The position numbers were made by a program, and so were the translations under genes. The notes beneath the pieces were generated by a model. That model searched no databases. It was not told the origin of the DNA and was given only the letters and a program-made list of their open reading frames with translations. A stretch of 64,000 nt of DNA from Prevotella sp. (GTDB lineage Bacteria > Bacteroidota > Bacteroidia > Bacteroidales > Bacteroidaceae), in contig JAFTGI010000102.1 of the NCBI GenBank assembly GCA_017458195.1, forward strand, positions 13,556 through 77,555, written 5' to 3'. Position 1 is the first letter of the stretch. Every line of letters begins with the position of its first letter. Below, one piece after another: positions 1-64,000 of this stretch.

Positions 1-9
1 GAAAAACAA

Positions 10-1176
10 ATGAAACAGATCAACAAACGCGTGACGGCGACCATCTTGTCGATGTCGCTGCTCACGGTGATGGCCGGTGCGGCCATTGCGCCCGCCCTGG
101 GCATCATCAGGGAGCACTTCGCTGCGGCTCCCCATCTGCTCGTGCAGCTCATCGTGAGCCTGCCGGCACTGTTCATCATCATCACCAACCTCTTTTTCCT
201 GTCGATCAGCCGACGATGGGGCTCGCGCACAATAGCCATCGTCGGACTGGTGCTCTACGTCGTGGCCGGGGCAGGCTGCTATTGGGCCGACAACATCTGG
301 GTGCTGCTGGCCTTGAGGGCGCTGTTGGGCGTCAGCGTGGGGCTGATCATGCCGCTGTCTACGGGCCTCTTGGCTTTCTATTATCCCCCAGAGGAGCAGG
401 CGCGGCTGATGGGGCTCTCGGCTGCCATGAACCAGATGGGCGGTGTGGTGGCCACGCTGTTGGCCGGCCTGTTGGCCCAGTTGGAGTGGCGCAGTGCCTT
501 CCTGGTCTATCTGCTCGGGCTTTTGGCGCTGCTGTTAGTGTTGCACTATCTGCCCGACGAGCACTTAGGTTCGTCAAACAAGCGGGGGCGTCCCTTCGAG
601 CCCCGTCAGCTGCTGAAGTTCCACCCCTCCGTCGTGGGCATGCTTCTGCTCATGCTCATCTTCTTCGTTTTCCCTACTAACTTTGCCATCATCGCTGCAC
701 AACGAAGCAGCCTCACGCCGACGGCCGTCACGGCCATCATGGTGGGGCTCGACGTGGTTGCTTTCTTGGCAGGACTGATGTTTGGATGGCTTATGAACAA
801 ACTGCCTCGCTACATGAAGTATGCCGCACCGCTGTTGTTCCTTTTAGGCTATGCCTGCTACGTGGAGGGCAGTGTGAGCATGCTCCTCGTGGGGTCGGCT
901 CTCATCGGACTGGCCAATGGCGTGGGCGTGCCCTATCTGCTTACCATTGCCAGCATCAAGGGCGGCCAGAATTCGGCTACGACCGTCATGCCGCTGCTCT
1001 CGGCCGCGCTCTACCTGGGCCAGTTCGTGTCGCCGCTGGTGGTGTTGCCGCTGTCGCGCCTGCTGTTCGGTGGAGCTGTGGTCGCCCCTTACGAGGTGGC
1101 CATCCTCGTCAGCCTTGTCTTCCTGGTGCAGGTGTGGGCCACGCGTCGTTTCCAGAGCTTGCCGCCGCGTGCGTAG
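10..1176 (+). CDS. MFS transporter
   Basis: 388 aa with about 12 hydrophobic segments and MFS-like motifs (SRRWGSR, LRALLGVSVG). Confidence 0.85.
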   Translation: MKQINKRVTATILSMSLLTVMAGAAIAPALGIIREHFAAAPHLLVQLIVSLPALFIIITNLFFLSISRRWGSRTIAIVGLVLYVVAGAGCYWADNIWVLLALRALLGVSVGLIMPLSTGLLAFYYPPEEQARLMGLSAAMNQMGGVVATLLAGLLAQLEWRSAFLVYLLGLLALLLVLHYLPDEHLGSSNKRGRPFEPRQLLKFHPSVVGMLLLMLIFFVFPTNFAIIAAQRSSLTPTAVTAIMVGLDVVAFLAGLMFGWLMNKLPRYMKYAAPLLFLLGYACYVEGSVSMLLVGSALIGLANGVGVPYLLTIASIKGGQNSATTVMPLLSAALYLGQFVSPLVVLPLSRLLFGGAVVAPYEVAILVSLVFLVQVWATRRFQSLPPRA

Positions 1177-1181
1177 ATGGC

Positions 1182-3395
1182 CTATCGCTTGAGCACTTTC
1201 CTGACACTGCCGTCGCGGCTTCTCACAATGTTGAGGCCGCGACGCAGTTCGTTCTGACGGCTGCCGTCGACGCCGTAAATGTGCTGTGGGGCGGGCGTCG
1301 GGCGTCGAATGCCTTCAATATGTGCATATCCGTCGTCGACCAGTCGCGACAGTGCCATGACCGAGGCATAAGCCCAGTTTGTGGAGGTGAACGTCACCGA
1401 CTTGAGGATGCGCTCCTCGTCGACCGGCACGGAGAAGTCGAACAGGCAGTAGTGGTTGTCAGAGCTGTAGCTGTTGTTGTCGCGCCGGATGTTGCCAAGG
1501 GCCGTGACGGCCTCGTCGCCCTCAGGCTGGCGCACCGACCAGTCGCGCACGTCGAAATCGCCGGCAGCGACAGTCGAGCCGTCGGTGTAGTTCAGCTGAA
1601 CCTCCAGCCTTGACGCCCCGTTGCCGCTGGTGGCAAGCACGAACAGCTCGCTGGTCTGCAAGGGCTGCGCCAGCACCAGTGTGCCCGTGCTGCCGGGGCT
1701 TTTCATCGTCAGCGCATTGTTTGCGGTGTAGGCCGCCAGCTGATAGTGCACCTGCTCGTTAGCCGACGTGATGAGCCTGTCGCCGGGCAGTCCGCCGCTG
1801 CCGCGCAACAGGGCCGAGTAGAACGTCCGCTCCGAACCGTCGATGGCCGTCGTCGTGAACTGGTTGGCGGGCAGGCTCTCGGCCACGATGTCCTCATTGA
1901 ATCCGTTGGCAATGTCGACGGGCTCCGTCTCGATGATGCGCGGCGGCAGGAGGTGCTTGTCGAGGAATCGCAGTCGCTGCGCCACCCAGTCCTTCAGGTG
2001 ACCGACGGCGTCGGCGTAGCTGTGGGCGTAGTAGGGCAGGGGCCAGATGTAGCTCTTGGTGAAGATGCCCCAGGCCTGCTCGTTGCGGGTGGCGGCCCCC
2101 GCGGTGGTGAGCAGTGCGGCCAGCGAGTCGATGGTGGCCATGAGCCGCTCGTCGCTGTGGTTGGCCTGGCGGTACTGCTGCCAGCGCTGCTTCATGGCGC
2201 TGACGTAGTCGTCGTCCTGCAGCAGCCGGTACCAGTAGAACGGCACGGGGCAGTCGTCCCACGTGAAGTTGACGTTCAGCATATACTGCCAGCGGTCCGT
2301 CCGGTCGCCGTCGTAGTAGTTGGCGTTGCCCCACGCGATGTTGAAGTCCCATAGCGTCAGCTTCCATCTTGGGTCGATGCCCTCGCGTTCGGCGCGCGCC
2401 TGGCTGTGCTTATAAAGATGTGTGGAGAGCCGGTAGCCGTCGATGTTCATCGACAGTTCCGTGGCCAGCATGTAGTCGATGAACGACATCGGGTCGACGT
2501 GCTTCCGATAGCCCTCGTCAGGATCCTGCCAGTTCTGGGCCCGGAACGACGCCTCCATCCGTTCCACCTCGCTGGTCAGCGCCTGGCGCGTGCCCTGCGG
2601 CAGCTGCCAGAACTCGTCGTCGTCGGGGTCGCCGTATTCATATTTGATGGTGTACCACGTGGCCACCTGCTGACCGTCGAGCGACTGCCAGGGATGATAC
2701 TTTGAAGCGAAGTAGGGGTCGTAGCCATGGTCGACCGAGACGTGCCAGTCGGCCACGATGTTGCCGTTGTCGTCCGTCGTCGGGTCGTCCAGGTCGAGGC
2801 GATGCTTGCCCTTCGACACGCGCTCGCAGAGCACGTAGACGCCGTAGTAAGTGCCGTCGAGAATGACCTCGCACATCCGCGCCGACGGCACCCAGTCCAT
2901 CCATGGCCGGGCCAGCTCAAAGGAGAGCACGTCGCGGAACATCGCCTCGTCGGCCCACGGCGCGATGAGTCCCCACTTGTTGTCCTTCGCCATGCCGAGC
3001 AGGCTGACCTTCTTTTTCGCCCCGCCGTAGTCGGGCAGCACGTTGGTCTCCAGCGTGCGGAAGGCCATCGGCTTCTTGTCCGACTGGTCGAACGATGAGT
3101 TACCGCGATACCTGAGTGCGATGTATCCCTCGTAGTCGATGTGCTGTCCGGGATGGGCCACGGTGTCGCCGTAGTTTGTCTGTCCGTCGCCGTTGTGCAG
3201 GATTTTCATCTGTCCCAGGATGTAGCCGTCGCGCAGGATCATCCGCCCGCCCACGTTGATGAACACGATGGGCAGGTTGGTCTCCGTAATCTTCACGTTG
3301 CGGTTGCGCAACAGCGACCGGTAGTTGTCGCTCTGCTGGGCGAAGGCCGTCATGGCCATGAGGAGTGCGAGGATTGTCAGCGTAAGTCGAGTCAT
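1182..3395 (-). CDS. Secreted CotH kinase-family protein with T9SS-type C-terminal tail
   Basis: Signal peptide; LRYRGNSS, YYGVYVLCERV, NIDGY and LWDFNIAWGN CotH motifs; C-terminal IYGVDG...RRGLNIVR...RKVLK. Confidence 0.85.
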   Translation of the reverse strand: MTRLTLTILALLMAMTAFAQQSDNYRSLLRNRNVKITETNLPIVFINVGGRMILRDGYILGQMKILHNGDGQTNYGDTVAHPGQHIDYEGYIALRYRGNSSFDQSDKKPMAFRTLETNVLPDYGGAKKKVSLLGMAKDNKWGLIAPWADEAMFRDVLSFELARPWMDWVPSARMCEVILDGTYYGVYVLCERVSKGKHRLDLDDPTTDDNGNIVADWHVSVDHGYDPYFASKYHPWQSLDGQQVATWYTIKYEYGDPDDDEFWQLPQGTRQALTSEVERMEASFRAQNWQDPDEGYRKHVDPMSFIDYMLATELSMNIDGYRLSTHLYKHSQARAEREGIDPRWKLTLWDFNIAWGNANYYDGDRTDRWQYMLNVNFTWDDCPVPFYWYRLLQDDDYVSAMKQRWQQYRQANHSDERLMATIDSLAALLTTAGAATRNEQAWGIFTKSYIWPLPYYAHSYADAVGHLKDWVAQRLRFLDKHLLPPRIIETEPVDIANGFNEDIVAESLPANQFTTTAIDGSERTFYSALLRGSGGLPGDRLITSANEQVHYQLAAYTANNALTMKSPGSTGTLVLAQPLQTSELFVLATSGNGASRLEVQLNYTDGSTVAAGDFDVRDWSVRQPEGDEAVTALGNIRRDNNSYSSDNHYCLFDFSVPVDEERILKSVTFTSTNWAYASVMALSRLVDDGYAHIEGIRRPTPAPQHIYGVDGSRQNELRRGLNIVRSRDGSVRKVLKR

Positions 3396-3501
3396 AATCA
3401 GCGTGCAAAGTTACAAAATGACCAGGATCGGTGATGGCCCCAAACCTTATCATCATATATCAATATAGGTGCAACCGCAAGTCTTTGTGTAAAAGGATTA
3501 T

Positions 3502-3682
3502 TTACTTTTGAATCAAATCCGTGATAACCTTCACTAATTCGTGGGCTGGTTCTACGATTGTGCATAATTCTTCTTCATTTACGGAGAAAATACAATTGTA
3601 GTCACCTTTGTCACGCAACTGCTCCATTCTTGTCCAGCTCGAGCGACACCATCGTCTTTCTATCCTCATCATTCAGACTCAT
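3502..3682 (-). pseudogene. HEPN-domain toxin remnant (internal deletion plus frameshift)
   Basis: ATG overlaps the MNT stop (ATGA). MSLNDEDRKTMVSLELDK is followed in another frame by MEQLRDKGDYNCIFSVNEEELCTIVEPAHELVKVITDLIQK*. The middle of a typical HEPN protein is missing. Confidence 0.7.
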
Positions 3683-3990
3683 AGGGCGATTGCATCTTCT
3701 AAAACGTTGTGATAAAATGGAGTGATACGGCTGGCCTCCCATTCCTTCTTCGTGTACATGATGGGATTGATATCTGTTCCCAAATCCCAACCCAACTTTG
3801 TCAGCGGATAGGTCACGGTGTCATAGTCCGTGGGCAACAGCCGTTCTTTGTCAAGCACTATCAGTATGTCCCAATCAGAGTCTTGTCGTGCATCCCCACG
3901 AGCCTGCGACCCATAGAGAAATGCCGTCCCGCCTTGTGGCAGGCTAATGGCAAGCACTTGCTTAATGCTGTCAAGAATCCGTTTGTTCAT
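3679..3990 (-). CDS. Minimal nucleotidyltransferase (MNT) antitoxin
   Basis: LYGSQARGDARQDSDWDILI motif; about 103 aa from MNKRILD; TATCTTTG promoter box upstream near 4012-4019. Confidence 0.85.
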   Translation of the reverse strand: MNKRILDSIKQVLAISLPQGGTAFLYGSQARGDARQDSDWDILIVLDKERLLPTDYDTVTYPLTKLGWDLGTDINPIMYTKKEWEASRITPFYHNVLEDAIAL

Positions 3991-4101
3991 ACTAATATCC
4001 TTTCTTGCGGGCAAAGATAATCATTTTTTGTGAATTAGCAATACTTTTCTCCTGTTTTTTTATCTCAGTTGTTACTATGTGGAAGTCAAAAAGTGGTACC
4101 T

Positions 4102-4195
4102 AAAACTAAAATCTCAGTGAGATTTTAATAAACCACACTGAGATTTTATAAAATCACACTGAGATTTTAATAAATCACACTGAGATTTTAGTTTT
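4102..4195. repeat. 21-bp tandem repeat bounded by terminal inverted repeats
   Basis: Three units of about TGAGATTTTAATAAATCACAC plus a partial fourth; ends AAAACTAAAATCTCAGTG / CACTGAGATTTTAGTTTT are reverse complements. Confidence 0.9.
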
Positions 4196-4239
4196 GCGCG
4201 GCCTTGCGCGGCTGTCATAGGAGTTCCTGTGACAGATAC

Positions 4240-5139
4240 TTACACCAAGTGCTCGATGAGGTCGGCGCGGTCGCCGGGCAGCATGTCGATCACCGGCAGC
4301 TCTACCATCGTGTAGCAGCCGGGCTGCTGGCGCAGCGAGGCGCGGGCCACGTTGACGAGCACCTGAGCCGTCAGGGCCGGGTTGTTGATCTGCATGTTGA
4401 ACTCGAAGCGCTGGTTCTGCGTCAGTCCGGAGACGCCCTTGCGCACCAGGTTGACGCCGTGACCCATGTCGCGCACCTCGTCGACGCTCTCCACCTGGAA
4501 GACGTGCGTCTCGTCAGAGGCGAAGTAGGGGTCGGCCTTCACTTCGGCGGCCACGTCCTCGAGCCGGGCGCCCGGCTCCAGCTCAACGTAGACCATGCGG
4601 CGATGGATGCCCTCGCCCTTGGGGATGGTCATCGAGAGTGCATCGCGGACGCCCTTCTTCGAGCGCACGCAGACCGAGTGGCCCATCGACATGCCGGGGC
4701 CGAAGTTTGTGTAGGAAAGTCCCTTGGGGGCGAGGCTCTGCATCAACGTGCGGACGATGCTGTCCGAGCCCGGGTCCCATCCGGCGGCGATGACGCTGAC
4801 GGTCTTGGTCTGCTTGTTCAGCTCCATCTGGCGCTCGCGGTAGCCGCGGATGTTGGTATGTATGTCAAACGAATCGACGGTGTTAATGCCCAGAGGCACG
4901 ATCTGGCGGGCGTACTCCTCGCACGAGCGGGTGGGGGTGCAGAGGATGGCCACGTCGACGTCCTTCAGTTCCTTGATATCCTTCACAATCTCATACCCGG
5001 CCAGCTCGGCGGGGCGGCCTTCGGCGCCCTGTCGGCGCACGATGCCTGCAATTTCGAAATCGGGGGCTGCCTGGAGAGCCTCCACGGTGAAGCGCCCGAT
5101 GTTGCCGTAGCCAACTACGGCTGCTCTGATTTTCTTCAT
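4240..5139 (-). CDS. ddh: meso-diaminopimelate D-dehydrogenase
   Basis: VVGYGNIG, NTVDSFDIH, GWDPGSDS, NFGPGMSMGHS motifs. Confidence 0.95.
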   Translation of the reverse strand: MKKIRAAVVGYGNIGRFTVEALQAAPDFEIAGIVRRQGAEGRPAELAGYEIVKDIKELKDVDVAILCTPTRSCEEYARQIVPLGINTVDSFDIHTNIRGYRERQMELNKQTKTVSVIAAGWDPGSDSIVRTLMQSLAPKGLSYTNFGPGMSMGHSVCVRSKKGVRDALSMTIPKGEGIHRRMVYVELEPGARLEDVAAEVKADPYFASDETHVFQVESVDEVRDMGHGVNLVRKGVSGLTQNQRFEFNMQINNPALTAQVLVNVARASLRQQPGCYTMVELPVIDMLPGDRADLIEHLV

Positions 5140-5394
5140 TTTGGTAATACTTTAATATAAAACTGCGGCAAAATTACAAAAAAAGGATGTAATAAACGAG
5201 AGTTTTTGGAAATTCTTTACAAACAAAGCGTCCTTTTAGGCCGAGCGAACGCAGAATGACCGTAAAAATATATTCCCCTACCGTCTTTGCATAGCCAGCA
5301 TGGCAATGAGGAAAAGAACAGCAATCAAAACCACCAAGGCTAGTAACAGCCAGAGACTCACCTTGTATCAGCACCGTTAAGAAAATTAAATTCA

Positions 5395-5485
5395 GTACAT
5401 CGGCGATGTACAATTCGTACATGGCCGATGTACAAAACGTACATGGGCGATGTACAAAATTCAAACCTTATTTTGACACACCCCT
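5395..5485. repeat. 22-bp palindromic tandem repeat (GTACAT..ATGTAC) with a TTTTGACACACCC end
   Basis: Three units of about GTACATGGCCGATGTACAAAAC; related copies at 18336-18395 and 40395-40440. Confidence 0.85.
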
Positions 5486-5604
5486 TCTCCGAGGCCGAAA
5501 ACAGCGCTTCCGCACACGAAATCTTGCAAATTTAATCCGTCAGACATAATAATTGCGGGGGCTGATGCGTTATCATAATTGTATATATACGAAAAAAGAC
5601 AATT

Positions 5605-6207
5605 ATGATTGAATATGTCAGGGGCGAGCTTGCCGAGCTTACTCCCGCTTACGCAACGGTGGAAGCCGCCGGAGTGGGCTACGGGCTGAACATCTCGCTC
5701 AACACTTACAGCGCCCTGCAGGGCAAACGCGAAGTCAAACTCTATGTTTATGAAGCGATTCGCGAGGATGCCTACGTGCTCTATGGCTTTTATAATAAAA
5801 AGGAACGCGAGATGTTCCAGTTGCTCATCACCGTCAGCGGGGTGGGCACGAACACGGCGCGCATGATGCTCAGCGGGATGACCGTCGCCGAGCTCTGCAA
5901 CGTCATCTCGACGGGCAACGCCAAGCTGATGCAGAGCATCAAGGGCATCGGCAAGATGACGGCCCAGCGCATCATCGTCGACCTGCGCGACAAGATTGTA
6001 GCCCTAGGCATCACCGACGAGATTCCCGCCGGCGGCAGCGTGCAGTCGCCCGTCGACACGGCCGTGCGCGATGAGGCTGTCGCCGCCCTGACGATGCTCG
6101 GCTTCGCGCCCGCCCCGACGCAGAAGGTCGTCATCCAGATTCTTCAGGAACAGCCCACGCTGCCCGTCGAGCAGGTGGTCAAGCAGGCGCTCAAGCAGAT
6201 AAAGTAG
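5605..6207 (+). CDS. ruvA: Holliday junction branch migration protein RuvA
   Basis: MIEYVRG...[39 protein letters not shown]. Confidence 0.97.
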
Positions 6208-6216
6208 CCACAGCCA

Positions 6217-9200
6217 ATGAAGCGCGTCGTCTACATATTGCTGATGCTGATTGCCGTCGTGGCCCTTACCACGGTGGCACAGGTCGACCCGCGGCGGGCT
6301 GGCCAGCGATCGGCATTGCCTCGCAATGGCGCGGCGACCCAGACGCAGACGCCACAGAACGATACTGCCAAGGTCAGGCGGCCGGTGCCAAAGGCCCAGC
6401 CCAAGGCGCTGACGGCGGTCGACGACGACGTGATTCCCGACTCGTTGCTCACGTCGCGCTGGCGCATCCAGCCGACGACGCCCTTGCTCGTCGAGGATCT
6501 CGATTCGAGCGCCCTCGACCTGCACATGCCCGACAATATCAAGCAGGAGGTGGAATATGACGACTCGCTCGGCCTTTACTATATCGGCTCGAAGATCGGC
6601 GACTCATATCTGAATGCGCCCATCGTGATGACGCCTGAGGAATACATGAAGTGGAGCGAGCGCCGCGCCCGCGAGCAGTTTTTCCGCGTGAAGGACGCCG
6701 AGAACGTGAAGTCGAAGGGCGAGAACAAGTTCGACTTTAGCGACATGCACTTCGACCTCGGTCCGGCTGAGAAAATCTTCGGTCCGGGCGGCGTCCGGGT
6801 GAAGACGCAGGGAACGGCCGAGCTGAAGATGGGCGCCACGCTGAAGAACATCGACAATCCCTCGCTGCCCATCCGTAACCGCAAGACGACGGCCTTCGAC
6901 TTCGACGAGAAGATCAACCTCTCGGTCAACGGCAAGGTGGGCGACAAGGTGAACATGAACCTGAACTACAACACCGACGCCACCTTCGACTTCGACACGA
7001 AGAACCTCAAGCTGAAATACGAGGGCAAGGAGGACGAGATCATCAAGCTCGTGGAGGCCGGCAACGTGACCTTCCCGTCGAACAACTCGCTCGTCCACGG
7101 CGCCACCTCGCTCTTCGGTCTGCGCACCGACTGGCAGTTCGGCAAGCTGAAGCTGCAGACCGTCCTGTCGCAGAAGAAGTCGACGTCGAAGAGCGTCTCG
7201 TCGAAGGGCGGCACGCAGACCACACCGTTCGAAATCGACGTGGCCGACTACGAGGAAAACCGTCACTTCTTCCTCTCCCACTACTTCCGCCAGCAGTATG
7301 ACCGCGCCATGCAGTCGCTGCCCAACATGACTACGGGCATCAAGATCAACCGCGTGGAAATCTGGGTGACGAACAAGACGGGAACAACGTCGAACACCCG
7401 CAACATCGTGGCCTTCACGGACCTCGGCGAGAACCAGCGGCTGAGCAATCCCCGATGGAGCCCGACGGGCATGCAGGTGCCTGCCAACCTGGCTAACGAC
7501 GTCTATTCAACCATCGTCAGCGTGGTCGACTCGGCCCGCAGCGTCGACCAGGTGACCACCCGCCTCGAACAGCTCACGTGGCTCACCGGCGGCACCGACT
7601 ATGAAAAGCTGTCGAGCGCACGTCTGCTGACAACCTCGGAATACACCATCAACACGGCCCTCGGCTATGTCTCGCTGAAGACCGGCCTGCAGACTGACCA
7701 GGTGCTGGCCGTCGCCTTCGAATATACCTACGGCGGACAGACCTATCAGGTGGGCGAATTCTCGACCGACGTCACCCAGACGCAGAAGTGCCTCTTCGTG
7801 AAGTCGCTGAAGAACACGTCGAACAACCCCTCGCAGGGCAACTGGGACCTGATGATGAAGAACGTCTACTACCTGGCTACGCAGGTCGAGAAGGAGAAGT
7901 TCCGCCTCGACATCAAATACCAGAGTGACACCACCGGCACCTACCTGACCTACCTGCCCGAGGAGCAGCTGAAGCAGACGACCCTGCTCAAGGTCATGGG
8001 CCTCGACCGCCTGGACGCCAACATGAAGCCCCACGCCAACGGACAGTTCGACTTCGTCAGCGGCTACACCGTCACCAACGGCCGCATCTTCCTCCCGTCG
8101 GCCGAGCCCTTCGGCGACTATCTGCGCGGCTATCTCGAGAAGCAGGGCATGGGCAGCGTGGCCGACAAGTACTGCTTCGACCAGCTCTATGACTCGACGA
8201 AGACGGTGGCCAAGCAGAACGCCGAGAAGGACAAGTTCATCCTCGTCGGACAGTATAAGGGCACGAGCGCCAACGTCATCTCGCTCGGCGCCTACAACGT
8301 GCCCCAGGGCTCCGTCGTCGTCACCGCCGGCGGCGTCACCCTCCAGGAAGGCTCCGACTACTCGGTCGACTACTCGGCCGGTGAGGTGACCATCCTGAAC
8401 CAGAGCATCATCGACGCCGGCACCAACGTCAACGTCTCGCTCGAGTCGAACAACGACTATGGCATGCAGCGCAAGACGATGCTCGGCATGAACTGGGAGT
8501 ACGACTTCACCAAGAACTTCTCGCTCGGTGGCACCCTGCTCCACCTGCAGGAGCAGGCCCTCGTCACCAAGGTGGCCATGGGCGAGGAACCGCTGAACAA
8601 CACGCTCTGGGGACTCAACATGAACTGGAAGCAGGAGTCGCAGTGGCTGACCAACATGCTCGACCGGCTGCCGCTGCTGCACGTCACGCAGCCCTCGCAG
8701 ATCACGTTCACCGGCGAGTTCGCGCAGCTCATTGCCGGCAAGTCGCACGGCACGCAGGACAACGCCTCCTATCTGGACGACTTCGAGAATACGAAGAACC
8801 TGCTCGACGTCTCTGACCCGAAGGCATGGATTCTGTCGAGCGTGCCCACGATGTTCCCCGACCACGACGACAAGGAGACCGTCAAGAGCGGCTACGGGCG
8901 CGCCCTGCTGGCATGGTATAACGTCGACCCCATCTTCACCCGCCGCTCGTCGAGCCTGACGCCCGGACACATAAAGAGCGACCTGGAGCAGCTGTCGAAC
9001 CACTACGTCCGCGAGGTCTACGTCAAGGAGCTCTATCCCAACCGCGACCAGTCGACCTACAACGGCGCCACGTCGACCCTGCCCGTGCTCAACCTGGCCT
9101 ACTACCCGCAAGAGCGCGGCCCCTACAACCTGACGCTCGACTTCAATGCCGACGGCACCCTGAAGAATCCTGCCTCGCGCTGGGGCGGCATGATGCGTAA

Positions 9201-12200
9201 GCTGGAGACCACCGACTTCGAGCAGGCCAACATCGAGTACGTGGAGTTCTGGATGCTCGATCCTTATATTTATACGCGCAAGGAGGGCACGGCCGCGCAG
9301 CACAGCGGTGAGCTCTACATCAACCTGGGCGAGGTCTCTGAGGACGTGCTCCGCGACGGCAAGAAGTTCTATGAGAGCGGCATGCCCGTCGACGGCACCT
9401 CGTCGTTCGAGATCACCCAGTGGGGCAAGATTCCCGTGCAGGCCACGCAGACCTACGCCTTCGCTACCACGAGCGGCTCGCGGCCCCTGCAGGACGTCGG
9501 CCTGAACGGCCTGAACAACGACGAGGAGCGCACCTTCGGCGCCTACGCTGAGTGGCTCAACGCCGTCTCGGCCGTCGTGCAGAACGACTCCATCATCCAG
9601 GCCTGGCGCGACGACCCCGCCGGCGACGACTACCACTACTTCCGCGGCTCCGACTACGACCGCGAGCAGCGCTCCATCATGGACCGCTACAAGCGCATCA
9701 ACAACCCGCAGGGCAACTCGCCCTCGAGCGACGACCAGACCGAGTCGTACGATACCTCGTACAAGACCGGCCCCGACGTGGAGGACATCAACCAGGACTA
9801 TACGCTCAACGAATACGAGCGCTACTACCAGTACCGCATTCCCATCAGCGACGACGAGCTGCAGGCCTACAACCGCGGCATGAAGTCGGACGATTCCTAC
9901 ATCGTCGACCATCGCGACTACAATGCCAAGCTGCGCAACGGCGACTCCATCACCGTGCGCTGGTATCAGTATCGCATTCCGCTCGCTGAGTATGAGGAGA
10001 AGGTGGGCTCTATCAACGACTTCACCTCCATCCGCTTCATGCGCATGTTCCTCACCGGCTTCGAGCAGCCCATCGTGCTCCGCTTCGGCTCGCTCGACCT
10101 GGTGCGCGGCGAGTGGCGCCAGTATAAGCAGAACCTGCAGACCTCGGCAGGCGCTGAGACCGGCGTGCTCGAGATGAGTGCCGTCAACGTCGAGGAAAAC
10201 ACCGACCGTCAGCCCGTGGCCTACGTCCTGCCCCCAGGCATCAGCCGTGCCACCGACCCCTCGCAGCCGCAACTCACCGAGAACAACGAGCAGGCCCTCT
10301 GCCTGACGGTGAAGAACCTCTCGCAGAACGAGTCGAAGGCGGTCTATAAGAACACCAACCTCGACCTGCGCCAGTACAAGCGCCTGCAGATGTTCGTCCA
10401 TGCCAACCACCTCGTGCCCAACAACACGCAGCTCGAGGACAACCAGCTGGCCGTCTTCATCCGTCTGGGCTCCGACTATAAGAGCAACTACTACGAGTAT
10501 CTGATCCCCCTGAAGCTGACGCCCGAGGGCACCTACCGCTGGAATGTTCCCTCCGACCGTCCGCTCGTGTGGCCGCAGGACAATATGCTCGACATCGACC
10601 TCAGCATCTTCACGGCCCTCAAGAAGGAGCGCAACAAGGCACGTGCCGCCGGACAGGTCAGCTACACCGATATTTTCACTGACTACGATCCTGACAAGCC
10701 CAACAACAAGATTACGGTCGTCGGCAATCCGTCGCTCGGCGAGGTGAAGACGATGATCATCGGTGTGCGCAACCTGACCAGCTCGCTCAAGTCGGGCGAG
10801 GTGTGGGTCAATGAGCTGCGCCTGAAGGACGCCGTCAACGAGGGTGGCTGGGCTGCCAGTGGTACCATGAACGTCCAGTTGAGCGACTTCGGCTCCGTGA
10901 ACCTCACCGGTCGCTACATCACCGACGGCTTCGGCGGGCTCGAGGAGAGCGTCATGCAGCGCTCGACCGACACCGAGAAGTCCTATTCCGTCACGGCAAA
11001 CCTCGAGTTGGGCAAGTTGTTCCCCGAGAAGGCCAAGGTGACGGCGCCGCTCTACTATTCCTATACGAAGGAAGACATCAGCCCCAAGTATAACCCGCTC
11101 GACACCGACATGGAGCTCGACGATGCCCTCGAGTCGGCCGGTTCGAGGCGCGAGCGCGACAGCATCGAGTCGATAGCCGTCACGAAGCATATCACGCGCA
11201 ACTTCTCGATCTCGAACGCACGCGTCGGCATCAAGAACAAGCGCCATCCCCTGCCCATCGACCCGGCCAACTTCGGACTGAGCTATAGCCACTCCCACCG
11301 CAAGACCACCGGCGAGACCACCGTCTGGGAGACCGAGGACCAGTGGCGCGGTGCGCTCAGCTATAGCTATTCGCCCGTCTATAAGACTTGGGAACCCTGG
11401 AAGAAGTCGAAGTCAAAGTCGAAGTGGATGCAGTTCCCCAAGGCTCTGGGACTGAACTATCTGCCACAGTCAATCTCTTTCAATTCGGAGCTTTCGCGCA
11501 ACTACTACGAGCTGCAGGAGCGCGACCTTGAGAACACTGAGAATCCCAACCTGCCGCTGTCGTTCTCGGAGCAGTTCCTCTGGAACCGCGATTTCTCCAT
11601 CCGCTGGGACCTGACCAAGAACCTGCACATGAACTTCCAGTCGGCCACGCATGCCGAAATCGAGGAGCCCTACACGCCGATTAACAAGGATCTCTATGCC
11701 GACCACTATCAGGCATGGAAGGACTCCGTCTGGCAGAGCGTGCGCGGATGGGGTGTGCCGCTCGACTACCAGCAGACCTTCACGGCCAGCTATCAGCTGC
11801 CGCTCGACAAGCTGCCCCTGTTCGACTGGATGAAGGCCGATGCCTCGTATAATGCCACCTACTCTTGGCTGCGCGGCACCGAGCTCGACGACGGCACCTC
11901 GCTGGGCAACACCATCCAGAACAACCGCAACCTCAACCTGAACGGGGCGCTCAACATGGAGACGCTCTACAACCACATCCCCTTCCTCAAGAAGACCAAC
12001 GACCGCTTCAAGAAGCAGCCGGCGAAGAAACCCGACAACAAGCGCAATCCGGCAGCCCAGAAGGCTCTGGCCAAGAAAAATGGCGATAAGGCTGACGCAG
12101 ACAAGGCTGAGGGCGCGAATGCCGATGCCAAGCAACTGCCCAAGAACAAGAATTCGTTCCAGAAGGAAATCTCGCTGGAGCGCGACTCCAGCGTCATCGT

Positions 12201-13992
12201 CCAGCACGGCAAGAAGTCGAAGCGCCTCATCGTCACGGCCAAGAACAAGGACGGCAAGACCGTGCCGGTGAAGTGGAAAGCCGTCGACGAGAATAAGATC
12301 AAGGTATGGGCACCGAAGGAGGTGTTTGCCGGTCTGACGCCGAAGAAGGACGCCACCACTGCCGACAGCGCCAGTGTTGCATCTGCCGACAGCCTGACAA
12401 CCGACAGTCTGCCCGCCGCAAAAGTTGCCAAACTGAAGAATCCCAAGCGCGAGATCACCAAGAAGGGGGCTGGCGACAACGGCAACGGCCTCCAACTTAA
12501 GATTAGCGTCACGGCCAAGGAACCGCTCGACAACCAGTGGTGGTATAATCCTGCCCAGCAGGTGGCCCGCTTCCTGATGATGCTCCGCACGGTCAACCTG
12601 AGCTATCGCAACCAGTACTCCATGGCCCTGCCAGGCTTCATGCCCAGCGTGGGCGACATGTTCGGTCAGCGCTCCCGCGACGGACTGCTCTCGCCGGGCC
12701 TCGACTTTGCCTTCGGACTGACCGGCGACAGCTATATCGACAGGGCAAAGGACCGCGGTTGGCTGCTCTCGAACGACAGCGTCGCCACACCCTCGACCAC
12801 CAGTGCCACCGAGGATCTGCAGATCCGCGCGACGCTCGAACCTATGCGCGACCTGAAGATCGACCTCTCGGCCACGCGCACCGTCAACCGCGGCAAGAGC
12901 ATTCAGTTCATGTACGTCGGCTCGCCGACCACCCACAGCGGCACGTTCACCATGACCACCATCTCCATCAAGAGTGCCCTCGAGGGCATGGGCAACGCCA
13001 ACAACGGTTACTACTCGAAGTCGTTCGAGGAGTTCTGTGGCAAGGTCAGCCAGTTCCGCGACCGCGTCGAGGCGCAGTATGCCGGCTCCACGATGAAGGC
13101 AAATGCCGTCGACCCCTATTCGGCCGATGTGCTCATCCCGGCCTTCCTGTCGACTTACACCGTGGGCGGCAGCTCGTCGCTCGACATCTTCCCGGCCCTG
13201 TCGCGCCTGCTGCCGAACTGGACGGTGCGCTATGCCGGTCTGGGCAAGCTCACGTGGCTGCGCGACCACTTCAAGTCGGTCAACATCAACCACGCCTACA
13301 AGTCGGTCTACAGCGTCGGCTCTTATGCCAGCTACAGCTCCTGGATGGAGTATATGGGCGACCTCGGCTATGTGCAGGCCGCCGACGGCAGCTACACGCC
13401 CTCAAGCATCTACAATGTCTCGACGGTCTCAATCAACGAGGCCTTCTCGCCGCTGCTCGGCGTCGACATGACCCTGCAGAACAACCTGACGGTGAAGCTC
13501 GAATACAAGACCACCCGCGTCCTGAACCTCTCGATGACCTCCGTGCAGATCAACGAGTCGAAGTCGAAGGACTGGGTCATCGGCCTGGGCTATAAGATTT
13601 CCAACTTCAACCTCTTCGGCTCGGGCAACAGTCACCGCAAGGTGAAGTCGAAGAACAACAAGAAGGGGGCTGAAGAAGACGACAGCAAGAAGAACGCCAG
13701 CACGAAGAACAGCTCGCGCGGCGGCGTCAACCACGACCTGAACACGCGCCTCGACATCTCGCTCCGCAAGCAGGCCGCCATCACCCGCGACATTGCCAGC
13801 GGCGTCTCGTCGGCCTCGAGCGGCAACTCGGCCCTGAAGATTTCGCTTTCGGCCGACTACACCTTGTCGCGCTTCCTCACCCTGACCGCCTACTACGACC
13901 GCCAGACCAACACGCCGTTGCTGTCATCTTCGAGTTATCCGACCACCACGCAGGACTTCGGCATTTCGATGAAGTTCTCACTGACGCGATAA
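6217..13992 (+). CDS. sprA: Type IX secretion system translocon SprA (Sov)
   Basis: 2591 aa; FDFDEKINLSVNGKVGDK, YEGKEDEIIKLVEAGNV, RWGGMMRKL, NLGEVSEDVLRDG, VWVNELRL; located downstream of ruvA. Confidence 0.95.
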   Translation: MKRVVYILLMLIAVVALTTVAQVDPRRAGQRSALPRNGAATQTQTPQNDTAKVRRPVPKAQPKALTAVDDDVIPDSLLTSRWRIQPTTPLLVEDLDSSALDLHMPDNIKQEVEYDDSLGLYYIGSKIGDSYLNAPIVMTPEEYMKWSERRAREQFFRVKDAENVKSKGENKFDFSDMHFDLGPAEKIFGPGGVRVKTQGTAELKMGATLKNIDNPSLPIRNRKTTAFDFDEKINLSVNGKVGDKVNMNLNYNTDATFDFDTKNLKLKYEGKEDEIIKLVEAGNVTFPSNNSLVHGATSLFGLRTDWQFGKLKLQTVLSQKKSTSKSVSSKGGTQTTPFEIDVADYEENRHFFLSHYFRQQYDRAMQSLPNMTTGIKINRVEIWVTNKTGTTSNTRNIVAFTDLGENQRLSNPRWSPTGMQVPANLANDVYSTIVSVVDSARSVDQVTTRLEQLTWLTGGTDYEKLSSARLLTTSEYTINTALGYVSLKTGLQTDQVLAVAFEYTYGGQTYQVGEFSTDVTQTQKCLFVKSLKNTSNNPSQGNWDLMMKNVYYLATQVEKEKFRLDIKYQSDTTGTYLTYLPEEQLKQTTLLKVMGLDRLDANMKPHANGQFDFVSGYTVTNGRIFLPSAEPFGDYLRGYLEKQGMGSVADKYCFDQLYDSTKTVAKQNAEKDKFILVGQYKGTSANVISLGAYNVPQGSVVVTAGGVTLQEGSDYSVDYSAGEVTILNQSIIDAGTNVNVSLESNNDYGMQRKTMLGMNWEYDFTKNFSLGGTLLHLQEQALVTKVAMGEEPLNNTLWGLNMNWKQESQWLTNMLDRLPLLHVTQPSQITFTGEFAQLIAGKSHGTQDNASYLDDFENTKNLLDVSDPKAWILSSVPTMFPDHDDKETVKSGYGRALLAWYNVDPIFTRRSSSLTPGHIKSDLEQLSNHYVREVYVKELYPNRDQSTYNGATSTLPVLNLAYYPQERGPYNLTLDFNADGTLKNPASRWGGMMRKLETTDFEQANIEYVEFWMLDPYIYTRKEGTAAQHSGELYINLGEVSEDVLRDGKKFYESGMPVDGTSSFEITQWGKIPVQATQTYAFATTSGSRPLQDVGLNGLNNDEERTFGAYAEWLNAVSAVVQNDSIIQAWRDDPAGDDYHYFRGSDYDREQRSIMDRYKRINNPQGNSPSSDDQTESYDTSYKTGPDVEDINQDYTLNEYERYYQYRIPISDDELQAYNRGMKSDDSYIVDHRDYNAKLRNGDSITVRWYQYRIPLAEYEEKVGSINDFTSIRFMRMFLTGFEQPIVLRFGSLDLVRGEWRQYKQNLQTSAGAETGVLEMSAVNVEENTDRQPVAYVLPPGISRATDPSQPQLTENNEQALCLTVKNLSQNESKAVYKNTNLDLRQYKRLQMFVHANHLVPNNTQLEDNQLAVFIRLGSDYKSNYYEYLIPLKLTPEGTYRWNVPSDRPLVWPQDNMLDIDLSIFTALKKERNKARAAGQVSYTDIFTDYDPDKPNNKITVVGNPSLGEVKTMIIGVRNLTSSLKSGEVWVNELRLKDAVNEGGWAASGTMNVQLSDFGSVNLTGRYITDGFGGLEESVMQRSTDTEKSYSVTANLELGKLFPEKAKVTAPLYYSYTKEDISPKYNPLDTDMELDDALESAGSRRERDSIESIAVTKHITRNFSISNARVGIKNKRHPLPIDPANFGLSYSHSHRKTTGETTVWETEDQWRGALSYSYSPVYKTWEPWKKSKSKSKWMQFPKALGLNYLPQSISFNSELSRNYYELQERDLENTENPNLPLSFSEQFLWNRDFSIRWDLTKNLHMNFQSATHAEIEEPYTPINKDLYADHYQAWKDSVWQSVRGWGVPLDYQQTFTASYQLPLDKLPLFDWMKADASYNATYSWLRGTELDDGTSLGNTIQNNRNLNLNGALNMETLYNHIPFLKKTNDRFKKQPAKKPDNKRNPAAQKALAKKNGDKADADKAEGANADAKQLPKNKNSFQKEISLERDSSVIVQHGKKSKRLIVTAKNKDGKTVPVKWKAVDENKIKVWAPKEVFAGLTPKKDATTADSASVASADSLTTDSLPAAKVAKLKNPKREITKKGAGDNGNGLQLKISVTAKEPLDNQWWYNPAQQVARFLMMLRTVNLSYRNQYSMALPGFMPSVGDMFGQRSRDGLLSPGLDFAFGLTGDSYIDRAKDRGWLLSNDSVATPSTTSATEDLQIRATLEPMRDLKIDLSATRTVNRGKSIQFMYVGSPTTHSGTFTMTTISIKSALEGMGNANNGYYSKSFEEFCGKVSQFRDRVEAQYAGSTMKANAVDPYSADVLIPAFLSTYTVGGSSSLDIFPALSRLLPNWTVRYAGLGKLTWLRDHFKSVNINHAYKSVYSVGSYASYSSWMEYMGDLGYVQAADGSYTPSSIYNVSTVSINEAFSPLLGVDMTLQNNLTVKLEYKTTRVLNLSMTSVQINESKSKDWVIGLGYKISNFNLFGSGNSHRKVKSKNNKKGAEEDDSKKNASTKNSSRGGVNHDLNTRLDISLRKQAAITRDIASGVSSASSGNSALKISLSADYTLSRFLTLTAYYDRQTNTPLLSSSSYPTTTQDFGISMKFSLTR

Positions 13993-14004
13993 CGCTTTAA
14001 GGCT

Positions 14005-15045
14005 ATGACGGTCGACAACTCCTTCTTTGCCGCAAAGCTGCTCGGCTGGTTCCGCGAGAACGGGCGTGAACTGCCCTGGCGCGGGACAAAGGATCCCTAT
14101 GCCATCTGGCTCTCGGAGATCATCCTGCAGCAGACGCAGGTCAGGCAGGGCTGGGACTACTGGCTGCGGTTCATGCGGCGCTGGCCGACGGTCGAGGCAC
14201 TGGCTGCGGCCACCGAGGACGAAGTGCTGCGCATGTGGCAGGGGCTGGGCTACTATTCGCGAGCCCGCAATCTTCACTTTGCTGCCCGTCAGATTGTTGA
14301 GATGGGCGGCTTTCCCACGACTTATGAAGAAATAAAAAAGCTGAAGGGCGTCGGCGACTATACGGCTGCGGCCATCGGCTCGATAGCCTTCGGACTGCCC
14401 GTGGCTGTGGTCGACGGCAATGTCTATCGCCTGCTCAGCCGTCATTTCGGCATTGCCACGCCCATCAACACGACGCAGGGCAAGCGCGAGTTCACGGCCC
14501 TGGCCCAGGCGTTGCTGCCCGGGAGCGAGGCCTCCGCCTACAATCAGGCGCTGATGGATTTCGGAGCAACCGTGTGCACGCCCCAGTCGCCCCGTTGTCC
14601 GGAGTGCCCGTTGCAGGCCTCATGCGTAGCCTTTGCCGAGGGCAGGGTGGGGCAGTTGCCCGTGAAGGAGCGCAAACTGCAGGTCAAGGAGCGCCGCATG
14701 GCCTATGTCTATATCAGGTATGAAGGCCAGACGGCCCTTCGCCGCCGTGGTGCCGGTGACATCTGGCAGGGGCTGTGGGAACCCTTTCTTTTAATTGATA
14801 ATGGACAATTGACAATTGACAATGATGCTAATTATCAATTGTCAATTATCAATTGTCAATTGCTCAAGCAGCATGTTCGCCACGTGCTGACTCACCGCGT
14901 CATTCTTTGCGATTTTTATCTTTGGGAGCCCCGGGAGCGTCCCCATTTGCCGGACGCTTACGTCTGGGTCGACGAGACCGACGTTGACCAGTACGCCCTT
15001 CCCCGTCTTGTTGAATTGTTGTTAGAGGCGCTTCCGCAACGCTGA
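14005..15045 (+). CDS. mutY: A/G-specific adenine glycosylase MutY, with an in-frame repeat insertion
   Basis: LPWR..DPY.IWLSEIILQQT, WQGLGYYSRARN, VVDGNV, Fe-S motif CTPQSPRCPECPLQASC. Confidence 0.95.
   Translation: MTVDNSFFAAKLLGWFRENGRELPWRGTKDPYAIWLSEIILQQTQVRQGWDYWLRFMRRWPTVEALAAATEDEVLRMWQGLGYYSRARNLHFAARQIVEMGGFPTTYEEIKKLKGVGDYTAAAIGSIAFGLPVAVVDGNVYRLLSRHFGIATPINTTQGKREFTALAQALLPGSEASAYNQALMDFGATVCTPQSPRCPECPLQASCVAFAEGRVGQLPVKERKLQVKERRMAYVYIRYEGQTALRRRGAGDIWQGLWEPFLLIDNGQLTIDNDANYQLSIINCQLLKQHVRHVLTHRVILCDFYLWEPRERPHLPDAYVWVDETDVDQYALPRLVELLLEALPQR
14793..14861. repeat. Heptamer-repeat hairpin in-frame in mutY
   Basis: AATTGAT AATGGAC AATTGAC AATTGAC...AATTATC AATTGTC AATTATC AATTGTC AATT; encodes IDNGQLTIDNDANYQLSIINCQL. 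Confidence 0.9.
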
Positions 15046-16126
15046 GCTGTCCCTTGTCGCGGCGGATGATGTACTTCTGATAGTAGGTCAGCAGCAGCGT
15101 CGTCATGGGCAGCGCTATAATCATGCCGAGCATACCGAGCAGCGAGCCCCAGATGGAGAGCGAGAGCAGGATGATGGCCGAGTTGAGGCCCGTCACCTTG
15201 CCCATGATCTTAGGCACGAGGAAAGTGTCCTGAATCGTCTGCACGATGGCGAAGACGGCCAGTGCCAGCAGCAGGATGACCCAGAAGTTCTGTCCCGTGT
15301 CGGCCGCCTTGACGATGGCCAGCAGGATGGTCGGGATGAAGCCGACGGTCTGCAGATAGGGTACCATGTTGAGCAGTCCGATGAACATGCCGAGGCCGAC
15401 GGCCATGGGGAAGTCGATGATGAGGAAGCCGATGCTGAACAGCACGCCGACGCAGAAGGCCACGAGGCCCTGTCCGCGGAAGTATTTGTTCATGCCCTCC
15501 TCGACGTCGCTGACCAGCTGCACGGCGAAGGGCCTGATGCTGTGGGGCAGCAGCGACACCCAGCCCTTCGAGAAGTCCTCGTAGTCGAGCAGGATGAAGA
15601 GCGTGTAGAGCAGGATCATCGTCAGCGAGAACAGACTGCCGACGACGCTGATAGACTGCGAGATGACGCTCCACACCTTCGGCACGGTGGCCTTGATGCT
15701 GTCGATGAAGCCGTCCTGAGTGACCAGCTTCTTCACCTCGTCGGCCGTGAAGTGCTCGTGGATGAACTGCTGGATGCGCTGCGGAATGTTGCTCATCGTG
15801 GCGTCGTTGGAGATATAGTCGATGAGCATGTCCTTGACGCGAAGGCCCTCCTCGACCATGGGCGGAATCATGAGCATGAGCACCCCCGTGGCCACGACGC
15901 CGACGACGATGAACGTCGACAGGATGGCCACGATACGATACTTCATGTGGCAGCGATACTGGAAAAACCTGACCATCGGGAACAGCAGGTAGCTGATGAG
16001 CCAGGCCACGAAGAAGGGCAGCAGCACACTGCTCAGCCGGCCCAGCAGCCAGAGCACGGCTACGGCCACGGCGGCCACGCAGATGCCGCGAATGAAAGTG
16101 TCGAAGGTGATAGGTTTACGTTCCAT
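14900..16126 (-). CDS. AI-2E family transporter
   Basis: MERKPITFD start, YFRGQ, GLLNMVPYL, PKIMGKVTGL motifs; multiple transmembrane segments. Confidence 0.9.
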   Translation of the reverse strand: MERKPITFDTFIRGICVAAVAVAVLWLLGRLSSVLLPFFVAWLISYLLFPMVRFFQYRCHMKYRIVAILSTFIVVGVVATGVLMLMIPPMVEEGLRVKDMLIDYISNDATMSNIPQRIQQFIHEHFTADEVKKLVTQDGFIDSIKATVPKVWSVISQSISVVGSLFSLTMILLYTLFILLDYEDFSKGWVSLLPHSIRPFAVQLVSDVEEGMNKYFRGQGLVAFCVGVLFSIGFLIIDFPMAVGLGMFIGLLNMVPYLQTVGFIPTILLAIVKAADTGQNFWVILLLALAVFAIVQTIQDTFLVPKIMGKVTGLNSAIILLSLSIWGSLLGMLGMIIALPMTTLLLTYYQKYIIRRDKGQLSVAEAPLTTIQQDGEGRTGQRRSRRPRRKRPANGDAPGAPKDKNRKE

Positions 16127-16153
16127 ATTTCTCCTTTGATTGTTTTTGTGGGA

Positions 16154-16213
16154 CAAAGGTACGAAATAATTATGAATTAAGAATTAAGATTTAAGAATTA
16201 TTTTGTACCTTTG
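16154..16213. promoter_or_regulatory. Back-to-back Bacteroidetes -7 promoter boxes separated by heptamer repeats
   Basis: CAAAGGTA...TACCTTTG with TGAATTA AGAATTA AGATTTA AGAATTA between them. Confidence 0.7.
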
Positions 16214-16221
16214 CATTCGCA

Positions 16222-16779
16222 ATGCCGATGCTTGAACTCAACGAAGTGCTGCTCAGCGGCGAGGAGCGTACGCTCTCGCTGATGGCCGAGGCGGGACAGA
16301 CGACCTGTCTCGTCGGGGGCACGCGTCGGCGCCGCCAGCGCTGGCTGCTGGCCATGCTGGGGCTGGAGCCCGTGCAGGTGGGCTATATCAGCGTCGACGG
16401 CGAGCCGCTCAACCGGGCGACAGCCGGAGCGCTGCGGGCCCTGATGGGCTACGTGCCCGACGGGCTGCGTACTGAGGGCCAGGTGGTCAGCTATGAACCG
16501 CCGACGGTGCAGGATGTCTTTCAGCTTCGTGCCAACCGCCATCTGCCTATCTCCAACGGTCTGCTGGCTGAGGAGATGCGGCGCACGGGTCTGCCGGCCG
16601 ACGAGGCTCGATGGCTGGCGGTGGCCGTGCTCTTGGGGCGCCCCATCCTGCTGGTCGACCATCCCTCGGCCGCCGCTGCCGACTATCTGCGCCTTCAGGC
16701 CCGCGAAGGACACACTGTCGTCTTTGCTACTGACGACGAAGTCCTTTGGCGCACTGCCGACAAAGTGATTGAAATTTAG
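16222..16779 (+). CDS. Degenerate ABC ATPase-like protein (FetA/YbbL-like)
   Basis: G.ISVDGEPL, MGYVP and RPILLVDHP resemble an ABC fold, but Walker A and the signature motif are not recognisable. Confidence 0.6.
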   Translation: MPMLELNEVLLSGEERTLSLMAEAGQTTCLVGGTRRRRQRWLLAMLGLEPVQVGYISVDGEPLNRATAGALRALMGYVPDGLRTEGQVVSYEPPTVQDVFQLRANRHLPISNGLLAEEMRRTGLPADEARWLAVAVLLGRPILLVDHPSAAAADYLRLQAREGHTVVFATDDEVLWRTADKVIEI

Positions 16780-16783
16780 AATT

Positions 16784-16816
16784 TAATGTTCAATGTTCAA
16801 TATTCAATGTTCAATG
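16784..16816. repeat. AATGTTC heptamer array (single arm)
   Basis: AATGTTC AATGTTC AATATTC AATGTTC AATG between the two ABC-like genes. Confidence 0.85.
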
Positions 16817-16818
16817 AA

Positions 16819-17532
16819 ATGAATGTTTGGGGAGCCGTGCTGACGGGCGTGTTGCTGTTCGTCGCGGTGGCTCTGTTTTGGCTGATTGACCGCAAGACGT
16901 TCCGGCTGATGGGCCGCGCAGGGCTGCTGGCCCTGGGACAGCTGCTCTTCGTGGGCGGCTATGTGTGGGCCTTGCAGCAGTCGGGCAGCGTCTGGATCCA
17001 CCTGCTGTGGCTCGTGGCCATGGCCGTGGCTGCCACCGGACTGACGCTTCGCCGGGCTGCCGTGGCGACAAAAGAGCGTGTCATGGCCCTCTCAGCGAGC
17101 CTCCTGATCGGGGTGGGGGTGCTGGCCGGCTGCGTGGTGCTGTGCGTGCCGGGCCGCCTGTTCGTGCCCGTCGTGGGCGTGCTCATGGGCCAGCTGATGA
17201 CGTCGGCCTCGCGCACATTGACGGTCTATGAGGGCAGCAAGCTCCACACCGAGGCCCACATCCGCTATCTGCTGGCCAACGGCGCGACGCGCCTGGAATC
17301 GCTCATACCCAGCATCCGCCGGGCGCTGCGTGCTGCCGTGCTGCCGCAGCTGACCACGATGGCGTCGCCCCTGGTGGTGGCCATGCCCGCCTTGCTGTGC
17401 GGCATGCTGATGGGGGGCGCCCCGGTGCCGGTCGCCGTGCTGACGACCATCCTCATGATGGCCGCTGCGATGGCCGCCTCGGTGCTGACCGCTGTGCTCA
17501 CCATCTTGTTCTTGGAATTTATTGAAAATTGA
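16819..17532 (+). CDS. FetB/YbbM (UPF0014)-like ABC permease
   Basis: GQLLFVG, YLLANGATRLES, RRALRAAVLP, AMPALLCGMLMGG. Start placed at MNVWG because the upstream Met codons lie in the repeat. Confidence 0.75.
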   Translation: MNVWGAVLTGVLLFVAVALFWLIDRKTFRLMGRAGLLALGQLLFVGGYVWALQQSGSVWIHLLWLVAMAVAATGLTLRRAAVATKERVMALSASLLIGVGVLAGCVVLCVPGRLFVPVVGVLMGQLMTSASRTLTVYEGSKLHTEAHIRYLLANGATRLESLIPSIRRALRAAVLPQLTTMASPLVVAMPALLCGMLMGGAPVPVAVLTTILMMAAAMAASVLTAVLTILFLEFIEN

Positions 17533-17608
17533 GGATTGAAAATTTTTTTCTTATCGATTTGCTGTTGAAAATAATTATAGTAAGTTAAACTTAATCGTAA
17601 AATTCGCT

Positions 17609-18295
17609 ATGAACAGAATCAAAGAATCAGTAATTCTGGCCCTGGGCATCGTCCTGCTGGGCTGGTTAGTCAAGTGTGGCATCAACGATTTTGCCAACAA
17701 GGACCGGCACGTCACCGTGAAGGGACTGGCCGAGCGCGAGGTGCCTGCCGACAAGGTGACGTGGAGCATCAGCACCAAGGAGACGGGCAACGACCTGCCC
17801 ACGCTCTATGAGCGCATCAACGTGCAGACGGGAAAGATACGGTCGTTCCTCGTGACCAACGGGCTCGACGCTGACGAGATCACCGTCAACGCGCCCACCG
17901 TCACCGACCTTGAGGCCCGCGAATGGGGCGACAACCAGAAGTCGTTCCGCTATATCGTCACGGCCGCCATCACCGTGGCCACGGGCAAGGTGGATCTGGT
18001 GAACAAGGCCATCTTCCGCCAGGGCGAGCTGCTCAAGCAGGGCGTGGCCATCGAGGGCAGCTATCCACTGTACGACTATGCGTCGTTCCAGCAGATGAAG
18101 CCCGAGATGATGGAGGAGGCCATCAAGAACGCTCAGAAGACGGCCGAGCAGTTTGCCGAGGCCAGCGACTCGAAGCTGGGCAAGATCCAGACCGCCGGTC
18201 AGGGCCAGTTCGAGATTGACGACCGCGACGAGAACACGCCTCACATCAAGAAGCTGCGCGTCGTGACCACCATCACCTATCAGCTCAACGACTGA
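17609..18295 (+). CDS. SIMPL (DUF541) domain protein
   Basis: N-terminal anchor, [38 protein letters not shown]. Confidence 0.85.
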
Positions 18296-18311
18296 GGCTG
18301 AAAAAAGAACT

Positions 18312-18418
18312 GTATAAAAAAACGTTCTGATTCCGTACATTGGCTTTGTACCAATCGTACACGACCGATGTACGAAACGTACATGACCGATGTACGGAAT
18401 CAGAACGATTTTTTATAC
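18312..18418. repeat. Inverted-repeat element with internal 22-bp GTAC tandem units between convergent genes; probable bidirectional terminator
   Basis: GTATAAAAAAACGTTCTGATTCCGTACA ... TGTACGGAATCAGAACGATTTTTTATAC. Confidence 0.8.
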
Positions 18419-18438
18419 GTTCGCTTTCGGAATTTTTT

Positions 18439-19806
18439 TTATTGAACTTCGGCCAGGAGGAATCGCTTCAGGTCGTCGAAGTTGCCGGTCATGGCGACGC
18501 TCTGCTTCTCGCCCTGCATGAAGGCCTGCAGGCGCTCGGGGATGGGCAGGTCGATGCCCAGAATCTCGTCCACCTTTTCCTTGAACTTCGCCGGATGGGC
18601 CGTCTCGCAGAAGATGCCCACCTCGCCGGGCTGCAGCTGCTCCTCGAGGGCGCGGTAGCCGCAGGCGCCGTGGGGGTCGAGGATGTAGCCCGTCTCGGCG
18701 TAGCACTGGCGCATGGTCTCGCGGATCTGGTCGTCGGTGTAGGTGGCTCCGCTGATGAGGCTCGTGATGCGCTCGTGGCTGCCACCGTAGAGGTCGAGTA
18801 TGCGTGCGAAGTTCGACGGGTCGCCCACGTCCATGGCGTTGGCCAGCGTCTGCTTCGAGGGCTTCGGCTCGTAGCGGCCCGTCTGCAGGTAGTTGTAGAA
18901 GACGTCGTTGGCGTTGTTGGCCGCGATGAACCGCTTCACGGGCAGGCCCATCTCATGTGCGAACAGGGCGGCGCAGAGATTGCCGAAGTTGCCGCTGGGC
19001 ACGCAGATGACAGGGGTGGGCTTTGTTCTTGCCACTGCATTAAAATAATAGAAGGCCTGAGGCAGGAAGCGGGCCACGTTGATCGAGTTGGCCGACGTCA
19101 GCTGCATGCGCTCGTTCAGTTCCTCGTCCATGAAGGCCTGCTTCACCAGCCGCTGACAGTCGTCGAACACGCCGTCGACCTCGATGGCCGTGATGTTCTG
19201 GCCCAGCGTCGTGAACTGACACTCCTGGATGGGGCTGACCTTCCCCTTCGGATAGAGCACATAGACGTGGATGCCCTCCACGCCGAGGAATCCGTTGGCC
19301 ACGGCCGAACCCGTGTCGCCCGACGTGGCCACGAGCACGTTGACCGTTGAGCATTGAGCATTGAACATTGAACATTGACCATTAGGCTGCACTTTGCTCT
19401 CATCCGCATGGGAATGGTCAATGTTCAATGTTGAATGGTCAATGAAGTGGCGAAGCAGACGAGCCATGAAGCGGGCGCCCACGTCCTTGAAGGCCAGCGT
19501 GGGTCCATGAAACAGCTCCAGGGTGTAGATATTTTCTTTCACGCGGACTACGGGGCAGTCGAACCGCAGGGTGTCGTAGACAAGGTCCTGCAGACCGTCG
19601 AGGTCGATGTCGTCGCCAAAGAAGGCGCTCGCCACGTTGAAGGCGATGTCCTGGAAGCGCATTGTGGGCATGTCGTCGAAGAAAGCCTTCGGCAGACGGT
19701 GAATTTCTTCGGGCATGTAGAGCCCGCGGTCCTCGGCCAGTCCCTTGATGACGGCCTTGCGCAGGTCGGCCATGGGAGCCTCATGGTTGGTGCTGTAGTA
19801 TTTCAT
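18439..19806 (-). CDS. thrC: Threonine synthase, with an in-frame repeat insertion
   Basis: MKYYSTN, GLAEDRGLYMP, ELFHGPTLAFKD, VATSGDTGSA, VPSGNFGN, ETAHPAKF. Confidence 0.96.
   Translation of the reverse strand: MKYYSTNHEAPMADLRKAVIKGLAEDRGLYMPEEIHRLPKAFFDDMPTMRFQDIAFNVASAFFGDDIDLDGLQDLVYDTLRFDCPVVRVKENIYTLELFHGPTLAFKDVGARFMARLLRHFIDHSTLNIDHSHADESKVQPNGQCSMFNAQCSTVNVLVATSGDTGSAVANGFLGVEGIHVYVLYPKGKVSPIQECQFTTLGQNITAIEVDGVFDDCQRLVKQAFMDEELNERMQLTSANSINVARFLPQAFYYFNAVARTKPTPVICVPSGNFGNLCAALFAHEMGLPVKRFIAANNANDVFYNYLQTGRYEPKPSKQTLANAMDVGDPSNFARILDLYGGSHERITSLISGATYTDDQIRETMRQCYAETGYILDPHGACGYRALEEQLQPGEVGIFCETAHPAKFKEKVDEILGIDLPIPERLQAFMQGEKQSVAMTGNFDDLKRFLLAEVQ
19340..19444. repeat. Heptamer-repeat hairpin in-frame in thrC
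   Basis: TTGAGCA/TTGAACA arm and AATGGTC/AATGTTC arm; encodes IDHSTLNIDHSH...NGQCSMFNAQCST. Confidence 0.9.
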
Positions 19807-20023
19807 TGTGGCAATGCTTTTGTTATCAACTGCTATGCAAAGGTACGAATTATTTGCTAAACAGATACGCGAAGGGCCCAATTTAATTTTTTTTAAGGCG
19901 AATGTGCACAATGTTGCACCAGAATGCCGCATTTTGTCAAGTCAATGCACGATTGTGCAAAGCCTCTTTCAGAACTTTTTCGTAATTTTGCAGCCGGAAA
20001 TAACTATAAAAAACGATTGCATT

Positions 20024-23000
20024 ATGAAAAAGAAAATCTTATTGGCTATCGCCATTACATTGTTTCCCCTGCTGAAGGCCGCAGCCTGGTGGGACTGGGA
20101 ATGGACCGAGACCTGGGGCGAAGCCCACGCCTGGTGCGAAGAGTGCGGCGGCGACTACATCATCTATGCCGAAAGCTCCAGCGAGGCAGAGGCTGCAGCC
20201 GAAGACCTCTTCTGCCCGGATTGCGGCAGCTGCTCGGAAGACGTCAATGCCGACTGCTACCGCGCGCACCACTGCCAGTACTGCGGCGGATGCATTGAGA
20301 ACGGTGAGTATCACGACGGCATCTACAACCTCGTCGACGAGTACGTCTGCTACGACTGCGCCGACGAGCTCGCCGATGCCGGTCAGATTCCCGCCTGCGC
20401 CTATTGCCACGAGCTGTTCGGCGAGGGCGCCGTAGCGTGCGACTGCGAATACTCGATGGCGGAGCAGCACTGCACGGACTGCAGCGAACTGCAGTGCGAC
20501 GTGTGCGGCATCTGCATGGTCATCGGCGGTGAAGAGTCGGATGCCGCTGGCGGCGATGCCTGCGTGGAACACGCCATCTGCGCGGCCTGCATGGAGAATG
20601 CGGCAGCCGAAGACCAAGTCCACTGCCGCGAGTGCTTCAAGTGCGACGAGGACATCTGCTCGGAGTGCGGCCTCTGCGAGAGCTGTGCTTCCTACGAGGA
20701 GCACTGCCCCGAATGCGGCTACTGCTTTGGCGACGAGGTGCAGTGGTGTGCTGACGGCGGCGAGCACTGCATCCACTGCTGCGACGAAAACGACTGGAAG
20801 TGCTCGGAGTGCGGCCGGTGCACCGAGGGCGTAGGCGTCGAAATCTGCTCCGACTGCGAGCTCTGCGAGGAATGTTGCCGCAGCCACAGCGAGTCGGAAG
20901 GCTGCGAGCATGGCTACTGCATCGCCTCGGCCGAGTATGAAGACCACCTCTGCCCCGAATGCGGCACGTGTCCGCAGGACGATGAGTGCGAATACTGCGG
21001 CCTCTGCGCCGACTGTCAGGCCGACTATCACTGCGAGCACGAACTCTGCCCCGACGGGTCCGACTGGGACGACCACGTCTGTCCCGACTGCGGCGAATGC
21101 TTCGACGAGAGCGAGCTCTGCGAATACTGCGGCCTCTGCGAGGACTGCCGCGAGCACTGCGAGCACGATGTCTGCCCCGCGAACGACGATGCCGACGGCC
21201 ACTTCATCTGCGACCAGTGCGGCGACTGCTACGAGGCCGTGGACCGCTGTGACATCTGCGAGCTCTGCCTCGACTGCTGCGCCGACAACACCTCCTCGAT
21301 GGGCTGCGACCACGACCTCTGCATCGAGAGCGACGACTTTGCCGAGCACTGGTGCTACGAGGACGACCAGTGCCTCGAGCTCTGCCAGCACGATGCCGAC
21401 TGCGCCCACACGAACGTCGGCACGACGTGGCGCATCGACGCCAACGCTCACTGGCACGTCTGCGAGGACTGCGGCATCGCCCTGGACAAGGCCATCCACT
21501 CGGAAGGCGAGCCCACCACACTCACCGCGCCCAACGCCGCCACCCACACCAACGGCACGGCCCAGGTGAACTGCGCCGTCTGCAACTACAAGATGGGCAT
21601 CGTCGCCATCTCCTACGTCGAAGCTCCCGCCGACGGCAGCCCCTACATCATCACGCAGCCCACCGACTACACGGGCAAGACCAACACCAGCCGATACATC
21701 GAAGGCGGTGAGCGCTATGCCACATTCAAGGTGAAGGCCGGCGGCGAAGGCCTGACATACCAATGGTACGAGCAGTATGGCTCAAATGCGCCCAATGAGC
21801 TTTTCGACTTCCAGACAACCGAGGGGGCAGAGACACCTACTCTGAAAGTGTATGTCTATCACGACGACTGCGAGAAGCTGAACTATCACAAATATTATTG
21901 TGTCGTGAGCAACGCTAAGGGCAGTGTCACCACCAATACCGTCTATGCCAATGCACAGCACGTATTCGGCCACTATGTGGAAAAGGACAGCCTGACGCAC
22001 GAGAACCGTTGCTACGGCTGTGGCACTGCCGTGAAGAGCACGTCCAAGCACCGCTTCGCGGAGTGGACGCTTGTACGTCCGGCCACGTCCGAAGAGACCG
22101 GCCTGAGCGAGCAGCAGTGCATGGACTGCTCGTACAAGAACACCAAGATCATCCCGAAGGTGGAGCCCAATCACGTCCACTCGTTCGACATCGCGAAGTA
22201 CAGCGTCACGCAGCACTGGTTCGTCTGCAAGTGCGGCATCGCCGGCCCCGACGAGCGTGCCGACCACGTCTTCGACCAGACCGAGGTCGTCACCCCGGCC
22301 ACCGAGACGAAGGTGGGTGAGAACAAGCTCATCTGCTCCGCCTGCGGCTACTACAAGACCGTGAAGTCCGACAAACTGCCACACGTGCACGACTGGTACG
22401 CATGGGACGAAATAAAGGAATTGGGAGCCAATGGCTGGTATATAAAAGACGCGAAGAAGGGCGGATGGGGTCCTGCGTCGCACACAGTCAGTTGTAAGGT
22501 CTGCGGCGAGAAGAAGACCGAGGACCATGTATGGCCGATGTGGGAATGCACGAGGGCTGCCAAGATTGAGGGCACCGATACCATCGCCGGAAAGATTGTG
22601 CGCTATTGCGGTGAGTGCGGCTACAAGCAAACCAAGCTCTTCCCCTACGGCACCTGGCCTATCATGATAGAAGGCGGCACAGCCAGCAAGGACTACGCTG
22701 CAGCAGGCACACAAATCATCATCAAGTTCGACCCGAAAGCAGCCAGGGCGATGGACACGTATCACAACGGCAAGCCTGTCAAGTTCAAACAATGGTATGA
22801 CTGTACAGGTTGGTGGGGCGATACAAACGTACCCTGGGGCAATGACGACATCGATTTGCCTCGCATAGCATTCCAGCGCGCAACAAGTAGCACAACGCAA
22901 TTCAGAATGCCCGACGGCCCTGCCATCATCTTTGCCGACACAGAAGAGTGCACGCACACTGGCAACACGAAGCAGACCGATCGCGTGGAGCCCACCTGCG

Positions 23001-24415
23001 CCAGCAGCGGCCACGAGCCTCACACGCTCTGCGCTGATTGCGAAACCGTACTGGTGGAAGGCGCTCGCATCCCCGCCCTGGGCCACGACCTGCCTGACAC
23101 GCCCATCGCAGGCACCGAAGTCGTGGAGTACTGCACGATATATTATGGAAGTGGATTCTATAATTATCCCAACGAAGCAAAACATGGTTACACGGGAGAA
23201 TTCATTTGTAATCGCTGCGGCGAGACCGTCAAGAGTGAGAAGACGCCCCTCCGCCATGGCTTGCACGACAAGAACAAGATATATACGCCTAATCCTGGAA
23301 AAGTATGGCCTTATTACCAGAAATGGGTAGATGCTACGAATCCCCCCACCTGTACCCGAGCCGGCTACGACGACGACCTCTATTGCAAGTATTGCAACAA
23401 GCTTGTCCAGAAGGGCGAGCGCGAAGAAGCTTATGGGCACGACTGGGAAGAATGGCACGTCGTCCGCGAGGCCACGACAACGGTGAAGGGCATGGAGCGG
23501 CGCGTCTGCGCCTACGACGAGACGCACGTCGAGACGCGCATCATCGACTACACCGGCCCCGACTACAGGCTCCGGCCCGACAAGACCCGACTCCGCTTCG
23601 AGTGGACCTACGGCGACCCCGTCCCGTCGCAGACCATCACCTTCAGGTCTACCGGCCGCGACAGCATCGTTGCCATCACCGATGTCGTGGATGAGAACGA
23701 CTGGGACGAGCTGAGCCTTGATGGCATGACGCTCACCGTCACGCCCATCCTGGATAACGAGCTTTACAACCGCTCCGGAGAAAACACCATGTGTCTCTGG
23801 TTCAAGACTCTCAACAAGGAGGGAGAGACCATCGACATCACCTTCCCTGACCCAGAGATTGTCACCGTCTGCAACATCAAGAAGACCCCCGAGAAGTACA
23901 CGCTGACCGTCGATGACGGCGTAGCCACCACGTTCACCTACAACAGCAGCGGCCAGCGAGTGCTCGACACGAAAACGAGCAGCAAACTCGAGATTCGCGG
24001 CGGCGAGAACGTATTGCTGGAGCCCGATGAAACCAGGAGGGGTGATTTCCGCCGGTGGGTGATCGTGGAGGATGCCAGCGGCATGATTAGCGATAATACA
24101 TCTACTTGGGCAAATTGTCCAATACACATGTCACCCAACAACGTCACCGTGCGCGCTATCTACAAGACAATGGGCGACGTGAACAGCGACGGCGAAATCT
24201 CCATCACTGACGTCTGTATGGTTATCGAACGCATTAAGGGCATTATCCCCACAGGATTCAAAAGAGCGGATGCCGACATGGACGGCGACGGCGAAATCAC
24301 CGTCAAAGACCTGAACAAGATCGTCGAAATCGTCCTCAGCAACAAGGCAACTGGAGCAAAGGCGCGTCGCAACGTGCGCACCATGATGCGCAGGCTGAAG
24401 CACCAGTCGAAGTAA
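20024..24415 (+). CDS. Secreted, extremely Cys-rich multidomain protein with an Ig-like segment and C-terminal dockerin-like domain
   Basis: Signal peptide MKKKILLAIAITLFPLLKAAA; about 80 Cys (manual count) in CxxC-rich acidic repeats; IITQPTD...LTYQWY...YYCVVSN Ig-like segment; GDVNSDGEISITD...ADADMDGDGEITVKD dockerin repeats. Confidence 0.8.
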   Translation: MKKKILLAIAITLFPLLKAAAWWDWEWTETWGEAHAWCEECGGDYIIYAESSSEAEAAAEDLFCPDCGSCSEDVNADCYRAHHCQYCGGCIENGEYHDGIYNLVDEYVCYDCADELADAGQIPACAYCHELFGEGAVACDCEYSMAEQHCTDCSELQCDVCGICMVIGGEESDAAGGDACVEHAICAACMENAAAEDQVHCRECFKCDEDICSECGLCESCASYEEHCPECGYCFGDEVQWCADGGEHCIHCCDENDWKCSECGRCTEGVGVEICSDCELCEECCRSHSESEGCEHGYCIASAEYEDHLCPECGTCPQDDECEYCGLCADCQADYHCEHELCPDGSDWDDHVCPDCGECFDESELCEYCGLCEDCREHCEHDVCPANDDADGHFICDQCGDCYEAVDRCDICELCLDCCADNTSSMGCDHDLCIESDDFAEHWCYEDDQCLELCQHDADCAHTNVGTTWRIDANAHWHVCEDCGIALDKAIHSEGEPTTLTAPNAATHTNGTAQVNCAVCNYKMGIVAISYVEAPADGSPYIITQPTDYTGKTNTSRYIEGGERYATFKVKAGGEGLTYQWYEQYGSNAPNELFDFQTTEGAETPTLKVYVYHDDCEKLNYHKYYCVVSNAKGSVTTNTVYANAQHVFGHYVEKDSLTHENRCYGCGTAVKSTSKHRFAEWTLVRPATSEETGLSEQQCMDCSYKNTKIIPKVEPNHVHSFDIAKYSVTQHWFVCKCGIAGPDERADHVFDQTEVVTPATETKVGENKLICSACGYYKTVKSDKLPHVHDWYAWDEIKELGANGWYIKDAKKGGWGPASHTVSCKVCGEKKTEDHVWPMWECTRAAKIEGTDTIAGKIVRYCGECGYKQTKLFPYGTWPIMIEGGTASKDYAAAGTQIIIKFDPKAARAMDTYHNGKPVKFKQWYDCTGWWGDTNVPWGNDDIDLPRIAFQRATSSTTQFRMPDGPAIIFADTEECTHTGNTKQTDRVEPTCASSGHEPHTLCADCETVLVEGARIPALGHDLPDTPIAGTEVVEYCTIYYGSGFYNYPNEAKHGYTGEFICNRCGETVKSEKTPLRHGLHDKNKIYTPNPGKVWPYYQKWVDATNPPTCTRAGYDDDLYCKYCNKLVQKGEREEAYGHDWEEWHVVREATTTVKGMERRVCAYDETHVETRIIDYTGPDYRLRPDKTRLRFEWTYGDPVPSQTITFRSTGRDSIVAITDVVDENDWDELSLDGMTLTVTPILDNELYNRSGENTMCLWFKTLNKEGETIDITFPDPEIVTVCNIKKTPEKYTLTVDDGVATTFTYNSSGQRVLDTKTSSKLEIRGGENVLLEPDETRRGDFRRWVIVEDASGMISDNTSTWANCPIHMSPNNVTVRAIYKTMGDVNSDGEISITDVCMVIERIKGIIPTGFKRADADMDGDGEITVKDLNKIVEIVLSNKATGAKARRNVRTMMRRLKHQSK

Positions 24416-24464
24416 AGAAGTGCATTTCCCCGACGGGCGAAACCGTCCTCGCCCTCGGGGCACT

Positions 24465-24530
24465 ACCACGGATTACGCGGATTAAACGGATTCAAAATAA
24501 AAAATCCGTTTAATCCGCGTAATCCGTGGT
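24465..24530. repeat. Perfect 28-bp-stem hairpin made of 9-nt repeats, between convergent genes
   Basis: ACCACGGATTACGCGGATTAAACGGATT-loop-AATCCGTTTAATCCGCGTAATCCGTGGT. Confidence 0.92.
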
Positions 24531-25771
24531 TATATTGTCATCAGCGTCTGCATGAATTCCTGCAGGCGCAGCAGACCATAGCCGCCCGCGACGCACGACA
24601 CCTCGTCGTAGCGCTCGACGGCGTCGGGCTCAATGCCTTTATAATAAATAATGAACGGGACGGGCTCGCTGACGTGCGTGCGCACCTCGACGGGCGTCGG
24701 ATGGTCGGGCAGGACGGCGATGCAGACGGGTTCCTCCCAGCGGCTCGTGGCCTCGCAGATGGGGCCTACGATGCGGCTGTCGAGGTTTTCGATGGTCTTG
24801 AGCTTCAGGTCGAGGTCGCCGTCGTGGCCGGCCTCGTCGCTGGCCTCGATGTGCAGGAACACGAAGTCTTGCTCACTGAGGGCGCGTAGGGCGGCCTCGG
24901 CCTTGCCCTCGTAGTTGGTGTCGCTGAGGCCCGTGGCGCCCGCCACCTTGATGATGTCGAGGCCGGCATAGTGGCCGATGCCGCGGATGAGGTCGACGGC
25001 CGAGATGACGCTGCCCGTCTTCATCTGTGGAAAGAGCTGCTGTAGGGTCTGCATCTGGGGCCGATAGCCGCCGCCCCAGGGCCAGATGCTGTTGGCCTTC
25101 ACCGCGCGTCCGGCGTTGAAGGGATGCTGCGCCAGGAGCTGCTGCGAGCGGATGATGAGGTCGTTGAGCAGGTCGGCGGTCTGCTGGGGTGTCATGCGTG
25201 AGGTATTGGCAGCGGCAGAACCGCTGCCCACAGTGGCTGCGGGATGGACGAGCAGCTGTCGCCAGGGCTCGCCAGGGTGGTCGTGGGGTGGGGCACAGTC
25301 GATGTGCTTGTTGCCGCCGCGGACGATGAGCAGGTGGCGATACTGGATGCCGGTGATGAAGCGCACGCGGTCGCTGCCCAGATGCTCGTCGAGGTAGCGG
25401 ATGAGCAGGTCGCCCTCCTCGGTCTTCAGGTGGCCGCCGTGGTGGTTCTTGATGGTGCCGTCGTCGCCGAGGGTGATGATGTTGCAGCGCAGGGCCAGGT
25501 CGTCGGGGGCCATCTCGTAGCCGATGGAGGCGGCCTCGAGCGGCCCGCGTCCCTCGTAGACCTTGTTGAGGTCATAGCCGAGGATGGCCGTGTTGGCTAC
25601 CTCGCTGCCCGGCTGGAAGCCTTCAGGCACGGTGACGAGTCGCCCCGTGCGCCCCATCCTGGCCAGCCGGTCCATGTTCGGCGTGTGTGCATATTGCAGC
25701 AGCGTCTTGCCGCCGAGGCGAGCCACGGGATGGTCAGCCATGCCGTCGCCCAAAATAATGATGTGCTTCAT
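24530..25771 (-). CDS. apgM: Cofactor-independent phosphoglycerate mutase family protein (ApgM-like; proposed homoserine kinase in thr operons)
   Basis: ILGDGMAD, PGSEVAN..ILGY, YEGRGPLEAA, HIEASDEAGH, LPDHPTP; lies directly downstream of thrA. Confidence 0.88.
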   Translation of the reverse strand: MKHIIILGDGMADHPVARLGGKTLLQYAHTPNMDRLARMGRTGRLVTVPEGFQPGSEVANTAILGYDLNKVYEGRGPLEAASIGYEMAPDDLALRCNIITLGDDGTIKNHHGGHLKTEEGDLLIRYLDEHLGSDRVRFITGIQYRHLLIVRGGNKHIDCAPPHDHPGEPWRQLLVHPAATVGSGSAAANTSRMTPQQTADLLNDLIIRSQQLLAQHPFNAGRAVKANSIWPWGGGYRPQMQTLQQLFPQMKTGSVISAVDLIRGIGHYAGLDIIKVAGATGLSDTNYEGKAEAALRALSEQDFVFLHIEASDEAGHDGDLDLKLKTIENLDSRIVGPICEATSRWEEPVCIAVLPDHPTPVEVRTHVSEPVPFIIYYKGIEPDAVERYDEVSCVAGGYGLLRLQEFMQTLMTI

Positions 25772-28203
25772 ATATTAGCGATTGACATGATGTTAGCGAA
25801 GACGCCGGCAGCGGTGACCGAGGCACCGGCTCCGTAGCCTTGGATGAGCATCGGATATTCGCGGTAGCGCTCGGTAGTCAGCATGACGATGTTGTTGGAA
25901 CCCTCCAGATTGTAGAAGGGATGGCCGGGACTGACGGCCTCGAGCGAGACGCTCGTCTTGCCGCCCTCCATCTTGGCCACGAAGCGCCAGCGCTTCTGCT
26001 CCTTGTCGAGCTCCCGGCGACCGGCCTCGAAGTCAGCGTCCAGCTTGGGCAGGTCCTTCCAGAAATCGTCGAGCGAACCCTCGAAGAAGCTGTCGGGCAT
26101 GAACAGGTGCTTCTCCACGTCGTCCTGCTCCACGCGGTAGCCGGCCTCGCGCGTCAGGATGACCAGCTTGCGGATGACGTCCTTGCCGCAGAGGTCGATG
26201 CGCGGGTCGGGCTCGGCGTAGCCCTTTTCCTTGGCCAGGCGTACCGTCTCGGAGAAAGGCACGTCGGCCGAGATCGTGTTGAAGATATAGTTGAGCGTGC
26301 CCGAGAGCACAGCCTCGATGCGCAGGATGCGGTCGCCCGAGTTGAGCAGGTCGTTAATGGTGCCGATGATGGGCAGTCCGGCGCCGACGTTGGTCTCAAA
26401 GAGGAACTTGATGCCCTTCTTGAGGGCCGTCTGCTTCAGCTGGGCATAGCCCTCATAGGGCCCCGAGGCGGCAATCTTGTTGGCCGTGACGACCGAGATG
26501 TTGTGGTCGAGGAAGTCTTGATAGAGCGCGGCCACATCGGGCGAAGCCGTGCAGTCGACGAAGACGGAGTTGAAGATGTTCATGCCGATGACCTCGTCCC
26601 TGAGCCTTGCGATGTTGGTGGGCTCGGCCTTGTCGAGTGCCTCCTTGTAGCAGCGCAGGTCGATGCCGTCGCGGTTGAAGACGGCGCGTCGCGAGTTGGA
26701 GATGCCCACCACCTTGAGTTTCAGCTGGCGCGTGTCCTTGAGTTTCTTGTATTGTGAGTTGATCTGCTCGATGAGGTTGCCGCCGACGGTGCCGATGCCG
26801 CAGATGAACAGGTTGAGCACGTTGTACTCCGAGAGGAAGAACGAGTCGTGGATGACGTTGAGCGACTTGCGCAGGAAGCGGGCGTCGACGACGAAGGAGA
26901 TGTTCGTCTCAGAGGCACCCTGGGCACAGGCGATGACCGAGATGCCCGAGCGTCCGAGCGTGCCGAACAGCTTGCCGGCGATGCCGGGCGTGTGCTTCAT
27001 GTTCTCGCCCACGACGGCGATGGTGGCCAGTCCCTTCTCGGCCTGCATGGGGAACATGGCGCCCGTGACGATTTCCTTGGCAAACTCGATGTTGAGCACC
27101 TCGACGGCGGCTTCGGCGTCCTCGTCGCGCACGCCGATGGAGGTGGAGTTCTCAGATGAAGCCTGCGAGACCATGAACACCGAGATGCCGTGCTCGGCCA
27201 GGACGGAGAAGATGCGGCGGTTGACGCCGATGACGCCGACCATCGAGAGACCGGTCACGGTGATGAGCGTCGTGCCCTTGATGCTCGAGATGCCCTTGAT
27301 AGGCTTCTGGTCGTTCTCTATCTTCTGCTTGATGAGGGTTCCCGGGTGAGCAGGGTTGAAGGTGTTCTTGATGCGGATGGGGATGTTCTTCACGCAGACG
27401 GGATAGATGGTCGGCGGATAGACCACCTTGGCACCGAAGTTGCAGAGCTCCATGGCCTCGAGATAGCTGAGCTCGTTGATGGTGTAGGCCGTCTTGATGA
27501 CGCGCGGGTCAGCCGTCATGAAGCCGTCGACGTCGGTCCAGATCTGCAGCTCCTCAGCGTCTAATGCCGCGGCGATGATGGCAGCCGTGTAGTCGGAGCC
27601 GCCGCGGCCCAGGTTGGTCGTCTCGCCGGTGTCGCGGTCGCGGGCAATGAAGCCGGGGACGACCAGAACCTTGTTGGTCGCGATCATATCGCGACATACG
27701 GAACAGACGAGGCTGTAGGTCAGTTCAGCGTCGAGCGTGTCCTTGCCTTGCTTCTTGGTGGTCTTGATGAAGTCGCGGGCGTTCATGCGCACGCCGCCTA
27801 CGAGCTGTGCCACGATGTGCGAGCTGAGCCGCTCGCCGTAGCTGACGATGGCGGCCTGCGACTTCGGGCTCAGGTCGTGGATCAGATAGACACCATAATA
27901 AATGGAGTGGAGCTGCTCGAACATCGTGCCGATGGTCTGCTCCAGCTGGCGGCGCTGCTCGCTGTCGGTGAACAGGCTGCCGACCATGTCCATGTGGCGC
28001 TGCCGCATGGCGTCGAACTCCAGGCGCCACCCGTCGTCGCCCGCCAGCGCCATCTTTGCCGTGGCTATCAGACGGTCGGTGATGCCGCCCAGGGCGCTGA
28101 CGACGACCACTACGGGCTTCTGCTCCTGACTGACGATATTCTTAAGACTGAGAATGCTTTCTACGCTTCCAACCGACGTTCCGCCGAATTTCAATACCTT
28201 CAT
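25768..28203 (-). CDS. thrA: Bifunctional aspartokinase/homoserine dehydrogenase I
   Basis: MKVLKFGGTSVG, LGRGGSDYTA, two ACT domains, ETNVGAGLP, GYGAGASVTAAGV. Confidence 0.97.
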   Translation of the reverse strand: MKVLKFGGTSVGSVESILSLKNIVSQEQKPVVVVVSALGGITDRLIATAKMALAGDDGWRLEFDAMRQRHMDMVGSLFTDSEQRRQLEQTIGTMFEQLHSIYYGVYLIHDLSPKSQAAIVSYGERLSSHIVAQLVGGVRMNARDFIKTTKKQGKDTLDAELTYSLVCSVCRDMIATNKVLVVPGFIARDRDTGETTNLGRGGSDYTAAIIAAALDAEELQIWTDVDGFMTADPRVIKTAYTINELSYLEAMELCNFGAKVVYPPTIYPVCVKNIPIRIKNTFNPAHPGTLIKQKIENDQKPIKGISSIKGTTLITVTGLSMVGVIGVNRRIFSVLAEHGISVFMVSQASSENSTSIGVRDEDAEAAVEVLNIEFAKEIVTGAMFPMQAEKGLATIAVVGENMKHTPGIAGKLFGTLGRSGISVIACAQGASETNISFVVDARFLRKSLNVIHDSFFLSEYNVLNLFICGIGTVGGNLIEQINSQYKKLKDTRQLKLKVVGISNSRRAVFNRDGIDLRCYKEALDKAEPTNIARLRDEVIGMNIFNSVFVDCTASPDVAALYQDFLDHNISVVTANKIAASGPYEGYAQLKQTALKKGIKFLFETNVGAGLPIIGTINDLLNSGDRILRIEAVLSGTLNYIFNTISADVPFSETVRLAKEKGYAEPDPRIDLCGKDVIRKLVILTREAGYRVEQDDVEKHLFMPDSFFEGSLDDFWKDLPKLDADFEAGRRELDKEQKRWRFVAKMEGGKTSVSLEAVSPGHPFYNLEGSNNIVMLTTERYREYPMLIQGYGAGASVTAAGVFANIMSIANI

Positions 28204-28231
28204 GCTTGCGTTTCGTTTTTGTTTCGCGCTG

Positions 28232-28293
28232 CAAAGGTACAAATAAATTATGAATTATGAGTGTTGAGTTATGAATTATTTTTCGTACCTTTG
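28232..28293. promoter_or_regulatory. Back-to-back -7 promoter boxes separated by heptamer repeats
   Basis: CAAAGGTA...TACCTTTG with TGAATTA TGAGTGT TGAGTTA TGAATTA between them. Confidence 0.7.
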
Positions 28294-28301
28294 CCGACGA
28301 T

Positions 28302-30074
28302 ATGATTAACGAATACCAATTACGCGTGTTGCCGCAGGTGGCTGCTCAGAGCGACAGCCTGCGCCGATACATCGCTGACGAGCAGGGACTGGCTTACGGC
28401 CAGATCAAGGGCGTGCGCATCCTGAAGCGCTCGATTGACGCCCGCCAGCGCACGATTTTCGTGAACCTGAAAGTGCGTGTCTACGTCGGCGAGGAGCCGC
28501 AGGACGACGAATTCGAGCCCATCGTGTATCGCGACGTGAGCGACCGTCCGCAGGTCATCGTCGTCGGTGCCGGCCCGGGCGGCCTGTTCGCCGCGCTGCG
28601 ACTGATTGAGCTGGGCTACAGGCCCGTCGTGCTGGAGCGCGGCAAGGACGTGCACGAGCGCAAGAAGGACCTGGCCAACATCACACGCACGCAGCAGGTG
28701 GCCCCCGAGAGCAACTACTGCTTCGGCGAGGGTGGGGCAGGGGCCTACTCCGACGGCAAGCTCTACACGAGAAGCAAGAAGCGTGGCAACACGGACAAGA
28801 TCCTGCGCGTGTTCTGTCAGCACGGGGCCTCGACCAACATCCTGGCCGACGCCCATCCGCACATCGGTACCGACCGTCTGCCGCAGGTCATCGAGGCCAT
28901 GCGCAATACTATAATAAGGTGTGGCGGCGAGGTGCACTTCCAGACGAAAATGACAAGGCTTATCATTGACCATTCACCATTGACCATTGACCATTCACCA
29001 TTGACCATTGACCATTCACCATTGACCATTGACCATTCACCATTGACCATTGACTATTATAGCGGAGCGAAGGTCATTGGCGTGCAGGCGCAGCAAATGT
29101 TCAATGTTCAATGTTCAATGTTCAATGAAAAAGAATTTCGCGGTCCCGTCATCCTGGCCACGGGCCATTCGGCGCGCGACGTCTACCGCTACCTCGCGGC
29201 GTCGGGCATTGAGATTGAGCCGAAGGGCATCGCCGTGGGCGTGCGACTGGAGCATCCGTCGGCCCTGATCGACCAGATTCAGTATCACCGCCGCGAGGGG
29301 CGCGGCCAGTGGCTGCCCGCCGCCGAATACTCGTTCGTCACTCAGGTGGAGGCCCGTGGCGTCTACTCGTTCTGCATGTGCCCCGGTGGCTTCGTCATTC
29401 CCGCCGCCACGGGCCCCGAGCAGATCGTGGTCAACGGCATGAGCCCCGCCAGCCGCGGCACGCAGTGGAGCAACTCGGGCATGGTGGTCGAGGTGAGGCC
29501 GGAAGACATTTTAAGTGAAAAGGGAAAAGTGAAAAGTGAAAAATTTGCTACTGCTGCAGAATCGTCCTGCGGAGCGGTAGCAAATTCTTCACTTTTCACT
29601 TTTCATTCTTCACTCCAAGTTCTGGCCTTCCAGGAGGAGCTGGAGCGCCTGTGCTGGCAGCAGGGCAACAGGAAGCAGACGGCCCCGGCACAGCGCATGG
29701 CCGACTTCGTCAACGGGCGGCTCAGCTTCGACCTGCCGCAGAGCTCCTATGCGCCCGGCCTCGTGTCGTCGCCGCTGCACTTCTGGTTGCCGAAGCCTAT
29801 CGTCACGCGCCTGCAGCAGGGCTTCAAGACGTTCGGCCGTCAGGCTCACGGCTTCCTGACCAACGAGGCGGTGATGATAGCCGTCGAGACGCGCACGTCG
29901 AGCCCCGTGCGCATCCTGCGCGACCCCGCGACGCTGCAGCACGTGCGCCTCGAGGGCCTGTTCCCCTGCGGCGAGGGGGCTGGCTATGCCGGCGGCATCG
30001 TCTCGGCCGGCGTCGACGGTGAGCGCTGCGCCGAAATGTGTGCGCAATACGTCAGTTCTCTGCAAGAACTGTGA
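28302..30074 (+). CDS. NAD(P)/FAD-dependent oxidoreductase with repeat insertions
   Basis: VVGAGPGG, FGEGGAGAYSDGKL, HPHIGTD, ATGHSARD, SFCMCPGG, GEGAGYAGGIVSA. Confidence 0.9.
   Translation: MINEYQLRVLPQVAAQSDSLRRYIADEQGLAYGQIKGVRILKRSIDARQRTIFVNLKVRVYVGEEPQDDEFEPIVYRDVSDRPQVIVVGAGPGGLFAALRLIELGYRPVVLERGKDVHERKKDLANITRTQQVAPESNYCFGEGGAGAYSDGKLYTRSKKRGNTDKILRVFCQHGASTNILADAHPHIGTDRLPQVIEAMRNTIIRCGGEVHFQTKMTRLIIDHSPLTIDHSPLTIDHSPLTIDHSPLTIDYYSGAKVIGVQAQQMFNVQCSMFNEKEFRGPVILATGHSARDVYRYLAASGIEIEPKGIAVGVRLEHPSALIDQIQYHRREGRGQWLPAAEYSFVTQVEARGVYSFCMCPGGFVIPAATGPEQIVVNGMSPASRGTQWSNSGMVVEVRPEDILSEKGKVKSEKFATAAESSCGAVANSSLFTFHSSLQVLAFQEELERLCWQQGNRKQTAPAQRMADFVNGRLSFDLPQSSYAPGLVSSPLHFWLPKPIVTRLQQGFKTFGRQAHGFLTNEAVMIAVETRTSSPVRILRDPATLQHVRLEGLFPCGEGAGYAGGIVSAGVDGERCAEMCAQYVSSLQEL
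28964..29127. repeat. 13 CATTGAC/CATTCAC heptamers plus a complementary AATGTTC arm, in-frame
   Basis: 28964-29054 is 13x7 nt with a 21-nt super-period (IDHSPLT x4); 29096-29127 is AATGTTC x4 plus AATG (MFNVQCSMFN). Confidence 0.95.
29513..29614. repeat. AAGTGAA/TTTCACT heptamer hairpin, in-frame
   Basis: Encodes SEKGKVKSEKFATAAESSCGAVANSSLFTFHSSL; inner stem AATTTGCTAC / GTAGCAAATT. Confidence 0.92.
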
Positions 30075-30089
30075 TGCCTTAAAAAACAG

Positions 30090-30147
30090 AAAACGGTGCT
30101 TTTTGAAGGTAATATACCCCTATATTACTTTCGAAAAGCACCGTTTT
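30090..30147. repeat. Solo hairpin matching the core of the 198-bp MITE; probable terminator
   Basis: AAAACGGTGCTTTTTGAAGGTAATATA-CCCC-TATATTACTTTCGAAAAGCACCGTTTT, 16 bp after the stop codon. Confidence 0.85.
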
Positions 30148-30316
30148 TCGTGTTTTGGATATACGAAGCAGGGGGCGGGAACGAACGCCAGAAAGGCCCC
30201 ATGTCGGAGGAATGAGTAAAAAACATGATGGAAAACATTGGCGTTTCGTATTTTTTTAGTATCTTTGCAGCAAATAAACATGGAGCCGCCTGTGCTCCAC
30301 ATAAATCTTTTGGACT

Positions 30317-30937
30317 ATGAATAAGGAGGAGAAATTTGTCATCACCATCAGCCGACAGTTCGGCACGGGTGGACACGAGATCGGAGCCGAGCTGGCACGC
30401 CGGCTCGACGTGAAGCTGCTCGATAAGCAGATTTTGAACGAGGTGGCCCGCAAGTTCTGCGCCGTCGAGGACGCCGTGGAGCGCATCGAGGCCCGCAACC
30501 CGCTGTGGCGCGACGACTTCACGCAGTTCTATCGCTCCTATATGGCCGGGGCGGAGTATAACGGACAGGAGCACGACCAGACGTCGCGCCAGCTCTTTGA
30601 GGCGCAGGCCGAGGCCATCCGTCGCATTGCCGACGAGGAGTCGTGCGTCATCATCGGCCGTTGTGGATTCCACATCTTCCGCGACCACCCCAACGCCCTG
30701 AAAATCTTCATCCATGCCGACGACGACTGCCGCAAGCGCCGCATAGCCACGCGCTACGACATCTCGGAGCCGGACGCCGCCGCCATGATCGTCGACAACG
30801 ACTACAGCCGCGAGCTCTACACGAAGACCTTCACGGGCAGCGACTGGCAGGACGCGCGCAACTACGACGTGACGCTCAACGTGCGCAAGTTTGGCGTTAA
30901 CGGTGCCGTCGACTTCCTGATGAAATGTATTGAATAA
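30317..30937 (+). CDS. Cytidylate kinase-like family protein
   Basis: VITISRQFGTGGHEIG, ESCVIIGRC, KIFIHA, NYD. Confidence 0.85.
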   Translation: MNKEEKFVITISRQFGTGGHEIGAELARRLDVKLLDKQILNEVARKFCAVEDAVERIEARNPLWRDDFTQFYRSYMAGAEYNGQEHDQTSRQLFEAQAEAIRRIADEESCVIIGRCGFHIFRDHPNALKIFIHADDDCRKRRIATRYDISEPDAAAMIVDNDYSRELYTKTFTGSDWQDARNYDVTLNVRKFGVNGAVDFLMKCIE

Positions 30938-31054
30938 ATTAGAAATGAGAAATTAGAAATGAGAAATGTAAATGAAAAATGCAGAAATGCTGCACAGCCC
31001 ATTTAATCATTTCTTCATTTACATTTCTCATTTCCCATTTCTCATTTCTCATTT
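30936..31054. repeat. Intergenic AAATGAG/CTCATTT heptamer hairpin
   Basis: AAATTAG AAATGAG AAATTAG AAATGAG ... CATTTCT CATTTCC CATTTCT CATTTCT CATTT. Confidence 0.9.
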
Positions 31055-31070
31055 GATAAAAAAAGAATAA

Positions 31071-31874
31071 ATGGCTTTCGGAAAATGGATTGGCGGCTAC
31101 CTGGGATGGAGCGCCGCCGGCCCCATCGGGGCACTCATCGGATTCCTCATCGGCGCCGTGATCGATGCGGTCAGCGGCGACGGGGCCACGCTCTCCCTCG
31201 GCTCCGGCGGCTTCACGTCGTCAGACGCGTCGGACGATGACTGGCAGCAGTCCCGCCAGCAGCAGGGCAACCGCAACAGCTTCCTGCTGTCGATGCTCGT
31301 GCTGTCATCATATATCATCAAGGCCGACGGCCGGATCATGCACTCCGAGATGGAACTGGTGCGCCAGATGCTGCGCCAGAACTTCGGCGACGTGGCTGCC
31401 GAGCAGGGCGACCAGATCCTGAAGCGCCTCTTTGAGGAGCAGAAGCAGATGGGCCTGTCGGCCTACCGCCAGAGCATCGCCGACAGCTGCCGTCAGATAG
31501 CCGCCCAGATGGACTATTCGCAGCGCCTGCAGCTCCTGTCGTTCCTCGTGATGATAGCCCAGGCCGACGGCAACGTGGCCGACGCTGAGGTCGTGGCCCT
31601 GCGCGAGGTGGCCCAGTGGATGTCGCTGCAGGTCAGTGAGGTCGACTCGATGCTCCACCTCAAGGGCGACTCTCTTGACGATGCCTACAAGGTGCTGGGC
31701 GTCAGTCCCGATGCCACCGACGACGAGCAGAAGAAGGCCTACCGCAAACTGGCCCTGGAGCACCATCCCGACCGCGTGGCCAAGCTGGGCGACGACGTCA
31801 GGCTGGCCGCCGAGAAGAAGTTTCAGGAGATCAACGCTGCCAAGGAGAAGATATGGAAGGCGCGCGGACTTTGA
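31071..31874 (+). CDS. djlA: DjlA-like co-chaperone (TerB plus J domain)
   Basis: N-terminal Gly-rich transmembrane segment, IKADG / AQADG TerB motifs, J domain AYKVLG...HHPD. Confidence 0.85.
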
Positions 31875-32527
31875 TTCATTCGGGGGCACAGCTGTCGGCC
31901 CTCATCCAGGAGGTGGGCTTCCTGCCACTGCTGAGGAGCAGCGTCGGCGGGTTCTCGGCTGAGGAGGTGGTCGACGACGACTGCCGCTACGTCGTCTTCC
32001 CCGACGGCGGCTGGAACTGGCCCCTGTGGAAATGGAAAGGCCCCATCGTGGCCGAGGGCAACTGCCTCTACGGCAAGTTCTTCGACTCGAAGGCGGGCTT
32101 CATCAGTCGCGCGTGGTGGCCTGACTTCTGCAACTATCGTCGCAGCCGCAATCCCGCGCCGGCGGAGAACTCCATCGAGGATGTCATCCTGACCACGCTG
32201 GCCTCTGAAGGCAGCCTGATTACCCGCGAGCTGCGCGCCGCCTGCGGCTTCACCGGCCCGAAGATGCGCAGCCGCTTCGACGCCTACGTCACCCGTCTGC
32301 AGATGGCCTGCCGCATCGTCACCGAGGACTTTGTCTATCCGCAGGACCGCCATGGCCATGAGTACGGCTGGGGCTGGGCCCTGCTGACCACGCCCGAGGC
32401 CCTCCACGGCCGCGAGGCCTGTCGCTGCGCCCGCACGCCCGAGGAGTCGTATGCCCGCCTCCATGCCCATCTGCACCGCCTCCTGCCCGACGCCACCGAG
32501 CGGCAAATCACAAAGCTGCTGGGCTGA
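31853..32527 (+). CDS. Conserved hypothetical protein (AlkZ-like winged-helix family)
   Basis: GFLPLL, WKWKG, YGKFF..KAGFIS, YGWG motifs; family recalled from memory only. Confidence 0.55.
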
Positions 32528-32552
32528 CGGCATGTGATAAATGTTGTTAAAT

Positions 32553-32607
32553 ATTGCACAGAAAAGAGTAAATGATACTGTTTTCTGTGCAATTTTTTAT
32601 AACTTTG
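32553..32607 (+). promoter_or_regulatory. Probable AbiEi operator (18-bp inverted repeat) and -7 promoter box
   Basis: ATTGCACAGAAAAGAGTA-5nt-TACTGTTTTCTGTGCAAT (17/18 match), then TAACTTTG at 32600-32607. Confidence 0.7.
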
Positions 32608-32628
32608 CGTCTTGAAATTGAATATATA

Positions 32629-33261
32629 ATGAAGACGAATCCACTCATTCAGTTTGGCAATGTGCCCATCACGACGGCTACGTTAGCCTCATGCCTGTCT
32701 GACGTAGCCTATCCGTTACAGAAAATCCAGTTGCTGGAGGCCGATGGACAGATTGTCCGCTTGAAACGCGGACTGTATGTCGTAGCCCATGCTTTGAGCA
32801 GGCGTCCCTATAGCCTGCCGCTTTGTGCCAACCACATCTACGGCCCTTCGTATGTATCGCTGCAATGGGCACTCAGACACTATGGACTGATTCCTGAACG
32901 GGTCTTCATGATTACATCGGTCACAACAAAGCGGTCGCGCTCCTTTTCCAATGCACTTGGCACTTTTTCCTATTATCAGGTCGGAGCAGGCTATTTCCCG
33001 ATAGGCATTCGCTCACAGGCCGAAGAAGGAGTAAACAGCCTGATTGCGACGCCCGAGAAAGCACTCTGCGACACGATATTGCATGACCGCTATGTGCCGC
33101 AGCAATCGATGAAGGGACTGATACAGTACCTGGAAGAAGACATCCGTTTCGACATGGATGCGCTGTCCGACTTTGATGTCAGTCAGGTGGAAGCCTGTGC
33201 CTCTATGGGGCGTAAGGAGAACATATTAACAAATCTTGTAAAACTAATAAAGAGACTATGA
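32629..33261 (+). CDS. Type IV toxin-antitoxin antitoxin, AbiEi-like
   Basis: IVRLKRGLY, PSYVSLQWAL.HYGLIPE, IATPEKALCD. Confidence 0.85.
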   Translation: MKTNPLIQFGNVPITTATLASCLSDVAYPLQKIQLLEADGQIVRLKRGLYVVAHALSRRPYSLPLCANHIYGPSYVSLQWALRHYGLIPERVFMITSVTTKRSRSFSNALGTFSYYQVGAGYFPIGIRSQAEEGVNSLIATPEKALCDTILHDRYVPQQSMKGLIQYLEEDIRFDMDALSDFDVSQVEACASMGRKENILTNLVKLIKRL

Positions 33262-34079
33262 CCATTTACGAACAAATGGTGGCCGAGTACACCGAACAGC
33301 AAGGTGAAATGGCCTACAACGTGGAGCAGGAGGTCATGCAGCAGATCGCTTTGGCAGGACTCTCCCGAGGCGGTTTTTTCCAGCATGCAGCCTTCTATGG
33401 CGGAACGTGCCTGCGTATTTTCCACCATCTGCCACGTTTTTCTGAAGACATGGACTTCTCGCTTGTCGAGAAGCGCGACGATATCCACATTGAAAACTAC
33501 TTCTCAGCTATCATTGAGGAGTTCCGTGCGGCAGGGCTTGAGGTGACTATCGTCAAAAAGGATAAAAAGATTTTCGGGCGTGTGGAGTCTGCTTTCCTCA
33601 AGGAGAACACCGAGGCATATGACATCAAGTTCCAGACAAAGAAGATGGTTAAGGTGAAGATTGAGCTCGACACCGACCCGCCGCTGGCATTCTCCACAGA
33701 GCAGAAAATGCTGACGCAGCCGTTCTCGTTTATGACGCGATGCTTCACGTTGCCTGATCTCTATGCCGGCAAGATGCATGCACTGGTCTACAGGGCATGG
33801 AGACAGCGCATCAAGGGACGCGACTGGTACGACTTTGAATGGTATGTGCGTCATAAGGTGCCCCTTGACTACCAACATCTGCAGGCACGCATCAAGGAAT
33901 TTAGCGGTGAGGACGTCGACCAGGAAACCTTCATGCGCCTACTGCGCGAGAAGCTGGCCAGCTGTAACATGAGTTTAGTAAAGCAAGACGTGCTGAGGTA
34001 CATACCCGACCCCCGCGAGCTCGACATCTGGTCGAACGACTATTTCCTGCTGCTGGCCGACCAGATTGTGTTTAAATGA
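33258..34079 (+). CDS. Type IV toxin-antitoxin toxin, AbiEii nucleotidyltransferase
   Basis: AFYGGTCLRIFH.LPRFSEDMDFS, AGKMHAL, KGRDWYD; ATGA coupling to AbiEi. Confidence 0.9.
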   Translation: MTIYEQMVAEYTEQQGEMAYNVEQEVMQQIALAGLSRGGFFQHAAFYGGTCLRIFHHLPRFSEDMDFSLVEKRDDIHIENYFSAIIEEFRAAGLEVTIVKKDKKIFGRVESAFLKENTEAYDIKFQTKKMVKVKIELDTDPPLAFSTEQKMLTQPFSFMTRCFTLPDLYAGKMHALVYRAWRQRIKGRDWYDFEWYVRHKVPLDYQHLQARIKEFSGEDVDQETFMRLLREKLASCNMSLVKQDVLRYIPDPRELDIWSNDYFLLLADQIVFK

Positions 34080-34100
34080 AATGAATAATAAGATATTGGT

Positions 34101-36650
34101 ATGAAACACAGAAGATTAGTGATTGCTGTGATGGGCCTGGTGCTCATGGCCGTGCTGACGGCCTGCACGTCGGCTGAGGGCGACGCTGAGGCGTATGTCG
34201 ACTTCCTCTATAAGTATATGCCGCTGCCCGATTCAACGGATTATTCGCGAGAGTTCTACGAGGAGAACGTGCGCCTCTCGCTGCAGGCGCGGGCGGAGAT
34301 GCCCTGGGGACGGACGGTGCCCGAGCGCGAGTTCCGCCACTTCGTAGTGCCCGTCCGCGTGAACAATGAGGCGCTCGACTCGGCCCGCTCGGTCTTCTAT
34401 CGTGAACTGAAGCCGCGCGTGGAGCACCTGTCGATGCAGGACGCCATTCTCGAGGTGAACCACTGGTGCCATGAGCACGTGACCTACCAGCCGACGGACG
34501 GGCGCACGCTCTCGCCGCTGGCCACGATGCGCACGGCCTACGGACGCTGCGGCGAGGAGTCGACCTTCCTCGTGGCGGCCCTGCGCTCGGTGGGCATCCC
34601 CGCCCGGCAGGTCTATACGCCCCGCTGGGCCCACACCGACGACAACCACGCCTGGGTCGAGGCCTGGGCCGACGGCCGGTGGTACTTCCTCGGTGCCTGC
34701 GAGCCCGAGCCTGTCCTGAACCTGGGGTGGTTCAACGAGAGTGCCTCGCGCGGCATGCTCATGCACACCAAGGTCTTCGGCGACTACGACGGTCCCGAGG
34801 AGGTGATGAGCCGCACGGCCTGCTACACCGAGATCAACGTCATCGACAACTATGCCCCCACGTCGCAAGTCACCGTTGTGGTGACCGATTCCGCCGGTCG
34901 CCCCCAGTCCGATGCCCTCGTTGAGTTTAAACTTTACAACTACGCCGAGTTCTACACTGTGGCAAAGAAAACGACCGACGCCCAGGGCCGCGCCAGTCTC
35001 ACCGCCGGCCATGGCGACATGCTCGTCTGGGTGACGAAGGACGGACAGATGGGCCTCCAGCAAGTCACCTTCGATGCTGATAAAGAAGTGACCGTACCTC
35101 TCACCTCTCACTTCTCACTTCTCACTTCTAAAGAATACGACCTCGTCCCACCGCCAGTCAGTGCCTCGGCCCCTGAGGTCACGGCTGAACAGCGTGCGGA
35201 GAACAACCGCCGGCTGGCGCTCGAGGACAGTCAGCGCTCGGCTTATGAGGCCACGATGCCCGACCAGATGCTGGCCATCGTCTACGGCGACCGCTCCTGG
35301 CGCGGCAACTACGCCACGCTGGAGACCTTCCGCTATGCCACTCTGGGCGACGTCATGGCTGACAGGCTGATTGACCAGCTGGCAGAGAAGGACCTGCACG
35401 ACGTCGACTACGACGTGCTGTGGGACAGCTACGCCAACCGCCAGGACAGCGACGACCCCATCTACCTGAAATATGTGCTCTGCCCCCGCATCGAGTTGGA
35501 GCGGCTGACGCCCTACAAGTCGACGCTGAGCATGCTGCTAGGCTTCATCAAGTCGCCCGAGGAGCTGGCTGCCTGGACGCGCGACAACATCACCATCGTC
35601 GCCGACCGCAATCCGCAGCGGTTGCGCATGAATCCCACCAGCGTGCTGCGCTACCGCCGCACCGACGCGCTGGGCCGCGACATCTTCTTCGTCGCAGCCG
35701 CCCGTTCGCTCGGCTTCCCCGCCCGCATCAACGAGGTAAACGGCAAGACGCAGTATTATAAGGATGGTCAGTGGGTGGATGCTCAGGCCCCCCTTTCTTG
35801 CGTCCCTACGGTAGCAAGCGACCAAAGGTCGAGCGCGTCCCCCGAGGGGGACACTATAGAAGCCCCCTCGGGGGCCGTAGGGGGGGCTTCTTCAACTCTC
35901 ACTTTGCGTTATAATCCCGTTCCACACTACGACGATCCGAAGTATTACATCCACTTCACGCTGAGCAAGATCGACGAGAACGGTCAGGCGCAGCTGATGA
36001 CCTTCCCCGAGGACGCCACATGGAAGAATACGTTTGCCCGCGGCGTGGAGCTTGAGAACGGCAACTATATCCTCACGACGGGCACGCGCCTGGCCAGCGG
36101 CAAGGTGCTGGCCCGCATACAGTCCTTCACCATCAATGGTCCTACGACGCTGACCTTCACCATGCGCGAGGACCCCGAGGAACCGCAGGTCATCGGCTCG
36201 CTCAACGCGGAAAATCTATTTATTCCCCTCTCCGATGGGAGAGAGGTTGGGGATGAGGCTTCTTCCATCCTTGCAACTACTGGTCGCGGCTTCTACGTGC
36301 TTGGCATCGTGGCGCCCAATCAGGAGCCGACGAACCATGCCCTGCGCGACATCTCGGCTTATAAGGAAGAACTGGAGAAGTGGGGGCGCCCGATGGTCTT
36401 GCTGTTCGAGAGTGCCGACGATGCCCAGCGATTTAACTTCGCCGAGTTCGCACAGTTGCCACAGACCGCAGTCTGGGGCGTCGATCCCGACGGCACCATC
36501 CTCAGCGAGGCCCGCACGGAGATGAAGCTCCCGTCGTCGTCGCTGCCCGTCTTCATGGTCTGCGACACGTTCAACCGCGTCATCTTCGTCTCGCAGGGCT
36601 ACACCATCAACCTTGGTGAACAGCTCATGAAGGTAGTGAGGCAGCTCTAA
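34101..36650 (+). CDS. Transglutaminase-like domain lipoprotein
   Basis: Lipobox LTAC; GRCGEES, RSVGIPARQV, NHAWVEAW. Confidence 0.85.
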   Translation: MKHRRLVIAVMGLVLMAVLTACTSAEGDAEAYVDFLYKYMPLPDSTDYSREFYEENVRLSLQARAEMPWGRTVPEREFRHFVVPVRVNNEALDSARSVFYRELKPRVEHLSMQDAILEVNHWCHEHVTYQPTDGRTLSPLATMRTAYGRCGEESTFLVAALRSVGIPARQVYTPRWAHTDDNHAWVEAWADGRWYFLGACEPEPVLNLGWFNESASRGMLMHTKVFGDYDGPEEVMSRTACYTEINVIDNYAPTSQVTVVVTDSAGRPQSDALVEFKLYNYAEFYTVAKKTTDAQGRASLTAGHGDMLVWVTKDGQMGLQQVTFDADKEVTVPLTSHFSLLTSKEYDLVPPPVSASAPEVTAEQRAENNRRLALEDSQRSAYEATMPDQMLAIVYGDRSWRGNYATLETFRYATLGDVMADRLIDQLAEKDLHDVDYDVLWDSYANRQDSDDPIYLKYVLCPRIELERLTPYKSTLSMLLGFIKSPEELAAWTRDNITIVADRNPQRLRMNPTSVLRYRRTDALGRDIFFVAAARSLGFPARINEVNGKTQYYKDGQWVDAQAPLSCVPTVASDQRSSASPEGDTIEAPSGAVGGASSTLTLRYNPVPHYDDPKYYIHFTLSKIDENGQAQLMTFPEDATWKNTFARGVELENGNYILTTGTRLASGKVLARIQSFTINGPTTLTFTMREDPEEPQVIGSLNAENLFIPLSDGREVGDEASSILATTGRGFYVLGIVAPNQEPTNHALRDISAYKEELEKWGRPMVLLFESADDAQRFNFAEFAQLPQTAVWGVDPDGTILSEARTEMKLPSSSLPVFMVCDTFNRVIFVSQGYTINLGEQLMKVVRQL
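35787..35888. repeat. GC-rich palindromic insertion in-frame
   Basis: CCCCCGAGGGGG...CCCCCTCGGGGG inside outer GCCCCCC...GGGGGGC; encodes APLSCVPTVASDQRSSASPEGDTIEAPSGAVGGA. Confidence 0.75.
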
Positions 36651-37205
36651 TCAGAGCCGCCTCACTACCCGGCAGGGATTGCCGACGGCGACGACGCCGG
36701 CGGGAATGTCGCTGACAACGACAGAGCCGGCGCCGATGGTGGTGCCGGAGCCGATGGTGACGCCGGGCAGGATGGTGACCGAGCCGCCAATCCAGACGTT
36801 GTCGCCAATTGTGACGGGGCGGGCCCACTCCTGGCGCGTGTTGCGCTCGACGGGGTCGGTCGAGTGACAGGCGGTGTAGATGCTCACGTTAGGCCCGATG
36901 AAGCAGTCGTCGCCGATGGTGACGGGCGCCTCGTCGAGCACGGTGAAGCCGAAGTTGGCAAAGAAGCGGCGGCCGACGCTGATCTGGCTGCCGTAGTCGC
37001 AGAGGAACGGCTGGTTGATGAAAATCTCGTCGTCGGCGATGTGGCCCAGCAGCCGTTTCAGCAGCATGAGGCGCTCCGCCTGCTGCGACGGTCGCAGCTG
37101 GTTATACTCATAGATGAGGTCCTTCGTGGCGTTCAGTTCGCGCAGCAGTTCCGGGTCGACGGCCGAATAGACCTCGCCGGCCAGCATCTTCTCTTTCTCA
37201 GTCAT
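36651..37205 (-). CDS. Sugar (maltose-type) O-acetyltransferase
   Basis: MTEKEKMLAG, PFLCDYG, hexapeptide repeats, VGNPCRV. Confidence 0.9.
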   Translation of the reverse strand: MTEKEKMLAGEVYSAVDPELLRELNATKDLIYEYNQLRPSQQAERLMLLKRLLGHIADDEIFINQPFLCDYGSQISVGRRFFANFGFTVLDEAPVTIGDDCFIGPNVSIYTACHSTDPVERNTRQEWARPVTIGDNVWIGGSVTILPGVTIGSGTTIGAGSVVVSDIPAGVVAVGNPCRVVRRL

Positions 37206-37873
37206 GATTCCAAAGATGATAATATTTGTCTGACGACGGCGGCGTCGGTCACGCCGGTGCCGCCGGAGCACGAGCCGTGGATCTCAGTGGTGCCCACCTG
37301 GTCGAGAATCAGGCGGGCATTATTTGTGTTCACGCCTCCGCCGGGCATGATGATGAGGCGCCCGTCGCTGAGGTCGCGCAGCTGCCGCAGCAGGGCGATG
37401 CCCTCCTCGGCGCGCGGCTGCTGGCCGGAGGTCAGGATGCGGCGGCAGCCCAGCGCGATGATCTGCTCAAGGGCCACGAGCGGCTGGCGACAGACGTCGA
37501 AGGCGCGATGGAACGTTACGGGCCTGTCCTCGGCCGCCTGCATCAGGCACGCCATGGCCGCCAGGTCGATGTCGCCCTCAGCGGTCAGTGTGCCCACGAC
37601 GATGCCGTCGGCGTAGGGCAGGGCAGCCCGGATGTCGCGCTCCATTAGGCGCACCTCCAGGCGGCTGTAAACAAAGTTCCCTTCACGTGGCCGCACCAGC
37701 ACGTGGATGGTCAGCGCGGGGTAGAGCTCGTGCACCAGACTGAGCAGTCCTATCGACGGTGTCAGTCCGTCGAGCGACAGCGCCGAGCATAGTTCTATGC
37801 GCTGTGCGCCGCCCTCCACGGCCGCTGCCACACTCTGCAGCGAACCGCAGCAAACTTCAAGTACATTCATCAT
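37202..37873 (-). CDS. cutC: Copper homeostasis protein CutC
   Basis: LEVC, RIELCSAL..DGLTPS, TFHRAFD, RILTSGQ, IMPGGGV. Confidence 0.93.
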   Translation of the reverse strand: MMNVLEVCCGSLQSVAAAVEGGAQRIELCSALSLDGLTPSIGLLSLVHELYPALTIHVLVRPREGNFVYSRLEVRLMERDIRAALPYADGIVVGTLTAEGDIDLAAMACLMQAAEDRPVTFHRAFDVCRQPLVALEQIIALGCRRILTSGQQPRAEEGIALLRQLRDLSDGRLIIMPGGGVNTNNARLILDQVGTTEIHGSCSGGTGVTDAAVVRQILSSLES

Positions 37874-39192
37874 TCAACCACTTCCACTACGTAGTCGGGC
37901 AGGGCGTCGTGCTCGGGCAGCTCGATGGTCAGCGTCTGGGCCTTCTTGTTGAAGTGGCTGGTCAGGGGCTCGCGGGTGATGAAGTCGACGACCTGGGCGG
38001 GCTTCTTCTGGCAGGGCATGTCGATGTGGCAGGCCGAGCGCTCCGTGACGTGCAGGAACAGGCGGGCGGGCTGCTTCTTCCCGGCGGCGGGCAGCAGCGT
38101 CGAGACGCCCCAGGCCGACTCCTCGACGGGGCCGCGCTGAGTGCCGTAGATGGTCTCGCCGTAGGCCTGCATCCACTGGCCCACGCCGTGCAGGCGGTTG
38201 ATGGCCGTGCGGGGCAGCTCGCCATTGGGCTGCGGGCCGATGTTGAGCAGCAGGTTGGCGCCCTTCGAGGCGCAGCGCACGATGAGCTGCACGAGCTCGT
38301 CGACCGACTTGTAGTTCTGGTCCTTCACCTTGTAGCCCCAGGCGCCGTTCATCGTCTGGCACATCTCTAAGGGCAGCTTCGAAATCTTCTGACCCTCAGA
38401 GAAACCGGCCGTGTTCTCACCCGGCACGTCGCGCTCGAACATCTGATAGTCCTCGCCCTCGATGACGTCAGAGTGGTGGTTGTTGCCCAGCAGCACCGAG
38501 GGCTTCACCGAGTGCAGGTAGCTGTAGAACTCGGGCATGCGCCAGTCGAAGGGCTCTGCGTCGGAGTCGTGGTCCCAATTGCCGTCGAACCAGAGTGCGT
38601 CGACGTTGGGATACTGCGTCAGCAGCTCGCGGCACTGATTCTTCATGAACTGCATGTAGTGGTCGAAGTCGGGCTGCATGGCGCGCCCGTTCTTGAGTCC
38701 GGTGCGGCCGAGGGGGTAGTCCGTGCGATACCAGTCGAGCGTGGAATAATAGAGGTGGAGGCTGAGGCCCCCGTCAGCGCAGGCCTGGGCCAGCTCGCCG
38801 ACAATGTCGCGCTTGAAGGGCGTGGCGTCCATGATGTTATACTTGCTCTCCTTCGTGGGCCACATCGAGAAACCGTCGTGGTGGCGCGAGGTGAACGTGA
38901 CGTACTTGGCGCCCGACGACTTGAAGGCCTCGACCCACTCCTTGGCATTGAACCTGACGGGATAGAAGCACGAGGCGGCCTTCGAGTATTCCTGTCCGTC
39001 GAGCCCGCCGCTCTCCAGATACCATTCGCCCTGCGCAAACTCGGCGTAGATGCCCCAGTGGATGAAGATGCCCAATCGGAAGCCCTCGAACGTGCGGCGT
39101 GCCTCGAGGTTCTCCGGCGTCGGCACATACTGTGCCCAGGCGCTGAGGCCCATCGTGAGGGCCATCAGCAGTAGTGTCAGTTGTCGTTTCAT
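37870..39192 (-). CDS. Alpha-L-fucosidase (GH29)
   Basis: GIFIHWGIY, TSRHHDGF, LWFDGNWD, NLLLNIGP; signal peptide. Confidence 0.92.
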   Translation of the reverse strand: MKRQLTLLLMALTMGLSAWAQYVPTPENLEARRTFEGFRLGIFIHWGIYAEFAQGEWYLESGGLDGQEYSKAASCFYPVRFNAKEWVEAFKSSGAKYVTFTSRHHDGFSMWPTKESKYNIMDATPFKRDIVGELAQACADGGLSLHLYYSTLDWYRTDYPLGRTGLKNGRAMQPDFDHYMQFMKNQCRELLTQYPNVDALWFDGNWDHDSDAEPFDWRMPEFYSYLHSVKPSVLLGNNHHSDVIEGEDYQMFERDVPGENTAGFSEGQKISKLPLEMCQTMNGAWGYKVKDQNYKSVDELVQLIVRCASKGANLLLNIGPQPNGELPRTAINRLHGVGQWMQAYGETIYGTQRGPVEESAWGVSTLLPAAGKKQPARLFLHVTERSACHIDMPCQKKPAQVVDFITREPLTSHFNKKAQTLTIELPEHDALPDYVVEVVE

Positions 39193-39305
39193 GTCCTTTT
39201 GTTTTTCGTTGTTAGTCAATTACGCCACAAAGATACAATTTTTTCGGCAAACGGGAGCCGGAAGGACAAAAAAATCTTTGGTGGTTTCGCTACTCTTTAG
39301 ATATT

Positions 39306-39589
39306 TTTCTCATTCGTGGCGACCGCACCATTGACCAGATGGTGCAGGCAGCCCGCTCAGGAAAACAGAATATTGTGGAAGGCTCGGCCGATGGAGTCAC
39401 TACCAGAAGCAACTGGAAGATACGTTCATCAAGGAGGGAGGCATCAGGGAGCGTATGACTGCAGCCCGTCTGGGCTACCGCACCAACCAGCGCGAGGAGA
39501 TAGCGCGGTTGAAGCAGGAACTGGACCGGGCCCGGCGGCGCATCGCCGAATTGGAAGCAAGGCTGGCAGAGAAAGAGAGGCAGGGATAG
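39306..39589 (+). pseudogene. Four-helix-bundle (23S rRNA IVP/Avd-like) protein with suffix domain; truncated and internally deleted
   Basis: FLIRGDRTIDQMVQAARSGKQNIVEGSADGVT, then a frame change near 39400 to YQKQLEDTFIKEGGIRERMTAARLGYR...EKERQG*; not in the ORF track. Confidence 0.8.
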
Positions 39590-39693
39590 TTTTTCTAGAT
39601 TGGCTAGATTTTCTAGTCTTACTAGTATATCTAGTCTGAATAGTATGTCTAGTCTGACTAGTATGTCTAGCCTTACTAGTATTTCTATCCCAG
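39586..39693. repeat. 12 x 9-nt CTAG-cored tandem repeat
   Basis: ATAGTTTTT CTAGATTGG CTAGATTTT CTAGTCTTA CTAGTATAT CTAGTCTGA ATAGTATGT CTAGTCTGA CTAGTATGT CTAGCCTTA CTAGTATTT CTATCCCAG. Confidence 0.92.
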
Positions 39694-39712
39694 CTAAGAA
39701 GAATCAATATCT

Positions 39713-39910
39713 GGCTCAGTCCTAAAAACTGGTTGCAGAAACTGTGGCTCTTTACTGGCAAATAAACGTCACTTTGATTACAAAGTGGTGCTTTTTGAAG
39801 GTAATATACCCCTATATTACTTTCGAGAAGGACCCCTTCTTGACTTGCGAAGAACCATCTCACCGATAGGGAAGGACCGATATTATTCAACCGGTTATTC
39901 AGACTGAGCC
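39713..39910 (+). mobile_element. 198-bp MITE, copy 1
   Basis: Terminal inverted repeats GGCTCAGTC...GACTGAGCC; flanks CAATATCT / CAATATAT (7/8 target duplication). Confidence 0.88.
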
Positions 39911-39931
39911 CAATATATGTCGACAAGGTAT

Positions 39932-40400
39932 CTATTGAACGACGACCTTGCGGCGGCTGCTGACGTAGAGGCCCCTGCGGAGCGCCTGTGATGCTGACGC
40001 GAGGGGCGACACCCGGCGGCCGGAGAGGTCGTAGAGAGGGTGGGGGGCACTCCCGGCGTCCCAGCCGGAGCGGATGTCGCCGTAGTAGCTCTGGTGATGG
40101 CCGCGGGCCCAGGTGATGCGCTCCTGACCGTCGGGCAGGGTCTCGCAGTGGTCGGGCTGCGGCTGCAGGATGATGTGGCGGAAGCCGGGCGCCTGCTCGT
40201 CGTAGCCGATGCCGAGCATGTAGCGGAACATCCACTCGCCGACACCAGGGCACGAGGATGCCGGCGTCGCTCCAGGCACTGCCGCCGAATCCGGCATAGC
40301 CCGTGGGAGCCGTGTCGGGGAAGGCACCGTCGTCGCGCTGTCCGTCGCGCATGTCCTGCATCCATTTGCGGTAGAAGGTCTCGAGGTTGGCGAAGTACAT
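39932..40400 (-). pseudogene. GH78 alpha-L-rhamnosidase remnant with multiple internal deletions and a T9SS tail
   Basis: FYRKWMQDMRDGQRDDGAFPDTAP...AWSDAGILVPW joined out of frame to VGEWMFRYMLGI..PGFRHIILQPQP..SYYGDIRSGW, then LYDLSGRRV..RGLYV..RKVVVQ*. Confidence 0.8.
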
Positions 40401-40486
40401 GGCCGATGTACAAAATTCAAACCCTTACTTTGACACATCTGGAAATCCGCAATATCCGTGGTAAAATAAATCTTCAAGAACGTGAG

Positions 40487-42106
40487 TTATTTTGTTCTGG
40501 TTTGGGGCATCGGCTCGACGAGCGTCAAGTCGATATAGTCAATGTTTGGGGCGAAGCCGACGGGCTGGCCGAGGCGGATGGTGTTGTAGCCGGGATGGAG
40601 CGTCACGTCGAGCTCGAGACTGCTCCAGGCGGTGTCCCATGCGCCGCTGTTAAGGTTGTCGAAGAAGCCCAGGTCTTTGCCATTGACGTGAACCTGCAGG
40701 GAGCGGTCCTCGCCCGAGGCATAGCGGACGGTCAGGCGGTAGCGGCCGCCGGTGGTGCTGTAGACGGCGGGCCACTCCATATAGTTGCCCGCGAGATTGC
40801 CCAGCCAGCCTATGTACCAGCCCTGGTCGGCCGATGCTGCCTCCATGGGGCGGGCGTTGGGGAAACCGTTGAGTTCCTGATACTTGCAGGCCCAGGCCTC
40901 CTCGGCCTGATAGCGTGTGCGGTCGGTGCGGGCACCGCTGATGAAGTAGGCCTGTGAGCCGTGGGCGGGAATCGTGACGGTGATGCGCTGCCCGTCGGCG
41001 TAAGCAGCATCCTGACCGGTCAGGCAGTCATGCAGCCGGACAGCGCCCTTCATTTCGAGGGCGGGCAGGCTGAGGTCTATCTGGCGCTGGCTGTCGCTCA
41101 GGTTCATGACGACGACGGCCCGCTTCGGTCCGTGCAGCTGTTCCATGTCCTTGGCCACGACATAGACATCGCCGGAGCGCTGGACGACCGGTGCACCGAG
41201 TCCGAGCGGATCCTGGTTCATGGCAATGAGATCCTTGTTGCAGAGCAGCTTGAGCGACGCCTCGGGAATCTTGGTCATGTCGCAGCCGACGAGCAGCGGC
41301 GACGAGGCGATGCACCAGTAGGCCATGTGGGTGACCTCCTCGTCGTGGCTCAGCGTGCGGCCTATCTCGAGCATGTCCATGTCGTTGTAGTGGCCGGCGC
41401 CGGTGTAGGCCTGAATGTAGAGGTTCTCCTTGATGATGTCGCGGACGGAGGCCCAGCCACACCAGATGTCGCCCGTGGTGCGCCAGGAGTCGGCGATGTC
41501 GCTGATCCACGTGCCGGGATAGGCCCACCGGCAGACGTTGAACGTGATTTTCTTGCCCAGCCGTGCCTCCTGGCGGCGGATGGCCTCGCTGATGCGGGTG
41601 TACTGCGTGCGCTCATTGAGGCTCAGGTGGTTGCCGCCGCAATAGTCGACCTTGATGAAGTCGAAGTTCCAGTCGGCGAAGTAGAGCTGGCAGTCGTCGT
41701 CCTCATGGCCGTAGAAACCCACGTTGAGGCCCCAGGCATGATGGTTGCCGGAGCCGCAGGTGTTGTCGCCCGCATCGCTGTAGATGCCGGCCTTGAGCCC
41801 CAGGCGGTGGATATAGTCGGTCAGGCTGCGCATGCCGCCGGGGAAGCGCTCCTTGTTGAGCCGGAGCTGACCGTCGCGGCCGCGGCCGTCCCAGTAGCCG
41901 TCGTCGATGTTGACATACTTATAGCCGGCGTCAGCCAGTCCCGTGCTGACCATGGCGTCGGCCTGACTCTTGATGAGACTCTCGCTGATGTTGAGTGCGA
42001 AGGTGTTCCATGAGCTCCAGCCCATCGTCGGCGGGTTGAAGTCTTGTGCGTGGGTTGCGCCGGCCGTCATAGCAGCCAGGGCAATCAGAAGTTGTCTTGC
42101 TTTCAT
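40487..42106 (-). CDS. Alpha-galactosidase (GH27) with C-terminal CBM35/CBM6-like module
   Basis: PTMGWSSWN, NIDDGYW, FIKVDYC, SWRTTGDI, YNDMDMLEIG; APNIDYI carbohydrate-binding-module end. Confidence 0.92.
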   Translation of the reverse strand: MKARQLLIALAAMTAGATHAQDFNPPTMGWSSWNTFALNISESLIKSQADAMVSTGLADAGYKYVNIDDGYWDGRGRDGQLRLNKERFPGGMRSLTDYIHRLGLKAGIYSDAGDNTCGSGNHHAWGLNVGFYGHEDDDCQLYFADWNFDFIKVDYCGGNHLSLNERTQYTRISEAIRRQEARLGKKITFNVCRWAYPGTWISDIADSWRTTGDIWCGWASVRDIIKENLYIQAYTGAGHYNDMDMLEIGRTLSHDEEVTHMAYWCIASSPLLVGCDMTKIPEASLKLLCNKDLIAMNQDPLGLGAPVVQRSGDVYVVAKDMEQLHGPKRAVVVMNLSDSQRQIDLSLPALEMKGAVRLHDCLTGQDAAYADGQRITVTIPAHGSQAYFISGARTDRTRYQAEEAWACKYQELNGFPNARPMEAASADQGWYIGWLGNLAGNYMEWPAVYSTTGGRYRLTVRYASGEDRSLQVHVNGKDLGFFDNLNSGAWDTAWSSLELDVTLHPGYNTIRLGQPVGFAPNIDYIDLTLVEPMPQTRTK

Positions 42107-42189
42107 ATGTTTGTAGGCTCTTGATTGTTTCCGTCTACAAAAGTAAACTTTTCTTTTAAATAAACGGAATAAATAATGGTCAAAAAAAA

Positions 42190-42218
42190 GCAGAAACGTG
42201 CCAAATACACGTTTCTGC
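42190..42218 (-). terminator. Intrinsic terminator of the oxidoreductase operon
   Basis: GCAGAAACGTG-loop-CACGTTTCTGC preceded by an A8 run (U tract on the minus strand). Confidence 0.7.
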
Positions 42219-42245
42219 CATTATTTGCGGGAATAAAACTTATCG

Positions 42246-42791
42246 TTACTTCACCTCCTGGATGATCTTGCCACCCTCCTCGAGGGCCTGCATGTTCAGG
42301 GGGATGAGGCCGTGGTGACGCTCGGGCAGGGTCTTCTTCAGAGCCTTTTCGACGCCGCCGAGGCCGACGACGGGACAAATCTTGAGCATGCCGCCCAGCA
42401 CGATCATGTTGAAGATCTTGCCGTTTTGCATCTCGGCAGCCTTGTCCATGGCGTCGATGCGATAGACGTGGATGTCCTTGCGCGTCGGCGGGTTGATGAT
42501 GCCATAGCTGTCGTAGATGAGAATGCCGCCCTCCTTCAGCTTCGGCTCGAACTTCTCGAGCGAGGGCTGGTTGAGCACGATGGCCACGTCATACTTCGAG
42601 AGGATGGGCGACGAGATGCGGTCGTCGCTCACGATCACCGTGACGTTGGCTGTACCGCCGCGCTGCTCGGGGCCATAGGCGGGCATCCATGTCACTTCCT
42701 TATCTTCCATCAGGCCTGAATAAGCCAGAATCTTTCCCATCGAGAGGACACCCTGACCACCAAAACCGGAAATAATTATCTCTTTTTTCAT
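42246..42791 (-). CDS. 2-oxoacid:ferredoxin oxidoreductase, gamma subunit
   Basis: SGFGGQGV, YGPEQRGG, NMIVLG. Confidence 0.92.
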   Translation of the reverse strand: MKKEIIISGFGGQGVLSMGKILAYSGLMEDKEVTWMPAYGPEQRGGTANVTVIVSDDRISSPILSKYDVAIVLNQPSLEKFEPKLKEGGILIYDSYGIINPPTRKDIHVYRIDAMDKAAEMQNGKIFNMIVLGGMLKICPVVGLGGVEKALKKTLPERHHGLIPLNMQALEEGGKIIQEVK

Positions 42792-42794
42792 CTT

Positions 42795-42824
42795 AATTGT
42801 CAATTTTCAATTATCAATTATCAA

Positions 42825-42827
<3 letters not shown>
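42795..42827. repeat. AATTATC/AATTGTC heptamer array within the operon
   Basis: AATTGTC AATTTTC AATTATC AATTATC AATTA; same unit as the mutY arm. Confidence 0.8.
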
Positions 42828-43595
<768 letters not shown>

Positions 43596-43599
43596 AGCC

Positions 43600-44688
43600 T
43601 TACATCAATTTAGTTTTCAATGCATTCACGATTTCTTCGGGTTCGGGCACGATGCCGCCCAGGCGGCCGTAATGCTCGACGGGCACGGTGCCGTTGATGG
43701 CCAGACGAACGTCCTGGACCATCTGGCCGGCATTGATCTCGGCCACGAGCACGCCCTTCATCTTCTTAGCCAGAGCGGCAATCTCCTTCGTGGGGAAGGG
43801 CCACAGCGTGATGGGACGGAAGAGGCCCACCTTCAGACCTTCCTCACGAGCCAGCTCGATGGCCTTCTCAGCGATGCGGGCTGCCGATCCGAAGGCAACA
43901 ATCATATACTCGGCGTCGTCCATCTGCTGGGTCTCGTAGCGCACTTCCTTCTCGCGGATCTCGGCATACTTCTTCTGCAGGTGGATGTTATGCTGCTCCA
44001 TCACCTCAGGCTTCAGCTCCAGCGAGGTGATGACGCGGCGCTGCTGACCCTTCTTCTTGCCGGTCGAGGCCCAGGGACACTGGGCGATGACCTCCTCGTC
44101 GGTGCGGCGGGGCTTGAACGGGGGCAGCACCACCTTCTCCATCATCTGACCGATGACGCCGTCAGAGAGAATCATGGCGGGGTTACGATATTTGAAGGCC
44201 AGCTCGAAGGCCAGGTCGACGAAGTCGGCCATCTCCTGCACCGAGGAGGGGGCCAGCACGATGACCTCATAGTCGCCGTTGCCACCGCCGCGCGTAGCCT
44301 GGAAATAGTCGCCCTGCGAGGGCTGGATCGTTCCGAGTCCGGGGCCGCCACGCTGCACGTTGACAATCAGGGCGGGCAGCTCGGCACCGGCCAGATAGGT
44401 GATGCCTTCCTGCATCAGGGCCACGCCGGGGCTCGACGACGACGTCATGGCGCGCTTGCCGGCACCGGCAGCGCCATAGACCATATAGATACTTGCCAGC
44501 TCGCTCTCAGCCTGCACCACGGCCATACCGGTGGTCTCCCAGGGCTTGAGCTCGGCCAGCGTCTCGATTACTTCACTCTGCGGGGTGATGGGATAGCCAA
44601 AGTATCCATCGACGCCGCAACGGATGGCAGCACGGGCAATGGCCTCGTTGCCTTTCATCAACACAACTTCTCTTTTCTCTTCAGCCAT
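43600..44688 (-). CDS. vorB: 2-oxoacid:ferredoxin oxidoreductase, alpha subunit (VorB-like)
   Basis: MKGNEA, GYPITPQSE, TSSSSPG, QRGGPGLG. Confidence 0.88.
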   Translation of the reverse strand: MAEEKREVVLMKGNEAIARAAIRCGVDGYFGYPITPQSEVIETLAELKPWETTGMAVVQAESELASIYMVYGAAGAGKRAMTSSSSPGVALMQEGITYLAGAELPALIVNVQRGGPGLGTIQPSQGDYFQATRGGGNGDYEVIVLAPSSVQEMADFVDLAFELAFKYRNPAMILSDGVIGQMMEKVVLPPFKPRRTDEEVIAQCPWASTGKKKGQQRRVITSLELKPEVMEQHNIHLQKKYAEIREKEVRYETQQMDDAEYMIVAFGSAARIAEKAIELAREEGLKVGLFRPITLWPFPTKEIAALAKKMKGVLVAEINAGQMVQDVRLAINGTVPVEHYGRLGGIVPEPEEIVNALKTKLM

Positions 44689-44693
44689 AGCGC

Positions 44694-44924
44694 TTAGTCC
44701 TCCATTCGTTTACGATAAACAGTGATACATCCGTCGGGGCATACGATGCCGCATGATGCGCAGCCTACGCATGACTCCATCTGCACCGCCTCCACATAGG
44801 GATAGCCGTGCACGTTGACCTTGTTCGACAGGGCGATGACCTTCTGCGGGCAAGCCACCACACAGAGGGAGCATCCCTTGCATCGGGCAGTGTCAATCAC
44901 GATTACTCCTTTTAATTTTGCCAT
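44694..44924 (-). CDS. 2x[4Fe-4S] ferredoxin (delta subunit)
   Basis: CKGCSLCVVACP and CVGCASCGIVCP. Confidence 0.93.
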   Translation of the reverse strand: MAKLKGVIVIDTARCKGCSLCVVACPQKVIALSNKVNVHGYPYVEAVQMESCVGCASCGIVCPDGCITVYRKRMED

Positions 44925-44983
44925 AGTATTATTTTTGTAAGTTTAGGGGTTATTCTTCCTAAGTGGTGCAAAGATAAGCATAA

Positions 44984-45038
44984 TTTCCGAAACGACAAAG
45001 AAAAAAAGCGGAATTTTTATTTCTTTTCGTTTCGGAAA
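44984..45038. terminator. Hairpin between the TPR gene and the oxidoreductase promoter
   Basis: TTTCCGAAACGACAAAGAAA...TTTCTTTTCGTTTCGGAAA. Confidence 0.5.
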
Positions 45039-45048
45039 CTTTGTGGGC

Positions 45049-45228
45049 TCAAGGGTTATAGAGATCCTTGCAGTAGTAGTTCATGATGTCCTCGAGCATC
45101 CGCCGCGCCGTGACGGCCGGGCTGTCGGGGTCGAGTTCAATGGCCTGTGTGTAGCAGTTCATGGCCTCATGCCACTGTCCCTGCCGTCGGAACTGGTTGC
45201 CCTGCTCGTAGTATTCCTGTGCTGTCAT
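45049..45228 (-). CDS. Small TPR protein (59 aa)
   Basis: [34 protein letters not shown]; ATGA overlap with the folD stop. Confidence 0.85.
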
Positions 45229-46094
45229 CGTTTTGCGGCCTTCAGCGTGTTCTGCATCAACGAGCAAATGGTCATGGGCCCTACACCACCGGGCACGGGC
45301 GTGATATAGGAGCAGAGCGGACTGACCTCGTCGAACTTCACGTCGCCGGAGAGGCGGAAGCCGCTCTTGCGCGTCGGGTCGGGCACGCGGGTGGTGCCCA
45401 CGTCGATGACGACGGCGCCGGGCTTCACCATGTCGGCGGTGACGAACTCGGGCTGTCCGATGGCGGCGATGATGATGTCGGCCGCGCGGCACTCCTCCTT
45501 CAGCGTCTTCGAATGCGAGTGGCAGACGGTGACCGTCGCGTCGCCATACTGCTTCTGCATCATCAGCTGCGCCATGGGCTTGCCCACGATGTTCGAGCGG
45601 CCCAGGATGACGCACTTCTTCCCGCTGGTCTCGATGCCATATCTTTTAAGCAAGGTGATGATGCCGAGCGGTGTGGCCGAGATGAAGCAGTCGAGCCCGA
45701 TGGCCATGCGCCCCACGTTGACGGGATGGAAGCCGTCGACATCCTTCCGCGGGTCGATGGCCTCGGTCACCTTCTGCTCGTCGATATGCTTCGGCAGTGG
45801 CAGCTGCACAATAAATCCGTCGATGTCGTCGTCGCGGTTCAGCCGCTCAACGCAAGCCAGGAGTTCCTCCTCCGTGATGTTGTCCTCATAGCGGATGAGC
45901 GTCGACTTAAATCCGCACTGCTCGCAGGCCAGCACCTTATTCTTTACGTAAGTTTCCGAGCCGCCGTCGTGCCCAACGAGCACCGCAGCCAGGTGAGGCT
46001 GCCGTCCGCCTCCCTCCACTATACGTTTCACTTCCTCGGCAATCTCGGCCTTGATCTGCTGGGCCGTTGCCTTTCCGTCGATTAACTGATACAT
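45225..46094 (-). CDS. folD: Methylenetetrahydrofolate dehydrogenase/cyclohydrolase
   Basis: [34 protein letters not shown]. Confidence 0.97.
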
Positions 46095-46097
46095 AAA

Positions 46098-49000
46098 TTA
46101 TTTGAGAACGATGTTGATAATATTCGTTACGTCGGAGATGCTGATGCCGCCAACCCCGTCGACGTCGGCCAGTTCTTCATCGAAGATACCCGTCTGGGCG
46201 AGGCCGAGGATATGGTTGATGATGGCAATGGCGTCGGCAATGTCCACATTTCCGTCGTGGTTGACATCACCCAGCTGATACTTCTTCGGCAGCGGGGTCT
46301 GGAAGCCGATTTCATACATGAAGCCTCTGTAAGTGCTTGCTTCCACCTTGTAAACCTTGGCAGCATCGAGATTGGATACGGTTAGAGTATAAGCAGCCGT
46401 CGTGCTTGTCGAAGTACTTGTTGCACTCTTAGTCGCCGTTGAAGAAGCTGTAATAGAACCATCGCTGTTGCTCGTACATTCATAAACTTTTAGTGCAGCG
46501 GGGTAATCGCTGGTAACACCTGTACGTCCCATTCCGAGAAGCTTGGCTTCGGTGACGTTTGTAACATAGAATGAAACGGTCCGCTGAGTTGTCGAAGTAC
46601 GACTGTCATTGCCCATGGCTCTTGCCCGGCCGTTACCAGTGCTCGCGGTGAAATATGAACTGCTGCCTTGCAGAACGTCATTTGCATTCCATGTTACACC
46701 CGCGTATGTATTGTTTGTAGATGTAATATTGCTCTCAATCCACTTCTGCGGATGACTGTTATAATACGTACCTACCCAGGCGCCATAGACGGGCATTGTC
46801 AGCCAGGCCACCTCATCCTCCTCATACTCAGTGTACTTATAGAGTGTGTTGACATAGGTGGTGCTCCACCCGGCCTCGTCGATGGTCTGATACTTGGCGA
46901 TGTTCAGGTAGGGGTCGCTGGCGGTGCCGACGTCCAGAGCGGTGGCTGTCAGGGTGATCGTGACGCTGGCTGCACCGGCACTGGCTAATACGAGCGTGCC
47001 CTCGAAGGTGCCTTCGGCGGCCGACCGGAATGAAACCGCGATGTCAGCGCCCTCATCCGTGACCTCAAAGCTTGTCTTGTCGACCGAGAACACTCCGTTG
47101 TCGTCGGTCAGCGTTGCCGTGACATTCTGCGTCAGGAAACGGCCGCTGACGTGGAGCGTCTGAGTGGCTTCGTCGTCAAGCCGTGCGCTGAACGTCATCG
47201 TCTTCTGTCCGGGCACGATGGTGGGGTCGTCCGTGGTGCCAAGGATATATTTGATGCCGGCGAGGGCGTCGATTTTTCCGTTGCCGAAGTGTGAGGCATT
47301 GGCCCCCGTGGTGGTATAGGCGTCGTTGATGGCCGTCTCTTTCATGATTTGCTTCACGTCGTTGACCGTGAGGTTCTTGTGCAGGGCATTCTCGTCCATC
47401 GAAGCCTGTAGCCAGAGGGCCACGATGCCGGCTGCCGTCGGCGTGGCCATCGACGTGCCTTCCATCGAGCCGTAGGGATTGGTGGTATTCTTGTTGACGC
47501 GATACATGTCGTAGTAGGTAGAATTACCATTGATATAGCTTAAGCTGCCGGAGGTGTTGTAGTGATTCACACCCGCTACGATTGTGGCGCCAGGGGCGCA
47601 GATCCAGGGGTAAGCTAAGCCCGTAGGGCTCTGGTCTGCTGTGGCATAAGAAGAGAAATAAGCAATGTCGCCGACGTTGGGATAGCTCGATGCGAGGCTA
47701 TGCGTCGTTCCATTATAGTCCGTGACGCTGTTCTTCGTCACGTAGGCGCCGACGGAGATGGCGTTCTCGTACATGGCTTCGTCGCTGACACACATGTCGT
47801 CGCTGCCATCTGTCCAGGTATAACCACTCGTCGAAGGCGTATTTGTGTAATAGTTATAAGCAGAACCACTCCAGATGTCAACTATATCGCTGCCGCTTTC
47901 AGGGTAGAACTGCACGGCAAGCTTGTTGCCGCTGCTCATCTTAAGTTCCGACGCATATAGAATAATCTGTGATTTTCCATTCCCGTCTACATAGTCGCGA
48001 TAGGCATAAAGTGCCCCGCTGCTGACATAATTACTGATGCCACTGACAATCGTTTCACTGCTCTCGCCCGAACCGGAAACCGACACCGGCACCTCCGCCT
48101 TCTTCGTGCCGCTGCTGCTGATGACAATCACTTTGCAAGCCAGAGTCTTGCCCGTGGAGCGTGTCCAGGCATTGGCAAGCATACCATCGTAATAAGTGAG
48201 CCCATAGTCGGTGTTCCAGTTGACGACCGTGCCCAAGGGATTGCTTTTGCTGGCCGTGCCAACCACGTGGAAACCGTTGCTGCCTGCATCGTTGGAAGCA
48301 GCAAACAGGCAGACATGATTGGGATGGCTGTCACCGAAATACTGGTTGACGATATCAGCCATTTCGCCTGTGCCGTCGTGCGGACCGACCTGTGAGCCCC
48401 AACTGTTGCTCACCACGACGGGCATGCCCTTGGAGTCAGCATAGTTGCAAATCTTCTGGAACGAGTTGGCCAGGTAGGTGTCGCTCAGGTCGCAGCCAGC
48501 CAGGAAAAGGTCGGCACCGGGGGCCATGCCGCCATAGGTGGCGTTGGCATGGTCGTCGGTCACGGTCACCGTAGAACCGCTGACTATGACGCTGGAGCCG
48601 CCAGCCGTGCTGCTGGTGTGAGTGCCGTGGTCCTCGGAGGAGTCGTCGGTGGTGGGAGCCGAACTGGTTATTGCGTTGCTGGTGCCGTCGCCATATTCTT
48701 CCTCTGAATAGGTTGTTGTATAAGTGCGGGGATTATATGTAGCCGTCACTACGTAGGCACGCTTGATGCGCGAATTGCCGTTTTTGTCCTTGAAGGCGAT
48801 GTGCTGGAAGTCGATGCCGGTATCGATGATGCCGAGCAGCACGCCCGTGCCGTCGTACTTCTGGTTCAGTCCTGCATTGAAGGCATCGTTGGAGAGCGTC
48901 AGGGCATCGTCGACGTTAGTGGCCTGACGGGCCTTGTCGGTCAGTGGACGGCGCTTGGCTGAGACGCTGATTCGCGACACCTTTGCGATGTCGGCAACGT

Positions 49001-49388
49001 CCTGTAGCTTGTCGACAGGAATCATTGTCGTGAAAAGTGTCCCATTCAGAAACTCGCACTGCACTTCCACACCGAGGGCCTCAAGCTCGCTCACCGCCGA
49101 GCGGTCGGTCACGCGAACAAATGCCGGGATAAACTTACGGCCGTCAATGTCAACGGGACGGGCGATGGGGCGGTCATACTTTGCCTGCCGTGAAGCCTCC
49201 TCAAAAGTCACTCCCTTGGCTTTGGCTCTTGCCTTGATTTGCTCCTCTGTCTGATCGAATGAGATGTTGCCAGCCTGTTCGTCAAGGAACATCTGCGTTG
49301 TCACCGAAAGCTTCGAGCCGTCGCCCTGAGCCCATGCCGTCGTGGCGGTTGCCACGAGGATCAGCATTTGTATCAGCCTTCTTCTCAT
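46098..49388 (-). CDS. Secreted subtilisin-like (S8) protease with C-terminal dockerin-like domain
   Basis: Signal peptide; catalytic GIIDTG, HGTHT and GTSMATP; GDVNHDGNVDIAD...ADVDGVGGISISD. Confidence 0.9.
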   Translation of the reverse strand: MRRRLIQMLILVATATTAWAQGDGSKLSVTTQMFLDEQAGNISFDQTEEQIKARAKAKGVTFEEASRQAKYDRPIARPVDIDGRKFIPAFVRVTDRSAVSELEALGVEVQCEFLNGTLFTTMIPVDKLQDVADIAKVSRISVSAKRRPLTDKARQATNVDDALTLSNDAFNAGLNQKYDGTGVLLGIIDTGIDFQHIAFKDKNGNSRIKRAYVVTATYNPRTYTTTYSEEEYGDGTSNAITSSAPTTDDSSEDHGTHTSSTAGGSSVIVSGSTVTVTDDHANATYGGMAPGADLFLAGCDLSDTYLANSFQKICNYADSKGMPVVVSNSWGSQVGPHDGTGEMADIVNQYFGDSHPNHVCLFAASNDAGSNGFHVVGTASKSNPLGTVVNWNTDYGLTYYDGMLANAWTRSTGKTLACKVIVISSSGTKKAEVPVSVSGSGESSETIVSGISNYVSSGALYAYRDYVDGNGKSQIILYASELKMSSGNKLAVQFYPESGSDIVDIWSGSAYNYYTNTPSTSGYTWTDGSDDMCVSDEAMYENAISVGAYVTKNSVTDYNGTTHSLASSYPNVGDIAYFSSYATADQSPTGLAYPWICAPGATIVAGVNHYNTSGSLSYINGNSTYYDMYRVNKNTTNPYGSMEGTSMATPTAAGIVALWLQASMDENALHKNLTVNDVKQIMKETAINDAYTTTGANASHFGNGKIDALAGIKYILGTTDDPTIVPGQKTMTFSARLDDEATQTLHVSGRFLTQNVTATLTDDNGVFSVDKTSFEVTDEGADIAVSFRSAAEGTFEGTLVLASAGAASVTITLTATALDVGTASDPYLNIAKYQTIDEAGWSTTYVNTLYKYTEYEEDEVAWLTMPVYGAWVGTYYNSHPQKWIESNITSTNNTYAGVTWNANDVLQGSSSYFTASTGNGRARAMGNDSRTSTTQRTVSFYVTNVTEAKLLGMGRTGVTSDYPAALKVYECTSNSDGSITASSTATKSATSTSTSTTAAYTLTVSNLDAAKVYKVEASTYRGFMYEIGFQTPLPKKYQLGDVNHDGNVDIADAIAIINHILGLAQTGIFDEELADVDGVGGISISDVTNIINIVLK

Positions 49389-49424
49389 AATCCTTTCCTG
49401 TCTTTAATTCTCTGTTGTCAATGC

Positions 49425-50765
49425 TTATTTCTTCATCCGCTTCATCTGGGCGGCCATCTGGGCCATGCGGGTGCGGTCCATGCCGGTGACCATCTTCATC
49501 ATCTTGCGCGTCTGGTCGAACTGCTTCATCAGGCGGTTGACGTCTTCCATCTTCGTGCCCGATCCGCGGGCGATGCGCAGGCGGCGGCTCTGGTTGATGA
49601 TGTCGGGGTTGGCCCGCTCCTTCGGGGTCATCGACTGGATGATAGCCTCAATCTGCTTGAAGGCGTTGTCGTCGATGTCGACGTCCTTCAGGGCCTTGCC
49701 CACACCGGGAATCATCGACGCCAGCTCCTTGATGTTGCCCATCTTCTTGATCTGCTGGATCTGCGACATGAAGTCGTCGAAGTCGAACTTGTTCTTGCGG
49801 ATCTTCTTCTCGAGCTTCTTTGCCTCCTCCTCGTCGAACTGCATCTGCGCGCGCTCCACGAGCGAGACGACGTCGCCCATGCCGAGGATGCGGTCGGCCA
49901 TGCGCTCGGGGTGGAACACGTCGATGGCCTCCATCTTCTCGCCCGTTCCGACGAACTTGATGGGCTTGGTCACCACCGTGCGAATCGACAGGGCTGCACC
50001 GCCGCGGGTGTCGCCGTCGAGCTTGGTCAGCACCACGCCGTCGAAGTCGAGGCGGTCGTTGAACTCCTTGGCCGTATTGACGGCGTCCTGACCGGTCATC
50101 GAGTCGACCACGAACAGGGTCTCGTCGGGCTGGATAGCCTCCTTCAGGCGGCTGATTTCGTCCATCATCTCCTCGTCGATGGCCAGTCGGCCGGCGGTGT
50201 CGACGATGACGACGTTGTAGCTTTCCTGCTTGGCCTTGCGGATGGCGTTCTGGGCTATCTCGACCACGTTCTTGTTGCCCTCCTCGGTGTAGACGTCGAC
50301 GCCGACGGTCTCTCCGACCACCTTCAGCTGCTCGATGGCAGCGGGGCGATAGACGTCGCAGGCCACGAGCAGGGGCTGCTTGTGCTGGCGCGTCTTCAGC
50401 AGATTGGCCAGCTTGCCCGAAAATGTGGTCTTACCAGAGCCCTGCAGGCCCGACATGAGGATGATGGCGGGGCGCGACTCCAGCTTCAGCTCGACGGCCT
50501 TGCCGCCCATGAGCTCGGTCAGCTCGTCGTGCACGATCTTCACCATCAGCTGGCTGGGCTTGATGGCCGTCAGCACGTTCATGCCCATGGCCTTCTGCTT
50601 CACCGTGTCGGTGAACTGCTTGGCCACCTTATAGTTAACGTCGGCGTCGAGCAGTGCGCGGCGCACGTCCTTCAGGGTCTCTGCTACGTTGATTTCGGTG
50701 ATCTTTCCCTCACCCTTCAAAATTTTGAACGACCTTTCCAGCCGTTCGCTCAGGTTCTCAAACAT
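49425..50765 (-). CDS. ffh: Signal recognition particle protein
   Basis: MFENL, GLQGSGKTT, DTAGR, TKLDGD, RILGMGD, Met-rich tail. Confidence 0.97.
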   Translation of the reverse strand: MFENLSERLERSFKILKGEGKITEINVAETLKDVRRALLDADVNYKVAKQFTDTVKQKAMGMNVLTAIKPSQLMVKIVHDELTELMGGKAVELKLESRPAIILMSGLQGSGKTTFSGKLANLLKTRQHKQPLLVACDVYRPAAIEQLKVVGETVGVDVYTEEGNKNVVEIAQNAIRKAKQESYNVVIVDTAGRLAIDEEMMDEISRLKEAIQPDETLFVVDSMTGQDAVNTAKEFNDRLDFDGVVLTKLDGDTRGGAALSIRTVVTKPIKFVGTGEKMEAIDVFHPERMADRILGMGDVVSLVERAQMQFDEEEAKKLEKKIRKNKFDFDDFMSQIQQIKKMGNIKELASMIPGVGKALKDVDIDDNAFKQIEAIIQSMTPKERANPDIINQSRRLRIARGSGTKMEDVNRLMKQFDQTRKMMKMVTGMDRTRMAQMAAQMKRMKK

Positions 50766-50878
50766 CTTTTTAAATATTATTTTTGGCCGCAAAGGTACAA
50801 CAAAAAAGCGAGAACAACAAACATTGTGCCCGCTTTTTACTTTTTTTCTTGAAAAGAGAAGTCACGCAAAACTTTTTT

Positions 50879-51075
50879 GGATCAGTCTGAATAACCGGTT
50901 GAAAATATCGGTCCTTCCCTATCGGTGAGATGGTTCTTCGCAAGTCAAGAAGCGGTGCTTCTCGAAAGTAATATAGGGGTATATTACCTTCAAAAAGCAC
51001 CGCTTTGTAATCAAAGTGACGTTTATTTGCCTGTAAAGAACAACCGTTTCTGCAACCGGTTTTTCGGACTGAGCC
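50879..51075 (-). mobile_element. ~197-bp MITE, copy 2 (inverted)
   Basis: GGATCAGTCTGAATAACCGGTTG...CAACCGGTTTTTCGGACTGAGCC; no clear target duplication. Confidence 0.88.
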
Positions 51076-51076
51076 A

Positions 51077-54000
51077 CTAAAGCTTCGAGTCGATGAACGT
51101 ACGGAACTGCTGTATGCCCTGATGGTTGTTGTCGAGGGCTTCCACCTCGGCGAGATACTTCATGGCGTGCTCCCGGTCGCCCAGGCCGTAGTAGCCGAGG
51201 GCGAGCATGTACTTGCAGTGGATGACGTTCTTCGTGTCGAGCGAGTCCTCCCAGATGAGCAGGTCGGGCAGCGACACGGCGAAGTAGTCCATCACCTGCT
51301 GCTCGAAGATGTGCTGCTTGCCGTAGTTGATCAGCCGGTAGAAGCGGCCGTTGGCCTCACCCTGACGCCCCAGCCGGAGCAGGGCCATGCCCTGATAGAA
51401 GATTTTGTCGGGCTTGGCGTCGTTGTAGTACATGGCGGCGGCGGGCTCCTGCGGGCCCTTCGTGGCCTCCTCCCAGCAGCCGACGGCCTTCTCGTGCTGT
51501 CCGAGGGCGTCGTAGGCCAGTCCGAGCAGATAGTAGAAGTCGTTCTCCTGGGCGCCGTAGAGCTTGCCCTCGCCGAGGTGGTGGGGATAGTTGAGGCACT
51601 CGCTGAGCAGTCGGATGGCTTCGTCGTACCTCTTGTCGGCTATGGCCTGCTTTGCCAGTTCGACGCGGCAGATCTGATACTGCGTGGGCACCTTGCCTTC
51701 GCCGCCCTCCCAGGGGTGGAAGATGTGGGCGTCGAGCTTCTGCATCGCCTCAGCGTAGCGGCCGGTCTCGTTGAGCAGCGTGATTTCCTCGAGCACGAGG
51801 TCGTCGCGCCGGCCGATGAGGTCGGGATGCCTCTGCAGACGGTCGAGCCGCTCCTGGTGCGGACGGTGCAGGCGCTTGTAGAGCTGGTCGAGCTCCATGA
51901 GCACGCGCTCGTCGTTCTCGTCGAGGGCGAAGGCCTTTTCCATCATTTCGAGCGCCTCCTGCTCGCGGCCGAGCTTGTTGAACATGCCCAGTGCGAGGTT
52001 GCGCCAGACGGTGGGGTAGGTGGGGTCTGCGGCGGCCGATTGCTGCCAGTTGTCCATGGCCAGGTCATACTGGCGGGCGGCGTAGTAGAGGCAGCCTAAG
52101 TAGTAGGGCGCCTTGGGGCCGTCGGGGTTCTCGCGCTTGGCCTGCTCCAGGACGATGACGTCCTCGGGGCGGTTGGGGAAGCAATAGTCGGGACAGGCCT
52201 GCTCGGCCTCCTGATAGCGGCCCAGGTAGTAGTAGGTCATTGGCGTGGCGGCGCCTTCGCTGATGGCGATGTCCCAGATGGCCCGTGCCTCGTCGTCGAG
52301 TCCGGCTGCGCGGTAGTCGAGGGCCAGCTCGTCGTAATTTTTGGCGAGTCGCTGCATCAGCTGCTTCAGCTCGTCGAGGACGGCCTTGTCGCCGGTGAGC
52401 AGATAGAGCTCATAGCGGCAGCCATAGTTGAACAGATCGGTCCTTAGGGCCGTCGAACATAATTCGACGGCACACGCCTGGCGGCCCATCTTGCGGAGCA
52501 CGGCGGCCTTCAGGGCGAGGGCCTTCTGGTTGTGGGCACCGTAGATGAGCCCGCGGTCCAGCTCGTCAAGAGCATCGTCCAGTCGGCCCTGGGCCACGGA
52601 GATCTTGGCAGCCTCGAAGTAGCCGGCGTCGGCCCAGGCCTTGCTCCACGTGGCTTTCCAGAACAGCTCGTAGGCCTCGTCCAGCTTCTCTTGGTATTTC
52701 AGTGCGAGGGCGAGGTTGTAGATAGGCTCGCTGTCGGAGGGGTTGGGATTGCGCTTGGTAATCAGCTTCACGGCCTTGCGCAGATACTGCTCGGCCAGGG
52801 CGAAGCGGCCCTTGCGGATGTACCATAGTCCGAGGGCATTCAGGCAGCGCACGTCGCAGGGGTCGCGGCGCAGCGCCTCCTCATAGTAGTCGACGGGGCT
52901 CCACGTGGCGTGACGATACTGCTCCAGATGCTGTCCCGTGAGGAACAGTTGCTCGTTGGTCTTCACCTGTTCGGGCAGCAGGGCGGCCTCGGCGCTGTCG
53001 GGGATGGGGCGGATTTCGTCGCTCTCGGCGTGCCAGCGGAGCACGACGCGCTCCTGTCCGTAGACCATCTTGAGAACCTGGAGGTTAAGCTCGTTGAAAC
53101 GGGCGCCACCGGTAGCGGCGGTCTCCGTCAGGACGGCCTCGGGCGTCAGCGTGTGCTCACGGTCGTAGAGCACCCGGCCGTCGTCGGTCCTGAGGACGAT
53201 GTGCACCTGCTGGCGGGATGTGGCCATCACCTTGAACACTACCTTTCCGTCGCCCTCCTCATTGATGTTCATGATGAAATCCTTCGAGGCCTCCTTCACC
53301 ACGCCCAGCTCGCGGTAGGGCATGAAATACTGCGTGAACTGCTTCTCCTCGTAGGGCATCAGCCACGAGAAGTCGGGCTGGTTCTCGGTGTAGACGCCCG
53401 CCATCAGCTCAATGTAGGGGCGGAAAACGCCATTCATCTCGTCCGTCAGATTCCTGTCCCATGCGCGGCCGAAGTCGCCGTTGCCCCAGGTCCACTGCTT
53501 CTTGCCGGGCGAGTAGTGGTGGCTGGCCACGTGGAGCATGCCGGCCTGGGTGTCGTTCTCGTAGCCGCCCTCGAAGTTGAAGCGCGAGTTGACGCCCATG
53601 TAGGATGTCGGCACGTAGATGTTCTTGTAGTTAGAAATGTCGACGCCGGCCGAATAGTCCATCTTGTAGTAGGTGCCCGTGGCGATGGGGAAACTGCTGA
53701 CGGCGCGCTTGCCGTGGTCGAAGACGGCATTGATGTCGGGCGGGAACACGCTCTGGTAGGCATCGTTGACCTCCACGGCGGGGTTGGCCCACCAGAGGAA
53801 CGTCTGCGGCACGTCGGTGCGGTTGTAGAGCACGCCCTTGATCTCAAGATAGGCACAGCCAGGGCGCAGCGTAAAGCCGGCCATGCCCTTCTGATGGAAC
53901 ATCTTCTCCATCTCGCTGACCCAGACGGTGATGCTCCCGTCCTCGTTCTCCTCGATGGCCGAATCGGCCGGCATGTACGTCGTCGGACGGTGGTGCTGGG

Positions 54001-54352
54001 GCCAGTTGAACTCGATGCCGCCGCTGATCCACGGGCCCACGAGGCCCACCAGGGCGGGCTTGATGACGTGGTTGTAATAGACGAAGTGGCGCTGACGGAT
54101 CTTGTCGTAGGCCATCTGGATGCGGCCGCCCAGCTCGGGCATCACCATCACCAGGATGTACTCGTTCTCCAAGTACACCACGTTCCAGTCGTGGGGCGTG
54201 GGCTCGTTGGCGATCGACTCGATGACGGGGTAGGGGTAAACCACGCCCGACGAGCCCTGATAGACGCGCTTCTCCAGGAACATCGGGTTCTTCTCCGGCT
54301 TTCCGACCTCATAGGTCGGGATAGTCACAATTTCTCTCCAAGCTTTTACCAT
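51077..54352 (-). CDS. DUF5107/TPR protein (YphG-like)
   Basis: PMFLEKRVYQGSSG.VYPYP, GGIEFNWPQHHRP, PGKKQWTWG, FHPWEGGEG; TPR repeats. Confidence 0.85.
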   Translation of the reverse strand: MVKAWREIVTIPTYEVGKPEKNPMFLEKRVYQGSSGVVYPYPVIESIANEPTPHDWNVVYLENEYILVMVMPELGGRIQMAYDKIRQRHFVYYNHVIKPALVGLVGPWISGGIEFNWPQHHRPTTYMPADSAIEENEDGSITVWVSEMEKMFHQKGMAGFTLRPGCAYLEIKGVLYNRTDVPQTFLWWANPAVEVNDAYQSVFPPDINAVFDHGKRAVSSFPIATGTYYKMDYSAGVDISNYKNIYVPTSYMGVNSRFNFEGGYENDTQAGMLHVASHHYSPGKKQWTWGNGDFGRAWDRNLTDEMNGVFRPYIELMAGVYTENQPDFSWLMPYEEKQFTQYFMPYRELGVVKEASKDFIMNINEEGDGKVVFKVMATSRQQVHIVLRTDDGRVLYDREHTLTPEAVLTETAATGGARFNELNLQVLKMVYGQERVVLRWHAESDEIRPIPDSAEAALLPEQVKTNEQLFLTGQHLEQYRHATWSPVDYYEEALRRDPCDVRCLNALGLWYIRKGRFALAEQYLRKAVKLITKRNPNPSDSEPIYNLALALKYQEKLDEAYELFWKATWSKAWADAGYFEAAKISVAQGRLDDALDELDRGLIYGAHNQKALALKAAVLRKMGRQACAVELCSTALRTDLFNYGCRYELYLLTGDKAVLDELKQLMQRLAKNYDELALDYRAAGLDDEARAIWDIAISEGAATPMTYYYLGRYQEAEQACPDYCFPNRPEDVIVLEQAKRENPDGPKAPYYLGCLYYAARQYDLAMDNWQQSAAADPTYPTVWRNLALGMFNKLGREQEALEMMEKAFALDENDERVLMELDQLYKRLHRPHQERLDRLQRHPDLIGRRDDLVLEEITLLNETGRYAEAMQKLDAHIFHPWEGGEGKVPTQYQICRVELAKQAIADKRYDEAIRLLSECLNYPHHLGEGKLYGAQENDFYYLLGLAYDALGQHEKAVGCWEEATKGPQEPAAAMYYNDAKPDKIFYQGMALLRLGRQGEANGRFYRLINYGKQHIFEQQVMDYFAVSLPDLLIWEDSLDTKNVIHCKYMLALGYYGLGDREHAMKYLAEVEALDNNHQGIQQFRTFIDSKL

Positions 54353-54357
54353 TGTTG

Positions 54358-57231
54358 TTATCGTTTTTTGATGATTTGATATTCAAAGAAATAGAATCCG
54401 TCGGGCAGGCCGGGCAGCGCGAGACTGCCGAGATCGGTGGCCGTGCGGCCTGAGGGCAGGGTGACGCCAGCAAACTTCTGCCGATGGACCTGTCGGCCCT
54501 TCAGGTCTTTCACGCTCACCACGATGTCTGCCGTCTGCTCGTCGCCAAGGTTCATGGCCACGACGACAGGCTTGTCGTCAGGGCCGTAGACCATGTCGAC
54601 ATCCTTAGAGCCGGCCAACTGCTGCTGGAATCCCATCCGGTGGGCATAGAAGGCCAGCTTCTTGTGGCCCAGGGCATCAATGAGGGGCTTCTGGTAGGTG
54701 CCCATGTTGCCGCCGCCCCACATGCAGCACCATGAGAGCCCGTCGTAGTCGAGCCAGCGCATCTTGCGGATGCACTCGTAGGCGGAGAAGGCCTGCCAGG
54801 CCTGGCTCTCGCGCCACTCGTCGCTGCTCAGGCGGCGGCCGATGGAGCCTTCGTCGTAGTCCCACTCGTAAGAGTGATACTTATAGACGGGCGAGCCCCG
54901 GAAGAGGCTCCAGTTCATCTGGCCGATGGTCTCCTCCTGCTCGAAGTTGAAGTAGGCGCGGTCGGGCGAGGTGAGGAAGCTGTTGATGTCGGCATTGCCG
55001 GGCCACTTGTGGGGGAAGGGCCAGCGGCGCAGGTACTCCCAGTCCTGACCGAAGCCAGTGGGATAGTCCATGGAGCCGCGGCTGATGCGGTTGGCCGTCC
55101 AGACGGGGTCACAGTCGTCGACGGGGCGGCGCTTGTTGTCGCGCGTACCATCATCATTATATACACGCGTATGACGGAAGTCGGCCGTCGGCGTGATGAG
55201 GCGCGTCGTGTCGTTCGGATAGATGGCATCGTAGACCTTGTGCCAATAGGTCATGGCCGACTGCCAGTCAGTCAGTGAGGGATGGTTGGAGGGCTGCCAG
55301 ATGACGATGCTGGGCGCATTGCGCAGCTGGCGCACGTCCTCGGCCATGCCCTCGAAGTCGGCCACGAGCGGTGAGCGCAGGCGGATCCACGAGGCCGTCT
55401 GCCAGATGAACATCAGGCCCAGCTGGTCGGCCATCTCGGTGAAGCGCGGGTCGTTGGTGCCGTCCTGCGGGTTGTCGTCGCTCCAGTGTGCCGACATGCG
55501 CATGCCGTTGCCGTTCATCTTCTTCACGGCCATAAGCTCTCTCATGATGTCCTCCGAGCGGGGGCAGAGCAGGTCGAGGGCGTCGCGCTCCAAAGGGAAA
55601 CGCTGTCCGAAGTAGAGCGGGGCGCGCAGCAGCTCGGGCCGCCCGTTGATGCGGAACGTGCCGCCGTCCTGCTCGATGGTGCGGAAGCCGGTCGTGATAA
55701 CGTAGTCGTCGGTCAGCCTGTCGATAAAGAGCTCGCGGGAGCGGGCCAGGTCGCCGTCGACGGCCGAGAACGTCTCGGTCTTTCGTCCACTCTCGCTGTT
55801 GACGAGCAGGGCGCGCACCTGGTAGAGCTGGGGCTTGGCGACCGACCATAGCTTGATATGGTTAATCCTGAACCGCATCTTGAAGGTCTTCGTCTGCTGC
55901 GGCTGCATCTCTATCTGCATGCTGTCGGCCACGAACTCCTCTCCCTCAGTGGGGAACCAGTCCTTCAGGAGCACCTGCAGTTGGCCCTTGTAGAATGTAT
56001 AGCTGGTGTTCTTGACGGTCACCTCAGCCGTCACGTTGCCATCGACGTCGTTGGCGTAGGCATAGAGGTCGCTGACGTGCGTGGCTTTTGTCAGATACAG
56101 GAATGAACGCCCGGCAAACCATCCGATGTTGGGGTCGGTGGGGCAGTGGTGCATCATCTGCTTGAAGTTGGCGTGGAAGGGGTCGATTCTCAGGGCCAGG
56201 AGGTTCTTCGCGTTGGGCTTCAGGTATTTGGTCACGTCCACCAGCTTGCGGTGAGCGTCGTGCAGCACCTCGACCACCTTGCCGTTGATCCAGAGCTCGC
56301 CGGAGGGAAAGAGCGACTCCAGTTCGAAGTAGGCTTTCTCAAAGTCACCGGCCGTCACCCATCGGCGCAGCAAAAGGGCCTCGCCTTCGTGGCGCTCCGT
56401 GCCGTGGTTCTTGGGCATGGTGCAGGTCTCCCAGCGGGAATCGTCGTAGTCGGGCCGCTGCCAGCCGTCGGTGTCGACGGGCTTCCTCGAACTGGCGTCG
56501 ACCACGGTCTTGGCAAAGAGCGGCTGGTTGAGGCGCTTCGTGTCGGTGGTCTTGGTGTAGCCGAGGCCCCAGATGTTGTCGACGGCTAAACCGTCGACCA
56601 CAGTGAGGGCATCAATGCCGCCCTCGCTGGTCATCAGGGGCTCGAAGTCAACAGCCAGCCGGCCGTCGAGCCGCAGATTGTAGCGGTGCTCAGAAAGGTC
56701 GATTTCGAAGATAGCGTGGTGGCGGTTGCCATTATTTCTGTATTCGCAGACGACGGTCTGCCCGTCGGTCAGCCTCAGGGTGCCTGTGCCGTCAATGTCG
56801 CACTCCAGCCGCAGGTTGTAGGTCTGCTTCTCGAAATGATATTCTGAGGCAAGGGGCGTGTGATGAGTGGTCGATGGAGCCCATCGCCATTCGTCCAGCA
56901 CGATCTTCTGCCTCACGCTGGGCAGTGGCTGGGGCTTCAACTGCTTCATGGCGTCGGCCACCTCGTCGGCGCTCACCACTTGCTCGGCCAGGGTCTGGTC
57001 GGCAAAGAACTGCGAGGCATACTGTTGCCAGTGGGAGAGATACTCGACGCGCCGGTCGGTGGTCATCCACTCCGTGGCGCCCTTGAAGTCAGTCTCGCCG
57101 TTGGCCCGTGCGTCGCTGGTCACGTAGCGCAGTTCGAACGACTGCGACAGCACATTGCTCCTTTTCTTCTCCGCCACAGCGCTCATGGCCAGCAGGGCCA
57201 GCGCGGCAGTGAGTATGACTTGTTTGTTCAT
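54358..57231 (-). CDS. Secreted GH2-like glycoside hydrolase
   Basis: Signal peptide; LWINGK, LWS..KPQLY, GFRTIE, RNAPSIVIW.PSN. Confidence 0.7.
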   Translation of the reverse strand: MNKQVILTAALALLAMSAVAEKKRSNVLSQSFELRYVTSDARANGETDFKGATEWMTTDRRVEYLSHWQQYASQFFADQTLAEQVVSADEVADAMKQLKPQPLPSVRQKIVLDEWRWAPSTTHHTPLASEYHFEKQTYNLRLECDIDGTGTLRLTDGQTVVCEYRNNGNRHHAIFEIDLSEHRYNLRLDGRLAVDFEPLMTSEGGIDALTVVDGLAVDNIWGLGYTKTTDTKRLNQPLFAKTVVDASSRKPVDTDGWQRPDYDDSRWETCTMPKNHGTERHEGEALLLRRWVTAGDFEKAYFELESLFPSGELWINGKVVEVLHDAHRKLVDVTKYLKPNAKNLLALRIDPFHANFKQMMHHCPTDPNIGWFAGRSFLYLTKATHVSDLYAYANDVDGNVTAEVTVKNTSYTFYKGQLQVLLKDWFPTEGEEFVADSMQIEMQPQQTKTFKMRFRINHIKLWSVAKPQLYQVRALLVNSESGRKTETFSAVDGDLARSRELFIDRLTDDYVITTGFRTIEQDGGTFRINGRPELLRAPLYFGQRFPLERDALDLLCPRSEDIMRELMAVKKMNGNGMRMSAHWSDDNPQDGTNDPRFTEMADQLGLMFIWQTASWIRLRSPLVADFEGMAEDVRQLRNAPSIVIWQPSNHPSLTDWQSAMTYWHKVYDAIYPNDTTRLITPTADFRHTRVYNDDGTRDNKRRPVDDCDPVWTANRISRGSMDYPTGFGQDWEYLRRWPFPHKWPGNADINSFLTSPDRAYFNFEQEETIGQMNWSLFRGSPVYKYHSYEWDYDEGSIGRRLSSDEWRESQAWQAFSAYECIRKMRWLDYDGLSWCCMWGGGNMGTYQKPLIDALGHKKLAFYAHRMGFQQQLAGSKDVDMVYGPDDKPVVVAMNLGDEQTADIVVSVKDLKGRQVHRQKFAGVTLPSGRTATDLGSLALPGLPDGFYFFEYQIIKKR

Positions 57232-57356
57232 CGTTGATGATTGATTGTTTCAGGCCACAAAAGTACACATTTTTCTCCACAACCATTATGGACTTTTTGA
57301 CAATTTTCAATGGATAATCTTGTGACGATCTGCCCTGTTGTAATAAATAAAAAAAG

Positions 57357-57393
57357 TGCGTCGGGATGAACTGTATTACTCATCCCGACGCAC
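57357..57393 (-). terminator. Intrinsic terminator after the PL11 gene
   Basis: GTGCGTCGGGATGA-loop-TCATCCCGACGCAC preceded by an A run. Confidence 0.75.
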
Positions 57394-57411
57394 CTCTGTA
57401 CCTCCGAAAGT

Positions 57412-59700
57412 TCAATGACTGATGTATTTCCTGCCTTTATAGATGTACATGCCCTTAGCCGGCTTTGTGGTCGAGCGGCGGCCGTCGATCATGTAGTAAA
57501 GGTCGGAGCTGGCGGGCTGGGCTGCGCTGACGCTGACGATGCCCGATGTATAGTTGACCTTATATTGATTCAGGTTGAGGTAGTTGTCTAAATAGCTTTG
57601 GTTCTGCTGCTGGAAAGCTTCCCATGCCTCGCGGTCGCTCTTGAGGTCGCTGCCCAGATAGAAGCCGGTGTGGGTGGGCTGGTTGTAGCCGACACACTCG
57701 TTGACGCACTGCATGTAGTAGTTATGGTCGGTCATGAGCCAGGGGAAGCGGTGCTCCGTCGGATACCAAGTGGTGAAGACCTTCAGGTCGCCGACGAGCG
57801 TGCCGTCGGGCACAATGACCTCCTCGCGCCAGTCGCCCAGCATGTCGCCGTACCACGAGGGATTCGACTTCGTGCCGTTGATGAAGCGCTCGGAGTAGCG
57901 GTACATGGTGAACACGCGGCCGCCGTTACGGTCGTTGTTGATGATGTTCTCGTTCATCAGCTGGCGGTTGAGCGTGCCGTCGAACCATACGGCCATGTTG
58001 CACGATGATGGCTTGTAGCCCAGCGCCTTGTTGCCGTCGTAGGCATAGGCGGAATAGTCGCTCGAGATGGGCCACCAGAACTCGCAGCCGGGCGAGTTGG
58101 GGTCGATGTCGTCGACCATGCAGCGGCCCATGTCGTTGCTGCTGGTGCCGTTGCGCTGCCATATCACCTTGCCGTCCTTGGCGTCGTGGAGTGCCACCCA
58201 TGCAATGCCGTTCTCCAGACAATGGAACACCTGCAGGCCTTCGCGGTCGGGCAGGAACTTGCCCACGTGGTTGGCGTCGCCATGTCCCAGTCCGCTGGTC
58301 CATAGGCCGGTGCCGTCGTTGTCGAAGGCGCATGAGCCGTACATGATTTCGTCGCAGCCGTCGCCGTCGAGGTCGGTGGCGTTGAAGGCGTGGTTGCCCT
58401 GAGCGGCATAGGCCGAGTTGAGCTTGCCGTCCTTGTTGGTGTCCTTGCCGCCGGCTTCGTCGGTGTCGAAGTGCCAGAGGCGGGTCAGGGTGCCTTCGAA
58501 TTCGCCTGAGGGCACAGGCTCATAGTTCCATCCCTCGACCACGGAGCGGGCGTAGACGCCACGACCCAGGAAGATGTGGTTCTTCTTGCCGTCGAATGAG
58601 GCGATGCCCAGGCGCAGCGAGTTTGCCAGTTTCCATGCGTAGCGGTTGGTGCGGTTGTCCCACTTCCGGTCGTTGGCGTCCCAGTTCTTGACCATCTCCT
58701 GCTCCGTCTGTCCCTCAGGGGCGCGGTTGATGAAGTTGGCACGGGCGAGCTCGCGGCCGGTCTTACCATCGATAACCGAGAAGAACTCGGGGCCGCCGTA
58801 GCCCTTGGGACCGTCGCCGGTGTAGTGGGCCACGGGCCACACGCTGCGGTAGTCGGTCTTGCCGTCGCCATTGGTGTCGCCGATCTCCTTGCCGTCGCCA
58901 AAGACGGTGCCCTCGCCGGTCTTCGTGACCACCTCGGCACAGCCGTCGCCGTCGAGGTCGGCCACGCCGAAGTTGATGCTGTTGCCCAGGATGATATTCG
59001 GTCCCGACTTGACACGCCAGAGCAACGTGCCGTCGAGCTTGTAGGCATCGAAGATGACGGTGTGGCGCACTTTCGGGTCTGAGTCGCTGGCGCCGGTGCC
59101 GCCGTCGAGGTGTCCCGTCGGCGAGACGAGGCGCTTCACGACAATCTCCATCTGGCCGTCGCCGTCGAGGTCGCCCACGCTGGCGTCATTGGCCTGATAT
59201 TCAAACTCGTCAGGATTGGCATAGACATCGTCGGTCGGCTGCAGGGGAATCGAAATATAGGGCAGCCCGTCCTGCATCTGCTTGCGGGTGAGGGTAAAGG
59301 TGCCCAGGGTCTCATCGCTGCCGGTGTAGGTCAGGCGGTAGGTGATGTCGTTGTTCTTGTCGCTGGGATCGTCCTGATAGTTGGTGGCCGTGATGGGCGT
59401 CACCTCATAGTGCATGCCGCCGGTGAAGGAAATCTTGCGGTTGAGCTGGCTCTCAACGCCGGCACCGATCTTGCGGTAAAGGTCGAATCCCGTATTTTCA
59501 TCGTCGCTCGGCAGCATGCGCCAGTTGACGAGCACCTTGCCGTAGTAGCCCTTGTAGGTGTCGTTGGTGGTCAGGTCGCCGCTGCTGGGCTTCTTGGCAA
59601 TAGTGGCCCAGAGGGCGCGTTCGGTCATGTTGCCGGACTGTGCATGCGCGCCAGTCATGGCAAGCATAGCTCCGAGGATGGTTGCGATAGACTTCTTCAT
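57412..59700 (-). CDS. Rhamnogalacturonan lyase (PL11) with T9SS-type tail
   Basis: ANDASVGDLDGDG, DAYKLDG, QGNH, GLGHGDA, NGTKSNP, GDWREE, YNQPTH. Confidence 0.88.
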   Translation of the reverse strand: MKKSIATILGAMLAMTGAHAQSGNMTERALWATIAKKPSSGDLTTNDTYKGYYGKVLVNWRMLPSDDENTGFDLYRKIGAGVESQLNRKISFTGGMHYEVTPITATNYQDDPSDKNNDITYRLTYTGSDETLGTFTLTRKQMQDGLPYISIPLQPTDDVYANPDEFEYQANDASVGDLDGDGQMEIVVKRLVSPTGHLDGGTGASDSDPKVRHTVIFDAYKLDGTLLWRVKSGPNIILGNSINFGVADLDGDGCAEVVTKTGEGTVFGDGKEIGDTNGDGKTDYRSVWPVAHYTGDGPKGYGGPEFFSVIDGKTGRELARANFINRAPEGQTEQEMVKNWDANDRKWDNRTNRYAWKLANSLRLGIASFDGKKNHIFLGRGVYARSVVEGWNYEPVPSGEFEGTLTRLWHFDTDEAGGKDTNKDGKLNSAYAAQGNHAFNATDLDGDGCDEIMYGSCAFDNDGTGLWTSGLGHGDANHVGKFLPDREGLQVFHCLENGIAWVALHDAKDGKVIWQRNGTSSNDMGRCMVDDIDPNSPGCEFWWPISSDYSAYAYDGNKALGYKPSSCNMAVWFDGTLNRQLMNENIINNDRNGGRVFTMYRYSERFINGTKSNPSWYGDMLGDWREEVIVPDGTLVGDLKVFTTWYPTEHRFPWLMTDHNYYMQCVNECVGYNQPTHTGFYLGSDLKSDREAWEAFQQQNQSYLDNYLNLNQYKVNYTSGIVSVSAAQPASSDLYYMIDGRRSTTKPAKGMYIYKGRKYISH

Positions 59701-59724
59701 GAGATTATCTGATGTTTATGGCTG

Positions 59725-61023
59725 TTACTTTCTTACGAGTTCTTTTTCAAGTTCTTCCAGGCTCTTGCCCTTGGTCTCGGGGCAACGGCGGAACAGGAAG
59801 ACGAAGGCGCACAGGCAGATGGCTGAGTAGATCCAGAACGTGCCGCTGCTGCCGAGGGCTGCATTCATCGACGGGAACGAGAATGTCAGCGTGCAGCAGC
59901 CTACCCAAAGCGCAAATGTGCAGGTGGCCATGGCGATGCCGCGAACGCGGTTGGGGAATATCTCAGCCAGCAGCGTCCAGGTGACGGGGCCGAGCGTCAT
60001 GGCATAGACCGAGATGGCGGCCACGACGAGCGCCACCATGGCGAAGCCCGTCATTCCCAGGAAGTAGCACGTGCCCAGCGTCAGGTAGATCAGCCCCAGT
60101 CCGCCGGCACCGATGAGCATCAGCGTGCGGCGTCCCCACTTCTCGATGGTGTAGAGGGCCACGAAGGTGAAGACCACGTTGGCAATGCCCGTGATGACGA
60201 TGTTGATGAACATGCCGTCGACGTCGAAGCCGGCACCGACAAAGATCTCCTGGGCGTAGTTGAAGATGACGTTAGTGCCGCACCACTGCTGGAACACGGC
60301 AATGACGAGGCCCAGCAGCAGCACGCGCCCATACTTGTGCTGGAAAAGTTCGCGAAGTCCCGCCTCCTGTTCTGTGTGCTGCGATACCATCGCAGCCTTC
60401 ATCTTCAAGTAGACAGGACTCTCGGGAATAAAGAAGCTCATCATGAGGAACAGCGCTGCGGGCAGCGTCTCAGCCCAGAACATCCAGCGCCAGCCCCACG
60501 CCACATTCCATGCCTGGCTCTCGGCCACCGTGGTGTCGCGTGCCAGCAGCATGTTGACAATCTGGGCCGAGAGGATTCCCAGCACGATAGTCATCTGGTT
60601 CAGGCTGACCATCCGCCCGCGAATCTCTGCGGGGCTCACCTCCGCGATGTACATCGGGGCCAGGGCCGAGGCAACGCCGATGCCCACGCCTCCGATGAAA
60701 CGGGCAATATTAAATAAGGTGAAGTCGTTGAACAGACCTGTTGCGACGGCCGACACCGTGAACAGCACGGCCGACACCATCAGCAGAGGCTTGCGCCCGT
60801 AGCGGTCGGCGGCTGCACCGGCCACCATCGCTCCCACCAGGCAGCCCACCAGGGCCGTCGTCATGGCCACGCCCTGCATCAGTGGCGACTCCGCGATGCC
60901 GAAATACAGTTCATAGAAAGGCTTTGCACCGCCAATGACCACCCAGTCGTAGCCAAAGAGCAGTCCGCCCATGGCTGACACGGCACAAATGAAATAGAGG
61001 AATCCCTTGCTGTAGTTATTCAT
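59725..61023 (-). CDS. Sugar porter family MFS transporter
   Basis: GGLLFGYD, DRYGRK, PMYIAE, PESP, QQWCG, PETKG. Confidence 0.93.
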   Translation of the reverse strand: MNNYSKGFLYFICAVSAMGGLLFGYDWVVIGGAKPFYELYFGIAESPLMQGVAMTTALVGCLVGAMVAGAAADRYGRKPLLMVSAVLFTVSAVATGLFNDFTLFNIARFIGGVGIGVASALAPMYIAEVSPAEIRGRMVSLNQMTIVLGILSAQIVNMLLARDTTVAESQAWNVAWGWRWMFWAETLPAALFLMMSFFIPESPVYLKMKAAMVSQHTEQEAGLRELFQHKYGRVLLLGLVIAVFQQWCGTNVIFNYAQEIFVGAGFDVDGMFINIVITGIANVVFTFVALYTIEKWGRRTLMLIGAGGLGLIYLTLGTCYFLGMTGFAMVALVVAAISVYAMTLGPVTWTLLAEIFPNRVRGIAMATCTFALWVGCCTLTFSFPSMNAALGSSGTFWIYSAICLCAFVFLFRRCPETKGKSLEELEKELVRK

Positions 61024-61140
61024 TGTTTTTAGTCTTAGTTTTTAATTCCGCTGCAAAATTACAAATAATCTTTCAATTACCAGATAGAAAAGGAAAAGAA
61101 AAACATGGATAATCCTATTATTTGCGATGTCGTTTTCTTG

Positions 61141-63153
61141 TTAATAATCCATGCAGACACCACCATCAGGACGGCAAATCTTAAACTTGAAGCAGTCGTT
61201 GACCTCTGGCAAGGCGATTTCGTAGCGTTGTCCAGGCTCCATTGTCGGCAAGGCTATCGAGCGGGGAGAGCCTTTGGCGTCAACGTATTTCAGCGTGTAG
61301 CCACGAAGCGTGTAAGATGGAATGGAATTCTTCACAGCAATGCCGACTATGAGTGTGCGGTCGTCGGCTTTTGTCTCCCAAACGCCGGCAAGCGTCTTGT
61401 TGTCGCGGACGGCTGTCGACGGTTGTACTTTGTCTATTTCAACAGGACTCATCAGGTCGCGCAGGACATAGTAGGAGGGTTTGGGATGATGTCGGTTGTC
61501 GGTGATGCCGTGACGGCGGATGCGATGCCTTCCGAGCCCTTCCTCACCCATCTGGGTGCGATAGTCCTCCAGGCAGAAATAGATATAGCCGGTCACAAAC
61601 TCTTGTCTCATCCATTCTTTGATATGATACAGCATGTCGTCTGTGCGGCGGCGATCACCTCCGACGAAGGCCGGCTCGCAGAGCCCATACTCGGTGATGA
61701 AAAGTGGACGGCCATTCAATACGGGGCTTATCTTGGCGAAATAGTCAGGCAGCTCCTCACGAATCTTCTTGCCGCTGCCATGCCACGTGCCGATATATTC
61801 ATTCCAGGTCGGGATGTCGAGCAGCAGCGAAGGGTCGTCGTCCAAATATTGATAAATCCGGTTGCCTACCGATTCTGCCATCCGTGATGGGTCCAGCTCT
61901 TTGATAAAGGCACCCAGATTGGCCACGGCAGCCTGGTTGTCGCGTACTTCATTGCTGACAGCCCAGGCATAGATGCAAGGATGGTTATAGTGAGCCTCAA
62001 TCATTTCTGCTATCGTCTCCTTGGCCAGTGCTTCCTGCTCAGGGGTGAGCTGCCCGCGCGGTTGCTGCCACCATGAGAGTTCTTCCTGTGCCAGGATGCC
62101 CAGCGAGTCTAATGCGTTGAGCATGTCCTCGCCCTGTATCCAGTGAAAGCGCGTTATGGTCGTGTTGAGGTCTTTCAGCATAGCGGCTGACTCCTGGATA
62201 TAGCCCTCAGGCTCAGCCATGCCAAAATCTGGATTGCTGCCGGGCATGGTCTCGATTCCTGGCAGCCGAACGGGTTCGCCGTTCAATACGAACCTGTTCC
62301 CCTCTATCTGGAAATTGCGGAATCCGAAGTGGCCCTTTCTCGTGTCGCTGACGGTGCCGCCTTCGATGACGCTCACCTCAAAGCCATAAAGGTTAGGATG
62401 GTCGAAATGCCAAGGTAACACCCTCCCGCAGTTGATCGTGGTTTCAAACGTGCCCTGACGGCTGCGCCTGAGCATCGTCCTTGTCTGGAATACAGGCTGA
62501 TGCGTCTGTTTGTCAAACACCTTTATGCCGAATGTTGCTCCTTTTACCTGTGGCTCATGCAGCCGGATGCTCACCTTGCAGGTGCCGATACTGTCAGCTG
62601 GCGACAACTGCGGCGTGAAGTGGGCATAGCGTATGCTCTTGCTGCCGGTCACGTGAAGGTTCACCTTGCGATATATGCCCCCGTCATTGGCCCAGTCAAA
62701 AGAGCGCATATAGGGGAAGTTGCTGGCAGAATAGGCATTGTTCACCCCGACCACCAACGTGTTCTCCTGCCCGTACTTCACATACTTGGTGATGTCAACC
62801 GTGAAAGGCGTGTAGCCTTTGCCGGCATGGCTACCTGCCAACTTGCCATTCACATAGATGAAGGCATCATGGTAGACGGCCTCGAACTCTGCTTTCAGCT
62901 GGCAGCCTTTCAGGTCGGCAGGCACTTCAATGCGCTTTTCGTACCATGCCTTGCCGGCATAATCTTCCAGTCCGTCCATAATGTTATATGTATGAGGCAC
63001 GCTCACGGTGACGGCTTCAGAGGGAAGGCCGGTCGAAAAGTCTGCACTGTCGGCTATAAAGAGCCACTCCCCATTAAGTGGAATGTCGAGCACCTGCGCA
63101 TTTAAGCCAAGAGAAGTGCTCGCCAGTAACAGTCCTAAAAGTATCGTTTTCAT
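61141..63153 (-). CDS. GH2 beta-galactosidase/glucuronidase
   Basis: FEAVYH, GKGYTPF, GGIYRKV, NHPCIYAWAVSNE, ITEYG. Confidence 0.88.
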   Translation of the reverse strand: MKTILLGLLLASTSLGLNAQVLDIPLNGEWLFIADSADFSTGLPSEAVTVSVPHTYNIMDGLEDYAGKAWYEKRIEVPADLKGCQLKAEFEAVYHDAFIYVNGKLAGSHAGKGYTPFTVDITKYVKYGQENTLVVGVNNAYSASNFPYMRSFDWANDGGIYRKVNLHVTGSKSIRYAHFTPQLSPADSIGTCKVSIRLHEPQVKGATFGIKVFDKQTHQPVFQTRTMLRRSRQGTFETTINCGRVLPWHFDHPNLYGFEVSVIEGGTVSDTRKGHFGFRNFQIEGNRFVLNGEPVRLPGIETMPGSNPDFGMAEPEGYIQESAAMLKDLNTTITRFHWIQGEDMLNALDSLGILAQEELSWWQQPRGQLTPEQEALAKETIAEMIEAHYNHPCIYAWAVSNEVRDNQAAVANLGAFIKELDPSRMAESVGNRIYQYLDDDPSLLLDIPTWNEYIGTWHGSGKKIREELPDYFAKISPVLNGRPLFITEYGLCEPAFVGGDRRRTDDMLYHIKEWMRQEFVTGYIYFCLEDYRTQMGEEGLGRHRIRRHGITDNRHHPKPSYYVLRDLMSPVEIDKVQPSTAVRDNKTLAGVWETKADDRTLIVGIAVKNSIPSYTLRGYTLKYVDAKGSPRSIALPTMEPGQRYEIALPEVNDCFKFKICRPDGGVCMDY

Positions 63154-63185
63154 TCTCTTAAAATATGATGACTATTGGTTGTTTC

Positions 63186-63383
63186 GTCTCAGTCCGAAAA
63201 ACTGGTTGCAGAAACTGCGGTTCTTTACAGGCAAATAAACGTCACTTTGGTTACAAAGTGGTGCTTTTTGAAGGTAATATACCCCTATATTACTTTCGAG
63301 AAGGACCGCTTCTTGACTTGCGAAGGACCATCTCACCGATAGGGAAGGACCGATATTTTTCAACCGGTTATTCAGACTGATCC
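63186..63383 (+). mobile_element. 198-bp MITE, copy 3, with perfect 8-bp target duplication
   Basis: GTTGTTTC at 63178-63185 and at 63384-63391 flanks the element. Confidence 0.92.
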
Positions 63384-63538
63384 GTTGTTTCCCTGAATTT
63401 GCTGCAAAATTACAAATAAAAACAATAGCGCGAGATGTTTTTTCTTATTCTGTATATGGACAATATTACGATTATTTCGGCATTATTTTTGGTAGAATCG
63501 AAAATAATGCCTAACTTTGCCCTCAAAAGAAACAAGGT

Positions 63539-64000
63539 ATGATTAAGCAGAAAGACGGATTCCAGGGTGAACAGGTGGTCGTGCTGCCGCCGATGCTGGT
63601 GGAGATGGCAGAGAGAGACCCGCTGGCTTCGAGCCTCTTTGTGACCGACATCGGGTATTATCCCAATGCGACCAACCATTATCGCGAGCGTCGCCGCCCC
63701 ATCGACCAGTATGTGCTCATCTATTGCATCGACGGTAGCGGGTGGTTCCAGCTTAACGGGAAGGAATACCAGGTGGCAAAGAATCAGTTCTTCATCCTGC
63801 CGGCGGGTGTGCCTCATGTCTATGGAGCACGCAACTCCTGGACAATCTACTGGGTGCACTTCCGGGGGCTGCATGCAAACATCTTTGCTGAAGACATGCA
63901 GACTCCGCAGAGCATCCGTCCGTCCACCAACTCGCGGATACAAGACCGCATCAACATCTTCGAGGAGATCTTCTCAACGCTCCATTCTGGTGGCGGTCTT
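63539..64000 (+). CDS. AraC-family transcriptional regulator (5' part; runs off the window)
   Basis: MIKQKDGFQGEQ..TDIGYYP..LIYCIDG.GW..PAGVPHVY..WTIYWVHF cupin domain; TAACTTTG at 63512. Confidence 0.85.
   Translation, partial: MIKQKDGFQGEQVVVLPPMLVEMAERDPLASSLFVTDIGYYPNATNHYRERRRPIDQYVLIYCIDGSGWFQLNGKEYQVAKNQFFILPAGVPHVYGARNSWTIYWVHFRGLHANIFAEDMQTPQSIRPSTNSRIQDRINIFEEIFSTLHSGGGL

Follow-up and report, generated by a model that had tools for sequence, protein, structure and literature searches.

The window (the whole 64,000-nt stretch of Prevotella DNA that was analysed) raises the question of how tandem repeats of 7-nt units came to lie both between genes and, in frame, inside conserved enzymes of a rumen MAG; its genus, abundant in the rumen, includes cultured members. 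The initial annotation had listed at least ten loci with heptamer tandem repeats, five of them with complementary arms; TRF detected period-7 arrays at all ten, and five inverted arm pairs were found in the window. The genes hosting arrays encoded MutY, ThrC, an FAD-dependent protein (the oxidoreductase) and a transglutaminase-like protein. The features were:

14793..14862, + strand: mutY hairpin, residues 263-286, LIDNGQLTIDNDANYQLSIINCQL; AATTGAC-type arm, 9-nt loop, AATTGTC/AATTATC arm
16168..16200, unstranded: solo AATTAAG array, divergent intergenic, flanked by outward-facing CAAAGGTAC / GTACCTTTG
16785..16816, + strand: solo AATGTTC array, filling the spacer from the stop codon of ORF 16222-16779 to the ATG of the UPF0014 gene
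19340..19444, - strand: thrC hairpin with two arms, residues 163-198, FIDHSTLNIDHSHADESKVQPNGQCSMFNAQCSTVN
28246..28279, unstranded: solo AATTATG array upstream of the oxidoreductase gene, between outward-facing GCAAAGGTAC / GTACCTTTGC
28964..29058, + strand: oxidoreductase site-1 arm 1, 13.6 heptamers, read as IDHSPLT x4
29059..29095, + strand: native coding segment between the site-1 arms, GAKVIGVQA beta strand
29096..29127, + strand: oxidoreductase site-1 arm 2, AATGTTC x4.6, read as QMFNVQCSMFN
29513..29614, + strand: oxidoreductase hairpin of loop family 2, residues 404-438; arms 29513-29542 and 29588-29614; (AAGTGAA)n, then ATTTGCTACTGC..GCGGTAGCAAAT, then (TTCACTT)n
30936..31054, unstranded: intergenic hairpin of loop family 3, between a cytidylate-kinase-like gene and a TerB/DnaJ gene; AAATGAG arms 30936-30989 and 31007-31054; core TTAAATGGGCTG
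35099..35129, + strand: solo TCA-type array TCTCACT x4.4, in frame in the transglutaminase-like protein, residues 333-343, PLTSHFSLLTS
42795..42827, - strand: solo array between two oxidoreductase subunit genes of the same direction, spanning their spacer; read on the coding strand, it begins at the upstream stop (TAATTGATAATTGA...) and stops a few bases short of the downstream ATG

Four of the five arm pairs formed much more stable folds than their shuffles (z -6.2 to -12.0): the hairpins in mutY (-27 kcal/mol, z -6.5) and thrC (-41.8 kcal/mol, z -6.2), and those at 29513..29614 (-55.8 kcal/mol, z -10.2) and 30936..31054 (-51.2 kcal/mol, z -12.0). The oxidoreductase site-1 pair folded weakly (z -2.0). 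The CAAAGGTAC / GTACCTTTG motifs around the array at 16168..16200 are presumably Bacteroidota -7 boxes (TAnnTTTG). In loop family 2, a G+C-rich inner stem is followed by TTTTCAC units.

Period and unit of the arrays

The MAG contained 401 merged period-7 arrays. Genome-wide TRF rows numbered 488 for period 7, 248 for period 8 and 733 for period 9, and those reaching four copies numbered 330 for period 7 against only 35 for period 9. A stricter lag detector returned 136, 60 and 18 arrays of periods 7, 8 and 9 across the genome, and 0-1 for each remaining period within 4-15 (4-6, 10-15). Period 7 was thus hugely over-represented, and the arrays are long simple-sequence repeats in the sense of a head-to-tail 5-11-nt unit above chance. 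The claim that the period is always 7 did not hold, with related period-8 and period-9 families also present. Units differed between loci as the initial annotation had described, but not arbitrarily: a TGA core, preceded two bases earlier by a conserved A, occurred in 302/401 arrays, the consensus being TGA-[A/G]-[A/C]-A-[T/G/A], i.e. A-N-T-G-A each 7 nt. The units are variants of this consensus. The earlier proposal of a common generating or spreading mechanism, rather than one transposon sequence, was supported. The GC content of the units was 28%, against 58% for the genome. About 120 arrays fell inside predicted coding sequence, as assigned by our own crude ORF caller.

Arm polarity, shared loops and PF05635 cassettes

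The TGA-type arm was the 5' arm in 65 pairs of the MAG and the 3' arm in 2 (binomial p 3e-17); in a survey of 101 genomes of the genus the same order was found in 18 and the opposite order in none. The polarity extended to arm pairs without complementarity. Loops were shared as well, 29 of the 62 hairpin loops grouping into 8 families, beyond shuffled controls and with mostly unrelated host genes; the thrC loop, for example, was related to that of another hairpin (C179:627) in an unrelated host gene. The other 33 loops were singletons, which counts against a cassette origin as a general account.

PF05635 is a family of four-helix-bundle proteins, originally identified in the intervening sequences (IVS) of 23S rRNA and related to the Avd protein of DGRs. 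All eight PF05635 genes of the MAG, three of them supported by hmmscan, were bracketed by inverted arrays 10-60 nt away, the period being 7 at six of the loci and 8 at the other two. When the genes enclosed between arm pairs were listed, as had been suggested, inverted pairs spaced 300-600 nt contained PF05635 at these 8 loci and a PDDEXK_3 gene at one. In other sampled genomes of the genus, inverted period-7/8 arrays bracketed a PF05635 gene in 8/10. These cassettes have the make-up of an IVS, a PF05635 ORF within complementary, stem-capable termini. None of the PF05635 or hairpin copies seen sits in rRNA.

Cassettes and gene-less hairpins also shared non-periodic junction sequence, in loop families 2 and 4. 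Junction identities were 21/23 and 33/38 between cassette C41:19280-19579 and the hairpin at window positions 29505-29620, and 40/48, 36/40 and 43/48 between cassette C183 and hairpins on C18 and C106. Judged by its junctions, the hairpin at 29513..29614 is the gene-less counterpart of cassette C41:19280-19579. The window ORF at 39316-39639, considered as a four-helix-bundle remnant, had no Pfam match and was set aside.

Across the genus, PF05635 was present in 37/39 array-rich and 21/46 array-free genomes (Fisher p 5e-7, a significance overstated by the relatedness of the genomes, which were classed by a search pattern that counts TGA-core heptamers only). The 21 array-free genomes with PF05635 count against a strict link between cassettes and arrays.

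The reading preferred here, with a probability of about 0.58, is that small, stem-bracketed elements form a family whose arms are the heptamer arrays, the gene-less hairpins coming from PF05635 cassettes. A full-length element would consist of a PF05635 four-helix-bundle gene of ~125 codons between two inverted arrays built of 7-nt (sometimes 8-nt) units, the TGA-type array 5' of the gene and its complement 3'. Most copies would have lost the gene, probably by internal deletion, with 70-180-nt hairpins remaining within or between genes. Elements presumably reach new loci by movement or copying, and the PF05635 protein may have a role in them. Resident arrays would then lengthen or shorten by replication slippage; in coding sequence the survivors would be copies with a length multiple of three and one stop-free frame, read through as additional surface loops. 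Solo arrays could be halves of such elements, or repeats that expanded on their own. Concrete candidates for testing are the PF05635 and PDDEXK_3 proteins, RNase III and the rule of arm polarity.

Such elements would resemble MITEs and REPINs, short hairpin repeats that are non-autonomous and either stem from a gene-bearing element or have one as a partner, but differ from them in that no target-site duplication was seen, no transposase was identified and the association with Y1/RAYT was weak. As in MITEs, inverted arms were present, but a duplication was not evident by eye in the flanks of loop-family members, which counts against insertion. A REPIN-like system, in which a Y1 (IS200/RAYT-type) HUH transposase recognises the hairpins as single-stranded DNA, is very improbable. 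The MAG has one PF01797 gene with 58-nt inverted repeats at its flanks, and Y1_Tnp was found in 25/39 array-rich against 18/46 array-free genomes (p 0.03); however, the gene is truncated, the repeats beside it bear no relation to the heptamers, 14 array-rich genomes had no Y1_Tnp match while 18 array-free genomes had one, and REPINs are extragenic whereas heptamer elements are often intragenic. With a truncated single copy, unrelated flanking repeats and a weak genus-wide association, the Y1/RAYT transposase was rejected as a specific partner.

Copies inside genes and their turnover

Thirty-two hairpins lay wholly within predicted coding sequences, mostly of unrelated proteins, with orthologs that lack them. 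In-gene arrays had been said to keep the reading frame, to contribute foreign peptides and to add new loops to conserved enzymes, and all of this was borne out: the arrays keep the frame and are predicted to be read through, and when MutY, ThrC and the oxidoreductase were aligned as proposed, loops filled here were mostly without the inserted peptides in orthologs. Neither of the two outcomes that the initial annotation had named as refuting was obtained, given these orthologs and the excess of period 7. TGA-coding arrays had a codon other than TGA at 48/48 in-frame unit positions, against 17/136 out-of-frame positions, a comparison that is partly circular since open frames had defined the class. 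If survival needs a stop-free frame, every third unit on the TGA-coding strand would be without TGA, giving a 21-nt super-period; site-1 arm 1 has a super-period of 21 nt (CATTGAC CATTCAC CATTGAC; TRF 98% matches). A 7-nt repeat within an essential gene is a standing frameshift hazard. For the oxidoreductase, AlphaFold gave a poor model (mean pLDDT 58, with inserts <50, as are many native segments), which lends no useful support.

The arrays turn over rapidly. In MutY orthologs the loop that holds the hairpin here was empty or occupied by other arrays, and in MutY, ThrC and the oxidoreductase the same loops held different arrays across species, with the arms co-varying; the nearest relatives (81-84% identity) were compared at the protein level only. 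Among site-1 orthologs the best pairing partner of each arm was its cognate arm. Arm types changed between very close relatives yet the arms remained complementary, so simple vertical descent from one insertion is insufficient. The conspecific oxidoreductase allele P0122 is P0001 with one IDHSPLT fewer, a difference of exactly 21 nt, and the copy number of IDHSPL(T/S) ranged from 1.5 to 4 across relatives, which is slippage between close relatives.

Arms also flanked native sequence. At oxidoreductase site 1 this is GAKVIGVQA, matched in every ortholog by GxxVxGVxA; C-terminal domains of T9SS type had the same arrangement in at least 8 cases (YDLQGR). A single insertion cannot produce pairs with native coding sequence between the arms. 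In the T9SS-type tails the arms substituted for sequence and length was not increased. With TIGR04183 (NCBIfam), one of eight T9SS-type hosts scored 25.3 bits against a cut-off of 23, three scored below it and four were unmatched; a genome search with Pfam Por_Secre_tail gave sub-threshold matches only. In Prevotella genomes, repeats of this kind, present by the hundred, distort gene calling, the scoring of domains (as with these sub-threshold tails) and the alignment of orthologs.

Several of these results are what a purely local origin would give. Long simple-sequence repeats, most often of 7-nt units in prokaryotes, would arise by polymerase slippage, and quasi-palindromes would make nearby arrays complementary through intrastrand template switching; mobile elements would play no part, and PF05635 genes would simply be frequent neighbours. 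They include arms around native beta strands (oxidoreductase, T9SS-type tails), replacement in the tails, co-variation of arms at one site, the 21-nt allele and solo arms without a partner in P0003, P0029 and G015. Heptanucleotide repeats were, moreover, the most abundant class in most genomes surveyed by Mrazek 2007, a polymerase footprint being proposed, according to the passages of PMC4679880 on these repeats. This origin is nevertheless judged unlikely. Units of 28% GC with one consensus are unlike the local 58% GC genome, the same non-periodic loop and junction sequences recur in unrelated genes and beside PF05635 genes, and the polarity of non-complementary pairs is not predicted by template switching alone.

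It is also conceivable, though rather doubtful, that the PF05635 Avd-like bundle (with a PD-(D/E)XK nuclease for the 8/9-nt class) is a partner enzyme that writes or copies complementary 7-8-nt arrays, strand-polar, on either side of short DNA. Array writing would explain both the arms that bracket native gene segments and the joint turnover of arm types, and, if true, it would unite heptamer repeats (including cyanobacterial STRR), 23S rRNA IVS and in-frame palindromic insertions.

Solo arrays and relation to known repeats

Solo arrays concentrated at gene boundaries, often immediately before the start codon. An in-frame ATG lay within -8 to +10 nt of the array end in 82/152 solo non-CDS arrays, against 21% at random, and the array at 16785..16816 falls in this class abutting start codons. 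After stop codons, arrays were TGA-forward in 70 cases and the reverse in 16. This proximity and this bias, together with the co-variation of paired arms and the cutting of IVS stems by RNase III (PMC4990558), would fit functional RNA elements under selection, spread being secondary: solo arrays as AT-rich unstructured leaders or all-frame stop barriers before the ATG in a host without Shine-Dalgarno use, and pairs as stems that serve termination or are processed by RNase III. A primary RNA-level function is improbable all the same, given the patchiness among close relatives (0 to 378 matches per genome) and the ~30 hairpins within housekeeping genes, in which cutting or terminating the transcript would do harm. 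The window matched no Rfam family at gathering thresholds. A simple terminator scan showed no excess, with 17 sites against 14.4 expected from shuffles, and did not flag the hairpins as wholes.

The stem-bracketed elements proposed above are closest in plan to 23S rRNA IVS with an S23p (PF05635) ORF, examples being those of Coxiella burnetii and Leptospira, whose stems are RNase III substrates (PMC4990558). Both are small selfish inserts within functional genes, with a PF05635 ORF enclosed by complementary termini that pair as a long stem. Unlike IVS, the Prevotella copies lie in protein-coding genes or intergenic DNA, have termini of tandem 7-8-nt units and mostly lack the ORF, and the in-gene copies are predicted to be translated through, not excised.

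Rickettsia palindromic elements (RPE), reportedly described by Ogata et al. 2000, are dispersed palindromic repeats of ~100-150 bp that lie in frame in conserved genes and are read as extra peptide segments. The Prevotella palindromes are likewise dispersed and in frame in conserved genes, in families that keep an open frame, but they are probably unrelated to RPE in sequence, their arms are tandem heptamers of changing copy number, gene-bearing full-length forms exist, and the host belongs to Bacteroidota. The comparison with RPE and cyanobacterial STRR made in the initial annotation is apt as an analogy and goes no further. The hairpins are tied to cassettes with PF05635 genes or, in the 8/9-nt class, PDDEXK_3 nuclease genes, a link that the initial annotation had not noticed. 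No specific published description of heptamer or palindromic elements in Prevotella came up in a literature search. Heptanucleotide repeats, S23p-bearing IVS and in-frame palindromic insertions have been without a mechanism for decades and appear here as one system.

In the passages of PMC4679880 that treat heptanucleotide repeats (STRR/TAACTGA; Mrazek 2007, MacGregor 2015), these too are tandem 7-nt units with TGA, lie just upstream of start codons with forward copies acting as all-frame stops, and have a patchy phylogenetic spread that includes Bacteroidetes. As described there, they are mostly solo and intergenic, unlike the Prevotella inverted pairs of fixed polarity, and the same passages mention neither in-frame residence in housekeeping enzymes nor a link to PF05635 cassettes, both Prevotella features. 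STRR2 as given in that part of PMC4679880, read on the opposite strand, is TGACCAA, against TGACCAT in Prevotella arrays.

Period, unit and orientation of the arrays

All ten window loci described as heptamer arrays in the initial annotation were recovered with period 7 by Tandem Repeats Finder (TRF), and the five loci reported to have two complementary arms were seen in the sequence as five inverted arm pairs. Four of the five pairs folded as long stems (-27 to -56 kcal/mol; z -6.2 to -12.0 vs. shuffled controls), and the fold was weak for site 1 of the oxidoreductase (arms at 28964-29058 and 29096-29127; z -2.0 vs. shuffles). Hosts of the window arrays were MutY, ThrC, this FAD-dependent protein and a transglutaminase-like protein, the closest ThrC matches being in rumen Prevotella and Xylanibacter genomes (70-79% identity).

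In the genome under study, on these ThrC matches an incomplete MAG of a rumen Prevotella (3.19 Mb, 238 contigs, 76% complete, 58% GC), TRF gave 488 period-7 rows, 330 with at least four copies. Period 7 was also the commonest with a stricter detector (136 arrays), followed by period 8 (60) and period 9 (18), with 0-1 arrays at each of the other periods from 4 to 15. Merged period-7 arrays numbered 401 and totalled 14.7 kb. Heptamer units had 28% GC and contained TGA in 302 instances (consensus TGA-[A/G]-[A/C]-A-[T/G/A]), with A at position 6 in 93% and C at position 7 once only; unit sequence was therefore not arbitrary. Heptanucleotides are reported to be the most abundant class in most genomes surveyed for long simple repeats (PMC4679880).

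Array pairs at most 200 nt apart numbered 82, of which 70 were inverted. The TGA-type arm was 5' and the TCA-type arm 3' in 65 pairs, and the order was opposite in 2 (p = 3e-17); TGA-first order is identical when read from either strand. Among genus genomes, the TGA arm-gap-TCA arm pattern was matched in 18 of 101 and the opposite order in 0 of 101, and TGA-first polarity was kept even where the two arms had different units. Arrays of a period-8 family (AAAAAGGT / ACCTTTTT; about 135 in the genome, e.g. C9:415-876, C214:14180-14350 and C64:17251-17369) also paired inverted, with the A-rich arm first.

A four-unit ANTGA pattern was present in 105 of 151 genus genomes (0 to 378 matches apiece); at the level of the order, 96 of 201 genomes had it. 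The reversed control pattern was also frequent in some genomes, which indicates other heptamer families there.

Bracketed genes and gene-less hairpins

An inverted array pair was found 10-60 nt from all eight genes that this genome has of PF05635, the 23S-rRNA-IVS (S23p) four-helix-bundle family (period 7 at six; period 8 at two, on contigs C9 and C65, with AAAAAGGT / ACCTTTTT arrays). Between the arms of inverted pairs spaced 300-600 nt lay PF05635 (eight loci) or a PDDEXK_3 nuclease gene (one locus). Three of four PDDEXK_3 genes had inverted arms on both sides, and one of the bracketed genes (C229:26517-26849) had ACGGATTAA arms, the same type as in the window hairpin at 24468-24528. In other genus genomes, the PF05635 gene was flanked by inverted 7- or 8-nt arrays in 8 of 10 cases.

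The PF05635 cassette on contig C41 had the order (AAGTGAA)n-ATTTGCTACCGC-gene-GCGGAAGCAAAT-(TTCACTT)n, and the second oxidoreductase hairpin (29513-29614) corresponded to its junctions without the gene (identity 21/23 and 33/38). Loops of the AAGTGAG hairpin family matched the junctions of the C183 cassette (40/48, 36/40 and 43/48), and 29 of 62 hairpin loops grouped into eight families, beyond shuffled controls. Within the 151 genus genomes, PF05635 was found in 37 of 39 array-rich vs. 21 of 46 array-free genomes (p = 5e-7), a statistic from related, non-independent genomes, grouped by the author on array count and tallied by hand from tables; only 2 of 47 PF05635-negative genomes were array-rich.

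On the best reading, the hairpins derive from IVS-like cassettes and lack the gene. Tandem arms derived from cassettes would then vary through slippage, and copies within genes would be filtered by selection. Template switching at quasi-palindromes, selection for RNA stems, or activity of the cassette proteins could each contribute to the bracketing of native gene segments by arms, to the joint switch of both arms between close relatives, to the polarity and to the arrival of copies at new sites.

Among published elements, the 23S rRNA intervening sequence of Coxiella is the closest relative; it is described as selfish, has an S23p ORF and a terminal stem of 28 bp, and is excised by RNase III, with its origin and mobility unexplained (PMC4990558). 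The Avd protein of DGRs is a relative of PF05635 (PMC10053308).

The window hairpin at 24468-24528 had period-8/9 arms (ACGGATTAC GCGGATTAA ACGGATT and complement) and lay between two convergent genes. Six of the eight bracketed PF05635 genes in other genus genomes (loci L192, L193, L195, L197, L198 and L200, from six species) shared a single conserved site, immediately 5' of a gene starting M(A/E)K(N/S)ISFT, with arm units differing per species.

Placement, reading frame and orthologs

Placement of arrays and of random positions (approximate, as coding sequences were assigned with the author's own crude codon-based gene caller)
Inside coding sequence: arrays 42%, random positions 83%
At gene edges: arrays 33%, random positions 10%
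Intergenic: arrays 24%, random positions 7%

Coding-like sequence lay on either side of 120 arrays, and 32 hairpins were entirely within coding sequence, in mostly unrelated proteins. Solo non-coding arrays adjoined gene boundaries, with an in-frame ATG -8 to +10 nt from the array end in 82 of 152 (vs. 21% of random positions). The TGA strand was forward after upstream stops in 70 cases vs. 16 opposite. In Beggiatoaceae, and also in a few Bacteroidetes, TAACTGA repeats are reported to adjoin start codons (PMC4679880).

With the TGA strand as coding strand, TGA was lost at 48 of 48 in-frame unit positions, a figure partly forced by class definition, vs. 17 of 136 out-of-frame, so that the arrays were otherwise intact. 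The 21-nt super-period at 28964-29058 (CATTGAC CATTCAC CATTGAC) arises because in-frame units lose TGA. A conspecific allele (P0122) equalled the window oxidoreductase except for one residue and exactly one IDHSPLT fewer (21 nt).

Ortholog alignments agreed with the inserts being additions to conserved enzymes: both insert regions were missing or different in 25 relatives of the oxidoreductase, and in ThrC and MutY the inserts fell in one or two tolerant loops, which most species have empty and others have occupied by differing arrays or hairpins. Site 1 was usually filled in both of its loops among the 60 closest database proteins (identity 74-84%), but with different repeat peptides, and arms 1 and 2 switched together (IDHSPLT with NGQCSMV, VHSSKS with TMNYEL, SGERGEV with LTSHLSPL), with the native strand GxxVIGVxA between them in every case. 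In the DNA of 29 genus genomes the arms were complementary yet quite different in sequence, some being G+C-rich, and the best pairing was between cognate arms in 5 of 8 cases. Unlike arm types were adjacent, a few percent apart, in an insert-masked quick tree. A predicted structure model of the oxidoreductase was of too poor quality to use.

At least eight T9SS-type tails had arms flanking a conserved YDLQGR strand, with only one arm-carrying tail exceeding the TIGR04183 cut-off; there the arms substituted for sequence and added no length.

Other repeats

Two solo arrays, in the regions 16140-16230 and 28225-28310, were each framed by outward-facing CAAAGGTAC / GTACCTTTG motifs, which we take to resemble Bacteroidota -7 promoter boxes placed back to back; the spacing between two divergent promoters could shift with the copy number of these arrays. 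Arrays of 21-22-nt units, each internally palindromic (e.g. GTACATGGGCGATGTAC, AAATCACACTGAGATTT), were at 4107-4190, 5395-5459 and 18347-18396, and period-22 arrays numbered about 39 in the genome, AAAAGCGGTACTTTTC being one of their units. A period-9/18 array (CTAGTCTGA / TCTAGTCTGACTAGTATG; 39587-39687) followed an ORF (39316-39639) which had no Pfam match and for which a four-helix-bundle reading was unsupported.

A truncated Y1 (IS200/RAYT-like) transposase gene (C182:3730-3972; L140:1474-1749) lay between type I restriction genes, surrounded by 58-nt inverted repeats (97% complementary), with two copies on one side. Just 3' of the oxidoreductase stop codon, a strong 20-pair stem-loop without heptamers, followed by a T run (30095-30142), is a candidate conventional terminator.

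Follow-up and report, generated by a model that had tools for sequence, protein, structure and literature searches.

Remnant of a suffix-type four-helix-bundle gene with a CTAG-cored nonamer array in Prevotella, a candidate variant of the intervening-sequence-type element

Introduction

In Coxiella burnetii, the intervening sequence of the 23S rRNA gene carries tandem GACAGAT heptamers directly before the ATG of its S23p gene, the copy number of these heptamers differs between strains, and the 5' cut by RNase III has been placed experimentally at the first repeat (PMC4990558). Intervening sequences of 23S rRNA that bear an open reading frame are also found in Leptospira, Brucella and Xanthomonas (cited in PMC4990558). 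With the exception of the Coxiella heptamers (PMC4990558), the literature searched does not link TIGR02436, TIGR04258 or GxxExxY genes to flanking tandem arrays. Heptamer simple-sequence repeats are also described in their own right, as the TAACTGA repeats of Beggiatoaceae (PMC4679880) and as the cyanobacterial STRR, and the TAACTGA direct repeats were treated without this gene family (MacGregor 2015).

The S23p/IVP family is very common, structurally solved and without known function, and short-period (7-10 nt) repeats are without a known partner; as described below, both travel together in one genus and across phyla. The four-helix-bundle superfamily further includes Avd of diversity-generating retroelements, an oligomer that binds nucleic acids.

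Here we analyse a decayed locus in a 64,000-nt stretch of a Prevotella genome (contig JAFTGI010000102.1), referred to as the window throughout. The locus does little for the host and serves as the entry point to a pattern that extends through the genus and beyond. The original prediction, made from the letters alone, had described a four-helix-bundle gene remnant fused to a nonamer repeat and had proposed the encoded protein as the partner of the repeats.

Results

A dead copy of a suffix-type gene

Window positions 39306-39589 (plus strand) hold a suffix-type four-helix-bundle gene (TIGR02436 plus TIGR04258) as a dead copy, which is most readily dissected by comparison to L037, which comes from another species of the genus and was the closest intact relative found. 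Its parts are the following.

39306..39400, plus strand: 5' gene fragment, comprising the end of helix 1 and helix 2, with the DQMVQAARSGKQNIVEG motif (L037 alignment, TIGR02436/PF05635, alignment A3)
39400..39401, plus strand: internal deletion junction, removing helix 3, an insert and the first part of helix 4 (two L037 BLAST segments abut at 39400; helix map of the model)
39401..39589, plus strand: 3' gene fragment, running from the end of helix 4 through the C-terminal half of the suffix domain (FIKEGGIRERMTAARLGYR) and a coiled-coil tail to the TAG stop (TIGR04258; 75% identity to L037)

The two unannotated peptide segments that had been pointed out were both recovered, in different frames. 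Segment 1, GDRTIDQMVQAARSGKQNIVEGS, lies in the frame of 39309, the translation reading ...IRGDRTIDQMVQAARSGKQNIVEGSADGVT, and segment 2, LEDTFIKEGGIRERMTAAR, in the frame of 39413, which stays open to the TAG stop at 39587-39589 and translates as LEDTFIKEGGIRERMTAARLGYRTNQ followed by a heptad-like tail. Segment 2 matches TIGR04258 at E 6.5e-9 (35.6 bits, profile positions 26-48 of 49), and its residues 22-57 give coiled-coil-type Pfam matches. In a genome scan with TIGR04258 the remnant reaches 39.1 bits (profile coverage 22/26-48 of 49), below the curated cut-off of 40 bits, intact L037 scoring 72.4 bits. For segment 1 the TIGR02436 and PF05635 matches are weak (E 0.03, 14.5-14.9 bits; positions 28-64 and 32-69 of the respective profiles), and no above-cut-off match to either family spans the bundle of ~106-109 residues in the remnant, which covers profile positions 28-69 only. 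With most of the gene missing, these scores stay under the family cut-offs; the remnant is a truncated descendant of a TIGR04258 member, not an intact member.

Alignment by BLAST to L037 localizes the lesion. Nucleotide identity is 82% between window 39306-39400 and subject 386-480, and 75% between window 39400-39576 and subject 742-918. L037 subject 481-741 is absent, so that the deletion at 39400/39401 amounts to ~262 nt (87 codons plus 1 nt). The frames of the two segments thus differ as originally proposed, through this internal deletion instead of a simple frameshift. Upstream of 39306 nothing corresponds to the first ~41 codons, bearing out the suggested loss of the 5' gene end. Elsewhere in the same genome (G000), three suffix-type and seven plain TIGR02436 genes are intact, and one plain gene is broken.

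The AlphaFold2 model of L037 (mean pLDDT 87.4) is a four-helix bundle with helices at residues 23-42, 48-70, 75-102 and 140-172, followed by a long C-terminal helix at 175-218. The best Foldseek matches of this model are two bundles of the S23p family, 2gsc (target TM 0.80-0.83, probability 1.00) and 2rld (probability 0.99), a result that describes the fold of the relative and not of the remnant. Searching PDB sequences with the clade profile returns one weak match, again 2gsc (E 0.004), and L037 scores 26.5 bits against PF05635 (E 8e-6), below the cut-off of 33.8. Together with the TIGR04258 match, these data sustain the predicted assignment to the four-helix-bundle family with suffix domain. 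Mapped on the L037 model, the remnant retains, apart from the tail, only helix 2 and the end of helix 4; with helix 1, helix 3 and half of helix 4 lost, it cannot fold as a bundle.

A decay zone between glycosidase genes

The remnant is flanked by a GH29 fucosidase gene (37870-39219, minus strand) and an alpha-galactosidase gene (40487-42106, minus strand), is antisense to both and does not lie in an operon junction. The following features separate it from the alpha-galactosidase gene.

39713..39912, no strand assigned: ~200-bp MITE, 17 nt past the hairpin described below, bounding the element; other copies at 63188-63380 (96%) and 50879-51075 (94%, inverted)
39932..40480, minus strand: alpha-L-rhamnosidase pseudogene, two out-of-frame fragments, with PF17389 positions 57-108 of 339 (six-hairpin domain) and PF17390 (C-terminal domain) in different frames

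The MITE is represented in the window by three copies (94-96% identical) and a 48-nt fragment at 30095-30142, with about 60 BLAST matches in the genome, and the rhamnosidase pseudogene is without most of its catalytic domain. All of 39.2-40.5 kb is a zone of decay. When 30 relatives were searched at the DNA level for the orthologous site of the remnant, only the fucosidase gene was found, at 71% identity in G013, where it has a different neighbour, a DnaQ-like exonuclease; none of these 30 relatives is an informative species for the timing of gene death.

The neighbourhood bears on one alternative, namely that the remnant derives from the accessory protein Avd of a diversity-generating retroelement, with which it shares superfamily PF05635 according to the literature. 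We give this reading almost no credence. The neighbouring genes encode glycosidases, and the open reading frame list for 37.5-41.5 kb together with Pfam searches of the neighbours (glycosidases only) yields no reverse-transcriptase-like ORF in 37.5-42.1 kb; a suffix domain and nonamer arrays are not features of diversity-generating retroelements, and the structure search places 2gsc and 2rld at the top, not Avd. The reading was rejected because of the missing reverse transcriptase.

The nonamer array and its hairpin

Repeats begin where the gene ends, and they fold back on themselves.

39586..39696, plus strand: tandem nonamer array of ~12 units with CTAG core and variable 5-nt spacers (Tandem Repeats Finder, direct repeat family D1, unit list)
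39580..39694, no strand assigned: imperfect hairpin formed by the array itself, arms 39580-39625 and 39649-39694 (inverted repeat I1, 46-nt arms, 72% complementary)

Tandem Repeats Finder reports periods 9 and 18 across 39587-39687 (rows 39587-39616, 39613-39680 and 39612-39687), with eight in-register copies at 9-nt spacing from 39586. In agreement with the original prediction, the array begins on the stop codon itself (39587-39589). CTAG is retained in 10 of the 12 units (deviating units ATAG, ATAG and CTAT) and the core is conserved at 45/48 positions of the remnant array, the spacers varying between units, with TCTGA and TATGT alternating in an 18-nt super-period. A search of this genome with the pattern CTAG(N5)x4, i.e. 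four cores at 9-nt spacing, gave three matches and none for the reversed control pattern. The remnant array is the sole CTAG array of this assembly, which is 76% complete, so that further copies or arrays may be unassembled.

At the base of the hairpin, GGGATAG (last codons plus stop) is paired with CTATCCC. The minimum free energy of the RNA is -50.7 kcal/mol (z -7.3, 0/200 shuffles) and the DNA fold has z -6.0. Against nulls that preserve CTAG and permute or shuffle the spacers, z amounts to -3.1 and -4.2, with 3/500 and 1/500 reaching the observed value. Both hairpin arms lie 3' of the ORF, and upstream, in 39150-39305, neither a complementary stretch nor CTAG periodicity was found beyond a 13-nt match at chance level (I4). 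It had been suggested that an upstream arm was lost here; L037 has a 3' array only and the remnant array holds both hairpin arms, and hence no lost upstream arm is required. The remnant ORF is accordingly not enclosed by complementary flanks forming an excision stem, as is typical of intervening sequences, and Rfam gave no family match anywhere in the window and no rRNA.

A long hairpin that outperforms core-preserving nulls is what would be expected of an intervening element acting at the RNA level only, with self-pairing stems cut by RNase III and looped out of host transcripts, cores that are co-inherited and no recognition by the protein. This is the main rival to the interpretation developed below. 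The cleavage at the Coxiella heptamers, being experimental, also speaks for it, as do the plain genes presented next, while the suffix-type loci do not; on balance we consider it unlikely.

Plain genes reside in heptamer-armed cassettes

All four-helix-bundle loci of this genome (12/12) adjoin 7-, 8- or 9-nt arrays. At the eight plain genes (8/8), the upstream and downstream 7/8-nt arrays are reverse-complementary, each copy using its own unit, with the upstream arm ending 0-30 nt before the ATG and the downstream arm beginning 5-30 nt past the stop, and the cassettes sit in tight junctions between co-directional host genes. Complementary arms that abut start and stop codons inside operon junctions are compatible with an element operating through RNA pairing alone. 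The arm-gene-arm cassettes postulated for intact elements thus exist for plain genes; complementary 7/8-nt arrays abutting start and stop are present neither at the remnant locus nor in its subfamily, which has 9-10-nt arrays that are direct and often one-sided.

Genome-wide, complementary array pairs are bimodal, about 97 having gaps of 0-150 nt and 10 having gaps of 350-470 nt, and these 10 long-gap pairs consist of the eight plain cassettes, one GxxExxY (TIGR04256) gene and one false pair. An array pair on C186 with a 413-nt gap was considered as a cassette and rejected, as it is located inside host coding sequence. The arm units of gene-bearing cassettes are those of the largest gene-less families, namely AAGTGAG (36 arrays), AACATTG (35), AAAATTG (24) and AAAAAAGT (29). 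The proposal that gene-less hairpins in the window are cassette remnants therefore gains from the units held in common with gene-bearing cassettes, yet these are the units of plain genes and not of the remnant. It is plain paralogues at other loci of the genome that partner the heptamer hairpins of the window; the remnant, which had been put forward in that role, belongs to a clade that goes with CTAG nonamers, of which the genome has a single array.

In total, 328 scored heptamer arrays of G000 fall into 57 unit types, nine of which hold two thirds, and some of the arrays are in frame within coding sequences, e.g. C186:20005-20483.

The association extends to 114 plain loci, comprising those of this genome, 29 from the genus and 80 from about a dozen phyla (including Clostridia, Cyanobacteria, Campylobacterota, Verrucomicrobia and Planctomycetes). 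Arrays are found on at least one flank at 107 of the 114 (both flanks 81, one 26, none 7), with period 7 in 89. Unit similarity declines with protein divergence (Mantel r -0.25, 0/2000 permutations). The null for inverted flank scores was first inflated by shared AT-rich units, and hence counts above its 95th percentile are given, which are reached in 48/78. At the protein level, plain relatives are >50% identical across a dozen phyla.

Suffix-type genes carry direct arrays with a clade-specific core

We examined 29 suffix-type loci from 29 other genomes of the genus. Arrays of 8-11 nt occur at the gene ends in 26 of them, the remaining 3/29 having no array, and array bases make up 15.2% of the sequence near gene ends versus 0.48% elsewhere in the same loci (0.5-1.5 kb away), a 32-fold difference. 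Where both flanks carry arrays, these are direct and not inverted, with direct scores of 31-62 versus inverted scores of 9-40 in 11/11 loci (null 9.8 +/- 3.4). Complementary flanking arrays, the check proposed for intact homologs, are thus encountered in plain genes, and direct ones take their place in the suffix type. Many suffix-type loci are one-sided, and the array of L037 has purine-rich spacers throughout, which makes pairing impossible beyond the cores. A stem, moreover, requires complementarity, not a fixed 4-nt core with free spacers. Direct and one-sided arrays, together with the fixed core and free spacers, argue against a purely RNA-level element.

The short palindromic core of the array unit follows the suffix-type protein tree. 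In the 16-row clade that includes the remnant's nearest relative and is distinguished by coiled-coil tails (bootstrap 100), the core is CTAG at 12 of 15 array-bearing loci, CTATAG at two and another sequence at one; outside that clade CTAG is seen at 0/14 array-bearing loci, the units of other clades being TATAAGCC, AATCAGA, GGGAC, GCCCAT, GGTAGGT or CGGAAT. The remnant shares its tail, nearest relative and array core with the CTAG clade. The locus is hence a non-functional relic from the CTAG clade of the S23p/IVP superfamily, plus the nonamer array that accompanies this clade. As the CTAG state is confined to a single clade, it counts as one evolutionary event, and clade-specific cores could result from co-inheritance alone.

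Suffix-type arrays are often read through as low-complexity protein tails. We also note a suffix-type paralogue in this genome, L003:1348-2100 (G000:C222:23272-24024), in which a terminal topoisomerase-I-type C4 zinc ribbon (PF01396, 34.7 bits) replaces the coiled coil and CGGAATnC 8-mers with a palindromic core are present on both flanks. Judged from its sequence, this ribbon hints at nucleic-acid binding.

Co-occurrence across the genus

Of 61 genomes of the genus, 23 contain the CTAG(N5)x4 pattern, the reversed control giving 0 matches in 59 genomes and 3-5 per strand in two. A TIGR04258 gene is found in 20/23 genomes with CTAG arrays versus 11/38 without (odds ratio 16, p 1.3e-5, values overstated by the relatedness of the genomes), and loci fetched from these 11 genomes without CTAG arrays have other repeat cores or another period. 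Gene and array can also be uncoupled. CTAG arrays occur in G018, G034 and G040 with no suffix-type gene detectable with profile A3, which indicates that no resident gene is needed for arrays to persist or spread; in G011 the gene is intact and the pattern matches only four times, consistent with its own array alone, and thus an intact gene need not mean spread. In G018 (99% complete) the pattern matches 53 times, those listed being located within about 0.7 Mb of one contig (G018:C3:1210315-1898284).

Insertion at orthologous junctions

One suffix-type cassette of this genome is an 817-nt insert (hairpin, gene, hairpin) between two host genes. In the nearest species the same junction consists of a stop codon, 3 nt and the ATG, with no array, from which it follows that the arrays arrived with the gene or after it. 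Comparisons among relatives show that gene and arrays are inserted together as a single unit, in most cases where co-directional host genes adjoin tightly, and the presence/absence polymorphism suggested as a check is indeed seen at orthologous junctions.

Two junctions are occupied repeatedly. The hot spot L002:968-1790 (G000:C165:1310-2117), compared over L192-L220, holds a suffix-type cassette here, nothing in the nearest species, one-arm GGTAAAAA arrays in three species, and plain cassettes with GGTAAAAA/TTTTTACC arms in G020, G022 and, judged by coordinates, likewise G036. At L002:965-1000 (G000:C165:1306-1340) the first GGTAGGT unit overlaps the host stop codon, reading GGGTAG and continuing with GT, and GGGTAA stands at the nearest naked site. 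Two origins are conceivable: the target sequence seeded the unit, or the host gene received a new stop codon with the insert. The second junction, L006:819-1241, compared over L162-L190 in 29 species, is in some species naked (25-40 nt) and in others occupied by a one-arm heptamer array, an empty hairpin or a gene-bearing cassette, the latter in this genome, G008 and G013. Its empty two-arm hairpins are built from different units, AATTGAC, AATTAGG, CTTTGAA, AATTAAG and CAGTTTA.

A further gene family occurs in comparable surroundings. All four GxxExxY (TIGR04256, PD-(D/E)XK-like) genes of G000 lie inside long hairpins, at the following positions.

G000:C189:5468-6031, GxxExxY locus
G000:C229:26300-26935, GxxExxY locus
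G000:C184:2140-2630, GxxExxY locus
G000:C183:41480-42150, GxxExxY locus

Two of the four have tandem ACGGATT-type 8/9-nt arms, and about 27 gene-less arrays of that unit type are present in the genome. The window hairpin at 24468-24528 (ACGGATTAA / AATCCGTGT) belongs to the unit family that flanks GxxExxY genes, not four-helix-bundle genes. These genes look like a second cargo family of a similar element.

The junction data also bear on the question of whether genes and arrays are functionally linked at all. Arrays could instead be born by slippage at AT-rich junctions or hairpins, into which the genes insert preferentially as safe havens. The variety at the two operon junctions, with arrays of different units, one-arm arrays, empty hairpins or nothing across species, is in keeping with this explanation, as are the surplus of gene-less over gene-bearing hairpins in this genome and the arrays without a gene in G018. 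It is at odds with the naked site orthologous to the 817-nt cassette, which lacks any array, with unit types that track the protein clade, with the density of arrays at gene ends and with the use of the same units by gene-bearing arms and the largest gene-less families, and we therefore regard it as improbable.

Lastly, the proteins may be resident chromosomal regulators or nucleoid-type DNA-binding proteins, neither mobile nor selfish, with the arrays as their own operator sites. A palindromic core at fixed spacing does resemble operator arrays, and coiled-coil and zinc-ribbon tails are found on the proteins. Against a resident role stand the patchy distribution of TIGR04258 genes in the genus (31/61 genomes, 0-5 copies), the presence/absence at orthologous junctions, the protein conservation of plain relatives across phyla, and the occurrence of pseudogenes, e.g. 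the remnant and a copy on C65. We consider such a role very improbable.

Discussion

Based on the analysis of the remnant and comparisons to its intact relatives, we rate the locus itself as ordinary debris, and the pattern that it exposes as an undescribed variant of the intervening-sequence-type element. Our preferred interpretation, for which we see the case as evenly poised, treats the locus as a dead copy of a selfish element, composed of gene and repeats, in which the protein would recognise the repeat core. We picture the protein as an oligomeric helical bundle, tailed by a coiled coil or zinc ribbon, that may bind the repeated core on DNA or RNA, and this recognition would serve the upkeep or spread of the gene-plus-array element, gene-less arrays presumably being non-autonomous or orphaned copies. 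Where arrays are transcribed inside host operons, the paired repeats could be cut by RNase III, by analogy to the Coxiella 23S intervening sequence, and such cutting would make the insertion tolerable to the host.

More tentatively, and with doubts that outweigh our confidence, S23p/IVP bundles in general could be sequence-specific partners of short-period arrays, with a 4-7-nt core per clade (CTAG nonamers in the case described here, heptamers for plain genes), and the unit could be a widespread selfish element that seeds 7-10-nt arrays and hairpins in and between genes of many phyla. If true, this would account for the long-recognised excess of heptamer repeats and, at the same time, for a protein family to which no function has been assigned since 1993. 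The comparison yields concrete cognate pairs, e.g. a CTAG-clade protein and CTAG nonamers, and makes it worthwhile to look again at the numerous in-frame repeat insertions of housekeeping genes. Annotation is likely to mistake such arrays for low-complexity protein tails, and gene callers overlook dead copies, as at this locus.

Among described systems, those based on Avd differ in that the remnant locus has no reverse transcriptase and no template or variable repeats. The intact relatives correspond in sequence and predicted fold to NCBIfam TIGR04258 and TIGR02436 and to the structures 2gsc (Xcc0516) and 2rld (BT_0352); these families are annotated without function, TIGR04258 as 'four helix bundle suffix domain-containing protein' and TIGR02436 as 'four helix bundle protein'.

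With the 23S intervening sequences the elements have in common the PF05635 / TIGR02436 superfamily, short tandem repeats abutting the ORF, paired flanks forming a stem and a position within a host transcription unit. The remnant locus, in contrast, is not in rRNA and has glycosidase neighbours; its gene has an additional TIGR04258 suffix and coiled-coil tail, the copy is dead, and the repeats are 9-nt units with a CTAG core, direct not inverted, placed 3' of the gene rather than enclosing it.

The bacterial heptamer repeats (STRR, TAACTGA) are likewise tandem 7-nt units, mostly intergenic and of patchy phylogenetic spread. Reports on them name no partner gene, whereas the arrays described here are tied to four-helix-bundle genes, and the units at the remnant measure 9 nt.

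The REP/REPIN and RAYT systems offer a parallel in organisation, with a gene flanked by its own repeat type and many gene-less repeat copies elsewhere; in the same manner, each gene-bearing cassette of this genome matches a gene-less repeat family. RAYTs, however, are tyrosine (HUH) transposases, and here only four-helix-bundle families were matched, with no transposase fold. In place of the fixed ~20-nt palindromes of REP, the present elements use tandem 7-10-nt units, and several cognate pairs of gene and repeat reside in one genome.
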